A DNA stretch of 38,060 nucleotides from Acidimicrobiales bacterium (GTDB lineage Bacteria > Actinomycetota > Acidimicrobiia > Acidimicrobiales > Microtrichaceae). Under the pieces are notes generated by a model that saw only the letters and a program-made list of their open reading frames with translations, made no database searches and was not told the DNA's origin. This document shows, piece after piece, positions 1 through 38,060 of this stretch. The translations under genes and the position numbers were made by a program. Every line of letters starts with the position of its first letter. Position 1 is the stretch's first letter. The DNA is taken from contig JBBRSC010000001.1 in the NCBI GenBank assembly GCA_038245795.1, positions 1 through 38,060 on the forward strand, read 5' to 3'.

Positions 1-425
1 CGAATCCCACCATCCATGCCGCCTTCGGGTACGCCACGCAGGTGGTGATCGGCAACGCTGAGACCGGTGGTGTCGAACGCGTGATCGCCATCCACGATGT
101 TGGGCGCGCCATCAACCCGGTGCTGTGCGAGGGCCAGATCGAGGGCTCGGTCCACATGGGGCTCGGCTATGCATTGACGGAAGACTTCCCGGCCAACGAA
201 CTCGCCCAGCCCACCAACATGACGCTTCGTTCGCTGGGAATTCTGCGCGCCAAGGACGTGCCGCAGATCGATGTGGAGCTGCTCGAGATCCCGCAGCCCA
301 ACTCGCCCTATGGCATCAAAGGGGTCGGCGAGATCGGCCTCGTTCCGACGGCCGGCGCGGTGGCCGCCATGCTCCACGACGTCGACGGAACCTGGCACGC
401 CGCCCTGCCCATGCGCCGTGCGTGA
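1..425 (+). CDS. Molybdenum hydroxylase (xanthine dehydrogenase/aldehyde oxidase family) large subunit, C-terminal fragment; 5' end lies outside the window
   Basis: Frame is open from the window edge to TGA 423-425. The tail SPYGIKGVGEIGLVPTAGAV carries the conserved G-x-G-E catalytic-Glu block of XDH/CoxL-type Mo subunits. Compare GMKGMGEGG in the complete paralogue at 13697-16063. Confidence 0.8.
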   Translation, partial: NPTIHAAFGYATQVVIGNAETGGVERVIAIHDVGRAINPVLCEGQIEGSVHMGLGYALTEDFPANELAQPTNMTLRSLGILRAKDVPQIDVELLEIPQPNSPYGIKGVGEIGLVPTAGAVAAMLHDVDGTWHAALPMRRA

Positions 426-432
426 TGGTGTC

Positions 433-1515
433 ATGAGCGAGCGCGTTCTGGCCCCGAATGAGACGCCGGGGCTCGTGTGCAGTCACCACCACCTGTACTC
501 AGCGTTAGCTCGGGGTATGCCCGCTCCGCCGCGAACCCCGACTGGGTTTCTCGACATTCTCGAGCAGGTGTGGTGGCGCCTCGATCAAGCCCTCGACCTC
601 GAGATGATCGCCGCGTCGGCGCGGCTGGGAGCGCTCGAAGCCCTCGAATCGGGGTGCACCGCGATCGTCGATCATCACGAGAGCCCGAACGCCATCGACG
701 ACAGCTTGGCCGTCATCAGCGAAGCGTGCGCCGAGGTCGGTGTGCGTGTCGACTGCGCGTACGGCGTCACCGATCGACATCGCGAGGCCGGAGAGTCATC
801 GACGGGAATGTCCATCGCTGCCGCCGCGGGACTCGCGGAGAACGAGCGCCATCTTCGAGCAGGCGGCCGTGGACACGTCGGCGTCCACGCCGCCTTCACG
901 TGCACCGACGAGACCCTGCACACCGCCGCGGGGTTGGCCGTGGATCTTGGCGTTGGCGTGCACATCCACGTTGCCGAAGGTCCCGACGATGCCGACGCCA
1001 ACGAGCGATTGGCCGGACTCAGTACCGACGACTGGCTGCTCATTCACGGCGTCCACCTGCCCGACAACCACGCGCTGGCGGGAACACTGGTGCACAATCC
1101 GCGGAGCAACATGAACAATGCCGTCGGCTATGCCCGACCCACTCGTTTCAGCGGTCCCGTAGCGTTGGGGACCGACGGCATCGGCGCCGCCATGCTCGAC
1201 GAGTTCCGCGTGGCCTTTGCCCGGCACCGCGAGGATGACGTGACCGCGACCCCCGAGATGGCCTGGTCGTGGCTCGCGGCTGGCTGGGAACTGTTCCCCG
1301 AGGCTCGCGCGGATCGTGTGCGCTGGTCGTACGAGCCGATGGATCCATGGCGACTGGCGTACTCAACCGGAGTTCGACCGACTGACGTATGGATCACCAA
1401 TGCCGACGGTGCGGGCGAGCAGGTCATCGCCGACGGACATGCGACACGGGTCGACGCTGACCAGATCCGCGCGCACGCGGCTGAAGCCGCCGACCGACTC
1501 TTCGCCCGACTCTGA
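433..1515 (+). CDS. ssnA: SsnA-like amidohydrolase (putative aminohydrolase), N-terminally short
   Basis: ATG 433 is in frame with track ORF 271-1515, whose first 54 codons overlap the upstream CDS. The blocks CSHHHLYSALARGM, VWWRLDQALD, VDHHESP, HNPRSNMNNAVGY and ALGTDGIG match my memory of E. coli SsnA metal-ligand blocks. Confidence 0.7.
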   Translation: MSERVLAPNETPGLVCSHHHLYSALARGMPAPPRTPTGFLDILEQVWWRLDQALDLEMIAASARLGALEALESGCTAIVDHHESPNAIDDSLAVISEACAEVGVRVDCAYGVTDRHREAGESSTGMSIAAAAGLAENERHLRAGGRGHVGVHAAFTCTDETLHTAAGLAVDLGVGVHIHVAEGPDDADANERLAGLSTDDWLLIHGVHLPDNHALAGTLVHNPRSNMNNAVGYARPTRFSGPVALGTDGIGAAMLDEFRVAFARHREDDVTATPEMAWSWLAAGWELFPEARADRVRWSYEPMDPWRLAYSTGVRPTDVWITNADGAGEQVIADGHATRVDADQIRAHAAEAADRLFARL

Positions 1516-1536
1516 CCCCCACCTCTGGAGCACACC

Positions 1537-2529
1537 ATGCGCAATGCGCTCTACCTACAGGACGCCCACACCATCCGCGAAGGAATCGACCTCGTTCGCT
1601 ACGCCGAGGACGCCGGCTTCGAAGCGGTCTGGCAAGCGGAGAGTCGGCTTGTCCGCGAGGCGACCGTGCCCATGGCGGCGTTTCTCGCCTCGACCGATCG
1701 GATCACCGTCGGATCGGGGGTCGTCGATTGTTGGAGTCGCAATCCAGCCCGCCTCGCCGCCACGTTCTCGACGCTCGACGATCTTGCCCCTGGCCGAGTG
1801 ATCCTCGGCCTCGGCGCCTGGTGGGATCCGCTGGCCAAGAAGGTCGGCATCGACCGGACCAAACCACTGCGGGTCATGCGCGAGATCGTCGCGACGGTCC
1901 GCGCGCTGCTGGCAAACGAGACCGTCACGTTCGACGGTCACTACGTGCACCTCGACGGCGTCGAGCTCGACTACGTCTACCAGGAGCGCCGCCCCAAAGA
2001 CGTCCCGATCTACATCGGGGCGACGGGCATGAAGATGATGGAGCTCACCGGCGAGATCGGCGACGGCGTGGTTCTGAACTATCTGGTCGCACCCAGCTAC
2101 AACGCGGAGGCCATGGCAGCGCTGAAGGTGGGCGCCGAGAAGGCCGGACGCAGCATCGACGAGATCGATCGCCCACAGCTCATCGTGTGTTCGATGGATT
2201 CGGATCGCCGACGCGCCCTTCACGCGGCACGCCTGATGATCACGCAGTACCTCGGCCAACAGCCGCACATCATGGCGGCATCCGGCGTGCCCCAGGAGTT
2301 GCTCGACGAGATCGGAACCGTGCTGACGTGGCCCGCCACCCACGACGAGGTCGCCGCCGCATCGAAGATGGTGCCCGACGAGATCGTCCGATCGTTGGCC
2401 GCCGCCGGCACGCCGGATGATTGCCTCGAACGAGTGGCCGAATACGAGGCCGACGGCTGCACGTGTCCGATCCTCTATCCATTGGGCGATGATGTCCGCC
2501 TCATGATCGATACGTTCGCCAACCGATGA
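1537..2529 (+). CDS. Luciferase-like monooxygenase (LLM) class flavin/F420-dependent oxidoreductase
   Basis: 330-aa ORF with a tggag SD-like element 7 nt upstream. It has the LLM-type TIM-barrel pattern ([14 protein letters not shown]..., [33 protein letters not shown]). Confidence 0.7.
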
Positions 2530-3758
2530 CCACCATCGAGATCCTCGACAATCCGTTGCGCGGGCGAAGCCCGACCCGCGCTGACGGCGCTCACTTCAAC
2601 CCGACGGCGTTTCATCGACGCCTGCCGGGATATCAGCCCACGCCGCTCGTCTCGTTGACCGATCTCGCCGCCGAACTCGGGATCCGCCAGCTGTTGGTGA
2701 AAGACGAATCGAGTCGGCTCGGCCTGCCCGCGTTCAAGTTCCTCGGGGCCTCGTGGGCCAGCTATCGGTCGCTGATCGAGCGCCTGGGCCACGAGCCGGC
2801 GTGGTCCACCCTTGACGAGCTCGCGGATGCTCTGGTGCCCCTCGGACCGATGTCGCTTGCCACGGCAACTGATGGCAATCACGGTCGAGCCGTCGCCAGC
2901 TTCGCCCGGCGAGTCGGCTTGGGCGCACGGATCTTCGTGCCAGACGGAACGGCGCAGGCGCGCATCGATGCCATTCGATCGGAAGGTGCGACGTGCGAGG
3001 TGGTGCCCGGGGGAACCTACGAAGACGCGGTCGCCCGCGCCGGTGCCGAAGCCGGACCCGATTGCTTGGTGGTGTCCGATACATCGTGGGAGGGGTACAC
3101 CACGGTCCCCGGCTGGGTCATCGACGGCTACATCACCATCTTCAGCGAGATCGACGAGCAGCTCGACGCCGCGGGCCTCAGCCAACCCACCGCGGTGATC
3201 ATCCAGTCCGGTGTCGGAGCATTGGCGGGCGCTGCCGCAGCTCGCTACCGCGGTGCGGTGGCGTCGACTCCTCAGTTGATCTGCGTCGAGCCGGACACGG
3301 CTGACTGCCTGATGGAATCAGCCCGCGCCGGACATCTCGTCGAGGTCCCCGGGCCGCATCCGTCGATCATGGCCGGGTTGAATTGCGGGATGGGCTCGCC
3401 GATTGCGTGGCCATCAGTGGCCGCTGGTTTCGATCGGTTCCTCGCCATCGGCGACAACAACGCGCTGGCAGGAATGCGGGCTCTGGCGCAACGAGGGGTC
3501 GTATCGGGCGAGACGGGTGCGGCCGGTCTCGGGGCGCTCCTCGGGCTGGCAGCCGACGGACGCCTCGCAGACATCGGGCTCGGACAGGACGACGTGGTGC
3601 TGGTGATGTCGACGGAGGGAGCCACCGATCCCTCCTTCTACGAACACGCAGTCGGACGCTCCGCCGATGCGGTTCGGGCACATCGAGCACCGTGCGCGTC
3701 GGGCGCGCAGGCCTCGACGTGCCCGGTCACCCGCTGCCCCGGACCGTGCACAACATGA
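2526..3758 (+). CDS. dpaL: Diaminopropionate ammonia-lyase-like fold-type-II PLP enzyme (YgeX/DpaL-like)
   Basis: ATGA overlap with the LLM stop. [20 protein letters not shown] is the PLP-lysine block, followed by [12 protein letters not shown] and a glycine-rich SGVGALAG loop. Length is about 410 aa. Confidence 0.7.
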
Positions 3759-3763
3759 CGGCA

Positions 3764-3781
3764 CACGGCATGGATGCCGTG
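3764..3781. terminator. Short palindrome between convergent genes (possible bidirectional terminator)
   Basis: CACGGCATggATGCCGTG. This gives effectively a 6-bp stem with a 6-nt loop, 6 nt after the dpaL-like stop. There is no T-tract. Confidence 0.3.
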
Positions 3782-3865
3782 CATGGCGCCTGATGACCGT
3801 TCGATGCGGCACACAACGCCACGGATGACGCTGCCCGGGGAGTCGAGCGGCCAAGCGTCATGAAG

Positions 3866-4897
3866 TCAGCTGGCGACGAACTCGGCCATCATGCGCCGCC
3901 ACGCCAGGCTCAGCCGGTCGGCACGCGTATGGAGTTCGACCTGCGGATCAAGATGGATCACCATCTCGTCGTAGCGCTCGAGAATGGCCAGATCCTCGGC
4001 GAGGATCAGATCTTCCTCGGCGATACACGCCGTCATCCGGTCCGCATCAAGCACCCCGGACGAATCGCGAAAGTCGTTGCGCGAGATCAACTTGTGGACG
4101 CGAGTTCTTGTCGCTGTCTCGGGGGTACACGCAAAGAGAATCGCGAGTGTTGCTCCGGTGATCGGGAACTCGATGGTGAGCACGACAACCGTCCCGGCGT
4201 AACCGCGTTTGGTGAGCACCTGCGGTTGCACCGCCGGATGTTCCCCCGTCGCTACCAACGGATCGTCGGCATCCGCAACGCGATACCAACTGTCGAACGT
4301 CGACACCACGGTCCATCCTTCTCGCTCGACGCCGCGGTCCTCCACCTTCGCTGCCTCGTCAGAACCAAACGTCGCGCTGTGGACGAAAGGGAAGTGCGCC
4401 GCATCGCAGAAGTTGTCGACCAGTTGGCCCGCTGAGACCGCCGTGCGAACACTGGTCGTCAGAGCGGTATCGAAGGTCGGATCGTCGCTCCATTCGAAGG
4501 TCGGCAGCGGGGCCAACGGTTTCTCGACCGCCATCCACACGAGGCCGTACCGTTCCTCGACGGCGAAGGCGCTGGCGACGTTCGCTTTGGTGGTTCGACG
4601 ATCGGTCCCGGTCAGCGCCGGGATAGCAACGCACGTGCCCCTAGCGTCATAGCGCCATCCGTGATAGCCGCATTGGAGTTCCCCGGCCGCCGTGACACAG
4701 CCGGCGGAGAGCGGCGCCAAACGATGCGGACACCGATCGACGAAGGCCCGGACTGCGCCGTTCAGTCGAACCAGTACCCAAGGTTCATTGAAGAGTCGAA
4801 CCCCCATCGGAGCGTCGCCGACCTCGTCGGAAGTGGCCACGACGTGCCAGGCGCGCCGGAGCGCGGCAGACGTATTGGTCAGCGGTTCGGGGCTCAT
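3866..4897 (-). CDS. Rieske [2Fe-2S] non-haem-iron oxygenase, alpha-subunit-like
   Basis: Rieske ligands CPHRLAPLS...CGYHGWRY and the mononuclear iron block DNFCDAAHFPFVH. Start is taken at Met 4897 (MSPEPLTNTSAALRRAWHVV). An alternative in-frame ATG at 5011 is preceded by GGAGG-N5. Confidence 0.8.
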   Translation of the reverse strand: MSPEPLTNTSAALRRAWHVVATSDEVGDAPMGVRLFNEPWVLVRLNGAVRAFVDRCPHRLAPLSAGCVTAAGELQCGYHGWRYDARGTCVAIPALTGTDRRTTKANVASAFAVEERYGLVWMAVEKPLAPLPTFEWSDDPTFDTALTTSVRTAVSAGQLVDNFCDAAHFPFVHSATFGSDEAAKVEDRGVEREGWTVVSTFDSWYRVADADDPLVATGEHPAVQPQVLTKRGYAGTVVVLTIEFPITGATLAILFACTPETATRTRVHKLISRNDFRDSSGVLDADRMTACIAEEDLILAEDLAILERYDEMVIHLDPQVELHTRADRLSLAWRRMMAEFVAS

Positions 4898-5009
4898 CGA
4901 GATGAGTGTTGTCGACAAAGAATGAAGGAGGGCCTCGGCGGTGTTACCTCCATGTGAAATTGCGTTGCGAGCTGGGCCAGCCCTGCTCAGATCGTCGTAC
5001 AGTGCGCTC

Positions 5010-5882
5010 ATGGCAACCTCCGACGAGACCGAACCCTGGGTCTTCGGGCCAACACAGCTCGACGAGCTCGAGGCGTGTTTTGTCGAGCGCGGCTTCGCCA
5101 TTCTGCGGGGCGCCGTGGACGACTCGACCCTCGAGTCGATGACCGACGAATGCATTGACGCGCAGCGCGCAGTGGCGACGGGCCGAGTCGACGAGCGCCA
5201 CGGCACCACCATCTTGATCGACGATGGGCCGGCGAACTCCGCGGCCAGCGACGCTGAACCGTTGGTCAATTACGTCACCCACCTGACCGAGCTGGCGCCC
5301 AACGTGCGGGCGTGCGTCACCGGGCCCGTCGTCGCAGAACTGATCGACCGCTGGCTCGGCGCTGAGGCGTGGCTCCTCGAACATCATCGATTCGGCGTCG
5401 TCTACCAGGACGCTCGCCCCGGTCGTGAGTCCGGGTACACCCGCATTGGATGGCATGCGGACTGGCAATCGGCCCCGCATCGCGACATGTGGCCCTCCGT
5501 TGCCTTCACCATTCACATCGACGCCACCAGCCCAGCCAACGGATTTCTCCGGGTGGTTCCCCGCAGTCACATGTGGGCGACCCCGGCTCCATACGCCAAC
5601 GTCAACGGCGCTGTCGTCCCCGATGGATCAGCCGCCTGGCGTGGTCACACCGATGAACCCCCGCCCTTCGAGATGCCACTGGGGTTCGAGAAGGTCCCCG
5701 GCGAGATCGGCGTGTATTGCGATGCAGGCGACATCCTGTTCCATGACGCCTACCTCTGGCACTCGGCGGCCCGAGCGACTGACGACGACACCGTTCGGCG
5801 TCACGTACGCGGCGGGTTCTACGTCGGCGAGGAGCCCACCGCATCGGTCGAGGACGACTTCGTGAAGAATGCGGCCCGCTGA
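5010..5882 (+). CDS. Phytanoyl-CoA dioxygenase (PhyH) family Fe(II)/2OG oxygenase
   Basis: IGWHADWQ (H-x-D) plus the distal His in ILFHDAYLWHSAA. ATG 5010 lies 6 nt after TACAGT (TAnnnT). An alternative GTG at 4941 has AAGGAGG 9 nt upstream, but the 4941-5009 stretch has low third-position GC. Confidence 0.7.
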   Translation: MATSDETEPWVFGPTQLDELEACFVERGFAILRGAVDDSTLESMTDECIDAQRAVATGRVDERHGTTILIDDGPANSAASDAEPLVNYVTHLTELAPNVRACVTGPVVAELIDRWLGAEAWLLEHHRFGVVYQDARPGRESGYTRIGWHADWQSAPHRDMWPSVAFTIHIDATSPANGFLRVVPRSHMWATPAPYANVNGAVVPDGSAAWRGHTDEPPPFEMPLGFEKVPGEIGVYCDAGDILFHDAYLWHSAARATDDDTVRRHVRGGFYVGEEPTASVEDDFVKNAAR

Positions 5883-5915
5883 ACCTTCGCAGACCGTTCG
5901 CGATCGGTTCGGGGA

Positions 5916-5932
5916 TTCAACGAACTGTTGAA
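5916..5932. promoter_or_regulatory. Palindromic site TTCAAC-N5-GTTGAA (motif copy A)
   Basis: TTCAACGAACTGTTGAA. The minus strand reads TTCAACAGTTCGTTGAA and contains ACAGT-N2-GTTGAA. It lies 124 nt upstream of the SBP start, in the 173-nt intergenic region. Confidence 0.45.
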
Positions 5933-6055
5933 GGAGTAACACGCCGTTCACGATTCAGGACGACGTCGTTAACACAATGGACCTAAGTTCGGCACAGCCC
6001 TCACGGACGGCGACTCGCCATCCGCAGCAACCGAACCAGGGCAGAGGAGAAACCC

Positions 6056-7135
6056 GTGGCATCACAACTCGACCGGAGACGTTTCCTGCGAAACAGCGCA
6101 TTCGGCGGCGCCGTCGTGCTCGGCGGGCCGGCCCTGCTGGCAGCATGCGGTGACGACACCAAGACGACCACTGCTGCTGGCGGCGGCGGCGCCAAAGTCA
6201 GCCCGCTCGACTACCAACTCTCGTGGCTGAAAAACGCCGAGTTCGCCGGCAACTGGATTGCCTCTGAGAAGGGCTTCTACAAAGACGCTGGCTTCGATCC
6301 GGTCAACTTCATCGCCGGTGGCCCCGGGGTGCAGCAGGAACAGTCGGTGGTCTCCGGGAAGGCACTTGTCGGCATCTCCGGCCCCGACATCACCGGGCCC
6401 GCCATCCTCAAAGGTGCCCCACTGATCGCGCTCGGTGCGCTGTTCCAGAAGAACCCGTTCTGTTTCATGAGCCTTGCGAGCAAGCCCATCAAGACCGCCA
6501 AAGAACTCGAAGGCGTTCGCGTCGGCATCCAGGACGTCAACACCCCCGTGTGGAAAGCGTTCGTGGCAGCCAACAAGCTCGACGAGTCCAAGATCACCGT
6601 TGTGCCGGTGCAGTTCGACCCGCAGGGTCTCGTCAACGGCGAGGTCGATGCATGGTTCAGCTTCGTCACCAACGAGCCGAACGCTCTGCGAGCCGAAGGC
6701 ATCGAGGTCGAGGTGTTCCTGTTGGCCGATCAGGGATACCCCTTGGTCAGCCAGATCCTCTTCACCAAGCTCGATACCGTGAAGAACGATCGCGAGAAGT
6801 TGAAGGCATTGCTCAAGGCCGACATCATGGGCTGGCGCGAGTCGCTGAAGGATCCGGCACTCGGAGCAGGCTTCGCAGTCGACAAGTTCGGAAAGGACTT
6901 GGGACTCAAGCTCGAGGCCGCCACCGCGGAATCGAAGTCACAGAACGAACTGATCCTCACTGCCGACACCAAGGCCAACGGGATCTTCACCGTGAGCAAC
7001 GAGTTGCTCGCCGAGACGATCACGTCGCTCGGCTTCGGCGGAGTCAAGATCACCGAGAAGCAGCTTTTCGACTTCTCAGTACTCGAAGAGGTCTACGCGG
7101 CCAACCCTGAGCTCAAGAAGGATCCCACTGCATAG
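6056..7135 (+). CDS. ABC transporter substrate-binding lipoprotein, NMT1/THI5-like (NitT/TauT family)
   Basis: GTG start preceded by GGAGGAGAAACCC. Twin-arginine-like DRRRFLRNSAF plus the lipobox LLAAC. The body is typical of NMT1/THI5-type binding proteins (LDYQLSWLKNAEFAG...). Confidence 0.8.
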   Translation: MASQLDRRRFLRNSAFGGAVVLGGPALLAACGDDTKTTTAAGGGGAKVSPLDYQLSWLKNAEFAGNWIASEKGFYKDAGFDPVNFIAGGPGVQQEQSVVSGKALVGISGPDITGPAILKGAPLIALGALFQKNPFCFMSLASKPIKTAKELEGVRVGIQDVNTPVWKAFVAANKLDESKITVVPVQFDPQGLVNGEVDAWFSFVTNEPNALRAEGIEVEVFLLADQGYPLVSQILFTKLDTVKNDREKLKALLKADIMGWRESLKDPALGAGFAVDKFGKDLGLKLEAATAESKSQNELILTADTKANGIFTVSNELLAETITSLGFGGVKITEKQLFDFSVLEEVYAANPELKKDPTA

Positions 7136-7178
7136 TGCGATTGGCCGTTCGATGATTCGGAACCACACGCGATCGCGG

Positions 7179-7202
7179 CCCGCTCTCCTCAGGGGGAGCG
7201 GG
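7179..7202 (+). terminator. Stem-loop after the SBP gene (attenuator/terminator candidate)
   Basis: CCCGCTCTCC-tcag-GGGGAGCGGG. This is a 10-bp stem with one G.U pair, 44 nt after the SBP stop. There is no T-tract. Confidence 0.45.
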
Positions 7203-7289
7203 TCGTGTCGCGTCGGGGTAGGGCGGCCGTCCACTTTGTAACGCGGCGTTCACGGACGGCTGATGACAACGTAACGGCACGCTTCTAGC

Positions 7290-7306
7290 GTTGACAGTAT
7301 GTTGAA
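7290..7306 (+). promoter_or_regulatory. Motif copy B, overlapping a consensus -35 hexamer
   Basis: GTTGACAGTATGTTGAA. It contains TTGACA (7291-7296) and ACAGT-N2-GTTGAA (7294-7306), 37 nt upstream of ATG 7343. Confidence 0.45.
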
Positions 7307-7342
7307 CACGTGGGTGATGATCCCTTGGGGAGCGGCACAGAC

Positions 7343-8176
7343 ATGACAGCCACCGATGAGGTCATCGACCTCGCTCAACACGCGCCAGCGACCCGCTCGG
7401 GCATTCGACTCCGCGAGCTCACCAAGTCGTTCACGGTCAAGCGATCGGTCATTCGAGCGCTCGACAACGTGAGCTTCGACGCACCGGAGGGCGCCTTCGT
7501 CGCATTGCTGGGTCCCTCAGGTTGCGGCAAGTCGACCATCCTCCGCATCCTCGCTGATTTGGAACAACCGACATCGGGTACGGCCCAGGTCCATGGCGAG
7601 GCGCCCGGAGAGATCCGCAAACGTCATCACCTCGGCATCGCCTTCCAAGACGCAGCCCTGTTGCCGTGGCGATCCGTGGTCTCGAACATCAAATTGCCGT
7701 TGCAGGTGTCGGGCGTCAAGGTCGGCGATGAGGCCATCGCCGACCTGATCCGCCTTGTCGGATTGGAGGGGTTCGAACAAGCGAGACCCGGTCAGCTCTC
7801 GGGCGGTATGCGCCAGCGGGTTGCGATTGCGCGTGCCCTGGTGGTCGACCCCAAGGTGCTGCTCCTCGATGAGCCCTTCGGTGCACTCGACGAAATGACC
7901 CGCCAACGCCTCAACCTCGAACTGCAACGTATCTGGACCGAGCGTTCAGCCACCACGCTGCTCGTCACGCACTCCATTTCCGAGGCCGTTTTCTTGGCCG
8001 ACGTGGTTGCCGTCATGTCAGCTCGACCGGGGCGAATTGTCTCGACCGTGAAGATCGAGCTGCCCCGGCCACGCACCCCGGACATGATGCGTAGCCCCGA
8101 GTTCCACGCCTACTGCGACCAGTTCAGCGACCTCTTGTTCTCGGGCGGAGTTGCGCCGAGCGGAGATGACACATGA
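7343..8176 (+). CDS. ABC transporter ATP-binding protein (NitT/TauT family)
   Basis: Walker [10 protein letters not shown], signature [15 protein letters not shown] and Walker [15 protein letters not shown] 7343 is preceded by GGGGAG at 10-nt spacing. The track ORF begins at GTG 7310. Confidence 0.85.
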
Positions 8177-9000
8177 CGGCCATTGCCGCTCCCCGAGAGC
8201 TGCTGGCGAAGACGCCGATGGGCGAACGCGTCGGCGGCGCGGCGCGGCGTGCGATCCCTGGCTTCATGGGGTTCGCGGCACTCCTGATCGTGTGGGAAAT
8301 CGGCGGACGCATCGTCAGCTCCGGTCGCCGCATCCCGTTGGTCCCTCCGTTCAGCTCGGTGATGAGAGCGATCATCGACGATGGCTGGACCTATTACCGC
8401 CCCAACATCGGCACGACCCTCGGCTACGCGGCCGACGGGTGGTTGTGGGGCAACCTTCTGGCGATCGTGGCCGCTGGCGTGGTGCTGTTGATTCCGCGCC
8501 TGGAGCTGGTGATCATCCAGATCGGCGTGACGACGTACTGCCTGCCACTGGTGGCGGCCGCGCCATTGATCTTCCTCGTGTACACCGGCTCTACGCCGTA
8601 CCGGATCATCACCGTGCTGTTCGTGTTCTTCACCACGCTCGTCTTGACGCTCGCGGGACTGCGCGGAGCTGATCCCACGAGTCTGGACGTCGTCTGCGCG
8701 TATGGCGGTGGTCGCATTGAGGGGCTCCGGCGAGTCCGTCTCATCTCGGCGCTGCCGTCGATTTTTGCGGGCCTCAAGATTGCGGGCCCAGCGGCAGTCC
8801 TGGGGGCGGTGTTGGCCGAATTCTTCCAGCCCGCTGACAGCGGCCTCGGCGTTGGAATCATCCGAAGTCAACAACAACTCCAGGTCGAGCGCACGTGGGG
8901 GATCGCCATCGTGTCGACCCTGATCGGCGCCGCGGCGTACTTGCTCGTCGGTCTGGTTGCCCGGTTCGCCACACCATGGGCGCCGAAAGTGGAGATCTGA
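8173..9000 (+). CDS. ABC transporter permease 1
   Basis: ATGA overlap with the ATPase stop. Polytopic hydrophobic protein with a BPD-type loop region ([29 protein letters not shown]). Confidence 0.8.
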
Positions 9001-9001
9001 G

Positions 9002-9880
9002 ATGGCAGTCGTTCAGCTTCCCGCCGCGGTATCGGTCCTGCCCGATGCCCGCTCGAGTACCGGTGCGCTCAGCGCCGTGATACGACGGGTCGGCGTCACC
9101 CTCGGACGGGCCGTGATCGCTCTGACACTCGTGTTGGCCCTCTGGCAGGTCTTGGTGTGGAGCTGGGGTGAAGAGTTGGTCTTCTCGACTCGCGGCCCGT
9201 TGGACGTGTGGCGGTTCTGGATCGACAGTGCCAACGCGACAATCCGCGCCGACATCATCTCGAACCTCTGGATCACGCTGGGCCATGCTGGGCTGGGACT
9301 GCTGGCGGGCACGGTAGGAGCACTCCTCATCTCGTTCCTGTTCAGCTTGTTCAAGCCACTCGAGCAGAGCCTCATGCCGGTCGCCATGGTGATGCGATCG
9401 GTACCGCTCGTCGCCATGGCACCGCTCATCAGCTTGGTGTTCGGCCGGGACATTCTCACTGTCGCCATCGTCGGAGCGATCGTCACGTTCTTCCCCACAC
9501 TCGTCAACGTCAACATGGGGTTACGGATGGCACCCCAGCAGTCGGTCGACCTCATCAAGGCGTACGGCGGAGGACGGCTCTATACGTTGTTCCGCATCCA
9601 GTTTCCGTTCGCGCTGCCGGCGCTCTTCGCGGCCCTCCGTGCCACAGCACCCCTCGCCATCACTGGTGCAATGTTGGCGGAATTCTTCCTGGTCGGCAAT
9701 GGTCTCGGGCACTCGATCAACGTGGCCCGTAACGAGTTCGACTACACCTCGATGTGGGCACAGGCAGCGATCGCCACGCTCGCTGCGGTGCTCATCTACG
9801 CCATCTCGGTGGGTATCGAAGGGTCGGTCCTCGCACGATTCGCTCCCGACCGGGTGGCCGCGGCAAAGGCAAAGGCGTGA
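9002..9880 (+). CDS. ABC transporter permease 2
   Basis: ATG 9002 lies 1 nt after the permease-1 stop. Paralogous loop AYGGGRLYTLFRIQFPFALPALFAALRA. The track ORF start at 8957 would overlap permease 1. Confidence 0.8.
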   Translation: MAVVQLPAAVSVLPDARSSTGALSAVIRRVGVTLGRAVIALTLVLALWQVLVWSWGEELVFSTRGPLDVWRFWIDSANATIRADIISNLWITLGHAGLGLLAGTVGALLISFLFSLFKPLEQSLMPVAMVMRSVPLVAMAPLISLVFGRDILTVAIVGAIVTFFPTLVNVNMGLRMAPQQSVDLIKAYGGGRLYTLFRIQFPFALPALFAALRATAPLAITGAMLAEFFLVGNGLGHSINVARNEFDYTSMWAQAAIATLAAVLIYAISVGIEGSVLARFAPDRVAAAKAKA

Positions 9881-10875
9881 CGATCAGCACCGGTCGAGAT
9901 CTGTTCGCGCTCCCCAAAGGTCATCTCCATCTGCACCTCGAGGGCGGCATGCGCCCCGAGACCTTGGCCGAGTTGGCCCACGGATACGGCATGGAGGTCC
10001 CGGTCGTCAGCGGCTTTGGTTCGTTCACGGCCTTCGCCGACATGTACGTCGCGGCATGCGCCGTACTGCGCACCCCAGACGACTTGGCGCGACTGGTCGA
10101 CGAGACCGTGGCCGACGCGGCCGCGAGCGGTGCGGTGTGGTTCGAGCCGAGCTTCTACCCACCGCATCATCGAGCCACGTTCGGGTCCGATGAGGTATCA
10201 CTCGAGATCGTGCTCGACGCGTTAGCTGCGTCTGCCAAGCGTCATGGGGTGGCGTGCGGTCTGATGATGGGCACCGACCGGACCGTGGACCCCGCCGAAG
10301 CTGTGGTGCTGGCGCATCTTGCGGTCACGCATCGCGAGGCGGGGGTCGTGAGCCTGGGGCTGGCCAACGATGAGGTCATCGGCGCGCCCGAGGAGTATGT
10401 CGAAGCGTTCGAGATCGGTCGTGCTGGCGGATTGCTATCCACGCCCCACGCCGGCGAGCTGTGCGGACCCGAGTCGGTGCGCGGCGCTCTCGACACGCTC
10501 GGCGCGAATCGTCTGCAGCATGGCGTCCGGGCGATCGAGGATCCGGATCTCGTCAAGCGGCTCGCGGATGAAGGGGTCTGTTGCGACGTGTGCCCCACGT
10601 CCAACGTGTTGTTGGCAGTCGTGCCGGATCTCGCGTCGCATCCGCTGCGGGCGCTGTTGGCCGCGGGGGTGCCGTGCTCGATCAACGGCGACGATCCGCT
10701 GTTGTTCGGGCCGGGACTGCTGGAGGAGTACGAATTGTGCCGAACCGACCTCGGGCTGAGCGACGAAGACTTCGCCATGGTGGCCCGGGCATCGCTGACC
10801 CACTCCGGAGCGCCGTCCGATGTCGTGACCAAGGGACTCGCCCGCGTCGACGCTTGGATCGCCGCACCAGCCTGA
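9877..10875 (+). CDS. add: Adenosine/adenine deaminase family protein
   Basis: GTGA overlap with the permease-2 stop. Metal-ligand blocks HLHLHLEGG, TPHAGE and SINGDDPLLFG. Confidence 0.8.
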   Translation: MTISTGRDLFALPKGHLHLHLEGGMRPETLAELAHGYGMEVPVVSGFGSFTAFADMYVAACAVLRTPDDLARLVDETVADAAASGAVWFEPSFYPPHHRATFGSDEVSLEIVLDALAASAKRHGVACGLMMGTDRTVDPAEAVVLAHLAVTHREAGVVSLGLANDEVIGAPEEYVEAFEIGRAGGLLSTPHAGELCGPESVRGALDTLGANRLQHGVRAIEDPDLVKRLADEGVCCDVCPTSNVLLAVVPDLASHPLRALLAAGVPCSINGDDPLLFGPGLLEEYELCRTDLGLSDEDFAMVARASLTHSGAPSDVVTKGLARVDAWIAAPA

Positions 10876-10887
10876 GCCTCACCCGCG

Positions 10888-12267
10888 TCACTCCAACATT
10901 TCATTCAGGAGCGCATTGGCTCGGCGGGCGAGTTCGCGTTCGTCCTCGCGAACCAGCCGGCCCTCGCGCACCACGATCTCGCCGCCACACACCACCGTGT
11001 GGGCTCGATCCGACAACCCCGCCAACACCAATCCGATGAGGGGATCGTGCTGGCCGACCCGGTCGACCGTTCCAAGATCCCAACAGGAGATGTCGGCCGC
11101 CGCACCTACCTCGATGCGACCCAGTTCGAGCCGGCCGAGACATCCTGCCGACCCACGTGTGGCCATGGCCAACAGCTCACGCGCCGTCGGCCAACGGTCT
11201 GGATCCGGCTCACCGAAACGATGCGCGAGTGCTGCCAGACGAAGGTCGCCGAGCAGGTTGGCGCCATCGTTGCTGGCCGAGCCCGTGGTGCCGAAGCCGA
11301 CGTTGACGCCCGCCTCAAGAAACTCCCGTAACGGCGCGCATCCCCATCCCATCCGTAGATCCGGAGCCGGAAGGTGCGCCACCGATACCCCCGCCGCGGC
11401 CAATTGGGGGATCTCGTCGGCCGGAATGTCGACCACGTGCGCCACCCATGTCGCATCGTGAGCCCAACCGTGTCGAACCAGGAACTCCCACGGCGTGCAG
11501 CCGTAGCGCTCCTTGGCGAACGCCGTGTCGACCACCTCGTACAGATGCGTGTGCAGCCGCACCCCGGCGTACAACTCGGCCAGCCCGGCAAATGCCTCGA
11601 ACAGATCCGGGCCATCGACGTGCACCCCACACGGCGAAAGATCCACGCGAATCTGCGCACCCCGCCGCGGATCATGGAACTCCTCGATCAGCGCGCTGGC
11701 ATGGCGAAGGACCTCGCCGTGGTCCTGCACCAATCGCGGGTCCGCCGAGCCACCCTGCTCCCGGCCCAAGGTCAGCGTGCCGCGACCAGCGTGAAGCCGC
11801 GAACCAACCCGACGCGCCGCTCCGATCGTGGCTTCGATCAGCGGCTGCGTCGGCCCCGCATGATGCAGATAGTGCTGGTCGGCGGTGGTGGTCACCCCGC
11901 CCAGTAGCGACTCGGCCAACCCACATGCTGCCAGCGCCCCGATCAGCTCTGGCCCGAGCCGACCCGATTCCCACCAGTCGACACACCGCGCACCCAAGCC
12001 TGCGAGCCACGGTCCGATGAGCGCTCGTTCCAGCTCCGGAATGGCCCGAAGCCCCACCTGGTAGAGATGCTGATGGGCGTTGATCAACCCCGGCAGCACC
12101 AACAACTCCGACGCGTCGATGACCACGGCCCCCGTCGGTACGTCGAGTCCATCGCCGATCGAGGTGATCCAGCCATCCACGCAGTGGACGTCGACGTCCC
12201 GGAGCTCTCGGTCAGTTTCGTCGAAGGTAGCGAGATGGGCGATGTTGCGGAGCACCAGGTTCGTCAT
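10888..12267 (-). CDS. Amidohydrolase-superfamily deaminase (guanine/8-oxoguanine/pterin deaminase-like)
   Basis: LPGLINAHQHLYQ, LHTHLYE, VAHVVD and FGTTGSASND. Start is taken at ATG 12267 (MTNLVLRNIAHLATF). The upstream 149 codons of the track ORF cross the divergent promoter region. Confidence 0.75.
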   Translation of the reverse strand: MTNLVLRNIAHLATFDETDRELRDVDVHCVDGWITSIGDGLDVPTGAVVIDASELLVLPGLINAHQHLYQVGLRAIPELERALIGPWLAGLGARCVDWWESGRLGPELIGALAACGLAESLLGGVTTTADQHYLHHAGPTQPLIEATIGAARRVGSRLHAGRGTLTLGREQGGSADPRLVQDHGEVLRHASALIEEFHDPRRGAQIRVDLSPCGVHVDGPDLFEAFAGLAELYAGVRLHTHLYEVVDTAFAKERYGCTPWEFLVRHGWAHDATWVAHVVDIPADEIPQLAAAGVSVAHLPAPDLRMGWGCAPLREFLEAGVNVGFGTTGSASNDGANLLGDLRLAALAHRFGEPDPDRWPTARELLAMATRGSAGCLGRLELGRIEVGAAADISCWDLGTVDRVGQHDPLIGLVLAGLSDRAHTVVCGGEIVVREGRLVREDERELARRANALLNEMLE

Positions 12268-12320
12268 CGGACCATCATCGGCCCGTTGTGTTGCCGCCGC
12301 GTGAACAGTGCCGCGTTTAC

Positions 12321-12350
12321 CTGACAGTTTGTTGAAGTTGGGCGTAACTT
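12321..12350 (+). promoter_or_regulatory. Candidate leaderless promoter of the Mo-hydroxylase operon, including motif copy C
   Basis: CTGACA-N18-TAACTT, then 7 nt to GTG 12358. ACAGTTTGTTGAA (12324-12336) sits in the -35/spacer. Confidence 0.45.
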
Positions 12351-12357
12351 CGCGCCT

Positions 12358-13191
12358 GTGAAGCCACCCCCCTTCGCCTACTGCGACCCCGAGACCGTCG
12401 CCGACGTGTGCGACTTGCTGACCGAATGGGTCGACGACGCTGCGCTGCTGGCGGGGGGGCAGAGCCTCATCCCGTTGCTCAACCTGCGACTCGCCCGCCC
12501 CGGCCTGGTGATCGATCTCGGCCGGGTCGCCGGCCTCGACACGATTGAGCACCTCGCCACGGCACCCAACCACGCGGTCGTGCGATGTGGCGCTGGCGTC
12601 GGCGTCACTGCGTTGGCCACAGCGCATCCGGGCGCAGGAGTGGCCGAAGCCATCCACTGGATCGGCCATCCCCAGATCCGTGCTCGCACCACCGTCGGCG
12701 GCACCATCGCCCACGCCGACTCTGCCGCCGAACTCCCCGCCGTTTTGATGGCACTCGACGGTTCAGTCACTCTCCGCTCCGCCACATCGGAGCGGACCGT
12801 GATGGCGCAGGACTGGTTCGACGGGCCCTTTTCCACAACACGCGAGCCCGAGGAATTCATCGTGTCAGTCGATGTGCCGGTGCCCGATGGACCATCGTGG
12901 TGGGGGGAGGTGGCACGACGCCGCGGCGACTTCGCGTTGGTCGGAATGTTCGTGGCCCGCGATCGCGACACGTGGCGCGTTGCCCTCTCGGGCGTGGGAC
13001 CCACACCGGTCCGGGCATCCGGATGTGAGGGCGCGTTGGCGGGCGGCACGCTCGACGAGGCTTGCGCTGCCTTGGACCTCGATCTGGACCCGCCCGACGA
13101 TCTGCACGCCGGATCGAACCACCGTCGGTCGATTGCCCGTCAGTTGCTCCGCCGAGCGATGAGCGAACTCACCCCGGCGGTCGCGGCATGA
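12358..13191 (+). CDS. Mo-hydroxylase FAD-binding (medium, CoxM/XdhB-like) subunit
   Basis: 277 aa. AGGQSLIPLLNLRLARP FAD-binding block. First gene of the overlapping three-subunit set. Confidence 0.8.
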   Translation: MKPPPFAYCDPETVADVCDLLTEWVDDAALLAGGQSLIPLLNLRLARPGLVIDLGRVAGLDTIEHLATAPNHAVVRCGAGVGVTALATAHPGAGVAEAIHWIGHPQIRARTTVGGTIAHADSAAELPAVLMALDGSVTLRSATSERTVMAQDWFDGPFSTTREPEEFIVSVDVPVPDGPSWWGEVARRRGDFALVGMFVARDRDTWRVALSGVGPTPVRASGCEGALAGGTLDEACAALDLDLDPPDDLHAGSNHRRSIARQLLRRAMSELTPAVAA

Positions 13192-13700
13192 CGGCCATCA
13201 CCCCGGCGACCGATACCCGCGACACGACGTTCGTCCTCAATGGCACCGAGACCACGTTGAGGGTTCGACCGCGGACCCTGCTCAGCGACGCGCTCCGACA
13301 CGATGCCAGAGTTCACGGAACCCACGTCGGATGCGAACAGGGCGCATGCGGCGCCTGCACCGTGATCGTCGACGATGTGGCCCGTCGATCGTGTCTGACC
13401 CTGACCCCGCAGGTCCACGGGCGCATTGTCGAAACCATCGAGTCGGTGGCTGGGACCGTGGGCCTGGATCCCATCCAGCAGGCCATCCACGACGCCCACG
13501 GCCTGCAGTGCGGATTCTGCACGCCGGGCATCGTCATGTCGCTCGTTGCCGCGCGCCGAGCCGGGGCGGATCGCACGATCGCCGTCGACGAAGTGCTCGA
13601 CGGTCATCTCTGTCGATGCACCGGCTACATCAATTTGCGCGCCGCCATCGAGCTTGCGTGGAACGAACTGGAACCCAATTCCCTGGAGCCATCGTCGTGA
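13188..13700 (+). CDS. Mo-hydroxylase [2Fe-2S] (small, CoxS/XdhC-type ferredoxin) subunit
   Basis: ATGA overlap. Two cluster motifs, CEQGACGACTV and QCGFCTPG...CRCTGY. Confidence 0.85.
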   Translation: MTAITPATDTRDTTFVLNGTETTLRVRPRTLLSDALRHDARVHGTHVGCEQGACGACTVIVDDVARRSCLTLTPQVHGRIVETIESVAGTVGLDPIQQAIHDAHGLQCGFCTPGIVMSLVAARRAGADRTIAVDEVLDGHLCRCTGYINLRAAIELAWNELEPNSLEPSS

Positions 13701-16063
13701 CACTGCTGGACCCGACGCATTCGGTGACCCGTCATGTCGGTGCACGCCACGAGCGACTCGAGGATCGCCCATTTCTTGTGGGCGACTCCCGCTACAGCGA
13801 CGACATTGAACTCCCGGGTCTCCTGCACGCCGCCATCATCCGGAGCCCGAGCCCGCACGGCATCGTCCGTTCCGTCGACACCAGCGAGTTGACCGTTCCC
13901 GTCGACTTGGTGCTCGGACCCGACGAGATCGCCGCAACCAGCAACCCATGTCCGATCCACTGGATCCTGCCCGAGCAGTGGCAGACCGAACGACCTCTGT
14001 ACGACGGACGTGTCCGCTTCGTGGGTGACCCCATCGGTGTCGTGGTGGCGGCTGACCGGTATCTCGCGGAGGACGCGCTCGACGAGATCTTCGTCGACAT
14101 CGAGGAGCTCCCGCCGGTGGTGGGAATCGATGCGGCGCTGGCTGACATGACGTTGCTCTACCCCGACCGGGGCACCAACGTCATGGCCCAATGGATGGCC
14201 GGAGATGATGCCGTGCACACCGACGCTGTGTTCACCGCCGCTGAGTCCTCCCTCTCGATTCCGCTACGAATCGGCCGCGTGGCCGGGGTGCCGATGGAGA
14301 TTCGAGCCATCGTCGTCGACCCCGGTCGACCTGGGCGCGACGGCCGCCCCGAGAAGCTCACCATCTGGACCTCCACACAGGCCCCGCATGCCGTCCGTGA
14401 CGCCGTGGCCGAAGTGTGTCGGATCCCACAGCACCGCATCCGGGTCATCGGGCCCGACGTCGGCGGCGGGTTCGGGGTCAAGGACCACGCCTATGAGGAC
14501 GAGTTGATGGTGGTGCTGGCAGCGCTGAAGCTGGGCCGGCCAGTGAAGTGGATCGAGGACCGATGGGAGTCGCTCACCACCACCACCCAGGCTCGCGATG
14601 AGCAGTACACCATCGACATCGCCTACGACCGTGACGGCACCCTTCGCGGGATCCGCCTCGACGCCGTACGCGATGCGGGCGCCTACTTCTCGATCTTCGG
14701 CGCCGGTCCGCTGTTCGCCATGACCGGCACGCTCGGCGGCCCGTACCGGTGGGACGCGGTGTCATCGCATGCCCGCGCCGTGGCATCAACTACCTGTCCC
14801 AATCACAGCTACCGAGGATTCGGCCAGACGCAGGCCACCTTCGTCCGGGAATTGGCCGTCGACGCAGTAGCGGCCGAGCTCGGGATGGACCCGATCGAGC
14901 TGCGACTCAAGAACTGCATCACCCCCGACGAACAGCCGTACCAATTGCGTACCGGACCGATGAAATACGACGACGGCGACTACCCGACGTCGCTCCGGAT
15001 GGCCCGCGCAATGGCTGACGCGTGGCCACCGGTGCCCGACGATGGCCGCCGCTGGGGAACCGCCACGTCGATCTATGTGCAACAGGCTGGCGTTGGGCCA
15101 TCGCAGGGCAACCCTCACGTCGGACTCCAGATCGGCTCCTGGGAATCAACGACGTTGCGCATGGAACGCGACGGCACCGTCCGGGCTTATGTCGGCGTGT
15201 CGTCGCATGGACAAGGCCACGCCACCACGTTCGCCCAACTCATCGCTGATCGATTGGGATGCGAACCGGAACAGGTCGAGGTGATCCATTCCGATACCGA
15301 CGTGACCCCCTACTCCGCCTACGGCACGGCGGCGTCGCGTTCCATCGCGGTCGGCGGTGGCTCGGCGGTACTGGCGGCAGAACAGTTGGCGGCGAGGTTG
15401 TGCGCCATTGCCGCTGAAATCCTCGAGGCGTCGCCCGACGACATCGTGCTCGACTCGGGTACCGCGTCGGTTGTGGGAACACCAGCTCGATCGCTCGACC
15501 TCGCCGAGGTCGCCAATCGAGCATGGCAGGGCTGGGCGCTCCCCGCGGGCTACGACGCCGGACTGGTCGAGCATGCCGTGTACGAGCCGCCCGAGTTCAC
15601 GTGGAGCTACGCCACGCATAGCTGTCGGGTGGCCGTGGACCCCGAGACCGGCTTGGTCGAAATCGACCGGTACGCCGTCGTGATGGACTGCGGCACTGTC
15701 GTCAATCCCACGATCGTCGAGGGCCAAATCCACGGCGGCGTCGCCCAAGGCCTCGGCCCCGCGTTGTGCGAGGAAGTTGTGGTCGACGAAACCGGCCAGC
15801 CTCGTACAACCACGTTGCTCGACTATCTCGTCCCCACCAGTTCGCTGATGCCGAACATCGAGATCGCCTTCCAGGTGACACCGTCGCCTCATACCCCCGG
15901 CGGCATGAAAGGCATGGGCGAAGGTGGCACGAACGGCGGCTTCAGTTGTGTCGTGAACGCCGTGCGCGCCGCGCTTCCGGAAGCCGCACACCGACTCACG
16001 CAGACCCCATTCACCCCGGCGCGCGTGTGGAGCGCGCTCCATCCCGACCAGGAGACACCATGA
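13697..16063 (+). CDS. Mo-hydroxylase molybdopterin-binding (large) subunit
   Basis: GTGA overlap with the small-subunit stop. [12 protein letters not shown] and the catalytic-Glu block [10 protein letters not shown] saw no CODH-type VAYRCSFR loop, so it is more XDH/aldehyde-oxidase-like than CO dehydrogenase. Confidence 0.85.
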
Positions 16064-17265
16064 CGATCTCAGAGATGATCCCAACCAACATCACCACTGC
16101 CCTCATTGGTGGCCGGGTCCTCGACCCCGCCAACGGACTCGATGTGATCGGTGATGTCGTCACCACCGATGGGCTCATCGTCGCTGTCGGTCCCGACGCT
16201 GCGCTGGCCTACCCAGACGCCGAGCGGATCGACTGCTCCGGTCTGGTGGTCACCCCCGGGCTGATCGACCTGCACGTCCACATCTATCCCGGGCTCGGCA
16301 ACTTCTGCGTCGGTCCAGATCAGGCCGGCGTCGAACGCGGGGTACCGATCGTGGTCGACGGTGGCACATCGGGCACCGCCACCATGCAGATCGCGCTCGA
16401 CTGGATCGATGCCGCCAAGCCGAAGACCCGCGTTCTGAACTTCATGGATCCGAACTCGCTCTACCTCGCGACCCACGACTTCATCTGCCACAAATTGGAG
16501 ATCGCCAACGATGTTCGCAACCTCGATCTCGAGGGCGCGTCGGCGATGATCGAGCGTCATGCCGATCGCATCGTGGGGTTCAAGGTCCGCGCGTGCCACA
16601 CAGGGGACCCCGAGACATCGCCGTTCCTTGAAGGCGCCAAGTCGATTGCGGGCAATCTGCCGATCATGGTGCACCTCGGACGCTTTCCGCACACGGCCTC
16701 GATCACCACGGACTCACTGCTCGATGCATTGCGCCCCGGCGACATCATCACTCACGCCTTCCGCGGCGCGTCGGGTGCGCTGGCCCGCCCCGAGCGTCTC
16801 CCGACCAGCCACTTCCGCGCCGCCGCCGACCGGGGTGTGCGGCTCGACGTGGGCCACTCGGCCACCGACTTCCGGTTCCGTGATGCACGCGAGATCATCG
16901 ACGCTGGCTACCCGCCGGACACCATCTCGACGGACATGAACCGCTTCAATATCGACCATCCAGTGATTTCGTTGGCCGAAACCATGTCAAAGATCCTCGC
17001 TCTGGGTGTGTCGCTGTCCGATGTGATCGCCATGGCCACCATCAACTCGGCGACCTCGATCCATCGCGAGAACGAGTTGGGCACGCTGTCCATCGGGCGA
17101 GCCGCTGAGGTGTCCGTGCTTCGGATCGAGGAGGGGCCAGCCTCGCTGACCGACGGATACGAGACAGTCCAGGCGAACGAGCGCCTCGTGCCCGTGGGTT
17201 GTCTCCGTGCCGGCGAATGGATTGCGGCGACGGCGGGGCTGCAGCCGGCCCTCGCCGCGGCCTGA
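16060..17265 (+). CDS. Amidohydrolase/deacetylase-family metallohydrolase (dihydroorotase-like, COG3964-type)
   Basis: ATGA overlap. TPGLIDLHVHIYPG metal block, then HLGRFPH, ITHAFRG and LDVGHS. Confidence 0.7.
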   Translation: MTISEMIPTNITTALIGGRVLDPANGLDVIGDVVTTDGLIVAVGPDAALAYPDAERIDCSGLVVTPGLIDLHVHIYPGLGNFCVGPDQAGVERGVPIVVDGGTSGTATMQIALDWIDAAKPKTRVLNFMDPNSLYLATHDFICHKLEIANDVRNLDLEGASAMIERHADRIVGFKVRACHTGDPETSPFLEGAKSIAGNLPIMVHLGRFPHTASITTDSLLDALRPGDIITHAFRGASGALARPERLPTSHFRAAADRGVRLDVGHSATDFRFRDAREIIDAGYPPDTISTDMNRFNIDHPVISLAETMSKILALGVSLSDVIAMATINSATSIHRENELGTLSIGRAAEVSVLRIEEGPASLTDGYETVQANERLVPVGCLRAGEWIAATAGLQPALAAA

Positions 17266-17298
17266 CCGCCCGGCCGACCCGAGGCGAGCATCGACGAC

Positions 17299-18321
17299 AT
17301 GAACGCGCTCGGCCAGGTGACGGTTGCGGTTCCGCACGACGAGCGGCTCAGACCGATCGTGCGCGCGCTGCGGGGAACGGCACCAGTTGTCGGGCGTTCG
17401 CTGGCTGAGCTCCGCAGCGAGCTGATCTCGCACCACGCCTCCGATGTCGAACGACTCCAACTCGATGGGTGGACGATCGAGACCATCGAGCCGGTAACGA
17501 CCATCGAGACAGCAGCGGATGGGAATTCCGTCGGAGCGGTGCGGGTGCCTTCGCTGATGACGGCGAAACGTTCGGTTCCAATTCCTCCAATACCTCGGCC
17601 CGTCGGCACGGTCATTGGCCTTCACGGCGGCGGGTACGTCGTGTGCTCCGCGCTCACTCACATTGCTCGCTTCGTACGGATGGTCCCGGCCGGGTGGGAT
17701 GTCGTCGTGCCGGAGTATCGATTGGCGCCAGAACATCCGTGTCCGTGCGCCATCGACGATGCGGTGGCAACCATCCGCTCCGTGCGCTCACGCACCCCAC
17801 CCGACCACCGAATCGTGCTCGTCGGCGACTCGGCCGGAGCCGGGCTGGTGCTCGCCACGTTGCAGGCGCTGGTCCGCAATCCGACGGCATCGGTCGACGC
17901 TGCGGTGTGTATCTCGCCGTGGGTCGATCTGACGTGTTCGTTCCCGTCGCACAGCACGCTCCTCGACGCCGATCCCTTCGCACACCTCGACGACCTGCCC
18001 ACCTACGCTGCCGCCTATGCCGGGACGCTCCCCCTCGAGGATGCACGGGTATCGCCCCTCAACGGCGAGATGCGTGGGCTGCCACCGGTGCTCATTCAGG
18101 TGGGCTCCGACGAAATTCTGCTCGATGACGCCCGCTCGTTGGCCGCCGCCATCCACGCGGCTGGCGGAGACGTGCGACTCGAGGAGTGGGCGAAGATGTT
18201 CCATACCTGGCACGGACACTTCGGGTCGCTGACGGGCGCAGATCTCGCCTGCGATGCGATTGTCCGGTTCATCGATGCAGCCAGTGAACGTCCAGCCCAC
18301 GAACCAATCGAGGAACCATGA
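17299..18321 (+). CDS. Alpha/beta hydrolase, hormone-sensitive-lipase-like esterase
   Basis: Oxyanion HGGGY, nucleophile elbow GDSAGAG and a C-terminal His region (MFHTWHGH). Confidence 0.75.
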   Translation: MNALGQVTVAVPHDERLRPIVRALRGTAPVVGRSLAELRSELISHHASDVERLQLDGWTIETIEPVTTIETAADGNSVGAVRVPSLMTAKRSVPIPPIPRPVGTVIGLHGGGYVVCSALTHIARFVRMVPAGWDVVVPEYRLAPEHPCPCAIDDAVATIRSVRSRTPPDHRIVLVGDSAGAGLVLATLQALVRNPTASVDAAVCISPWVDLTCSFPSHSTLLDADPFAHLDDLPTYAAAYAGTLPLEDARVSPLNGEMRGLPPVLIQVGSDEILLDDARSLAAAIHAAGGDVRLEEWAKMFHTWHGHFGSLTGADLACDAIVRFIDAASERPAHEPIEEP

Positions 18322-19721
18322 CCGACCCCTCCATGCCAGCTGACCCCATCGTGCACGATCTCGTCCTGGCTGGTGCCCGAACGCTTGTCACCATGGACGC
18401 CGAACGACGGGAGATCGTTGGGGGGTGGATTGCAGTCGACGGTGGTGTCGTCACCGCGATTGGTGGGCCCGAAGACGAACCGGCGGCCCGGAGAACGGTG
18501 CGGGTTGACGGCTGCCTCGTCACGCCGGGGCTGGTGAACACGCACCACCACATCTACCAGAACCTCACGAGATCGTTCCCGCCAGCAACCACGTCGAATC
18601 TCTTCGGATGGTTGACGACGCTGTATCCGATCTGGGCGAACCTCGACGAAGAGTCCGCCTACCTGTCGGCGTGGATCGGCTTCGCTGAACTGGCGCTCGG
18701 CGGGTGCACGACCACCATGGACCATCTCTATGTCCATCCCCACAACGGTGGGGACCTGATCACCGCCGAGATCACGGCGGCGAAGGAACTCGGTATGAGG
18801 TTCCACGCGACACGCGGGTCGATGAGCCGGTCCAAGAAGGACGGCGGCCTGCCTCCGGATGAGGTCGTGCAGGATGACGACACGATCCTCGCCGACTCCG
18901 AGCGTCTGGTGGGCATGCATCACGATCGCTCTGATCACGCCATGGTGCAGGTTGCGCTGGCCCCGTGTTCGCCGTTCTCGGTGACCCCCGGGTTGATGAC
19001 CTCAACCGCCGAGTTGGCGGAGCGCCTCGATGTTCGGCTGCACACTCACTTGGCGGAGGATGTCGATGAGGACGCCTACTGCCTCGAGGTGTACGGCTGT
19101 CGACCACTCGAGTACTTCGAGGATGTTGGTTGGGGAACGAATCGTTCGTGGGTCGCGCACTGCGTGTACCCGAACCATGAGGAGATCCAGAAGATGGCGG
19201 CGTGGGGCACCGGCGTGGCGCACTGCCCCAGCTCCAATCAGATGATCGGCGCGGGGCTGGCGCCGGTTCGCGAGTATCGAGACGCCGGCGTGTCAGTCGG
19301 GCTCGGGTGCGATGGTTCGTCGTCCACAGATTCGGCGTCGCTGTGGATGGAGACCCGCAACGCGCTGCTGCTGGGCCGCTTGCGCGGTGGACCCGAGGCC
19401 ATGCAGGCCAGGGAGGCGCTGGAGATGGCAACCCTGGGTGGGGCGGATTGTCTCGGTCGGGGTGGCACCCTCGGGGTGCTCACACCAGGATCGGCGGCCG
19501 ACATCGTGGTCTGGCCGCTGGAGGGCGTGCAGTATGCGGGCGCTTGGTCGGATCCGGTCGAGGCGCTACTGAGATGTGGACCGAACGCTGCGCGTCACAC
19601 GATCATTGCGGGTCGCTTCGTGGTCGAAGATGGTCGTCTCGTGGACCAGCGGGTTCCGGAGATGCTGGTTCGACACGAGGCTGTCGCCCGCCGCTGGCAA
19701 GGCCTCGCAGCCCGCCCCTGA
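18318..19721 (+). CDS. 8-oxoguanine deaminase-like amidohydrolase
   Basis: ATGA overlap. TPGLVNTHHHIYQNLTR...LFGWLTTLYPIW...GGCTTTMDHLY, LHTHLAEDVDE, VAHCVY and LGCDGSSSTD match my memory of 8-oxoguanine deaminase blocks. Confidence 0.75.
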   Translation: MTDPSMPADPIVHDLVLAGARTLVTMDAERREIVGGWIAVDGGVVTAIGGPEDEPAARRTVRVDGCLVTPGLVNTHHHIYQNLTRSFPPATTSNLFGWLTTLYPIWANLDEESAYLSAWIGFAELALGGCTTTMDHLYVHPHNGGDLITAEITAAKELGMRFHATRGSMSRSKKDGGLPPDEVVQDDDTILADSERLVGMHHDRSDHAMVQVALAPCSPFSVTPGLMTSTAELAERLDVRLHTHLAEDVDEDAYCLEVYGCRPLEYFEDVGWGTNRSWVAHCVYPNHEEIQKMAAWGTGVAHCPSSNQMIGAGLAPVREYRDAGVSVGLGCDGSSSTDSASLWMETRNALLLGRLRGGPEAMQAREALEMATLGGADCLGRGGTLGVLTPGSAADIVVWPLEGVQYAGAWSDPVEALLRCGPNAARHTIIAGRFVVEDGRLVDQRVPEMLVRHEAVARRWQGLAARP

Positions 19722-19743
19722 CCAAGAACCCTCGTTCTGGGTC
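19720..19743. terminator. Hairpin spanning both stop codons of convergent genes
   Basis: GACCaAGAAC-cctc-GTTCTgGGTC. This gives 9 bp with one internal mismatch and overlaps TGA 19719-19721 and the minus-strand stop at 19742-19744. Confidence 0.35.
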
Positions 19744-20758
19744 AGCGCTGCACAGCGTCGAGCCGATCACCGATGTGGCCAGTGGAGTCGGCCGCGATTT
19801 GGGTTCGCCCACCGACGAGCTTGTTCATGAGGTGATCCAGCGCACGCACCGGCTCGTAGCGGGCCGGATTGTCGCCGGAGCAACAGGTCGGAAGACACTC
19901 CACACGAGCATCCCAGTTGCCGTCGTGGAAAAACGCGTAGGACCGCCGCAACGCGGGCCCGACGATTGCGTCCGGCGGCGGGACCACTCGGTGCACCGTC
20001 GATCGCCAGCGGTCGTTCGTCCACTGCGCCATCAGGTCCCCGATGTTGACCACATAGGCGCCGGGTTCAGGCACCACATCTACCCAGTCATGATCGGGAC
20101 CGATGATCTGCAATCCCGGGACCGAATCCGCTAACAGCACGGTGATGATCCCGTAGTCGGTATGCGCACCCATACGCTGTTGACCCGGTTCCGGCGCCGG
20201 CGCGCCCTCGGCCCGGCGATACCAGTTACAACGCAGCGTGTCGGTCGAATGAGTGGTGAAAGACTCGAAGAAGTCAGCGTCGAGTCCCAATCCGACGGCG
20301 CACAACGCCGTGAGTCGGTGCGCCAACGCTGTCACTTCGGCGAAGTACGTCATGCCGTCGCGGCGGAGTTCGGGGCACTCGGTGGGCCACACGTTGTCCG
20401 CAAAGATCCGGTGTCGCTCGGCGACGATGGCCGGGTCGGTTTCATCGAAGTCTTCCGGGCCGAAATTGAAGGCCTCGAAGAGATCAGGCGGAGCTTCCAC
20501 GCCCAACGAGTACGCCAACGATTCGGCGCCGATGGCTGAATACCCGTTGTTCACATCGGGCGACGGGGGTGGGTAGGACAGCTTCGTTGCCAGCGGTAAG
20601 CCGAAGAAGGCATCGACGGCCACCCGAAGTGCGACGATCACGTCGGCGTCGACGCCATGGTTGACCACTTGAAAGAAGCCGAGGCTCGAGGCTGCGGCAT
20701 CGATCTGCACGGGCGCGCCCGCATCTGCGAGATCGATGACGGGAACCGTGAATGCCAC
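19742..20758 (-). CDS. 2OG-Fe(II) oxygenase, isopenicillin-N-synthase-like
   Basis: N-terminal DIOX_N-like VPVIDL...GFFQVVNHGV. Facial triad HTD (RMGAHTDYG) plus WRSTVHRVV, and RRSYAFF (R-x-S). GTG 20758 lies 4 nt after the upstream stop. Alternative ATGs at 20788 and 20794 overlap the upstream gene. Confidence 0.75.
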   Translation of the reverse strand: MAFTVPVIDLADAGAPVQIDAAASSLGFFQVVNHGVDADVIVALRVAVDAFFGLPLATKLSYPPPSPDVNNGYSAIGAESLAYSLGVEAPPDLFEAFNFGPEDFDETDPAIVAERHRIFADNVWPTECPELRRDGMTYFAEVTALAHRLTALCAVGLGLDADFFESFTTHSTDTLRCNWYRRAEGAPAPEPGQQRMGAHTDYGIITVLLADSVPGLQIIGPDHDWVDVVPEPGAYVVNIGDLMAQWTNDRWRSTVHRVVPPPDAIVGPALRRSYAFFHDGNWDARVECLPTCCSGDNPARYEPVRALDHLMNKLVGGRTQIAADSTGHIGDRLDAVQR

Positions 20759-20762
20759 AGCG

Positions 20763-21470
20763 CTATCCCAACATCGGCGACGCGTCATCAACATCTGCGA
20801 TGCCGAGTCGCGCCATCCGCCGGTTGTAGGCCACACGCCCGGCCTGTTCGAGTTCGAACGTCCGATCGACCCGTGCCAGAACGGCCGCCCGATCATCGGC
20901 GGTGACGCAGTAACGTTTGATGAGGCGACGGCCCAACTTCATGTGGAACTGCTCGTCGGGGATGATCCGGTCGAAGGCCTTCTGGACATCCTCCGGCAGA
21001 CGCGGTCGGATCTGGACAAAGGCCTGACACGCGCCGAGCTCGCCGGTCAGGTTGTGCGCTGCGACGCGCTCGATGGTGGTGTCGCCGCTTGGGTACCACT
21101 CATCGATCCACTCCTCCCACTCCGGTTCGGGCGTCCAGTTGTCGAGCGATGTCACGCCGCGACGAGCCAACGCTCGCATGCAGTACTCGTAGTGCAACGC
21201 CTCGTCCTCGACCTGCTGAGCAAGCAGCACGAGCGCGTCGGGTTCCGGAGTCTTGACCAGCCAACCACCGATGAACTGACATGCACGCAGCTCGTAGTAC
21301 GCCTGGAACGACAACCACTCCACGAGTTCGTGCTCCGAGAACGGCCGGTTGAAGAAGTTGGCAGCCTCGGGATCTTCGATGGCGGCGCGTCGGGCCTCGA
21401 TGTGATCGATCAACTCAGACCAGTAGTCGGGCCCGTCCGGTTCGATGAGCTCGGTATCGAGGAGAGTCAT
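20763..21470 (-). CDS. Ferritin-like diiron-carboxylate protein (putative oxygenase/oxidase)
   Basis: 235 aa from ATG 21470, which forms an ATGA overlap. The ligand pattern is duplicated: E60...E90-A-L-H93 and E144...E173-Q-F-H176, with 30- and 29-residue spacing. This is the canonical E-X(29-30)-E-X-X-H x2 four-helix-bundle signature. Confidence 0.65.
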   Translation of the reverse strand: MTLLDTELIEPDGPDYWSELIDHIEARRAAIEDPEAANFFNRPFSEHELVEWLSFQAYYELRACQFIGGWLVKTPEPDALVLLAQQVEDEALHYEYCMRALARRGVTSLDNWTPEPEWEEWIDEWYPSGDTTIERVAAHNLTGELGACQAFVQIRPRLPEDVQKAFDRIIPDEQFHMKLGRRLIKRYCVTADDRAAVLARVDRTFELEQAGRVAYNRRMARLGIADVDDASPMLG

Positions 21471-22312
21471 GGGGTTCCGATCTGTTGGTCGATCGGGCCG
21501 AACCCGATCGCTGAAGTATCCGACGTGACATAGCTCGTGTCGGGTCGGGCGGCATCCGTCGTCCATCCCCAGATGCGCCACAGATGTCGGGCGGTGTCCT
21601 CGTAGGGATCACGGCCGTGAAACAGGCGCGAGTTGTCACCGATGAGGATCTCGCCAGCGAACAGATGGAATCGGGGCAGGCGCGCTTCGAGATCAACCAG
21701 CCGTTCCGCGAACCTGCCGACCATCACACGGGTGTGCTCCGGATCAGCATCGTCGGGCAGCGGTTCGTTGCGAATGGATCGCACCCACACGTTGCGTCCG
21801 GTCTCGATCACTGAGCAGATCGGCCCCATCGAGATGACCTTGCCAGGTTCCGTGCGATCGAGCGGAACGGTCACGAGAAAATCAGCAAGTTCTCGATCGG
21901 CATCGTCACCGTCGGAGAGACCCGCCAGCCAACGATCCATGTCCACGAGGAACGAGTCGCCACCGGGAACATCGCGCACGCATCCCAGGGCCAGGACATC
22001 AGGTGCTCCTTCAGCCAGGGCGAAGCCATCGGAATGCAGCGGCGTCCGCAGGAGGTGACCCTCGGCATCGAGGTCGGGGCGATCTTTCCCACCAGCGGCA
22101 CGCACTTCGACGGCGTCGCCGATGTGAACGAGGCGATCAGCGAACACGGCGGTGAGGACACCGACGATGCCGGGTGCGGTGTCACCGTCGCCGATCCACA
22201 CGACAGCGCCCTCGCGCTCGACGAGTCTCCTCGCCGCCGCCGGATCATCAGTTCGTTCCGGTACGACCCCGACACCGGTCGGGTCCAGGAATCCCGTCGA
22301 TCGAACACTCAT
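21467..22312 (-). CDS. TauD/TfdA-family Fe(II)/2OG dioxygenase-like protein
   Basis: ATG 22312 forms an ATGA overlap with the upstream amidohydrolase stop. PLHSDG (H-x-D), distal His in GDNSRLFHGRDPY, and a downstream Arg (ARHLWR). Confidence 0.65.
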   Translation of the reverse strand: MSVRSTGFLDPTGVGVVPERTDDPAAARRLVEREGAVVWIGDGDTAPGIVGVLTAVFADRLVHIGDAVEVRAAGGKDRPDLDAEGHLLRTPLHSDGFALAEGAPDVLALGCVRDVPGGDSFLVDMDRWLAGLSDGDDADRELADFLVTVPLDRTEPGKVISMGPICSVIETGRNVWVRSIRNEPLPDDADPEHTRVMVGRFAERLVDLEARLPRFHLFAGEILIGDNSRLFHGRDPYEDTARHLWRIWGWTTDAARPDTSYVTSDTSAIGFGPIDQQIGTP

Positions 22313-23694
22313 GCGCGCTCCTCGAGGACGGCCGTACGCCGCTCGAACAATTCTTCCGCAGCCGCCTGACCGTTGGTCATCACGGACGATTCGTCGACCG
22401 ACAACACGCGTCCACCTTCGACCAGGAGCCGTCCGTCGACCCATACTGACGCCACGTCGGATCCGGACGCGGTGAACACCAGATGCGCCGCGATGTTCTG
22501 ATCATGATCGAGAAACGTCGGGACGAACTGGACCTTGCGAAGATCGACCATCACAACGTCGGCCTGCTTCCCTGCCTCCAGCGAGCCCGTTACTTCATCG
22601 AGGCCGAGCGCTGCGGCCCCCTCGATCGTCGCCATGGTGAGGACATCCCACGGATCGCCAAGGGTGGCATCAAGTGTCGAGACTTTCTGGAGCAGCGACG
22701 CAAACTTCATCTCCTCGAAGAGGTCGAGATTGTTGTTCTCCTTCTCGCCGTCGCTCCCCAACCCCAACGAGATTCCGGCGGCCCGCATGTCCCGGACGCG
22801 AGCCGGACCGGAGGCGAGCTTCATGTTGGAGCACGGGCAATGCACCGCCGACGTGCCGGTCTGGGCCATGAGCTCGATCTCCCGATCATCGAGCCAGACG
22901 CAGTGCGCCACCACGGTGCGGTCCGACAGGATCCCTCGGTTGAAGAACTCCTCGATCGGGCGGCGACCGAATCGCTTCAACGATTCCTGGACTTCCCAGA
23001 TCGACTCGGAGCTGTGCGTATGGAGCCCGGTGTCGTACTCCTCAGCGAGCGCCATGGCGTCTCGGAAACACTTCGGCGTGCAATACAGCAGGTGCTCCAA
23101 CCCCACCCAGGTTCGGACTCGACCATTCGAAGCGGTCCGGTGCGACTTCAGGAGCGCAAGGTTCGAGTCAAGCGTTTCGAAGTAGTCGTACCCCTCCTCA
23201 TCAGCAACGTACGGGACCAGCGTGGCGCGGATCCCGACGGCCTCGGCGGCTGCGGCCGACCCCTCCATGAAGCGCCACATGTCCATCACCGACGTGTTTC
23301 CGAAACGCAGATTCTCTGTATAGGCAACCATGCTGGCGGCCGCCGCGATCTCCGGCGTCATCGCACGATGCGCAGGATCGACATAGGCCTCGAGCCAGTC
23401 GAACAGCGCCATGGACTCGGCCGTGCCGCGCAGCAATCCGGAATGCATGTGGCAGTTGTGCAGGCCCGGGAGCACGGCGTGGCCCGTGGCGTCGACAACG
23501 TCTGCCCCGACAGCGAGCGGGTGCGCGTCGATCTCCTCGACGGTCCCGACAGCGACAATTCGCTCGCCCAGGATCAGAACTGATCCACAAGGAATCAGCC
23601 GATTCCGTTGCGACGAGCCGCCAGCCATTGCAAGCACGGCACCCCCCCGGATCAGGAGCGCGGCGGTGTCAATGGCGGCTGCTTCAGACTGCAC
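22309..23694 (-). CDS. Amidohydrolase-superfamily deaminase/chlorohydrolase (MtaD/TRZ-ATZ-like)
   Basis: GTG 23694. LPGLHNCHMHSGLLRG, LHTHSSESIWE, VAHCVWL and LGSDGEKENNNLDLFEEMK. Confidence 0.75.
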   Translation of the reverse strand: MQSEAAAIDTAALLIRGGAVLAMAGGSSQRNRLIPCGSVLILGERIVAVGTVEEIDAHPLAVGADVVDATGHAVLPGLHNCHMHSGLLRGTAESMALFDWLEAYVDPAHRAMTPEIAAAASMVAYTENLRFGNTSVMDMWRFMEGSAAAAEAVGIRATLVPYVADEEGYDYFETLDSNLALLKSHRTASNGRVRTWVGLEHLLYCTPKCFRDAMALAEEYDTGLHTHSSESIWEVQESLKRFGRRPIEEFFNRGILSDRTVVAHCVWLDDREIELMAQTGTSAVHCPCSNMKLASGPARVRDMRAAGISLGLGSDGEKENNNLDLFEEMKFASLLQKVSTLDATLGDPWDVLTMATIEGAAALGLDEVTGSLEAGKQADVVMVDLRKVQFVPTFLDHDQNIAAHLVFTASGSDVASVWVDGRLLVEGGRVLSVDESSVMTNGQAAAEELFERRTAVLEERA

Positions 23695-23700
23695 CGCTCC

Positions 23701-23741
23701 AATCTCGTGGCCACCGGCGTCCGCGTCAACAGTTTGTCAAC
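23701..23741 (-). promoter_or_regulatory. Divergent promoter core with motif copy D
   Basis: The minus strand reads GTTGACAAACTGTTGACG-N17-GAGATT-N6-GTG(23694). The plus strand reads GTCAACAGTTTGTCAAC (23725-23741), a direct GTCAAC repeat at 11-bp phase. Confidence 0.4.
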
Positions 23742-23841
23742 GCGCTTCACACAGGGTTCACGAACCGCACAGCGCCACACTCGTCCTTTGTGTGCCGGAA
23801 CTCACCCGTGATCCGGCCGCCAAGTGAGGGAATATGGAGCA

Positions 23842-26800
23842 ATGGCACCGAAACTCGGGATCGTGATGACGCGCCGCGTCCGGGGGCTCGGAATTGCCGC
23901 GTTCGCAACGCTGTCCGTCGGGGCCACTGGTTCCGCCATTGCCATCCGACTCGGTGGCTCCGTGGTCGATCTGCTCCTTGACGGCCGCGACGCCGTTGCC
24001 CTGGCCGTGATCACCACGTTGCTGGCTGTCTCAGCACCGCTCTTCAACACCGTGTCCATGCTGTTCACCACCCAGCTTGCGACCAGCGTCGCCGTGGGCT
24101 TGCGCCAACGACTCGTGACCCATGCGTTGGCTCTGCCGACGTCGTTCTTCACCGATCGCAGCGTCGGCGAGATCACCAACCGCATCTCCACCGACGTCGA
24201 CACCGTCGCCGATGGCATGGTGGAGCAGGGCCAATCCGTGCTGTGGGGCCTCATTGGTGGTGTTGTGGCATGGATCGTTGCGTGGACCGTGAACCCCTGG
24301 CTGGCGGTGGCATTCCTGCCGGTGTGCGCGTTGCTGGCCGTCGTTGCGGCCCGCCTGGGACGACCAGCCGCCGAGGCGTCAGAGGAGATGGAGCAGCTCT
24401 GGTCCGAAGCAGCCGGCACGGCTGAGGAAGCGTTCGACGGGCGATCTGATCTCCGTCAGACGCTCGGCCGGGGGCTCATCATGCGCCGATGGGCGGAACA
24501 CACTGCGGCCTTGTGGGCCCAGGGAAGCATCAATATCGCCAGTCGCCGACGGTTGTCGGTATCCACCGTGACGATTCTTCGCGGCTTCCAGTTCGGCGTG
24601 GTGGTGGTGGGTTCAGTTGCAGCAATCAATGGACGGGTGACGGCTGGGTCGGTCTGGGTTGCGTTCGGTTTGGTTCGCATGTTCTCCAGCCGCATCGAGG
24701 ACGTCATCTCGAACCTGCCCCGACTCTCGGAGCTCGTTGCAGCCATCGTTCGAGTCCGCGATCTCCTGGATGAGGACCCCGAGCCGGACACCACGGTGAC
24801 CGCGCAACCCAACGAGGTCCGCTGGGCCGGACCCGTCGATCTCTGCTTCAACGGGGTCACATTCAGCTATCCCGACGACCCGACGGCCGTGCTGCACGAG
24901 GTGAAGCTTGATGTCCCTGGCGGCACGACCGCTGCGGTCGTCGGACGGACTGGATCCGGAAAATCGACGCTCGCCCGACTGGTCTCGCGCACGGCCCTCC
25001 CCGAACCCGGAACGGTCTTTCTCGACGGCGTCGATGTGTGCGCCATCCCCGTTCACGAACTCCGTCGCCACGTGAGCGTGATCACCCAACGAGTCGAGCT
25101 GATCCGCGCCACGGTGCGTGACAACGTGTCGTTGTTCGATCCGTCCATCGACGATCGCCAGGTCATCGCCGCGTTCGAAGAACTCGGCCTCGGACCGTGG
25201 ATCGACTCGCTCCCTGCGGGTATCGACACCGTCATTGCAGGGGATGGTGCCGGCGACCATGACGACATCGCCTTGTCGCAGGGCGAAGCGCAACTGGTGT
25301 CGTTCGCCCGGCTCCTGGTGCGCAATCCGTCGGTGGTGATCTTGGATGAGGCGACCGCGAAACTGGATCCCGCCACCGAGGAACTGGCACGCAACGCCAC
25401 CACTCGGATGCTTCGGGGTCGCACCGCCATCGTGATTGCGCACCGGTTGGTGACCATCGCGGACGCCGACCTGATCGTCGTCATGGACCATGGCGTGGTC
25501 GCCGAATCGGGGACGGCTGCGTCGTTGCTGGAACAGCCGGTTTCGATGTTCAGAGTGCTCGTCGAGGCCGCCGGCGGGGACGGCGCCCTGATCACACGCT
25601 CGCAACGCGAACCCTCAACCGCGCCGGCAGGCTCTGGCTCGATTCGCCGAACCAACACCTCACGCGATCGACGCGCTCCAGCTCTCACTCTCGACGAGGG
25701 TGCCGACAGCGTCATTGCAGACGTCGAGCTCGGGTCAGCGGAAGCCGACGATCCTCGGCCAGCGGACGTCCATCGCACGACCTTCCCGTTGGTCTCGACC
25801 ACGCTGGGGCTCCTGCGGCGACATCGACGGTGGAGCGCTCCGGGGCTCACCGGCTGGTACCTGTGGTTTCTCTCTCCAGCCATCGCCGCCTGGACATGGC
25901 AGCACCTTCTCGAGGAGCTCCAACCCGGCGGTTCGATCGTCGTGCCGCTCGTCGTCCTGGGCGCGTCCGTCGTCATCGCGACCATCGGGCTGTGCCTCGG
26001 CCACACGTACTTCTCAAGATGGTGGCTCCTCACTGAAACCACGATGCGGTCGAACCTCATCGCCGCACAACTCCATCCGACCGACCGTTCGACGGGTCGC
26101 GATCGAGTGGCCGCCGGCGACGCAGTGTCTCGTCTGTGGGACGCCGACAGTGTCATCGTCTACACCGATCGCTTCGTCGATGTTTTCGGGTCGATGCTCT
26201 TTATCGCTGCCGCGACCGCTGTCAGCGACACGTGGTCGACACTCGGATGGTTGCTCCTGCCGATGGTCGTCCCAGCGTCGCTGGCATGGGCGATGCGACG
26301 ACCGATCAGTTCCGTTGCCATCGAGCACGCCGTGGTCAAGGGCATCTGGACCGGTCGGGTTGCGCAGGTCTGTGCGGCCGCGACGACCATCAAGGGGTTC
26401 GCTGCTGAGTCAGCAGTCGCCGATCACATCGCCGAGTTGACGGAACGCCGCCAGGTCTTGGCGCAACGTCAGCGCGGCCAATCATCGATCCTTCGGGGAT
26501 CGGTACTGTTCACCGCGGCGGCGGGACAACAACTGATCCTGTTGGTGGCGGCGATCGCCGTACGCAATGGCGAATGGACAACGGCATCGGTGGTCGTCGC
26601 GATTGCGGTGTCCGAGGCCATCAGCAACATGCCGTTGCCGGGCTTCGTGGCCGTGGCACTGGTCCAAGAAGCACCAGCCGTCCGAGCCAAGTTGAATCGG
26701 ATGGCGCAACTGGTTCCTCTCGGCGTCGATTTTGACCTCTCAGCACCCCCCGTCGACTTTGTGCTGCCACCGGATCGACCACAGCGCGTTCCCACACCGC

Positions 26801-27489
26801 GGCCCCAACGCTCGACACTCGATTCGTTGGAGTTGGACGATGTCGGCGTGACCTTCGACGACGGCACACCAGCTCTCTGCGGGATCACGCTGTCAGTCCG
26901 TCGCGGCGAGCTCATGGTGGTGACTGGTCCGGTCGGATCCGGTAAGACCACATTGCTCCGGGTGCTAGCGGGTCTGATTCCCATCGATCACGGCGAGATC
27001 CGTTGGAACGGCGAAGTGATCGATGATCCGTCGTTGTTCCTTCGTCCACCGAACTGCGCGTACGTATCGCAGACACCGCGTCTCGTTTCCGGCAGCGTCC
27101 AAGAGAATGTGTCGCTCGACCACGAACTCGATGTCGAGGCGGCGCTCGCACTCGCGGAGTTGACCGACGAGGTCGCTGGCTGGGGCGGCGGATCCGCTGT
27201 CGTCGGCCATCGAGGCATGCGTCTGTCAGGCGGGCAGGCACAGCGATTGGCGACGGCTCGGGCGTTGGCGACCAACTCCGAGCTGCTGGTCCTCGACGAT
27301 CTCAGCAGCGCGCTCGACCCGGTGACAGAACGGCAGGTGTGGGCCTCGCTCCGAGCGGCGGGTCACACGGTCATCGCCGCGTCGCACCAACCCGCCGCGT
27401 TCGCAGCGGCAGATCGAATTCTGTATCTCGACGGCGGCGAGCTCAGAGCGCTCGACGACTCACCCGACCGACAGACACATCAAGTCTGA
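23842..27489 (+). CDS. Fused full-length ABC exporter (TMD-NBD-TMD-NBD) with asymmetric NBDs
   Basis: NBD1 has GRTGSGKST, LSQGEAQ, VILDEATAKLD and IAHRL. NBD2 has GPVGSGKTT, LSGGQAQ, LVLDDLSSALD and ASHQ. Two six-helix-type hydrophobic blocks are present. ATG 23842 follows GAGGGA by about 10 nt; an alternative GTG is at 23824. Confidence 0.85.
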   Translation: MAPKLGIVMTRRVRGLGIAAFATLSVGATGSAIAIRLGGSVVDLLLDGRDAVALAVITTLLAVSAPLFNTVSMLFTTQLATSVAVGLRQRLVTHALALPTSFFTDRSVGEITNRISTDVDTVADGMVEQGQSVLWGLIGGVVAWIVAWTVNPWLAVAFLPVCALLAVVAARLGRPAAEASEEMEQLWSEAAGTAEEAFDGRSDLRQTLGRGLIMRRWAEHTAALWAQGSINIASRRRLSVSTVTILRGFQFGVVVVGSVAAINGRVTAGSVWVAFGLVRMFSSRIEDVISNLPRLSELVAAIVRVRDLLDEDPEPDTTVTAQPNEVRWAGPVDLCFNGVTFSYPDDPTAVLHEVKLDVPGGTTAAVVGRTGSGKSTLARLVSRTALPEPGTVFLDGVDVCAIPVHELRRHVSVITQRVELIRATVRDNVSLFDPSIDDRQVIAAFEELGLGPWIDSLPAGIDTVIAGDGAGDHDDIALSQGEAQLVSFARLLVRNPSVVILDEATAKLDPATEELARNATTRMLRGRTAIVIAHRLVTIADADLIVVMDHGVVAESGTAASLLEQPVSMFRVLVEAAGGDGALITRSQREPSTAPAGSGSIRRTNTSRDRRAPALTLDEGADSVIADVELGSAEADDPRPADVHRTTFPLVSTTLGLLRRHRRWSAPGLTGWYLWFLSPAIAAWTWQHLLEELQPGGSIVVPLVVLGASVVIATIGLCLGHTYFSRWWLLTETTMRSNLIAAQLHPTDRSTGRDRVAAGDAVSRLWDADSVIVYTDRFVDVFGSMLFIAAATAVSDTWSTLGWLLLPMVVPASLAWAMRRPISSVAIEHAVVKGIWTGRVAQVCAAATTIKGFAAESAVADHIAELTERRQVLAQRQRGQSSILRGSVLFTAAAGQQLILLVAAIAVRNGEWTTASVVVAIAVSEAISNMPLPGFVAVALVQEAPAVRAKLNRMAQLVPLGVDFDLSAPPVDFVLPPDRPQRVPTPRPQRSTLDSLELDDVGVTFDDGTPALCGITLSVRRGELMVVTGPVGSGKTTLLRVLAGLIPIDHGEIRWNGEVIDDPSLFLRPPNCAYVSQTPRLVSGSVQENVSLDHELDVEAALALAELTDEVAGWGGGSAVVGHRGMRLSGGQAQRLATARALATNSELLVLDDLSSALDPVTERQVWASLRAAGHTVIAASHQPAAFAAADRILYLDGGELRALDDSPDRQTHQV

Positions 27490-27497
27490 CCTGACCC

Positions 27498-27520
27498 GCA
27501 TCGGGGGCCTGCACCGATGC
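27498..27520 (+). terminator. Weak hairpin after the ABC exporter stop
   Basis: GCATCGG-N9-CCGATGC, 9 nt after TGA 27487-27489. Confidence 0.3.
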
Positions 27521-27573
27521 CAACGAGCGTCGCTCAGCCAACATCCGGCAGGGTCGAACTCCGGCCACATCTC

Positions 27574-27624
27574 CGAACTGCGCGTGGATGCGCACCCATA
27601 CGGTGCGTATCCACGCGCAGTTCG
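27574..27624. terminator. Long near-perfect inverted repeat between convergent operons (intrinsic terminator candidate for the dab operon)
   Basis: The 5' arm 27574-27595 pairs with the 3' arm 27603-27624. This gives 22 bp with one G.T position and a 7-nt loop CCATACG. It lies 2 nt from the P-II-like stop (27626). No T-tract on either side. Confidence 0.6.
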
Positions 27625-27625
27625 A

Positions 27626-27964
27626 TCAGGCGTCGGCGGGTGGTGCGAAGTAGCTCGGCCGACTGACCCACGAATCGGAGACGAACATCACCCCGGGTCG
27701 TCGGACGAACAGCTCGCTCAGCGCCGCGATCACCCCGTCGGCCTGCTCGTCGGGGGTCACCGCAAAGAGCATGGTGAGTCCGTCGACATCGTTGAACAAC
27801 ATGCGTCCTTCGTGCCAGCCGTTGTGGCCCAGACCGGACACGTTCGCCAAAACGGTCAGACCCGTGACCCCTGCCGCCGTGAACAGGTCGCGGACCAGAG
27901 CGAGATCGTCGCCCCCGACCACCACGTCGATCCGGGTCATCTTGGTGAGGGAACTCCGCTTCAT
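27626..27964 (-). CDS. P-II-like (GlnB-fold) small signalling protein
   Basis: 112 aa from ATG 27964, which forms an ATGA overlap with the dabA stop. The beta-alpha-beta pattern RIDVVVGGDDLALVRDLFTAAGVTGLTVLANVSGLG...MLFAVTPDEQADGVIAALSE resembles GlnB/SbtB-type proteins. Confidence 0.6.
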   Translation of the reverse strand: MKRSSLTKMTRIDVVVGGDDLALVRDLFTAAGVTGLTVLANVSGLGHNGWHEGRMLFNDVDGLTMLFAVTPDEQADGVIAALSELFVRRPGVMFVSDSWVSRPSYFAPPADA

Positions 27965-30654
27965 GCGACGACCTCTGAGCTTTCTGTGTGAAGAGTTTTC
28001 TGGCCGGGCTTCTCGAACGTCACGGGATCGTTCCCACGGGACGCCGACAGCCACTCGCCGGTCCTCGATCGTCGCGCCCAGCTCCCGGTGTCGTCATCTC
28101 GAGCGACCGCCGTCACCCAACCATTCCCGAACAGGCGAGTGAGCACGGGGTTTCTCGCAAGGACCGACTCCAGCAGCGATGTCGGCGCCTCCACCACCAG
28201 CAACAGCCGCATCGGCTCGTGCACATCGATGCCCCTGTTCGACACCGACTCGACTGGCAACCCCGAACGAAGGTCTCCCCCCGAACCCTCCAACACGCCA
28301 AGATCTCCGATCACGTTGTGGAGGGGCTTCACCCCGGCTCCGAATGTCCCCCGCTCCACCGTCGAAGCGAAGTACTGCGAGCTGATCCAGTGCGCCACGA
28401 CCATGGGGCCGGTGAGAAGTGCTTCAAGTACCGTGCCCGAACCATCCTCGGCGGCCTCGTAGGAATGTAGAAACACCCGCCGCCCGAGATCGACACCGGA
28501 CGTCAGTGTTCGAGGACCCACGACGAACGCTGCGTTGTTCGCCAGACCCCACTCGGGAACTACCTGCGCCCAATCGTCCGCCCGAGCACGGATGCTTCGC
28601 AGGCTCGAGGTTCGGGTCCGTCGTCGCCGTGAGCCCAGCGGTTGAACCAGCGTGGTGGAGCGCTCCAGGGCGAGCGCTCCACCAGCGCGGTCGAGCGCCA
28701 ATTTGAGCGCCGCGAGTTCTGCGCGATGCGATTCCGGTACGTCATCGACATCCAGGAGGATGATCTCATCGGTTGTGGTGTGGTGCTCCCCCGCCACGAA
28801 GTAGGTGTCGCCGAAGTCCGTTCCGTGTGCAGCCAGCGCCGCCCGTACCGACGGTCGATTGAGCAGCGACGCCGCCGTGCGTGCGTTGTCCCCACCGGCC
28901 CGACCGCCGCACGCCCCGCAATCCAACGCCGACCGAAAGGGATTGTTGATGTGGTGGCTGCCGTGGCCACACAGGAGCACCAGCCGACCGAATCCGCGCC
29001 GCTGGCCCAGGGTTGTGACGATCACATGCGCGGTCGCAATTTGATCCGCCAGATCCATCCCAGTTCCGTTGCCCTGTCGATCGAGTCCCATGCGGGTCAC
29101 GATCGGCGGCACACTTCGCCGGCGGACCGATCGTCGAAACGAGCCGTACAGGCGCGGGGAGGCCGTGGCCAACATCGCCAGCGGACCGAGCACCCACCCG
29201 GCGGTCTCCGCCAGGCTGAACTTCGTCGCCGAGTTCGCCTTCGCTTCCTTCCAGGCGTCCGTGAGCGAGTCCGCCATGTTCAGACCCTCCGCATGCCGCT
29301 CGGTCTGGTCGCCGATCGGCACCTCAGCAATGACCGTTCGCGGGTTGAGGATCACCGGGCATGAGGCTTGGGCGGCGCCGGCATCGAGCGGTTCCACCGC
29401 GACCGGCAACCCGAAGAATCCCGCGTAACCAACGGTCTCGACGGACTCTCCCAATTCGGATTCGAGATGTCGACGGAGCCCCTCAGACCGCGGATCGATA
29501 CAGAAAACGGCGGTGAAGGTTGGCCGCGCATCAGTGTCGACGGGTATCGCCGAGGGCCTCGGGGGGTCATCCAACGAGGCGAGCAGCCCGAGCCGATAGT
29601 TGGTTTCGTAGGCGTCCTGCCAGATTTCGAATCGAGCAGCCATCGGCACAAGATCAAGAACCCGGCGAACGGCAGCCAACGTCGGCAACGAGACCGCGTC
29701 GGGCGCTTCAGGGCCCGCAATGACGAGCGCGTCCAACACCCGACGCGCCCGTTCCTCACCGTCCGGCATGGGAGCAACTGGGGCACCAGCGCTCGCTGCC
29801 TGATCCGCGACACGCCGTAACAGACCCTCCTCGACCGCTGCCGCCTCGACTGCGAGTCGCAGTGCGAGGAAGTCCACGAGTCGGTCCGGCCCGTTGGCTC
29901 CCGGACCGGTGAGCGCCCCGGCCCAACCCGCCAAGCGGCAGAGATGTCGTTGGAAGTACTCGATCTGGTCGTGTTGCTCGACTGCGAGCAGGACGAGGAG
30001 TTCGAGCAGCGCGTCGTCGGCTCGTGCGGGGAGCGCCGAGACGAATCGCTGGGCATCCGATCCCGCTAACCGCGCAAGACCCGGATCGCGACCAGCGAGT
30101 CCCCGCCATGCTTGGTACAACCCGCCATCTCGGTTCGGCATCGACCACGGCGCCGTGTCATCAAGGAACGATGCCATCCACCTCGCGACATAGGCATCGA
30201 TGCCGTCTGCCAGAGATGAACCGGTGGCATGGTCGACCCATTCGGCTCGCGTGATCGGAACCAGTCGCGCCTCATCGATCGATGGCCCGACCAGGAGATC
30301 AAGTCGCACCAGATCCACCGGATCGATGGCATAACCGGCGATCCGCACAGTGCCCCCGGTGCGGAGTTGGGGGAAGCGTTCCGCGATGGCGTCGATGAGG
30401 TCCGCATCAGAAATACGACCGGCCAAATGCAACTCGCGCCAACGTTGTTCGGTCATCGACATCGTCACCCCGCGGAGCCGCCGAGCAGCGTTCACGGCCA
30501 ATTCAACGGGGAGGTCTTCGAGGCCCGTCAACGGGTTGACGGCGACGAATCGCTGCACCGGCCACACTGGGGGGAGGATCCGTGCGGCAATCCCGACCCG
30601 CGCATGGATCCGACCGCGACGCTCATTGTCCGTCGATGTGTTCATGACGTTCAT
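27961..30654 (-). CDS. dabA: DabA (DUF2309/PF10070), beta-carbonic-anhydrase-like subunit of the DAB/MpsAB inorganic-carbon pump
   Basis: 897 aa. QRFVAVNPL N-terminal block. Zn-site motifs FCIDPRSEGLRRHLE (Cys385/Asp387 by my count) and CGHGSHHINNPFRSALDCGACGG (His564/Cys579). Overlaps the 3' end of the NuoL-like gene. Confidence 0.85.
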   Translation of the reverse strand: MNVMNTSTDNERRGRIHARVGIAARILPPVWPVQRFVAVNPLTGLEDLPVELAVNAARRLRGVTMSMTEQRWRELHLAGRISDADLIDAIAERFPQLRTGGTVRIAGYAIDPVDLVRLDLLVGPSIDEARLVPITRAEWVDHATGSSLADGIDAYVARWMASFLDDTAPWSMPNRDGGLYQAWRGLAGRDPGLARLAGSDAQRFVSALPARADDALLELLVLLAVEQHDQIEYFQRHLCRLAGWAGALTGPGANGPDRLVDFLALRLAVEAAAVEEGLLRRVADQAASAGAPVAPMPDGEERARRVLDALVIAGPEAPDAVSLPTLAAVRRVLDLVPMAARFEIWQDAYETNYRLGLLASLDDPPRPSAIPVDTDARPTFTAVFCIDPRSEGLRRHLESELGESVETVGYAGFFGLPVAVEPLDAGAAQASCPVILNPRTVIAEVPIGDQTERHAEGLNMADSLTDAWKEAKANSATKFSLAETAGWVLGPLAMLATASPRLYGSFRRSVRRRSVPPIVTRMGLDRQGNGTGMDLADQIATAHVIVTTLGQRRGFGRLVLLCGHGSHHINNPFRSALDCGACGGRAGGDNARTAASLLNRPSVRAALAAHGTDFGDTYFVAGEHHTTTDEIILLDVDDVPESHRAELAALKLALDRAGGALALERSTTLVQPLGSRRRRTRTSSLRSIRARADDWAQVVPEWGLANNAAFVVGPRTLTSGVDLGRRVFLHSYEAAEDGSGTVLEALLTGPMVVAHWISSQYFASTVERGTFGAGVKPLHNVIGDLGVLEGSGGDLRSGLPVESVSNRGIDVHEPMRLLLVVEAPTSLLESVLARNPVLTRLFGNGWVTAVARDDDTGSWARRSRTGEWLSASRGNDPVTFEKPGQKTLHTESSEVVA

Positions 30655-32137
30655 CCTTCGACCGGACCGAGGTCAGCGGGGCTGGGCGACGGGCCGTGTC
30701 GCGACGGCCCGGATCGCCGAGGTCAGCGCACCTGACCCACAGTGTGTCGACGAGGCGACCAGGTCGCTTCCCCCACAACATGATCCATCCGGCAACGCAC
30801 ACGGCGAGCACCAGCGCCGCGCTCGTCTCGACGAACGCGCCGCCCGCGATGTCGCCGTTGATACTCCCGACGGAACCACCGACCCGCAACGCCGCTTCGA
30901 TCGCGTCGACCGCAAAGAGCCACATCGTCACGCTCACGATGAGCCCAACGGCCGCCAGGGCGGTGCGGGTAACACCATGACTCCGACGTCCCCACACGAT
31001 CGCCGATTGGAGAACGAGGGCCGACAGCAACGCGAGCGGAAGCCAGCCAGCGTCGTGGCGGAGTATGTCGGGCTCCACGATGAGGACGACCCCGGTCATC
31101 AACAGCGCCGCGACTCCCACCGGCACCGCAATTGCGGCGACCGAGGGATTCGGCAGCTTCCGTCCAGCTCCCTGGCGTCGCTGCTCGGTATGAGCGACTG
31201 TCGAGCCACTTTCGAGGAACAGGTAGGCCTTGAACATTCCGTGTGCGATCAGGTGAACGACGGCCGGGCCCAGCAATCCGAGGCCGCACTGGACCGTCAT
31301 GAACCCCATCTGGGCGATCGTTGACCAGATGAGCGCCCCCTTGACGTCCGCCCGGGTTCTCATCACGGCAACGCCGATGATCACCGAGCAGATCCCGAGC
31401 ACGAGGACGGTCGCCTGCACGATCCAGGACGTCGAGACGACCGGTGCGGATCGAATCAACAGAATGCCGCCGCCGTTGACCACTCCCGCGTGCAGGAGCG
31501 CCGACACCGGGGTCGGCGTATCTACTGAACGACGAAGCCAACCATGGAATGGAACCAAGGCGCCTCGTGTGCTGGCAGCGACGGCGAGCAGCAGGCCGGC
31601 GCTGATCGTGAGCAGCACGTGGTTCGGTCGTGACGCAAAGCCGTCCGCCGCACGGGCACCTTCTGCAGAGCTCAGAATCCACGCGGCGCCGATCATCGCG
31701 ACGTCTCCGATGAGGAACGTTCGTTGCGCTGAACGGCTCGCGGCGCGTCCGCCTGCTCGACCGTCATGTCGCAGGACCAACGTTGTGGCGGCGCTCACCG
31801 CCAACCAGGCCACGGTCATCGCCCACCAGGACGCTGCCAACGCAACACCGACCGTCGCCGCGCCGACGAGGGCGGCCGCTGGGAAGAACCGCTCGCCATG
31901 CGGTTCGGCCGCCAGCGAGCGGCGAGCAAAGGCGTGAACAAGCAAGGTCATCGCGCACACGAACACCCCCAGTGCCGACCCGAATCGATCCGCATTCAGG
32001 ATGGGCAAGCTGCCGAGGTGCACGGCCACTGGTGAATCACCAGCGAGGACGAAGAGCGCCGAACACGCCACGAGCCCACCCGACACCGACGCCATCGGAA
32101 GGAAGACCTGTGCGGGGCTCGACACACGGGAAGACAT
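30623..32137 (-). CDS. dabB: DabB (NuoL/MrpA-like proton-conducting membrane subunit, PF00361-type)
   Basis: 504-aa polytopic protein with NuoL-like blocks (WLRRSVDTPTPVSALLHAGVVNGGGILL, AQMGFMTVQCGLG, HLIAHGMFKAYLFL). It sits immediately upstream of DUF2309 and no other nuo genes are present. Confidence 0.8.
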   Translation of the reverse strand: MSSRVSSPAQVFLPMASVSGGLVACSALFVLAGDSPVAVHLGSLPILNADRFGSALGVFVCAMTLLVHAFARRSLAAEPHGERFFPAAALVGAATVGVALAASWWAMTVAWLAVSAATTLVLRHDGRAGGRAASRSAQRTFLIGDVAMIGAAWILSSAEGARAADGFASRPNHVLLTISAGLLLAVAASTRGALVPFHGWLRRSVDTPTPVSALLHAGVVNGGGILLIRSAPVVSTSWIVQATVLVLGICSVIIGVAVMRTRADVKGALIWSTIAQMGFMTVQCGLGLLGPAVVHLIAHGMFKAYLFLESGSTVAHTEQRRQGAGRKLPNPSVAAIAVPVGVAALLMTGVVLIVEPDILRHDAGWLPLALLSALVLQSAIVWGRRSHGVTRTALAAVGLIVSVTMWLFAVDAIEAALRVGGSVGSINGDIAGGAFVETSAALVLAVCVAGWIMLWGKRPGRLVDTLWVRCADLGDPGRRDTARRPAPLTSVRSKDERHEHIDGQ

Positions 32138-32144
32138 TCGCCCT

Positions 32145-32173
32145 ATCGTAACTTACGATTTTTAATTCGTCAA
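32145..32173 (-). promoter_or_regulatory. Near-consensus promoter of dabB, leaderless geometry
   Basis: The minus strand reads TTGACG-N17-TACGAT, then 7 nt (AGGGCGA), then ATG 32137. It sits in a locally AT-rich 64-nt gap. The palindrome CGTAAcTTACG (32147-32157) overlaps the -10. Confidence 0.5.
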
Positions 32174-32201
32174 TTATTCTTCGGTAGTTGCAGTGGTCAT
32201 G

Positions 32202-33830
32202 TCATCCCGACCGAACCGTCCGATCCGCCACCCTCGCCGCGTCAGCCTGCCGATCGGCGAGCCGTTCCAAATCGGCGGTCAGGCGTTGCCCATCAAGGTC
32301 TCCGGCGCTCGCCAGAATTCGCGCAGCCAGCAGCCCGGCATTGCGACCGTTGTCGATGGCGACGGTTGCCACCGGAACACCCCGCGGCATCTGCACGATC
32401 GACAACAACGAATCGAGACCCTGAAGATGACGGAGCGCGACCGGCACGCCGATCACGGGCAACGTGGTCACCGCCGCCAACATCCCCGGGAGGTGCGCCG
32501 CTCCCCCAGCGCCGGCGATGATCACGCGTAACCCCCGAGCCGCCGCGGCTCGTCCGTAGGCGATCATGTCGTCGGGAGTCCGGTGGGCAGAGACCACTCG
32601 AATCTCGGTTGGCACGCCCAGCTCAGCCAATGCCTCGACTGCCGGGCGCATCACCTCGAGGTCCGAATCACTCCCCATGACAATGCCAACGACCGCGCGC
32701 ATCATCAATGTGTCAGCACGCTGATGCGCCAGAACCGTGGTAACCGCCAAGGAGTCGCCCAGCGCGGTGACATGGCCGATCTTGCGCCCGGTTCGCGGGG
32801 TCTTGTGATAGTCGTGGACGAACTCGACGTCCGATGGTGGGTCATCGAGCACACGCGGGTACGGCTCCTCCGACGACGCGATCAGGTTGACCATCGTGGC
32901 GGCGGGAACGACAAGATCACACGACCCCAGCGCCATGCCCGCCACCGCCCGTAGGTGATTCTCGAATTGTGATGTGCGGCAGGCCTCGATGGTGAGGTGT
33001 CCGCTGTTGTGGGGGCGCGGCGCCACCTCGTTCACGAGGAGCTGACCATTGACGACGAACATCTCCACGGCCATCACCCCGACCGCTCCAATCACCTCGG
33101 CCACCCGTCGCGCGAGCTGGTCCGCGGCCATGACCAGTGCCTCGTCGAGTCCGGTCGGCATGCTGACTTCGCGGCAGATGCCGTCGGTCTGGGTGGTATC
33201 GACCAACGGATAGGTGTCGATCTCGCCGGTCCGCCCCCGGACGGTCAGTACGGCGATTTCGGCATCGAGTTCGAGGTGAGGTTCCACCACCATCAACGTC
33301 CCGATGTCATCGAGCAGTTGCTCCGCCTCGCTCCGTCCCGACACCACGAACACGCCCCGCCCGTCATAGCCACCCCGTGGCAGCTTCATCACCAACGGCC
33401 ACCCGAATTCGGCCGCGAACTCGGCGATCGCGTCGAGACCGTCAACGATCGCAAAGGGGGGAACAGCAATGCCCAACTCGGCGAAACGCTGTCGCTGATA
33501 CGCCTTGTCCGAGAACGCCAGGACCGATGAACTGGGGAACACCACATGACCGGCTGCCTCGACTGCGTCGATGGCCGCAACGGTTGCATCGTCGACCGGC
33601 TCATGGTCGAAGGTGACGACATCGACCTGCTCCGCGAATGACAGGAGCGTCGCAGTATCCAGCCGGTCGGCTCGCTCGACGGCCACGCCGAGCCCCGCAA
33701 CGCTCTCGTCGTTGGTTCGGGCCAGCACCCGGGTCGTCATGCCCATGTCGACCGCCGCCTCAACCATCATCATGGCGAGCTGACCACCCCCGACAATGCC
33801 CACTGACGGGATCCCGACGGAAGGGATCAC
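32202..33830 (-). CDS. purK-purE: Fused N5-CAIR synthetase (PurK, ATP-grasp) and N5-CAIR mutase (PurE, class I)
   Basis: Single 542-aa frame. The N-terminal part has [10 protein letters not shown]..., then the ATP-grasp body. From the Met-Met at 32705 the C-terminal 167 aa read [11 protein letters not shown]...VVSAHRTPD...[13 protein letters not shown] (PurE). There is no stop between the domains. GTGA overlap with the wHTH stop. Confidence 0.85.
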
Positions 33831-34153
33831 GATCTGATCTCAGGTGGTGGCGCCATAACTGCCTTCAGGAGTACACCGACACGATGGCTGGACTCCACCG
33901 GGTGTCGCAGCCGTAATTTGTCATTCACCGTATAGCTGTTTCTTCGACCCACGCGCTCCCGCGTGAGATACCCCTCATCGATCAGGTCCGCGATGATCTT
34001 CTGCGTTGACCGTTCGGTGATGCCAACCCGTTCGGCGATTTCCCATCCCCGGAGATCTGGATCTTCCGACAGGCAGACCAGCACGTGGCCGTGGTTCGAC
34101 AGAAACGTCCAGGACGGACGATCCTCGGGATCGCTTGCAGCGGCTCTGCTCAC
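33827..34153 (-). CDS. Winged helix-turn-helix transcriptional regulator (ArsR/MarR-like)
   Basis: 108 aa. [39 protein letters not shown] is a typical HTH plus wing. GTG start at 34153. Confidence 0.65.
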
Positions 34154-34159
34154 CTATGA

Positions 34160-34188
34160 AGACTATCTCATGATATCGACTGCGTCAG
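34160..34188 (-). promoter_or_regulatory. Candidate leaderless promoter of the wHTH-purKE unit
   Basis: The minus strand reads CTGACG-N17-TAGTCT, then 6 nt, then GTG 34153. The imperfect palindrome ATcTCATGAtAT lies within the spacer. Confidence 0.4.
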
Positions 34189-34209
34189 TGAGTCTCGTTC
34201 TTCGGGTTA

Positions 34210-34650
34210 TCAGGTTCCGAAGACTGAGCGGATCTTTGCGCCAGCGTCGTTGGCGCGGGACCTGAACGTCTCGAGGTCGATCTTGTCGCGTGCCCCGGCC
34301 TCGACCGCGGCCAGCTGGTCGAGCAGCGCGCTTCGATCGGCGGCGACGATCCACGGCGCCTCATCGAGGAGGGTCTGAAGTTGCGTACGATCCCCTGCCA
34401 GCGGCGACAGAACTCCGGCCGAAATGCTGTCGCCGCCGCCGCCGATCGCCTGCTCATATTCGATGTCGAGCCGCTCGATACCCGTCGCAACGTCGGCAGC
34501 CGAACTGCGCACTGACACCACACGATCCTGGATGGACGGCACCTGTTGGCGCCCGACCGCCCAGCCGATTCCCAGCCCGACCACGAGCGCAGCGACCGCA
34601 GCGATCACGGTGCGGCGAGTTCGGCGACCAGAGGAAACATAGAGGGCCAT
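34210..34650 (-). CDS. Hypothetical membrane-anchored protein (single N-terminal TM helix plus helical domain)
   Basis: 146 aa. RRTRRTVIAAVAALVVGLGIGWAV forms the anchor. The start overlaps the upstream stop (TGATG). I recognise no family. Confidence 0.5.
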   Translation of the reverse strand: MALYVSSGRRTRRTVIAAVAALVVGLGIGWAVGRQQVPSIQDRVVSVRSSAADVATGIERLDIEYEQAIGGGGDSISAGVLSPLAGDRTQLQTLLDEAPWIVAADRSALLDQLAAVEAGARDKIDLETFRSRANDAGAKIRSVFGT

Positions 34651-36665
34651 CAGCGAGAGCTTCCTACGAGATAGGTGACGTCAGCCCCGGCGTAGGGGTT
34701 GGCGGCCGCGTTGAGCGTCGCCAGTTCAATGACGTGTCGATCGTCGATGATCCACACGGTCGGACGCAAGGTGACCGGTCCGCGGAAGCGGGTCAGCCGC
34801 TCGATGGTTTCACCCAAATCTGCTTCGGAGGACATTTCTCCTGCGACCGACACCACGTCATCGCCATATCGGTCGAGCACATCAAGCGTTGCGCCATCAT
34901 GCACCAGCCAGTAGCGACCCGTTGCCAAGACTGGCTGATCGGGGAAGCGGTCGACCATGTCGTGATGGCTCAGCTCCGATCGCCCCGGCAGGGCCCCCGA
35001 CATCAGCCCGACCGCGCCCGTAGCAACGGCCCGCATGGTGCTCCGTTCCGGAACCTCCTCGACGCGCACCTCGATGCTGGTCGGGCTGGCACCAGCGTTC
35101 AGCACCTCGCGTTCGACCTCGTCAATCATCGCGGCGATCACGTCCGGGTGCAGACCGTCGGTCGTTCGTTCCCGCTCGGCTCGCAGTAACGACAGCGCAT
35201 CCCCGATGGACGAGATGACCTCGGCGTGATCAGGAATCACGAGGTCCCAACCGAGCATCGTCGCCACGTACCGTGCCAACCCGCCGGCTCCGCCGCCAAC
35301 GCCCACCAACGAGGGCTCCTCCAGTTCAGACGACTTCGCAACCGTCAACGCCAACTCGCAGATCGCCTCACCTGATGCGGTCAGCATGTGGGTCGCGATC
35401 GTGTGAGCATCGAGACGCATCATCTCGGCGGCAACTTCGAATGCCGCCAGCGAGGCAGCGGGCGGCGCGTGGCAGTAGTCACCAGCAACCGTGATTCCGA
35501 GAGCGTTGGCAGCGCAGGTATTGGTGAGCGCAATGCGTCGACCGTCCGCCAACCGCAGAGTCAGGTAGTCAGCCGGATCCCCGGGGAGCGCCGCGACCAG
35601 TTCCGCTATCGCTCCATCGAGTTCGGCGACGTCGAGATAGCTGGCGTATGCCAAGCCCGCAATATGCGCCGACCTCGGCCCCACGCCGTACACCCGACCA
35701 TGTCGAACCCGGAGCATCGATCCACCAGCGACTCCGACGACACGCACGTCGACGGAGCGCAGGGCCGTGGCATGTGAGGCGACGCGCACGTAGGACAGCG
35801 AGGGCCGACCGTTGCGGATGGCCGCGATGTTGGTGGAGGTCCCGCCGATCTCGACAACGATGGCGTCGGTCACGCCGGTGTACCGCAACGCCCCTGCGAC
35901 CGACGCTGAGGGACCGGAATACAGCGTTCGCACCGGGGCCGCACTGAACCCCTGCAGGTCCGTTGCCCCACCGTCGCTTCGCATCACCATGATCGGGGCC
36001 TCGATCCCGGCGGCCTTCACGCCACGTTGGACGAATTCCGCGGTGGTCATGGCGATCGGCAGGATCGACGCGTTCAACGCCGCTGTCACGGCACGGAGTT
36101 CCAAGCCGTAGAGACCACTCAGCTCGGTCGAGGTACACACGGGGAGCCCGAGTTCACGTGCCATCTCCGCCACCGTTGTCTCGTTGGTGTCGTCGTCGGG
36201 GGAGAAGGCTTCGGCCACACAGACCGCTGAGACTCCTGCGTCGACGAACCCGACGAGCGCTCGACGAATGTCTTCGACCGGCAGCCCATCGGTGACATCG
36301 AAGAACGAGTGTTTGACGGGAAGCCGTCGGCCGGGCGACAACTCGACATTTCCCAATCGGGTGCGTTTCTCGACAGCTTTGAGATCGGGTCGGCGGCCGA
36401 GACCGACCATTCCCACGGTCCCGACGTCGCCCTCGAGCAAGGCGTTCACGGCCTGGGTGGTCGAGTGGGTGACGAGATCGATCTGATCTGCGCCCACTTG
36501 ATCGGCGAGCTGCTTCACTGCCTCGACCACGCCGACCGCGACACCGTCGTCGGCGGAATGCGAGGTGGGCACCACACTCGATGCCACGATCTCGCGGGTC
36601 AGGAGATCCACGGCGACCGCTTTGGTGAAGGTTCCCCCGACATCGACACCAACGCGTACGCCCAT
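34650..36665 (-). CDS. Hydantoinase/oxoprolinase family protein (HyuA/A-subunit-like)
   Basis: 671 aa. N-terminal RVGVDVGGTFTKAV (sugar-kinase/HSP70/actin-type phosphate-1 motif of Hydant_A_N), and a second GGTSTN motif mid-protein. Confidence 0.7.
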   Translation of the reverse strand: MGVRVGVDVGGTFTKAVAVDLLTREIVASSVVPTSHSADDGVAVGVVEAVKQLADQVGADQIDLVTHSTTQAVNALLEGDVGTVGMVGLGRRPDLKAVEKRTRLGNVELSPGRRLPVKHSFFDVTDGLPVEDIRRALVGFVDAGVSAVCVAEAFSPDDDTNETTVAEMARELGLPVCTSTELSGLYGLELRAVTAALNASILPIAMTTAEFVQRGVKAAGIEAPIMVMRSDGGATDLQGFSAAPVRTLYSGPSASVAGALRYTGVTDAIVVEIGGTSTNIAAIRNGRPSLSYVRVASHATALRSVDVRVVGVAGGSMLRVRHGRVYGVGPRSAHIAGLAYASYLDVAELDGAIAELVAALPGDPADYLTLRLADGRRIALTNTCAANALGITVAGDYCHAPPAASLAAFEVAAEMMRLDAHTIATHMLTASGEAICELALTVAKSSELEEPSLVGVGGGAGGLARYVATMLGWDLVIPDHAEVISSIGDALSLLRAERERTTDGLHPDVIAAMIDEVEREVLNAGASPTSIEVRVEEVPERSTMRAVATGAVGLMSGALPGRSELSHHDMVDRFPDQPVLATGRYWLVHDGATLDVLDRYGDDVVSVAGEMSSEADLGETIERLTRFRGPVTLRPTVWIIDDRHVIELATLNAAANPYAGADVTYLVGSSR

Positions 36666-36681
36666 GAGTTCGCGCCCCGGG

Positions 36682-37938
36682 TCAGACGGCGACAGGTGTG
36701 AGCACCGGCGACGGACGAGGGGCCGAGCGGCGTGGTTTGATCACGAAGACCCACAACGCTCCCGACAGGTACACCGACGACAGCGCCGCTTGCGCCATCA
36801 ACGACGGCAGCGTGGGCCAGATGCCGGTGGCCTGGGCCAAGAAGATCGGCAGATTGGGTCCGCCGACCCGCCGATAGTCGATGACATCGGCGCTCTGCAG
36901 GGTGTGCATCGCGTTGCCGAGGAAGGTCACCGAGGTCGCCATCACCAGCGCTACCGCCGTATTCATGAACGTGCGGACGGGGATCTTGCGGCCGAGGCGG
37001 AAGACCACGAACGCCACGCCGGCCAAGGCAACACATGCCAGCCCGACGCCCAGCAGGATGTACGCGCCGAGACCCTGGCCGAACGTCAACAACGATTGAT
37101 AGAACAGCGCGGTCTCGAAGCCCTCGCGGTAGACGGCCGTGAAGCCGACCGCCACCAGCGATGCCGTGGATCCGATCGACACCGCACTCCACAGCCGTGC
37201 CCGCACGAACTCCATCCATCGCTTGTTGTCGAGTCGTGCAATGAGCCAGAACGACACGTAGAAGAGAACGGCGACCGCCACGAGCGCCGTGATGGCTTCC
37301 AGCACCTCGCGGCCGACCGGCAGCAAGGCGAAGAGCGCCGGCATCATGACGACAGTGATGGCCGATGCCACTGCCGCCAGTCCGACCCCGACCAGGATCG
37401 GCTTGATGTACCGCGTGCTCTTGGCGGCTTCGAGGTACCCGAGCAGCACGGACAGCAACAGCACGACTTCGAATCCCTCGCGGAACAGGATGAGGAACGA
37501 CTGACCGGCAACGATGGCTGGCGCTCCGACGCCGGCTTCGGTGAGTTTCCGTTCGGCATCGTCGAGCATCGATCGCAGCACGATGATCTGGTCACGGATT
37601 TCGCCGGTGGGCTTGCCATCCTTGATGAGCTGGCGGATCTCGGCGAACTTGGATTCGCAGTCGATGGTCAGTTTGTTGTCGGCGACGCGGAGTGGAATCT
37701 CCACCTGTTCGAAATGGGAGAGGTATCCGGTCTTGGCTTCAGCGAGCGCACGATCCGCCTCACCGTTCTTCATCAACTCCAGCGTGTCGTCCACCGACCG
37801 ACGTGTTTCGCCGAGCAACTTGATGGCCTGGTCCCTCGAGACGTCGAAGTTGCCCGATGCGCCAGCGGTGCCGCCGAAGGTCATCCACCCAACGGCGATC
37901 AGCAACACCATCGCCAGGAGGCGCCCGATCCTGCTCAT
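36682..37938 (-). CDS. FTR1/EfeU-family iron permease with an N-terminal extracytoplasmic extension
   Basis: Two REXXE motifs (FREGFEVVLLL and YREGFETALFY) in a seven-helix-like body. It is preceded by a signal peptide and a soluble helical segment of about 140 aa. Confidence 0.8.
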   Translation of the reverse strand: MSRIGRLLAMVLLIAVGWMTFGGTAGASGNFDVSRDQAIKLLGETRRSVDDTLELMKNGEADRALAEAKTGYLSHFEQVEIPLRVADNKLTIDCESKFAEIRQLIKDGKPTGEIRDQIIVLRSMLDDAERKLTEAGVGAPAIVAGQSFLILFREGFEVVLLLSVLLGYLEAAKSTRYIKPILVGVGLAAVASAITVVMMPALFALLPVGREVLEAITALVAVAVLFYVSFWLIARLDNKRWMEFVRARLWSAVSIGSTASLVAVGFTAVYREGFETALFYQSLLTFGQGLGAYILLGVGLACVALAGVAFVVFRLGRKIPVRTFMNTAVALVMATSVTFLGNAMHTLQSADVIDYRRVGGPNLPIFLAQATGIWPTLPSLMAQAALSSVYLSGALWVFVIKPRRSAPRPSPVLTPVAV

Positions 37939-38060
37939 GGATTCGCCGCGAGATACGCCGTGGCCCCGGTGGTCAGGTCGACCATCCCGCTGGTGATGCG
38001 GTCCGGGCGGTTCTCTTGGACGCCGAGCTTGATGGCGCCCAACCCGTCCTCCATCTGCAG
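37935..38060 (-). CDS. C-terminal fragment of an unidentified protein, translationally coupled to the FTR1 gene
   Basis: Frame is open from the window edge (LQMEDGLGAIKLGVQENRPDRITSGMVDLTTGATAYLAANP*). High third-position GC. The TGA overlaps the FTR1 ATG (ATGA). The ORF is too short to appear in the ORF track. Confidence 0.45.
   Translation of the reverse strand: MQMEDGLGAIKLGVQENRPDRITSGMVDLTTGATAYLAANP

Follow-up and report, generated by a model that had tools for sequence, protein, structure and literature searches.

The window, by which we mean the whole 38,060-nucleotide stretch of an Acidimicrobiales genome (G000 below) that was analysed, carries an island of transport and catabolic genes with a short repeated sequence in its intergenic gaps (Table 1). 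The Mo-hydroxylase operon encodes, in order, the FAD, 2Fe-2S and MoCo subunits, an amidohydrolase, an alpha/beta hydrolase and an 8-oxoguanine deaminase. The product of this last gene (18318-19721) scores 604.7 bits against NF006055, the 8-oxoguanine deaminase family (cut-off 532), and gives the best G000 match (44.6%) to the urate-operon amidohydrolase of Streptomyces. The adenosine deaminase of the ABC operon scores 267.5 bits against TIGR01430 (cut-off 216.55). A preliminary description of this DNA had proposed a test of enrichment near purine or N-heterocycle genes; with both deaminases above curated cut-offs, the purine assignment is retained and the generic one is not. The true start of the ABC ATPase gene is probably the ATG at 7344. 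Membership of the fused ABC exporter in the group is uncertain, because the orthologous site in the closed genome of a relative (G006) has another divergent neighbour, a gene for a GNAT-domain protein.

Table 1. Genes, repeated sites and accessory hexamers (window positions unless contig C118 is named)
Feature	Position	Strand	Details
NMT1/THI5-like substrate-binding protein	6056-7135	+	site A; PF09084, E 5.6e-40
ABC ATPase, two permeases, adenosine deaminase operon	7310-10875	+	site B; Pfam
Amidohydrolase, 8-oxoguanine-deaminase/chlorohydrolase type	10888-12267	-	divergent from site C; Pfam; NCBIfam below cut-off
Mo-hydroxylase operon	12358-19721	+	site C; Pfam
Amidohydrolase, TauD-like, unknown protein, 2OG-Fe(II) oxygenase operon	19742-23694	-	site D; Pfam
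Fused ABC exporter	23824-27489	+	divergent from site D
Site A	5916-5932	-	+ strand TTCAACGAACTGTTGAA, minus strand TTCAACAGTTCGTTGAA; 28.1 bits
Site B	7290-7306	+	GTTGACAGTATGTTGAA, 26.7 bits; core 7294-7306, ACAGTATGTTGAA, preceded by TTG
Site C	12320-12336	+	CCTGACAGTTTGTTGAA, 26.1 bits; core 12324-12336, ACAGTTTGTTGAA, preceded by CTG
Site D	23725-23741	+	GTCAACAGTTTGTCAAC, 22.6 bits; 23729-23741, ACAGTTTGTCAAC, variant
Site E (fifth site)	C118, exact match at 5471		88-nt gap between HTH_22 gene and second Mo-hydroxylase operon
Accessory GTTCAC	5946-5951	+	13 nt from site A
Accessory GTTCAC	7248-7253	+	36 nt upstream of site B
Accessory GTGAAC	12301-12306	+	13 nt upstream of site C
Accessory CTTCAC and GTTCAC	23745-23761	+	3 and 14 nt from site D

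The four strings first reported as sites A to D are all present at their positions. The pattern ACAGT-N2-GTTGAA (ACAGTNNGTTGAA) occurs three times in the window, where 0.01 matches are expected, and three or more matches arose in none of 100 shuffles. The whole assembly (3,368,468 bases) has only four, the fourth being that of site E. The absence of exact copies from coding sequence, as noted earlier, holds genome-wide. A position weight matrix was built from 11 sites. The genome scan with such a matrix, proposed as a check in the preliminary description, returned five sites at 22.6-29.3 bits, all intergenic and upstream of first genes, in keeping with its placement of the four window sites in non-coding gaps before operon heads; the next-best matches reach at most 20.8 bits and lie inside long ORFs, leaving a clear gap in score.

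The 15-bp element forms an imperfect dyad, T(C/T)(A/G)ACA-N3-TGT(T/C)(G/A)A, with consensus TCAACAGTTTGTTGA; either arm of the TCAACA-N3-TGTTGA form can be TTGACA, and G006 has perfect palindromes, for example TCAACAGTCTGTTGA. Positions A5, C6, A7, G12, T13 and A16 are invariant in 23 Microthrixaceae-type sites and nearly so in 60 others. The element had originally been read as two direct hexamers spaced 11 bp apart and bound by a dimeric or tandem regulator. The binding-site reading stands, but the inverted repeat fits better than the direct one, whose appearance comes from the frequent pairing of a TTGACA arm with a TCAACA arm. We conclude that this repeated sequence of 15-17 bp is very probably a regulator-binding site that would unite several purine-breakdown operons as one regulon.

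Comparison among genomes points the same way. In G023, whose regulator (described below) is 65% identical, the identical 17-mer has kept its distance to the FAD-subunit gene while its flanks have diverged; retention of the site within diverging flanks is likewise seen at orthologous promoters of G006, G047, G048, Streptomyces, Kitasatospora and Saccharopolyspora. G006 and G047 have the identical site C core (CTGACAGTTTGTTGAAG) in the orthologous gap. The G006 orthologue of site D (ATCAACAGTCTGTTGAC, 25.4 bits) lies directly upstream of a 72%-identical amidohydrolase gene, and a weaker orthologous site (ATCAACATTTCGTTGAT in matrix orientation, 16.0 bits) lies upstream of the G006 substrate-binding protein gene. 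Within a sister genus (g7), pattern matches number 8, 4, 5 and 7 in the four genomes that encode the regulator, versus 0, 0, 0, 0 and 1 in the five that lack it, a co-occurrence that may partly be co-inheritance because the regulator belongs to the same gene island. Genome-wide specificity, conservation at orthologous promoters and co-occurrence with the regulator together support the original suggestion of one regulon spanning importer, hydroxylase operon and oxygenase/exporter gap.

Across Actinomycetota, 56 of 80 loci with a regulator homologue carry a site scoring at least 18 bits no farther than 10 kb from that gene, mostly within 500 nt, and the other 24 have none; the reversed-sequence control gave no sites in ~1.3 Mb. 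Several other Acidimicrobiia have a drifted form of the site, TTGACA-N3-TGTCAA, that still flanks the regulator operon. Streptomyces dyads precede the uraD-hiuH-uricase-amidohydrolase-permease operon and a catalase gene and lie upstream of urease genes; one sits between an allR-like gene of the IclR type and its allantoinase-like neighbour. SCO6208, just upstream of the urate operon, is listed as a 'putative transposase' in one S. coelicolor transcriptome table.

The arrangement of the dyads relative to the predicted promoters suggests how they might act. At sites B, C and E a TTGACA-type arm would serve as the -35 hexamer, with the remainder of the dyad filling the spacer. For site D and the Streptomyces dyads, the -35 role would fall to the downstream TTGAC arm. 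The TTGACA arm of site B (7291-7296), upstream of the ABC ATPase-permease-permease-adenosine deaminase operon, matches the -35 consensus, and a possible -10 hexamer, GATGAT (7316-7321; hexamers assigned by hand), follows after 19 nt. Site C lies in a 90-nt gap between the divergent amidohydrolase gene and Mo-hydroxylase operon, and its predicted promoter comprises CTGACA (12321-12326), 18 nt, TAACTT (12345-12350), 7 nt and a leaderless GTG at 12358. For site D we predict a minus-strand promoter of TTGACG (23729-23724), 17 nt, GAGATT (23706-23701), 6 nt and the GTG at 23694, and this site most plausibly drives the minus-strand amidohydrolase/oxygenase operon. A strict sigma-70 scan leaves every gap without a predicted promoter; these assignments use a looser actinobacterial TAnnnT rule and the repeated leaderless geometry. 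The overlap with the -35 region that had been suggested for all copies fits sites B to E, by predicted hexamers, and not site A, which lies 124 nt upstream of its NMT1-type gene; nor does it fit a G006 site placed directly against a start codon.

The preliminary description had seen no cognate regulator in the island. The window indeed has none, but contig C118 carries a strong candidate next to site E: a 129-residue HTH_22 protein (C118:5547-5936; PF13309, E 2.7e-19, 69.4 bits against a cut-off of 29.6). Its gene, the only HTH_22 gene of the genome, also neighbours a small Thiamine_BP (PF01910) gene. In closed G006 the regulator locus is contiguous with the island, and the two form one ~35-kb cluster. 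Seven sites lie there at orthologous promoters, and the HTH_22 regulator is the only DNA-binding protein among the ORFs of the cluster. A Thiamine_BP gene adjoins the HTH_22 gene in 92 of 93 loci, and two genomes (G028 and G086) have genuine in-frame fusions of the two. All sequences in the regulator alignment share the HTH residues VSR-T-YNYLN, in agreement with the conserved operator. The model of the HTH_22 protein has a short N-terminal alpha-beta3-alpha domain (pLDDT 84), whereas that of the fused protein is of low confidence (pLDDT 64) and uninformative on sensor-regulator coupling. No PAS_6 domain was hit by Pfam on the HTH_22 protein at E up to 0.01, no PDB relatives were found by sequence or fold, and NCBIfam has no family for it or for its Thiamine_BP partner.

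On these sequence data we think it likely that a pathway-specific regulator of purine (oxopurine) catabolism, probably a repressor, uses the dyad as its operator and the Thiamine_BP partner as its sensor. The factor would most likely be the 129-residue HTH_22 protein, binding the dyad as a dimer. Because the dyad lies inside core promoters, the bound protein would most likely exclude RNA polymerase and so act as a repressor. We propose that the Thiamine_BP protein, of MTH1187/YkoF fold, is the ligand sensor, and that it would free the repressor in the presence of a purine-derived metabolite. With a little more confidence than doubt, we further suggest that this is a phylum-wide purine/urate switch of Actinomycetota, in which a Thiamine_BP sensor and a short HTH_22 protein would act on a dyad doubling as the -35 element; its regulon would have been rewired, from the aerobic functions uricase, catalase and allantoinase in Streptomyces to Mo-hydroxylases, amidohydrolases and an ABC importer in Microthrixaceae-like Acidimicrobiia.

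The same regulator and operator could instead work by activation, of class II from about -40, or in a dual manner set by site position, which we regard as unlikely. In Streptomyces, Kitasatospora and Saccharopolyspora the centre of the dyad is fixed ~40 nt upstream of the inferred transcription start, overlapping the -35 region, as such an activator would have it, and help from an activator is conceivable where, as in the window, the predicted -10 hexamers are weak and the strict scan finds no promoter. However, at sites B, C and E the dyad sits in the -35/-10 spacer (centre ~-28), where ordinary activators fail; the distance from site to start codon varies, with one G006 site abutting the ATG and another downstream of a -10-like TAGGGT; and a -35 arm, TTGAC(A/G), so near consensus suggests a promoter that is active by default.

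That some other protein binds the dyad, be it an IclR-type AllR, a MarR-type urate sensor or a GntR or TetR factor, and that the HTH_22 gene is a co-inherited neighbour, seems to us improbable. The Streptomyces dyad in the allantoinase-like/allR-like gap, weaker dyads before allR-like genes in Kitasatospora and Streptodolium, and a small MarR-like ORF in the window (33827-34153) could all be cited for it. Yet the IclR paralogues of G000 are only 27-30% identical and lie on contigs without dyads, an IclR gene occurs in the fetched DNA of only 8 of 86 loci versus the adjacent Thiamine_BP gene in nearly all, and the G006 cluster yields neither a second DNA-binding protein nor an IclR-like match. 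In the variant clade, moreover, the drifted operator still follows the HTH_22 operon. An AllR/IclR regulon is disfavoured: no AllR orthologue was found in G000 or the G006 cluster, and the E. coli AllR box (KTTGGAAWAWTWTTCCAAC) is unrelated to the dyad (PMC8222616). We give very little credence to the idea that there is no dedicated factor, with strong housekeeping -35-like hexamers (TTGACA/TTGAA), chance or a repeat element accounting for the recurrence. One arm does often equal the -35 consensus TTGACA, but the second arm and the central ACAGT..TGT, for which RNA polymerase has no need, are as conserved as the -35 arm; the genome has only five copies, all at one pathway; and across classes of Actinomycetota the dyad has been kept next to one gene pair, against a count of zero in the control.

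A second sequence accompanies the dyads. GTTCAC or GTGAAC occurs within 80 nt at 0.70 per site versus 0.11 expected (20 sites), and the G006 orthologue of site D has the same hexamer pair arrangement (GTGAAC-5-GTGAAAC-2-site). Some likeness to the box of GlnR, the actinobacterial nitrogen regulator, is seen in the minus-strand TTCAC-n6-GCAAC, which includes the GTGAAC of site C; the amtB upstream region reads GAAAC-n6-GTAAC-n17-GCAAC. In G000 the strict GlnR-box pattern gTnAc-n6-GnAAc is found at site C only (0.03 expected), and in other genomes at the C and E sites of G006, the E site of G023 and the L057 site.

If the proposal is correct, it would give a function to two very common, nameless actinobacterial proteins and supply the missing regulator of the Streptomyces urate-to-allantoin operon. 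Purine catabolism is known, from work on AllR and XdhR, to influence antibiotic production in Streptomyces. The dyad would be, as far as the literature we found goes, the first operator for any HTH_22 protein, and the sensor role suggests a new use of the MTH1187/YkoF fold in transcriptional control. In practical terms, the dyad offers a precise marker for purine and N-heterocycle catabolic operons in uncultured Actinomycetota, and the sensor/operator pair a possible purine or urate biosensor.

No description of this regulator/operator system was found in the searchable literature; its proposed logic is similar to that of PucR of Bacillus subtilis, where one factor recognises a short conserved box before many purine-degradation operons, its own gene included. 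PucR acts mainly as an activator, and its targets include transporters, xanthine dehydrogenase, uricase and allantoinase. Both the protein family and the box differ here, and the C-terminal HTH of PucR (PF13556) gave no Pfam hit on the regulator or the tested window ORFs. The allantoin repressor AllR, an IclR-fold protein studied in E. coli and Streptomyces coelicolor, acts on the lower part of this pathway. XdhR (TetR) and the urate-responsive MarR proteins HucR/PecS, from actinobacteria or Deinococcus, repress genes for xanthine dehydrogenase or uricase and are responsive to purine metabolites; they too belong to other families, and none is encoded beside the dyads, whose conserved neighbour is the HTH_22/Thiamine_BP pair. 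A likeness in domain content is seen to the YheO/DauR/Cj1387c type (PAS_6 plus HTH_22), for which no operator was found for comparison in searchable papers. Cj1387c represses its neighbour gene (PMC4519771). Proteins of both kinds are small, pathway-linked and encoded beside their targets, with a C-terminal HTH_22 in common; here, however, no PAS_6/YheO sensor domain is detected, and sensing is apparently entrusted to a separate or fused Thiamine_BP protein.

The four motif copies that the preliminary description reported for the window are present as written, and the pattern ACAGTNNGTTGAA matches the 38-kb window three times against 0.01 expected, a number that none of 100 window shuffles reaches. 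Across the whole assembly G000 (407 contigs, 3.37 Mb, 64% G+C, 90% complete; the window is contig C1) it occurs only four times, the fourth copy belonging to site E on contig C118, whose dyad, GTTGACAGTTTGTTGAA, lies directly upstream of a second Mo-hydroxylase operon. A weight matrix derived from 11 sites, run over the whole genome, returns five sites at 22.6-29.3 bits, all of them intergenic. Matches below these score at most 20.8 bits and fall inside long ORFs; those on C96, C11, C9, C199 and C178 were rejected as sites for this reason. Further sites may exist in the genome, since its assembly is in fragments and 90% complete.

Comparison of these sites with those of relatives reveals an imperfect 15-bp inverted repeat, consensus (G)TCAACAGTTTGTTGA(A), in which the arms T(C/T)(A/G)ACA and TGT(T/C)(G/A)A flank three central bases, mostly GTT. 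Positions A5, C6, A7, G12, T13 and A16 are invariant in 23 distinct sites from the window's family and close relatives, and near-invariant in 60 distinct sites of other Actinomycetota. Each arm takes one of two forms, TCAACA or TTGACA, and because sites B, C and E combine one of each, they resemble the direct repeat that had originally been described. That pattern, GTTGA-N6-GTTGA, fits only three sites genome-wide, and we abandoned it after seeing that several sites in G006, the closed genome of a relative, are perfect palindromes (TCAACAGTCTGTTGA). The second arm and the centre are conserved equally with the −35 arm, which excludes that the copies are nothing more than −35 hexamers.

Coordinates and calls for the window (C1), contigs C118 and C65 of the same assembly, and relatives' loci
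Feature	Location	Strand	Description
Site A	window 5916-5932
Site B	window 7290-7306		inferred promoter TTGACA-19-GATGAT
Site C	window 12320-12336		inferred promoter CTGACA, spacer 18, TAACTT, gap 7, GTG (12358)
Site D	window 23725-23741		inferred promoter, minus strand: TTGACG, spacer 17, GAGATT, gap 6, GTG (23694)
Site E	C118:5471-5487		inferred promoter TTGACA, spacer 18, GAGAAT, gap 7, GTG
Leaderless geometry (inferred)	window 12345-12360, 23692-23706; C118 ~5440-5460
HTH_22 ORF	C118:5547-5936		129 aa; PF13309, E 2.7e-19; divergent from second Mo-hydroxylase operon
Thiamine_BP gene	C118:5956-6189	-	77 aa; PF01910, MTH1187/YkoF-like; convergent with HTH_22 gene, 19 nt apart
Second Mo-hydroxylase operon	C118		FAD, 2Fe-2S and MoCo subunits, then M20 amidase
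NMT1-type ABC importer	window		Pfam
Adenosine deaminase	window		TIGR01430, exceeds curated cut-off
Mo-hydroxylase	window		three subunits; Pfam
Six amidohydrolases	window		Pfam
8-oxoguanine deaminase (one of the six)	window 18318-19721		score exceeds curated cut-off
Rieske, PhyH, TauD, 2OG oxygenases	window		Pfam
Fused ABC exporter	window		Pfam
Weak MarR-like ORF	window 33827-34153		remote from every site
GC-rich inverted repeat	window 7179-7202		CCCGCTC...GAGCGGG, without T-run
Accessory GTTCAC/GTGAAC hexamers	window 5946-5951, 7248-7253, 12301-12306, 23745-23761
GlnR-like box, site-C gap	window 12287-12306	-	TTCAC-gcggcg-GCAACACA (TTCAC-n6-GCAAC)
amtB upstream region	C65 ~3890-3960		GAAAC-n6-GTAAC-n17-GCAAC
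G006 cluster (L043+L044)	G006:C1:4122000-4160500		seven sites
Second G006 locus (L045)	7383-7399, 10566-10582 (G006:C1 ~1.625-1.629 Mb)		two more strong dyads

The earlier observation that the island has no obvious cognate regulator gene holds, in that none of the window sites has a helix-turn-helix protein linked to it; as other regulators, the small ORFs yield just a P-II protein and the MarR-like ORF. The candidate is instead encoded beside site E, by the only HTH_22 gene in the assembly. Its structure model (pLDDT 84) places three HTH helices after an alpha-beta3-alpha domain, and the string VSR-T-YNYLN in the last HTH helix region is invariant throughout the regulator alignment. NCBIfam has no model for this protein or for its Thiamine_BP partner, and the PDB holds no relative by sequence or fold. 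A Thiamine_BP homologue occurs in all 93 regulator loci examined, within 400 nt in 92 of them: in 78 it lies immediately upstream in the same orientation, in 8 it is convergent, the arrangement of the window's family, and in 6 it lies downstream. In genomes G028 and G086 the two are fused into a single ORF, 205 and 220 aa long, whose GTG start precedes the Thiamine_BP domain. Based on this Rosetta-stone link, we propose that the partner could be the ligand sensor of the regulator. A model of the fused protein (pLDDT 64) has a disordered linker region, making the domain packing uninterpretable.

In the relative G023, whose regulator is 65% identical, an identical 17-mer is found at an equal distance from the FAD-subunit gene, and it is conserved while the intergenic bases flanking it differ from those of G000. 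In G006 (regulator 56% identical), the island and the C118 locus are joined in a single uninterrupted cluster of ~35 kb; in the actual chromosome C118 is therefore probably next to contig C1, with the junction most likely at the window's left end, past the Rieske/PhyH genes. The sites of this cluster lie upstream of the SBP (NMT1-type substrate-binding protein) gene, of the second Mo-hydroxylase, and of the orthologues of the site-D amidohydrolase, the 8-oxoguanine deaminase and the amidohydrolase that follows the MoCo subunit; another, with a core identical to site C, sits between the divergent genes of the FAD subunit and an amidohydrolase. The cluster encodes no DNA-binding protein other than HTH_22. 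It also carries genes not in the window, for a purine-nucleoside-phosphorylase-family protein, an MFS transporter, a pterin-4a-carbinolamine dehydratase and a GNAT protein, and the dyads of the second G006 locus are kept in G048 (L048), a few kb from an M20 amidase. Among 79 family genomes, G000 included, close regulator orthologues are confined to G000, G023 and four genomes of the sister genus g7. Matches to ACAGTNNGTTGA number 8, 4, 5 and 7 in those four, and 0, 0, 0, 0 and 1 in five g7 genomes without the regulator.

Promoter hexamers were assigned by hand under the actinobacterial TAnnnT rule, and by this assignment the promoters at C, D and E would share one geometry; a strict sigma-70 scan called no promoter in any site gap. 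At these three operon heads, an nAnnnT hexamer would stand 6-7 nt ahead of GTG, a leaderless geometry that, together with the G023 orthologue, favours starting the C118 FAD-subunit gene at an internal GTG rather than at the annotated-looking ATG. The dyad would cover the −35 hexamer and spacer at sites B, C and E, and would span about −48 to −32 at site D and in Streptomyces, where its downstream arm would itself be the −35. Because protein bound at the dyad should occlude RNA polymerase, we favour a repressor that would be freed by a purine-derived effector. It is also possible that the regulator is an activator or has a dual role, as the Streptomyces dyad, centred near −40, would equally suit a class II activator.

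The most serious alternative is that the dyad is bound by an AllR-like IclR protein, as the location of one Streptomyces dyad next to allR might suggest. We disfavour it, since the IclR paralogues of G000 are just 27-30% identical and sit on dyad-free contigs, IclR genes appear in the fetched DNA of just 8 of 86 loci and are absent from the G006 cluster, and the E. coli AllR box is unrelated to the dyad (PMC8222616). For comparison with the Streptomyces coelicolor AllR footprint, the dyad string is TCAACGTTCTGTTGA.

The preferred HTH_22 regulator has relatives across the phylum. Scanning one genome per species with the regulator alignment gave at least 588 loci, and 56 of the best 80 have a site scoring 18 bits or more no farther than 10 kb from the regulator gene, mostly within 500 nt; the reversed-sequence control gave no match over all 80. 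Of the named relatives among the matches listed, uncultured Microthrixaceae MAGs stand closest, and after them come Saccharopolyspora, Streptomyces, Kitasatospora, Actinopolyspora, Embleya and Intrasporangium. Several other Acidimicrobiia have an operator drifted to TTGACA-N3-TGTCAA that still flanks the regulator operon, and a weaker dyad ahead of the Thiamine_BP/HTH_22 operon in Kitasatospora and Streptodolium suggests that the regulator may be autoregulated there.

In Streptomyces, an ATGA overlap links the Thiamine_BP and HTH_22 genes, which are followed by a terminator-like hairpin; downstream of the hairpin, the dyad TTCAACAAA(C/G)TGTTGAC-N17-TTAGCT heads a urate operon of uraD (OHCU decarboxylase), hiuH, uricase, amidohydrolase and xanthine/uracil permease genes. 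A second copy, TT(C/A)AACAAACTGTTGAC-N18-TAGGCT-7-ATG, precedes a catalase gene. One complete 8.4-Mb Streptomyces genome contains 17 dyads with at most one mismatch, 3 of them exact (reversed control, 2). The additional sites, on the chromosome of Streptomyces sp. NBC_00158 (L139-L142), include one that precedes by 10 nt an allantoinase-like gene, itself divergent from an allR-like IclR gene, one ~400 nt upstream of urease genes, and one between a cydA-like gene and an uncharacterised 125-aa ORF.

Accessory GTTCAC/GTGAAC hexamers lie near each dyad of the window; over 20 sites they number 0.70 per site within 80 nt, against 0.11 expected, with GTGA(A/C)C preferentially starting 19-20 nt ahead of the 17-mer at A, C, E and at G006 sites, and the arrangement is kept at G006 orthologues. 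Some form (G/T)TCAC-n6-G(A/C)AAC, resembling an actinobacterial GlnR box, and the strict pattern is found at orthologous sites and at site C, where 0.03 matches would be expected by chance over the 70 nt around all five sites. The site-C gap and the region upstream of amtB have the 9-mer GGCAACACA in common, and in the latter GnAAC pentamers are in helical phase. These likenesses hint at nitrogen control layered over pathway-specific control, and the GlnR-box account is suggestive only; the hexamers could be boxes for nitrogen control or a second regulator, or additional weak half-sites bound by the dyad's own protein.

Judged by its predicted gene content (Pfam assignments, with enzyme calls by NCBIfam curated cut-offs), the window is a purine-type catabolic island. 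The GC-rich inverted repeat, which stands between the SBP gene and site B, may keep the SBP transcript apart from the site-B ATPase operon.

The searchable literature, in which most subscription journals are not covered, yielded no operator for any HTH_22/YheO/DauR protein, no relevant paper containing the dyad string, none tying MTH1187/YkoF proteins to regulation, and none on the gene directly upstream of the S. coelicolor urate operon; a prior description elsewhere is thus possible. SCO6209-6211 are hpxQ/T/O (PMC4991794), and SCO6208 has been listed once as a 'putative transposase' (PMC3897704). A PAS_6 domain is one of the features that define the YheO/DauR family; the C118 regulator lacks it and is therefore classed here as a variant, a short HTH_22 protein whose partner is a Thiamine_BP protein. 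The G000 regulator and operator are those of the Streptomyces urate regulon, yet by tblastn the 90%-complete assembly has no homologue of uricase, HIU hydrolase, OHCU decarboxylase, catalase or xanthine/uracil permease, and its regulon content therefore differs from that of Streptomyces. The G000 regulon appears to have been rewired toward Mo-hydroxylases and amidohydrolases.

Follow-up and report, generated by a model that had tools for sequence, protein, structure and literature searches.

What might an operon do that joins an amidohydrolase, two Fe(II)/2OG oxygenases and a diiron-type protein? Four such genes, T1 to T4, lie together on a stretch of 38,060 nucleotides from an Acidimicrobiales bacterium (hereafter the window, meaning the whole of the DNA analysed). 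An earlier note, made from the sequence alone, could name no characterised pathway combining these four families, and we found none in profile libraries or in the literature. The operon and its upstream flank comprise the following features:

22309-23694, minus strand: T1, COG0402/TRZ-ATZ-type amidohydrolase, 461 aa, GTG start (Amidohydro_1, E 4.8e-57)
22309-22312, minus strand: T1/T2 junction, ATGA stop/start overlap, also in loci L001 and L044
21467-22312, minus strand: T2, TauD/TfdA-family Fe(II)/2OG dioxygenase, 281 aa (TauD, E 7.8e-11, 42.8 bits, cutoff 27)
21467-21470, minus strand: T2/T3 junction, ATGA stop/start overlap, also in L001 and L044
20763-21470, minus strand: T3, putative diiron-type helical protein related to DUF455 and the ferritin-like clan, 235 aa (from family conservation and predicted ligands)
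20759-20762, minus strand: T3/T4 spacer of 4 nt (cgct), reading TAG-cgct-GTG from the T3 stop to the T4 GTG at 20758
19742-20758, minus strand: T4, IPNS/DOXC-type Fe(II)/2OG oxygenase, 338 aa, GTG start (DIOX_N, E 8.6e-20; 2OG-FeII_Oxy, E 4.7e-20)
23695-23823, no strand: divergent intergenic region between T1 and the ABC exporter gene, 129 bp
23824-27489, plus strand: fused ABC exporter, 1221 aa (ABC_membrane and two ABC_tran domains)

The four genes are co-directional and tightly packed on the minus strand (19742-23694), in the order T1, T2, T3, T4, and form one genuine operon. The earlier note had described the reading frames, both overlaps and the 4-nt gap correctly; the motif residues it named in T2, T3 and T4 are all in place, and profile searches return the families it assigned to T1, T2 and T4. 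GC3 reaches 0.69-0.79 in all four frames, whereas second codon positions have about 0.45, an excess that marks all four as coding. Orthologues of T4 called in L001, L002 and L044 are likewise 338 aa long, which speaks for its GTG start. Where T2 is missing (L038), T1 overlaps T3 directly, as does T3 with T4. Of the proposed 'stoichiometric co-translation', translational coupling survives and stoichiometry does not, for four-nucleotide overlaps indicate only the former. Such overlaps are also routine in this contig (four occur in the convergent plus-strand operon). The region between T1 and the exporter was searched for a sigma-70-type consensus promoter, a terminator and an Rfam element, and none of these was found. 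The exporter itself, which had been taken for a dedicated one sharing a divergent promoter, is a generic fused ABC exporter by NCBIfam, below all cutoffs. It is found near the operon only in the closest relatives, L001 and L002, with three or four other genes between it and T1; in L044 these intervening genes are again upstream of T1, but the contig stops short of where an exporter could come into view. It is a neighbour, not a conserved partner.

T1 is probably a deaminase. Its best PDB match is the MTA/SAH deaminase 4f0r (E 1.8e-65), its top NCBIfam models are 5'-deoxyadenosine deaminase, N-ethylammeline chlorohydrolase and TRZ/ATZ hydrolase, each under its cutoff, and the HxH (82-84), HTHSSE (225-230), AHCV (263) and GSDG (313) motifs are conserved across 17 orthologues. 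These orthologues have an invariant VDPAH where Cv1032 has WPTE, whose Glu we take to be the ribose-binding residue; if so, the replacement would argue for a free base rather than a nucleoside as substrate.

T2 carries H93-S-D95 and F231-H-G-R234, and H93, D95, H232, R234, R242 and R246 are invariant in 16 homologues. The best PDB matches of its family profile are gamma-butyrobetaine dioxygenase (BBOX; E 3e-9) and TmpA (E 5e-7); against the NCBIfam TmpA model T2 itself scores 21.7 bits (E 7.5e-5, cutoff 400). Its homologues number 26 in all, and those at about 55% identity are solitary and in unrelated contexts. T2 stands beside T3 only in a narrow clade (the window, L001, L002 and L044), is missing from all other T3 loci and has a GC3 of 0.69, below that of its neighbours. 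We propose that it is a lineage-specific addition, recently recruited into the T1/T3 junction. In T4, the motifs H199-T-D201, VHRV at 255 and RRS at 271 provide H199, D201 and H256 as well as R270 and S272. The nearest solved relatives are thymine dioxygenase (thymine-7-hydroxylase, T7H; PDB 5c3p, E 2.4e-38) and ethylene-forming enzyme (EFE; 9ovh, E 1.9e-35), and about 12 loci, roughly a third of those surveyed, carry an orthologue downstream of T3.

T3 is the conserved hub of the module and belongs to an uncharacterised, small and strongly conserved family of putative diiron-type proteins. No Pfam family scores above threshold; T3 has a weak PaaA match (E 0.007), and family members show sub-threshold matches to Rubrerythrin (8 of 22 members), DUF455, PaaA_PaaC and MiaE_2, all of the ferritin-like clan. 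Among 171 homologues, the best 120 are 64-90% identical. E60, E90, H93, E144, E173 and H176 are invariant in the family, and E173, H93 and H176 stay near-invariant down to 23% identity; about 80 residues beyond the putative metal site are invariant as well, many of them Arg, Trp and Tyr. The AF2 model (pLDDT 87.6) is all-helical, with the putative ligands predicted on four long helices (46-73, 77-102, 132-157 and 160-187). PDB profile matches have E-values of at least 0.04, and Foldseek with the model returned no match at E<1e-3. Its best hits are haem-oxygenase-like proteins (3dde, PqqC, TenA, CADD and BesC; TM 0.6-0.67), and TM-scores to PaaA/C and MiaE are about 0.5-0.55. The ferritin-like diiron assignment of the earlier note keeps its ligand pattern, its clan and its four ligand-bearing helices, all as predictions, while the structural matches, none of them confident, lean towards haem-oxygenase-like rather than classical ferritin-like proteins. 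Redox partners recur in the family: one relative, P0123, fuses the diiron domain to a C-terminal rubredoxin, and in Frankia a ferredoxin (Fer4) adjoins T3.

We surveyed the neighbourhoods of about 35 T3 loci. T1 is present in 17, a PRK09237-type metallohydrolase (w14) in 16, an 8-oxoguanine-deaminase equivalog (w16) in about 15, a Mo hydroxylase in about 15, T4 in about 12 and T2 in 4. The complete T1-T2-T3-T4 order occurs only in the window, L001, L002 and L044: the four-gene synteny is kept in close relatives and absent from wider ones. In most lineages T3 has neither T2 nor T4. Since T2 is narrowly distributed, T4 occurs in about a third of the loci and T3 mostly lacks both, the oxygenases look like modular add-ons rather than an obligatory series, and the 'three successive O2-dependent steps' that had been read from the operon are not supported. 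T3 accompanies ring-opening and deaminating hydrolases in several bacterial phyla. Its recurrent neighbours are T1, w14, the 8-oxoguanine-deaminase equivalog and Mo hydroxylases of the XDH family, or else a split TPP decarboxylase with an Fe-ADH. It shares an operon with XDH subunits in L003, L018 and L023, and such operons occur in Verrucomicrobiales and Acidimicrobiales MAGs. Every Frankia locus has w14 next to T3, as do L007, L009 and L010 from Microthrixaceae; six of the Frankia loci have a conserved w14-Fer4-T3 unit.

Other surroundings were also seen. Nine loci combine T3 with an Fe-ADH, an SSADH-like dehydrogenase and a split TPP enzyme that resembles sulfopyruvate/phosphonopyruvate decarboxylase. 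Such company suggests an intermediate that is an aldehyde or a 3-substituted pyruvate and is not obviously derived from a purine. The neighbourhoods of T3 in Acidobacteriota, and some of those in Frankia, show no relation to purines.

The window itself holds several of the recurrent partners, in an island that also carries uptake ABC systems:

12358-16063, plus strand: XDH-family molybdenum hydroxylase, recurrent T3 partner
12358-13191, plus strand: its FAD subunit
13188-13700, plus strand: its 2Fe-2S subunit
13697-16063, plus strand: its Moco subunit
16060-17265, plus strand: w14, PRK09237-type amidohydrolase/deacetylase-family metallohydrolase (NF006689, 384 bits, cutoff 371)
18318-19721, plus strand: w16, 8-oxoguanine-deaminase equivalog (NF006055, 604.7 bits, cutoff 532)

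The last of these is convergent with T4, with 20 nt between the two stop codons. The window further encodes an adenosine deaminase above cutoff and a second 8-oxoG-deaminase-like gene, and its left end has an XdhD-like tail, an SsnA-like gene, a YgeX equivalog above cutoff and an F420 LLM; no SsnA-like gene was found near T3 in the other surveyed loci. The Mo hydroxylase has the CxxGxCGxC and CGFC...CRC motifs. In Pfam and NCBIfam it is nearest to glyceraldehyde-DH and CODH-like models, below their cutoffs, and falls below every xanthine-DH cutoff, best scores that sit less easily with a purine substrate.

On balance, for this uncultured and probably Microthrixaceae-like (Acidimicrobiia) bacterium, we lean towards reading T1-T4 as an 'upper' module that depends on oxygen, within an island that breaks down N-heterocycles of purine type, aminated or alkylated, a reading that fits the earlier suggestion of a branch of the adjacent heterocycle catabolic island. 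The ancestral core would be T1-T3(-T4), which T2 joined later. We infer the substrates, the order of steps and the activation of O2 by T3 as follows. T1 would act by hydrolysis on a free base, taking off an exocyclic amino group, substituted or not. T3, as a new DUF455-related diiron protein fed electrons by ferredoxin or rubredoxin, would use O2 for the hydroxylation or oxidation of the heterocycle itself or of a product formed early on. The 2OG hydroxylases T4 (T7H/EFE-like) and T2 (BBOX/TmpA-like) might have an accessory role and let the module accept more substrates, for instance by removing alkyl groups oxidatively; they would not be obligatory consecutive steps. Products could then pass through the convergent operon (Mo hydroxylase, w14, esterase and 8-oxoguanine deaminase) to urate or oxopurines, and from there into the reductive pathway of XdhD/SsnA/F420-LLM/YgeX type encoded at the contig's left end. 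The word 'purine' rests mainly on the deaminases and on that left-end pathway. In its favour, the closest solved relative of T4 is a nucleobase hydroxylase, and those of T1 are deaminases that act on adenosine analogues (MTA/SAH deaminase); the gene surroundings of T3 in Frankia QA3, described below, also fit. A precedent for modified-purine catabolism is the hydrolysis of N2,N2-dimethylguanine by enzymes related to 8-oxoguanine deaminase (PMC13054789).

Other explanations assign T3, or the whole module, a different task. T3 might be a non-canonical, ferredoxin-dependent urate or oxopurine hydroxylase in the uricase/HpxO role, with w14 or T1 opening the oxidised ring. We consider this unlikely, although three lineages have T3 and XDH subunits in one operon, although T3 often neighbours 8-oxoguanine deaminase, which produces urate, and although downstream uricolytic enzymes are more widespread than known urate oxidases (PMC4562309). 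In Frankia QA3, the LysR/w14/Fer4/T3 unit is surrounded by amidohydrolase, HIU hydrolase, OHCU decarboxylase-allantoicase and XDH genes, an 8-oxoG-deaminase-like gene standing on one side and the latter three on the other, and no uricase gene is visible within 20 kb; one could, however, sit just beyond that view. This is also the one locus of about 35 with HIUase and OHCU-decarboxylase genes near T3, the window already has a reductive urate route that needs no oxidase, and the pairing of T3 with the TPP decarboxylase and Fe-ADH would be left unexplained. Quite improbable is a rubrerythrin-like peroxidase, guarding against H2O2 from adjacent oxidases or oxygenases and no pathway enzyme at all. 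The sub-threshold Rubrerythrin matches, the JGI label 'rubrerythrin' on some family members, the rubrerythrin architecture of P0123 and the adjacent ferredoxin in Frankia all speak for it, but no match reaches the Rubrerythrin threshold, T3 has three extra helices and the many invariant residues outside its putative metal site, and it is translationally coupled between enzymes inside catabolic operons in several independent arrangements.

For the window clade, T2 and T3 might form a two-step oxidative cleavage pair by analogy with PhnY*/PhnZ or TmpA/TmpB, in which T2 would hydroxylate a carbon beside a heteroatom and T3 cleave the product. T2 was slotted in directly ahead of T3 and overlaps the neighbouring gene at either end, BBOX and TmpA are the nearest solved relatives of its family, and the partners of T3 elsewhere (phosphono/sulfopyruvate-decarboxylase-like enzyme, Fe-ADH and aldehyde DH) are typical of C2 phosphonate/sulfonate chemistry. 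Yet T3 is not an HD-domain protein and lacks T2 in almost all lineages, the T2 similarities are weak (E 3e-9), and the Pfam-annotated loci hold no PEP mutase or other phosphonate/sulfonate marker; we hold such a pair to be very unlikely. Less probable still is a module that sanitises damaged or modified bases (8-oxoguanine, oxoadenines or alkylated bases) rather than feeding on them. It would suit the 8-oxoguanine-deaminase equivalog, the oxoadenine deaminases reportedly among the relatives of T1 and the capacity of 2OG oxygenases for base dealkylation, whereas the genes are accompanied by a Mo hydroxylase, by ABC transporters for uptake and by a downstream route of degradation that is complete, in a large and apparently horizontally mobile island of the kind typical of nutritional catabolism. 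Least probable of all, in our view, is the tailoring cassette that the earlier note entertained, with a natural product exported by the neighbouring ABC protein. Biosynthetic pathways often employ TauD-family and IPNS-like enzymes, and three oxygenases and a hydrolase do lie beside a divergently transcribed exporter; but that exporter does not travel with the operon, whose conserved companions belong to catabolism (deaminases, Mo hydroxylase and uptake ABC systems), and the 38 kb contain no core biosynthetic gene of the classes searched (NRPS, PKS, terpene, RiPP, nucleoside-antibiotic or other scaffold).

How, then, does the proposed catabolic module compare with known systems? Against the COG0402 deaminases (MTA/SAH, 5'-deoxyadenosine, guanine, oxoadenine and 8-oxoguanine deaminases, N2,N2-dimethylguanine hydrolase and TRZ/ATZ hydrolases), T1 conserves all metal and catalytic motifs and stays under every equivalog cutoff. 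T2 shares the TauD-family fold, the HxD...H triad and the conserved Arg with gamma-butyrobetaine dioxygenase and TmpA, but is about 100 residues shorter and has no N-terminal domain. The T2-T3 arrangement, a TauD-family gene immediately upstream of a diiron-protein gene, recalls TmpA/TmpB and PhnY*/PhnZ, but T3 is no HD-domain enzyme. With T7H and EFE, T4 shares the facial triad and the RxS 2OG site, and it keeps the equivalents of T7H R190, Y194, Y217, F292 and N87, whereas that of E122 is not conserved and N294 is Asp; the aromatic residues are conserved in EFE too and hence do not prove a nucleobase substrate. T4 is also set apart by being bacterial and by its catabolic context.

T3 resembles the ferritin-like diiron oxygenases and oxidases (PaaA/PaaC, MiaE, AurF/VlmB-type, rubrerythrin; DUF455) in its E...ExxH...E...ExxH pattern, borne by two pairs of helices at a spacing of about 30 residues, and in its ferredoxin or rubredoxin partners; no characterised member has a gene context like its own, with amidohydrolases and Mo hydroxylase. 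With the haem-oxygenase-like proteins (the diiron oxidases CADD and BesC, and the non-metal TenA and PqqC, which bind heteroaromatic substrates) it has the seven-helix size class in common, but all Foldseek E-values are above 1e-3 and no sequence-level similarity was detected. HDOs have a set of three His and three carboxylates that is not arranged as two ExxH motifs, unlike the four Glu and two His predicted for T3. The operon is not part of the reductive urate (2,8-dioxopurine) pathway XdhD-YgfK-SsnA-HyuA-YgeW/YgeY-YgeX, which has been described together with an F420/LLM variant (10.1101/2025.05.19.654654); the left end of the window has the F420 LLM in the place of YgfK, the variant noted for Chloroflexota.

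Four consecutive open reading frames on the minus strand, spanning 19742-23694, make up the operon, listed here from 5' to 3':

22309-23694, minus strand: T1, COG0402-type amidohydrolase, 461 aa
21467-22312, minus strand: T2, TauD-family enzyme, 281 aa
20763-21470, minus strand: T3, diiron-type protein, 235 aa
19742-20758, minus strand: T4, IPNS/DOXC-type 2OG oxygenase, 338 aa, GTG start

Successive genes are joined by ATGA overlaps at 22309-22312 (T1/T2) and 21467-21470 (T2/T3), and T4 is preceded by the junction TAG-cgct-GTG. All four frames are coding, as their codon-position composition indicates (GC3 of 0.69-0.79 versus GC2 of 0.42-0.49). The observation made in an earlier note is confirmed: the ORFs and junction sequences bear out the operon as it was described, and every motif that had been read in the four proteins was found at its residue. 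Pfam likewise supports the families proposed for T1, T2 and T4; T3 matches no Pfam family. The accompanying interpretation is partly supported, as detailed below. Literature searches returned no description of the T1-T4 gene set or of the T3 family. A scan of the whole window against Rfam gave no match, including none to purine, xanthine (NMT1 motif) or 8-oxoG riboswitches, and a promoter and terminator scan of 19400-24100 yielded nothing useful.

T1 scores 194.2 bits against Amidohydro_1 (Pfam gathering cutoff 25; E 4.8e-57), and its nearest match is the MTA/SAH deaminase 4f0r (E 1.8e-65). It carries every metal and catalytic motif of COG0402 deaminases (HxH, His, HxxE, His, Asp): the motifs HMH 82-84, HTHSSE 225-230, AHCV 263 and GSDG 313 can be aligned with their counterparts in 4f0r, and 17 orthologues keep them without variation. 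These orthologues differ from 4f0r in having a VDPAH motif in place of its WPTE. If the Glu of WPTE is the one that binds ribose, the change would favour a free base over a nucleoside as the substrate of T1. T1 falls below every curated NCBIfam equivalog cutoff (best 328 bits versus 522; all 25 listed models fail), and at cutoff fits none of the named deaminases, be it 5'-deoxyadenosine, MTA/SAH, TRZ/ATZ, 8-oxoguanine or guanine deaminase. At the other end of the operon, T4 contains DIOX_N (72.0 bits) and 2OG-FeII_Oxy (72.2 bits) above cutoffs, both at about E 1e-20, with the HxD...H triad H199, D201, H256 and the RxS residues R270 and S272. Its nearest relatives are fungal thymine-7-hydroxylase (E 2.4e-38) and then ethylene-forming enzyme (E 1.9e-35). 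T4 keeps the equivalents of NcT7H R190, Y194, Y217, F292 and N87, but has lost that of E122 and has Asp for N294; the T7H residues it keeps also occur in ethylene-forming enzyme and therefore do not prove a nucleobase substrate.

T2 is a TauD protein above the Pfam gathering cutoff (42.8 bits versus 27; E 7.8e-11). H93, D95 and H232, the HxD...H triad, and R234, R242 and R246, which include the 2OG-binding Arg, are invariant in 16 T2-family sequences. The family is very small, with 26 homologues found. Its profile reaches gamma-butyrobetaine dioxygenase (BBOX; E 3e-9) and TmpA (E 5e-7) and nothing else, and a single-sequence search of the PDB with T2 gave no match. T2 is neither TmpA nor BBOX proper (21.7 bits versus a cutoff of 400, and 20.6 versus 414.75), and equivalog-level similarity assigns it to neither of these nor to taurine dioxygenase. 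We found no support for a XanA-like xanthine hydroxylase, the nearest relatives being BBOX and TmpA.

To place the operon in a wider context, we set side by side some 35 loci with T3, drawn from genomes and metagenomes. Most belong to Microthrixaceae or to other Acidimicrobiia; Frankia and Acidobacteriota supply some, and a Verrucomicrobiales MAG is also represented. T3 occurs in at least five conserved arrangements:

T1-(T2)-T3-T4
T1-T3-XDH (FAD, FeS and Moco subunits), in Verrucomicrobiales and two Acidimicrobiales lineages
Split TPP decarboxylase divergent from T3-Fe-ADH, in nine loci (L013, L017, L020, L041; also L003, L018, L023, L025/L042/L043, L026), usually close to a gene for an SSADH-like aldehyde dehydrogenase
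LysR divergent from w14-like amidohydrolase-4Fe-4S ferredoxin-T3, in six Frankia loci (L028, L029, L031, L032, L033, L037)
T3 convergent with w14, a PRK09237-type amidohydrolase gene

The four-gene synteny, whose conservation the earlier note proposed to survey, exists with the same order and overlaps in L001, L002 and L044, but extends no further as a four-gene unit: the full T1-T2-T3-T4 order, with identical overlaps and the same convergent operon, is confined to a narrow clade comprising these three loci and the window, and T2 is missing from every other T3 locus. Within this clade, identity of T2 drops to 73-76%. The next homologues of T2, at about 55% identity and including one in Dermatobacter hominis, each stand alone amid unrelated genes, and in L038, a locus without T2, T1 and T3 overlap directly by 4 nt. 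GC3 is 0.69 in T2 versus 0.76-0.79 in T1, T3 and T4, a difference consistent with more recent acquisition. Given its narrow distribution, the stand-alone homologues elsewhere and the lower GC3, T2 is most simply explained as a recent insertion into the T1/T3 junction.

Other partners of T3 are more widespread. Approximate counts over the same 35 or so loci are 17 for T1, 16 for w14, 15 for w16 (an 8-oxoguanine-deaminase equivalog), 15 for the Mo hydroxylase and 12 for T4 located 3' of T3. The split TPP decarboxylase resembles sulfopyruvate and phosphonopyruvate decarboxylases, below cutoffs, and the window contains none of the genes of the TPP decarboxylase/Fe-ADH/SSADH-like arrangement. In Frankia sp. 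QA3 (L032; NZ_CM001489.1, at about 4.03-4.05 Mb), the T3 unit is flanked on one side by 8-oxoG-deaminase-like and adenosine-deaminase-like genes and on the other by genes for HIU hydrolase, a fused allantoicase-OHCU decarboxylase, an amidohydrolase and XDH. The 20 kb covered at this locus show no uricase. Acidobacteriota and several Frankia T3 loci have no purine genes nearby. The Verrucomicrobiales MAG (L003/L021, 1-10000) carries, upstream of T1-T3-XDH, an NdmA/B/C/D/E-like Rieske N-demethylase set (Rieske+VanA_C, VanA_C only, Rieske-NAD-Fer2 reductase and GST), together with two adenosine-deaminase-like genes and a BPD_transp_2 ABC importer. These upstream genes are suggestive of N-methylated purine catabolism. 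Island proteins are unusually similar across phyla (89% identity for the TPP N-like subunit between L003 and L042, 84% for Fe-ADH and about 65-70% for T3), which points to horizontal transfer or a binning error.

The contig as a whole is a dense N-heterocycle island. A six-gene plus-strand operon converges on T4, with 20 nt separating the stop codons:

12358-13191, plus strand: XDH-family hydroxylase, FAD subunit
13188-13700, plus strand: XDH-family hydroxylase, 2Fe-2S subunit
13697-16063, plus strand: XDH-family hydroxylase, Moco subunit, start inferred
16060-17265, plus strand: w14, PRK09237-type amidohydrolase
17299-18321, plus strand: Abhydrolase_3 esterase
18318-19721, plus strand: w16, 8-oxoguanine-deaminase equivalog (604.7 bits versus a cutoff of 532)

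The operon (12358-19721) contains three 4-nt stop/start overlaps and an apparent fourth (GTGA) at the inferred Moco start, and the same block is convergent to the T1-T4 operon in L001, L002 and L044. We do not take the Mo enzyme to be a classical xanthine dehydrogenase, since it scores below all XDH cutoffs and nearer to the CODH and glyceraldehyde-DH models of NCBIfam. Further 5' are an adenosine deaminase (above cutoff), a second 8-oxoG-deaminase-like gene and an NMT1-type ABC importer, as well as Rieske/VanA and PhyH oxygenases. At the left end (3-3758, plus strand) lie in a row the C-terminus of an XdhD-like (Se-dependent XDH-type) protein, an SsnA-like amidohydrolase, an F420-type LLM protein and a YgeX equivalog (diaminopropionate ammonia-lyase type). 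This set looks like the reductive urate (2,8-dioxopurine) pathway in its F420/LLM form, a possibility that the authors of the pathway raised for Chloroflexota (10.1101/2025.05.19.654654); the contig here is Acidimicrobiia-like. Homologues of HyuA, YgeW and YgeY were not seen, and the window contains no HIU hydrolase or OHCU decarboxylase of oxidative uricolysis.

Six amidohydrolase-superfamily genes are found in the 38-kb contig (223-1515, 9754-10875, 10888-12714, 16060-17265, 18318-19721 and 22309-23694): SsnA-like, adenosine deaminase, two 8-oxoG-deaminase-like, PRK09237 and T1. On the minus strand at 27626-33839, genes for a P-II protein and for DabA and DabB, an inorganic-carbon pump, adjoin a fused PurK-PurE, an unusual pairing of CO2/bicarbonate uptake with the carboxylation step of purine synthesis. 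A hydantoinase/oxoprolinase A-type gene (34650-36740, minus strand) has no B subunit in the window and is followed by an FTR1-family iron permease (36682-38058, minus strand) at the contig edge.

The evidence favours a catabolic over a biosynthetic reading of the operon. The constant element in these neighbourhoods is T3 with a metal-dependent hydrolase, set amid deaminases and a Mo hydroxylase. The earlier note pictured three successive oxygenase steps with a dedicated exporter, and this picture is unsupported; a tailoring cassette was one of the two roles that it offered. The divergent gene in question (23824-27489, plus strand) encodes a fused ABC exporter of generic type, lies apart from T1 in L001 and L002, with other genes in between, and is not seen in the remaining loci, although in L044 the contig stops before the exporter position. 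Moreover, a Pfam map of all of the roughly 30 genes in the 38-kb contig shows no core scaffold-forming enzyme. A tailoring cassette with exporter is accordingly the least likely of the explanations that we considered.

What argues for T3 as a redox-active diiron protein that takes external electrons is the ferredoxin neighbour in Frankia together with a rubredoxin fusion. The latter occurs in P0123, a relative of 294 aa, 45% identical to T3, in which the diiron domain is followed by a C-terminal rubredoxin (Pfam E 2.8e-23). Such a role fits a putative monooxygenase-type hydroxylase, or alternatively a peroxidase. The architecture of P0123 is rubrerythrin-like; we nevertheless regard a rubrerythrin-like peroxidase as distinctly improbable. 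A specific urate or oxopurine hydroxylase is a somewhat better candidate, albeit still a doubtful one: it has the Frankia QA3 context in its favour, but among the 35 or so loci HIUase and OHCU decarboxylase genes are found near T3 in that strain only, and the window already has a reductive urate route. Lower than the peroxidase we place a PhnY*/PhnZ-like pair in which T2 would hydroxylate and T3 cleave, and marginally lower again a module that sanitises damaged bases.

From the anatomy of the operon, the family memberships, the conserved residues and the neighbourhoods, all directly observed, we infer substrates and an order of steps. Acting on a purine-type base, T1 would strip off an exocyclic amino or alkylamino substituent, and T3 would hydroxylate or oxidise either the ring itself or a product formed early on. 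With T4 and T2 as accessory hydroxylases or dealkylases, the module may accept a wider range of substrates. What is formed would then pass through the Mo hydroxylase and the 8-oxoG deaminase to urate or oxopurines, and from there into the reductive pathway that this contig also encodes. For modified-purine catabolism by this enzyme class there is a recent precedent: relatives of 8-oxoguanine deaminase hydrolyse N2,N2-dimethylguanine (PMC13054789). The Mo enzyme, no bona fide xanthine dehydrogenase by NCBIfam, is a misfit to the model, and the recurring partnership with a split TPP decarboxylase, Fe-ADH and an aldehyde DH implies that an intermediate is a 3-substituted pyruvate or an aldehyde, which a simple purine model does not predict. 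Overall, we consider a catabolic module for purine-type heterocycles slightly more probable than not. A bolder extension would make the T3 family an unrecognised class of ferredoxin- or rubredoxin-dependent diiron oxygenases acting on oxopurines or ring-opened products, a urate/oxopurine hydroxylase being one possibility, and defining an undescribed aerobic branch of purine or modified-purine degradation that horizontal transfer has carried into Acidimicrobiia, Frankia, Verrucomicrobiota and Acidobacteriota alike; this we put forward as speculative and, in its entirety, unlikely.

What gives the finding its value is the T3 family, with its conservation across phyla and its link to hydrolases of heterocycle catabolism and to Mo hydroxylases; the four-gene operon is a local elaboration of lesser general interest. 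Should T3 prove to be a diiron oxygenase that catalyses a step of heterocycle catabolism, it would represent both a new enzyme family and a new step in the bacterial degradation of purines or modified bases, a field that still yields surprises, such as the 2,8-dioxopurine pathway in 2025 and the N2,N2-dimethylguanine hydrolases in 2026. Its role could help explain the 8-oxoguanine-deaminase-like genes in catabolic clusters and the replacement of uricase in some lineages. Because the family is small, highly conserved and represented in cultured strains of Frankia, it is experimentally tractable.

An exhaustive search of 1.84 billion cluster representatives recovered only 86 T3-related clusters, and of 171 homologues the best 120 are 64-90% identical to T3. 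About 80 alignment columns are invariant, including E60, E90, H93, E144, E173 and H176; the E/ExxH/E/ExxH ligand set is invariant in 22 T3-family sequences, and conservation of H93, E173 and H176 stays at 90% or more even in homologues with as little as 23% identity. T3 of the window scores above threshold with no curated ferritin-like family model. Weak matches of the family all fall in the ferritin-like clan (Rubrerythrin, DUF455, PaaA_PaaC, DUF2202 and MiaE_2); among its relatives the best scores are 41 bits for DUF455, in a single distant relative, and E 3e-4 for Rubrerythrin, both sub-threshold for the core family. A canonical ferritin or Dps was rejected, as there is no Ferritin Pfam match and the Frankia locus has a separate Dps-like gene.

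An AF2 model of T3 (pLDDT 87.6) is all-helical and places the candidate ligands mid-helix on 46-73, 77-102, 132-157 and 160-187, as two helix-turn-helix pairs. Foldseek found no match to this model in the PDB with E<1e-3. The nearest, at TM 0.6-0.67 and E >1e-3, are the haem-oxygenase-like 3dde, PqqC, TenA, CADD and BesC (TM 0.61-0.66 and E 6e-3 to 2e-2 for CADD and BesC), and PaaA/C, MiaE and R2 score below these haem-oxygenase-like proteins. T3 appears to represent an uncharacterised family, new in itself and in its context among diiron helical-bundle enzymes. The site of haem-oxygenase-like diiron oxidases (HDOs) consists of three His and three carboxylates; the T3 pattern, unlike it, has four Glu and two His in two ExxH motifs.

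Follow-up and report, generated by a model that had tools for sequence, protein, structure and literature searches.

A CPII-family P-II-like gene overlaps dabA in a two-subunit DAB pump locus of an Acidimicrobiales bacterium

Results

Genes of the locus and identity of the pump

The window, by which we mean the whole stretch of DNA analysed (38,060 nucleotides of contig JBBRSC010000001.1, assembly GCA_038245795.1, Acidimicrobiales bacterium), contains a tight minus-strand unit of three genes. In transcription order these are dabB (30623..32137), for a NuoL/MrpA-like proton-conducting membrane subunit of a DAB pump (504 aa), dabA (27961..30654), for a cytoplasmic beta-carbonic-anhydrase-like subunit (897 aa counted from the first ATG), and a CPII-type P-II-like gene (27626..27964) for a protein of 112 aa. 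The overlap of dabB and dabA is 23-32 nt, depending on the choice of the dabA start codon, for which M4 at 30645 is the alternative. An earlier reading made from the letters of this DNA, here called the sequence-only reading, had placed a NuoL-like dabB before a DUF2309 dabA and had called for profile searches. These searches agreed with it for all three families: the dabB product matched PF00361 (E 2.7e-29), the dabA product matched PF10070 (DabA) over its full length (E 3.7e-219) and the P-II-like protein matched PF00543 (E 1.5e-16; 61 bits, the cut-off being 25). The NCBIfam models returned zero matches for DabA or the P-II-like protein, and for DabB only NuoL models below the cut-off.

In the DAB1 subtype, dabC lies between dabB and dabA; it is required there, and its product is a membrane protein, roughly 250 aa long, that resembles half of NuoM and has no Pfam match. 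The window unit differs in having no dabC, as the overlapping dabB and dabA leave no space between them. From the identity of its genes, we read the unit as a DAB pump of two subunits (DabB-DabA, MpsAB-like) for energy-coupled CO2 hydration.

The residues of both subunits are consistent with this. When DabA was aligned with DabA2 of H. neapolitanus (9rd0_A, E 1.5e-102), its motifs FCIDPRSE, CGHGS and LDCGACGG fell residue for residue on the zinc site, such that C385/D387/R389/H564/C579 correspond to C351/D353/R355/H524/C539 of DabA2. The beta-CA-like zinc ligands that the sequence-only reading had described as intact are therefore confirmed against a solved structure. E483 aligned with Glu444 of the finger motif, which completes the proton path in DabA2. 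Among the dabA genes that adjoin a CPII-like gene, C385 and D387 were kept in 78/78 covered loci, H564 in 82/82, C579 in 81/82 and E483 in 76/80. For DabB, the best solved relative was DabB2 of H. neapolitanus (9rd0_B, E 4.1e-34), ahead of NuoL/ND5 of complex I, and its identity with DabB1 of Halothiobacillus diazotrophicus was 34%. The Asp that contributes to the ion pair at the TM interface (D145) was kept across relatives, as were the histidines H216 and H299. The partner Lys of this pair in DabB2 (K235) is Arg191 in the window and Arg in most DabB examined. We considered this TM7 Lys-to-Arg exchange as a clade-specific change of the proton path and rejected it, because Arg is the commonest residue at the position and occurs in two of the three DAB1 loci.

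The P-II-like protein

The ATG of the P-II-like gene and the TGA of dabA share the four letters ATGA at 27961-27964 (GTC GCA TGA AGC), and a GAGG motif resembling a Shine-Dalgarno sequence lies 7 nt 5' of the start. An AlphaFold2 monomer model had a pLDDT of 84.5 and the beta-alpha-beta-beta-alpha-beta fold, with low confidence in the T-loop. The sequence, the PF00543 match and this predicted fold together bear out the earlier claim that a gene of the GlnB fold begins inside the dabA stop codon. In the PDB, the closest entries by sequence were the CPII structures 5d4n/5d4l (E 1.7e-16), whereas GlnB/GlnK reached only E 0.2-0.8. A Foldseek search with the model gave CPII structures for all of the top 14 matches (TM 0.81/0.85, 33% identity), followed by TTHA0516, an uncharacterised Thermus P-II-like protein, and then by SbtB; one PDB entry among the structural matches names a C105/C110 variant of SbtB. 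Sequence identity to CPII was 33-34%. The residues that are invariant in the P-II-like protein, its actinobacterial relatives and the CPII of Thiomonas intermedia were clustered in the T-loop (S43, G44, G46, G49, G53, F57 and N58), the B-loop (G91 and V92) and the C-terminus (R102 and P103). Sequence and fold both assign the protein to the CPII family.

Canonical P-II proteins carry TGxxGDGKIF in the B-loop and GRQ at the base of the T-loop. The corresponding stretches of the window protein are RRPGVMFV at the B-loop and GLGH at the T-loop base, with His47 at the position of Gln39. Two loci of the survey described below (L032 and L040) were considered as possible fusions of P-II with a beta-carbonic anhydrase or as longer P-II proteins, and in both of them a stop codon follows the P-II domain.

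Linkage of dabA and the P-II gene across genomes

In a survey seeded with the CPII-like protein, 315 genomes matched and the best 80 were examined, a set that is biased towards organisms closely related to the query. In all 79 assessable loci of this set, nearly all from Actinomycetota, dabA lay directly upstream of the P-II gene, and because the three-gene arrangement was kept in every one of them, chance can be excluded. The linkage reaches into a large actinobacterial clade without carboxysomes, with cultivated species of Mycobacterium, Micromonospora, Actinoplanes and Geodermatophilus among its members, and the dabA-CPII module is common in carboxysome-free actinobacteria. Of 84 loci, about 76 showed an overlap of the dabA stop with the P-II start, and in 47 of them it took the 4-nt form NTGA. 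Operons of the order dabB-dabC-dabA-CPII, again with a 4-nt overlap, were found in Halothiobacillus, Acidithiobacillus and a Nitrobacter-like contig (L086-L088). Co-occurrence with dabAB, which the sequence-only reading had proposed as a test, is very strong in this best-80 set and extends to the proteobacterial loci.

A metagenome sample seeded with DabA provided 80 loci, of which 72 had room downstream to assess P-II. A P-II gene was present in only 28 of the 72, and the distribution was bimodal, with all matches at E <= 1e-27 and none weaker. The P-II gene is therefore an accessory part of DAB loci and not a core subunit. In the same sample, tblastn for DabC found matches in only 2 of the 80 loci.

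Noncoding elements

A GC-rich hairpin (27574..27624, minus strand) occupies the space between the P-II gene and a convergent ABC-transporter gene that ends at 27489. Its arms of 23 nt (27574-27596 and 27602-27624) are 96% complementary, enclose a 5-nt loop and begin 2 nt past the P-II stop. Over 86 nt the minimum free energy was -54.8 kcal/mol (z = -7.35), a stability that 0 of 200 shuffled sequences reached. The 22-bp terminal hairpin of the sequence-only reading is hence real, with a slightly longer stem of 23 bp. No U-tract follows it in the window, and the scan for consensus terminators was silent because there is no T-run behind the hairpin. The element is probably a transcription terminator without a U-tract, and possibly a bidirectional one. 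The hairpin is not kept in L001, the closest relative; there the two convergent genes overlap. The hairpin arm was also checked as a repeated element and was a single copy in the window.

The spacer of 64 nt between dabB and the gene upstream (32138..32201, minus strand) is AT-rich and has three sigma-70-like matches, such as TTGACG-17-TACGAT; over the 7.5-kb region scanned, four such matches were observed against 0.9 expected. It also contains, at 32145-32159, a perfect 7-1-7 palindrome with the minus-strand sequence ATCGTAAGTTACGAT. We considered whether this palindrome serves the winged-helix regulator described below as a conserved operator and rejected the idea, for it recurs (with two mismatches) only in the closest relatives, L001/L002, at the same position and there is no family-wide motif.

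Neighbouring genes

Directly upstream of dabB and on the same strand lies a purK-purE fusion of 542 aa (32202..33830), with the Pfam domains RS_preATP-grasp, ATP-grasp, PurK_C and AIRC from the N- to the C-terminus. The PurK part is N5-CAIR synthetase, an enzyme with ATP and bicarbonate as substrates, and the PurE part is N5-CAIR mutase. L001 and L003 have purK and purE as separate genes, and when these were aligned with the fusion the junction was clean and in frame. In L001/L002, purK/purE is likewise upstream of dabB. Across the CPII-seeded loci (best 80 of 315), purK/purE adjoins dabBA-PII in 22 of 80, and a beta-carbonic anhydrase gene is another frequent neighbour (17 of 80).

The purKE start codon is overlapped by the stop codon of a small winged-helix (MarR-like) regulator gene of 108 aa (33827..34153, minus strand), the product of which gave marginal Pfam matches to MarR and HTH_24. 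It was 79% identical to the corresponding neighbour in L001 and 55% identical (E 1e-36) to a protein encoded next to dabBA-PII in Mycobacterium sp. ML4. The regulator was present in 53 of 85 CPII-containing loci, mostly divergent from dabB, and also in seven DAB loci without P-II. P-II proteins often have multiple targets, and PurK, the beta-carbonic anhydrase and the winged-helix regulator are additional or alternative candidate targets. Neither amtB nor glnA was a neighbour at the window P-II locus.

Discussion

The CPII of T. intermedia, for which structures are available, reportedly binds ADP and AMP better in the presence of bicarbonate. The sequence-only reading implied that the P-II-like protein was novel, and this did not hold, because the CPII family was already crystallised in 2016 with ADP, AMP and bicarbonate. 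CPII stands for "carboxysome-associated PII" of T. intermedia K12 (Wheatley et al. 2016, J Mol Biol 428:4013; PDB 5D4L, 5D4N, 5D4O, 5D4P, 5DRK and 5DS7), and its ligands are, according to the PDB titles and citing papers, ADP, AMP and bicarbonate. The carboxysome locus of H. neapolitanus has the gene order nuoL, TM protein, DUF2309 and PII/SbtB homologue (Sutter et al. 2015, PMC4633670), and a locus-figure legend in the preprint of Desmarais et al. names a P-II gene in the DAB1-containing region. Both the CPII protein and its adjacency to DUF2309 are thus already described, and the less familiar part is the carboxysome-free actinobacterial setting of heterotroph type. No genes for BMC proteins, CsoS2, CsoSCA or Rubisco were found in the 38-kb window or in the relatives L001-L005. 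This suggests that a carboxysome location does not define the family, and that its name describes one lineage instead of a defining property.

Considering homology and gene linkage, we put at about 0.6 the probability that the window protein is a nucleotide- and bicarbonate-sensing gate of CPII type, translationally coupled to dabA, that acts on the DabBA pump. By analogy with T. intermedia CPII and SbtB, it would form a homotrimer that binds ADP or AMP in the inter-subunit clefts, and this binding would be enhanced by bicarbonate. The state of the ligand may order the strongly conserved T-loop, which could then dock on the cytoplasmic face of DabA/DabB and throttle the pump once the cytosol has enough bicarbonate or when energy charge is low. 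Such throttling would limit the waste of proton-motive force. The bicarbonate from the pump may serve carboxylating enzymes, the adjacent PurK among them, rather than a Rubisco-based CO2-concentrating mechanism, and the neighbouring winged-helix regulator may control transcription.

There is a precedent in SbtB, a P-II-like protein that binds and inhibits an inorganic-carbon transporter. A 2026 DAB2 structure paper still lists, among open questions, how regulation prevents futile cycling. DAB2 works in E. coli without a P-II protein; any effect of P-II would therefore be modulatory. The two 2026 DAB cryo-EM preprints do not mention 'PII', 'P-II' or 'CPII'. In the literature searched we found no experiment in which a P-II-like protein regulates DAB, and for CPII/P-II with DAB/Mps, or purK with DAB, gene-neighbourhood mentions only. 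The remark of the sequence-only reading that such a role was not established for DAB systems remains valid within that literature.

The protein might instead mainly regulate another target and lie beside dabA for co-expression only. The candidates are PurK, which uses bicarbonate and ATP, the beta-carbonic anhydrase, a biotin carboxylase/BCCP encoded elsewhere and the winged-helix regulator. Known partners of P-II proteins include BCCP and other enzymes, the targets of SbtB extend beyond SbtA, and purK/purE (22/80) and the beta-carbonic anhydrase gene (17/80) stand directly downstream of P-II in the best 80 of 315 genomes. However, dabA is the sole constant neighbour and the conserved stop/start overlap is specific to it. 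The dabBA-P-II arrangement also occurs in loci without purK, beta-carbonic anhydrase or the regulator, including L086-L088, and purK and the regulator flank DAB loci without P-II as well. We consider this explanation unlikely. It is still less probable that the protein is an ordinary GlnB/GlnK-type nitrogen regulator, which we regard as hardly credible even though it matches PF00543 and its homologues are automatically annotated as 'P-II family nitrogen regulator'. The GlnB/GlnK structures lie far behind CPII in the sequence comparison (E 0.2-0.8 against 1.7e-16), the canonical B-loop is replaced by RRPGVMFV with His47 at the Gln39 position, and the protein has no amtB or glnA neighbour and no match to an NCBIfam P-II equivalog.

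An obligatory structural or assembly role is a further alternative, in which the protein would be no regulator but a third subunit in place of DabC. Translational coupling implies co-production at a fixed ratio, dabC is required in DAB1 and missing from the window DAB, and dabA adjoins P-II in every CPII-seeded locus examined (best 80 of 315). This replacement is improbable, however, since proteobacterial CPII occurs alongside dabC, and since 44 of 72 related dabB-dabA loci are without P-II and nearly all of these are without dabC too. In addition, DabC is a membrane protein whereas the P-II-like protein has a soluble P-II fold, and DAB2 on its own suffices in E. coli, with no P-II present. 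The gate on the DabBA pump is our preferred reading.

CPII is the obvious candidate regulator of DAB, and the literature searched has no demonstration of its target. The strict linkage and coupling of dabA and CPII in carboxysome-free actinobacteria indicate DabA/DabB, rather than the carboxysome, as its partner, and they offer a minimal two-subunit-plus-sensor unit for complementation and binding work. The recurrent purK/purE and beta-carbonic anhydrase neighbours in turn suggest the use to which heterotrophs put the pump. On a wider and more tentative reading, to which we give slightly less than an even chance, CPII would be no carboxysome protein but a dedicated DAB feedback gate that spans phyla. 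In carboxysome-free actinobacteria, the winged-helix regulator, dabB, dabA and CPII, in many cases joined by purK/purE or a beta-carbonic anhydrase gene, would then form a self-regulating bicarbonate supply for anabolic carboxylations (e.g. N5-CAIR synthesis), in which CPII matches the spending of proton-motive force to cytosolic bicarbonate and energy charge. If this is true, a dedicated CPII gate would answer how DABs avoid futile cycling, and the actinobacterial module would be a simpler test system than a chemolithoautotroph. DAB pumps are candidate components for CO2-concentrating mechanisms to be built into crops and industrial microbes, and they support the growth of some pathogens at ambient CO2.

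Comparison with known systems

The locus resembles the cyanobacterial SbtA/SbtB system in that a P-II-like adenine-nucleotide sensor is encoded beside an inorganic-carbon uptake system that it is proposed to gate. The analogy drawn by the sequence-only reading is reasonable, given that SbtB structures rank next after CPII and the one Thermus protein. The differences are that identity to SbtB is only 13-19%, that the C-terminal redox loop of SbtB is missing from the window protein, which is without cysteine and ends SRPSYFAPPADA, and that SbtA is a Na+/HCO3- symporter whereas the partner here is a vectorial CO2 hydratase. Among the genes of the window that were scanned, there was none for SbtA.

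Among DAB systems, the unit shares its two-subunit composition with DAB2 (PDB 9RD0) and with MpsAB of S. aureus and B. subtilis, and its B-then-A gene order with DAB1 of H. neapolitanus and with mpsAB. The Cys2His zinc site, Asp-Arg dyad and finger-motif Glu of DabA and the NuoL-like DabB are common to DAB/MpsAB. The window unit thus combines a DAB2/Mps-like composition with a P-II gene, which in the literature searched is described beside DAB1 only. A downstream beta-carbonic anhydrase, as in the ndhF-mpsB-canC operon of B. subtilis, is present in mycobacterial relatives but absent from the window.

The closest counterpart of the sensor is CPII itself. The window protein has residues of the T-loop, B-loop and C-terminus in common with T. 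intermedia CPII, and as in the proteobacterial loci its gene follows dabA directly, the stop and start codons overlapping by the same 4 nt. In CPII-bearing proteobacterial loci, however, dabA codes for about 1040 aa and is accompanied by dabC, compared to 897 aa and no dabC in the window. CPII is known from chemolithoautotrophic Proteobacteria, while the window gene lies outside any carboxysome locus and belongs to a host lineage of the Actinomycetota.

Results

Three closely packed genes occupy positions 27626-32137 on the minus strand of the window: dabB (30623-32137), encoding an antiporter-like membrane protein (PF00361, E 2.7e-29), a full-length dabA (27961-30654; PF10070, E 3.7e-219) and a P-II-like gene of 112 aa (27626-27964; PF00543, E 1.5e-16). 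The 3' end of dabB is overlapped by dabA over 23-32 nt, and the stop codon of dabA shares an ATGA with the P-II start codon at 27961-27964 (minus-strand reading), with a GAGG motif 7 nt 5' of the P-II start. An inverted repeat of 23 bp (arms 27574-27596 and 27602-27624, 96% complementary, 5-nt loop) begins 2 nt past the P-II stop. Its hairpin has a folding energy of -54.8 kcal/mol (z = -7.35) and no U-tract, and no further copies were found within the window. Its position, flanked by the P-II gene and a convergently oriented ABC-transporter gene, makes a role as transcription terminator likely. The sequence-only reading had described adjacent dabB and dabA in B-then-A order, a P-II gene starting inside the dabA stop and a hairpin, there given 22 bp, ending the unit. 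The gene matches, the ATGA overlap and the inverted repeat at 27574-27624 show that all the elements it named are present.

The best solved relative of DabA was DabA2 of H. neapolitanus (9rd0_A, E 1.5e-102). In the alignment C385, H564 and C579 match Cys351, His524 and Cys539 of DabA2; the beta-CA-like zinc ligands previously noticed in the motifs coincide exactly with those of the published zinc site. D387 and R389 match the Asp353-Arg355 dyad, and E483 aligns with the finger-motif Glu444, which is essential to DAB2 activity. The best solved relative of DabB was DabB2 (9rd0_B, E 4.1e-34), with NuoL/ND5 of complex I ranking behind. There is no space for a dabC gene, and therefore this is a two-subunit unit, as in DAB2 and MpsAB; in its B-then-A gene order it resembles DAB1 and mpsAB.

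The P-II-like protein is almost certainly a member of the family of CPII, the carboxysome-associated P-II protein of Thiomonas intermedia, and neither a GlnB/GlnK nor an SbtB, as judged from its sequence and fold matches, shared residues and missing loops. In a sequence search it matched the CPII crystal-structure chains at E 1.7e-16, compared to 0.2-0.8 at best for GlnB, GlnK and other canonical P-II proteins. A sequence comparison found neither the canonical B-loop of GlnB nor the C-terminal Cys loop of SbtB, and on these E values and the missing B-loop a nitrogen-regulatory P-II protein of the canonical type was rejected. An AlphaFold2 model (47 homologues, pLDDT 84.5, T-loop of low confidence) had the P-II beta-alpha-beta-beta-alpha-beta fold, and its top 14 Foldseek matches in the PDB were all CPII chains (TM 0.81/0.85, 33% identity), followed by a Thermus P-II-like protein and then by cyanobacterial SbtB structures, which bears out the fold proposed for this ORF. 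The P-II nucleotide cleft is built by the T-loop, B-loop and C-terminal segment, and it is here that the residues shared invariantly by the window protein, T. intermedia CPII and the actinobacterial relatives of the window protein are concentrated.

P-II homologues from public metagenomes and genomes all stood in dabB-dabA-P-II arrangements. When one genome per GTDB species was scanned with a CPII alignment, 315 genomes had relatives, and the best 80 of the 315, which we examined, were almost all Actinomycetota (Mycobacterium, Micromonospora, Actinoplanes, Dactylosporangium, Geodermatophilus, Pseudonocardia, Solirubrobacterales and Acidimicrobiales among them). Of these loci, all 79 that the contig made assessable had dabA directly 5' of the P-II gene, so the expected co-occurrence with dabAB held; dabB lay 5' of dabA wherever the contig had room, and the DabA zinc ligands were kept in essentially all. 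The dabA stop overlapped the P-II start in about 76 of 84 loci, by a 4-nt NTGA in 47. CPII genes of proteobacteria (Halothiobacillus, Acidithiobacillus and a Nitrobacter-like contig) have the identical 4-nt overlap with dabA, in dabB-dabC-dabA-CPII operons within alpha-carboxysome loci; the dabA-CPII junction is thus kept across phyla at 33-34% protein identity.

The converse survey, of P-II genes following DUF2309 genes, had also been proposed. A DabA-alignment scan of metagenomes gave 80 loci (DabA 31-43% identical to that of the window), of which the 72 with at least 350 nt 3' of dabA were counted. A CPII gene was directly 3' of dabA in 28 and absent from 44. With a CPII profile HMM these 28 loci were recovered again, each at E <= 1e-27, and there were no weaker matches. 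The positive loci cluster among the DabAs closest to that of the window.

Directly 5' of dabB, on the same strand, lies an in-frame 542-aa purK-purE fusion (32202-33830), with the PurK-then-PurE domain order of fungal Ade2. The two genes are separate and overlapping in the closest relatives, and the single ORF may be the product of a single-base assembly error. The purKE-dabB spacer of 64 nt is unusually AT-rich, with promoter-like hexamers and a palindrome; because of these hexamers, dabB-dabA-P-II may have its own promoter besides read-through from upstream. The perfect 7-1-7 palindrome ATCGTAAGTTACGAT (minus strand, 32145-32159) overlaps a promoter-like -10 hexamer before dabB and is conserved only in the nearest relatives' loci, L001/L002, with 2 mismatches.

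The purKE start is overlapped by the stop of a small winged-helix regulator gene (33827-34153, minus strand, ~100 aa). Of the 85 CPII-containing loci (80 seeded plus L001-L005), 53 have a homologue next to the DAB operon (e.g. L004 11081-11398, L012 ~3421-3699), usually divergent from dabB; identities range over 45-80%, with about 55% typical once the two closest relatives are set aside. The gene also occurs in 7 P-II-less DAB loci. The protein is only marginally MarR-like, its best PDB match (E 0.02) is not a close one, and it is a candidate for a transcriptional regulator dedicated to DAB. Farther 5', an ORF of 146 aa that matched no family (34210-34650) and a hydantoinase/oxoprolinase A-type gene (34650-36665), both on the minus strand, are conserved in L001/L002 only.

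Among the 80 CPII-seeded loci, 22, mostly of Solirubrobacterales and Acidimicrobiia, had purK/purE directly 3' of the P-II gene, and 17, all mycobacterial, had a beta-carbonic anhydrase gene there; this second arrangement recalls the B. subtilis ndhF-mpsB-canC operon. At DAB operons purK/purE stands either 5' of dabB or 3' of the P-II gene (L003, L006, L010-L012, L017, L023, L025, L026, L028, L033, L035, L036, L039, L043, L055, L057, L065, L067, L070, L071 and L001/L002), and it also adjoins P-II-less DAB loci (L101, L128, L155, L162). The Mycobacterium anhydrase follows P-II in L004 (10352-10966), L014, L021, L024, L031, L032, L037, L042, L045, L048-L051, L056, L066, L074 and L075.

No Rubisco or microcompartment genes were found in the window, which does encode ABC transporters. 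Positions 1-23700 are dense in amidohydrolase-family genes, at least six in number, and also encode an adenosine deaminase, a three-part xanthine-dehydrogenase-type molybdoenzyme, 2OG/Fe(II) and TauD-type dioxygenases and an NMT1/THI5-type ABC uptake system. This region resembles an island for purine/pyrimidine or N-heterocycle catabolism, a type of pathway in which CO2 is released.

Discussion

The best-supported reading of the gene and fold comparisons is that the CPII-type protein would be a trimeric sensor of adenine nucleotide and bicarbonate, whose conserved T-loop would dock on DabA/DabB and modulate the pump, analogous to SbtB on SbtA. We give a probability of about 0.6 to DAB being its main target. 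With lower confidence, we suggest that under replete bicarbonate or low energy charge it would inhibit the pump.

An obligatory structural subunit would also be encoded beside dabA, but this is disfavoured by the 44 relatives without P-II and by the co-occurrence, in proteobacteria, of CPII with DabC, the membrane protein that is the third DAB1 subunit (2026 DAB1 cryo-EM preprint). The result of the DabA-seeded survey, together with published work in which DAB2 is functional in E. coli with no P-II partner, argues for CPII as an accessory part, most simply a regulatory one, rather than a core subunit. PurK, beta-CA or another enzyme could be regulated as a possible additional target; however, dabA is the sole constant neighbour.

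PurK substrates include bicarbonate and ATP. The repeated adjacency of purK/purE to DAB operons, with or without P-II, suggests that the CO2 pump and this bicarbonate-dependent step of purine synthesis are functionally linked, and literature searches found no papers describing the linkage. It is plausible that the pump feeds anabolic carboxylations. In mycobacteria the DAB module probably serves bicarbonate supply, not Ci accumulation, because a free cytosolic CA beside the pump would short-circuit a CO2-concentrating mechanism.

The order nuoL, transmembrane hypothetical, DUF2309 and PII/SbtB homologue was reported for H. neapolitanus (Sutter et al. 2015, PMC4633670), and the legend of a locus figure in the preprint of Desmarais et al. 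names a P-II gene in the region with DAB1. By their PDB titles, the 2016 crystal structures of CPII contain ADP, AMP and bicarbonate; passages in citing papers describe a carboxysome-associated P-II-like protein in which bicarbonate near the nucleotide site changes nucleotide affinity. The idea that CPII regulates DAB therefore follows from a neighbourhood already on record: as proposed from sequence alone it is reasonable, but the association behind it is not new. In agreement with the sequence-only reading, our literature search found no experiment on CPII as a DAB regulator. The terms 'PII', 'P-II' and 'CPII' do not occur in the DAB1 cryo-EM preprint, nor 'PII' and 'P-II' in the 2026 DAB2 preprint, which names regulation against futile cycling among the open questions.

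The window module is evidence for DAB, not the carboxysome, as the partner of CPII, and offers a compact system in which to test CPII as a DAB regulator. The CPII-DAB module itself is already known; what we describe here is its carboxysome-free, dabC-less and purKE-linked actinobacterial form.
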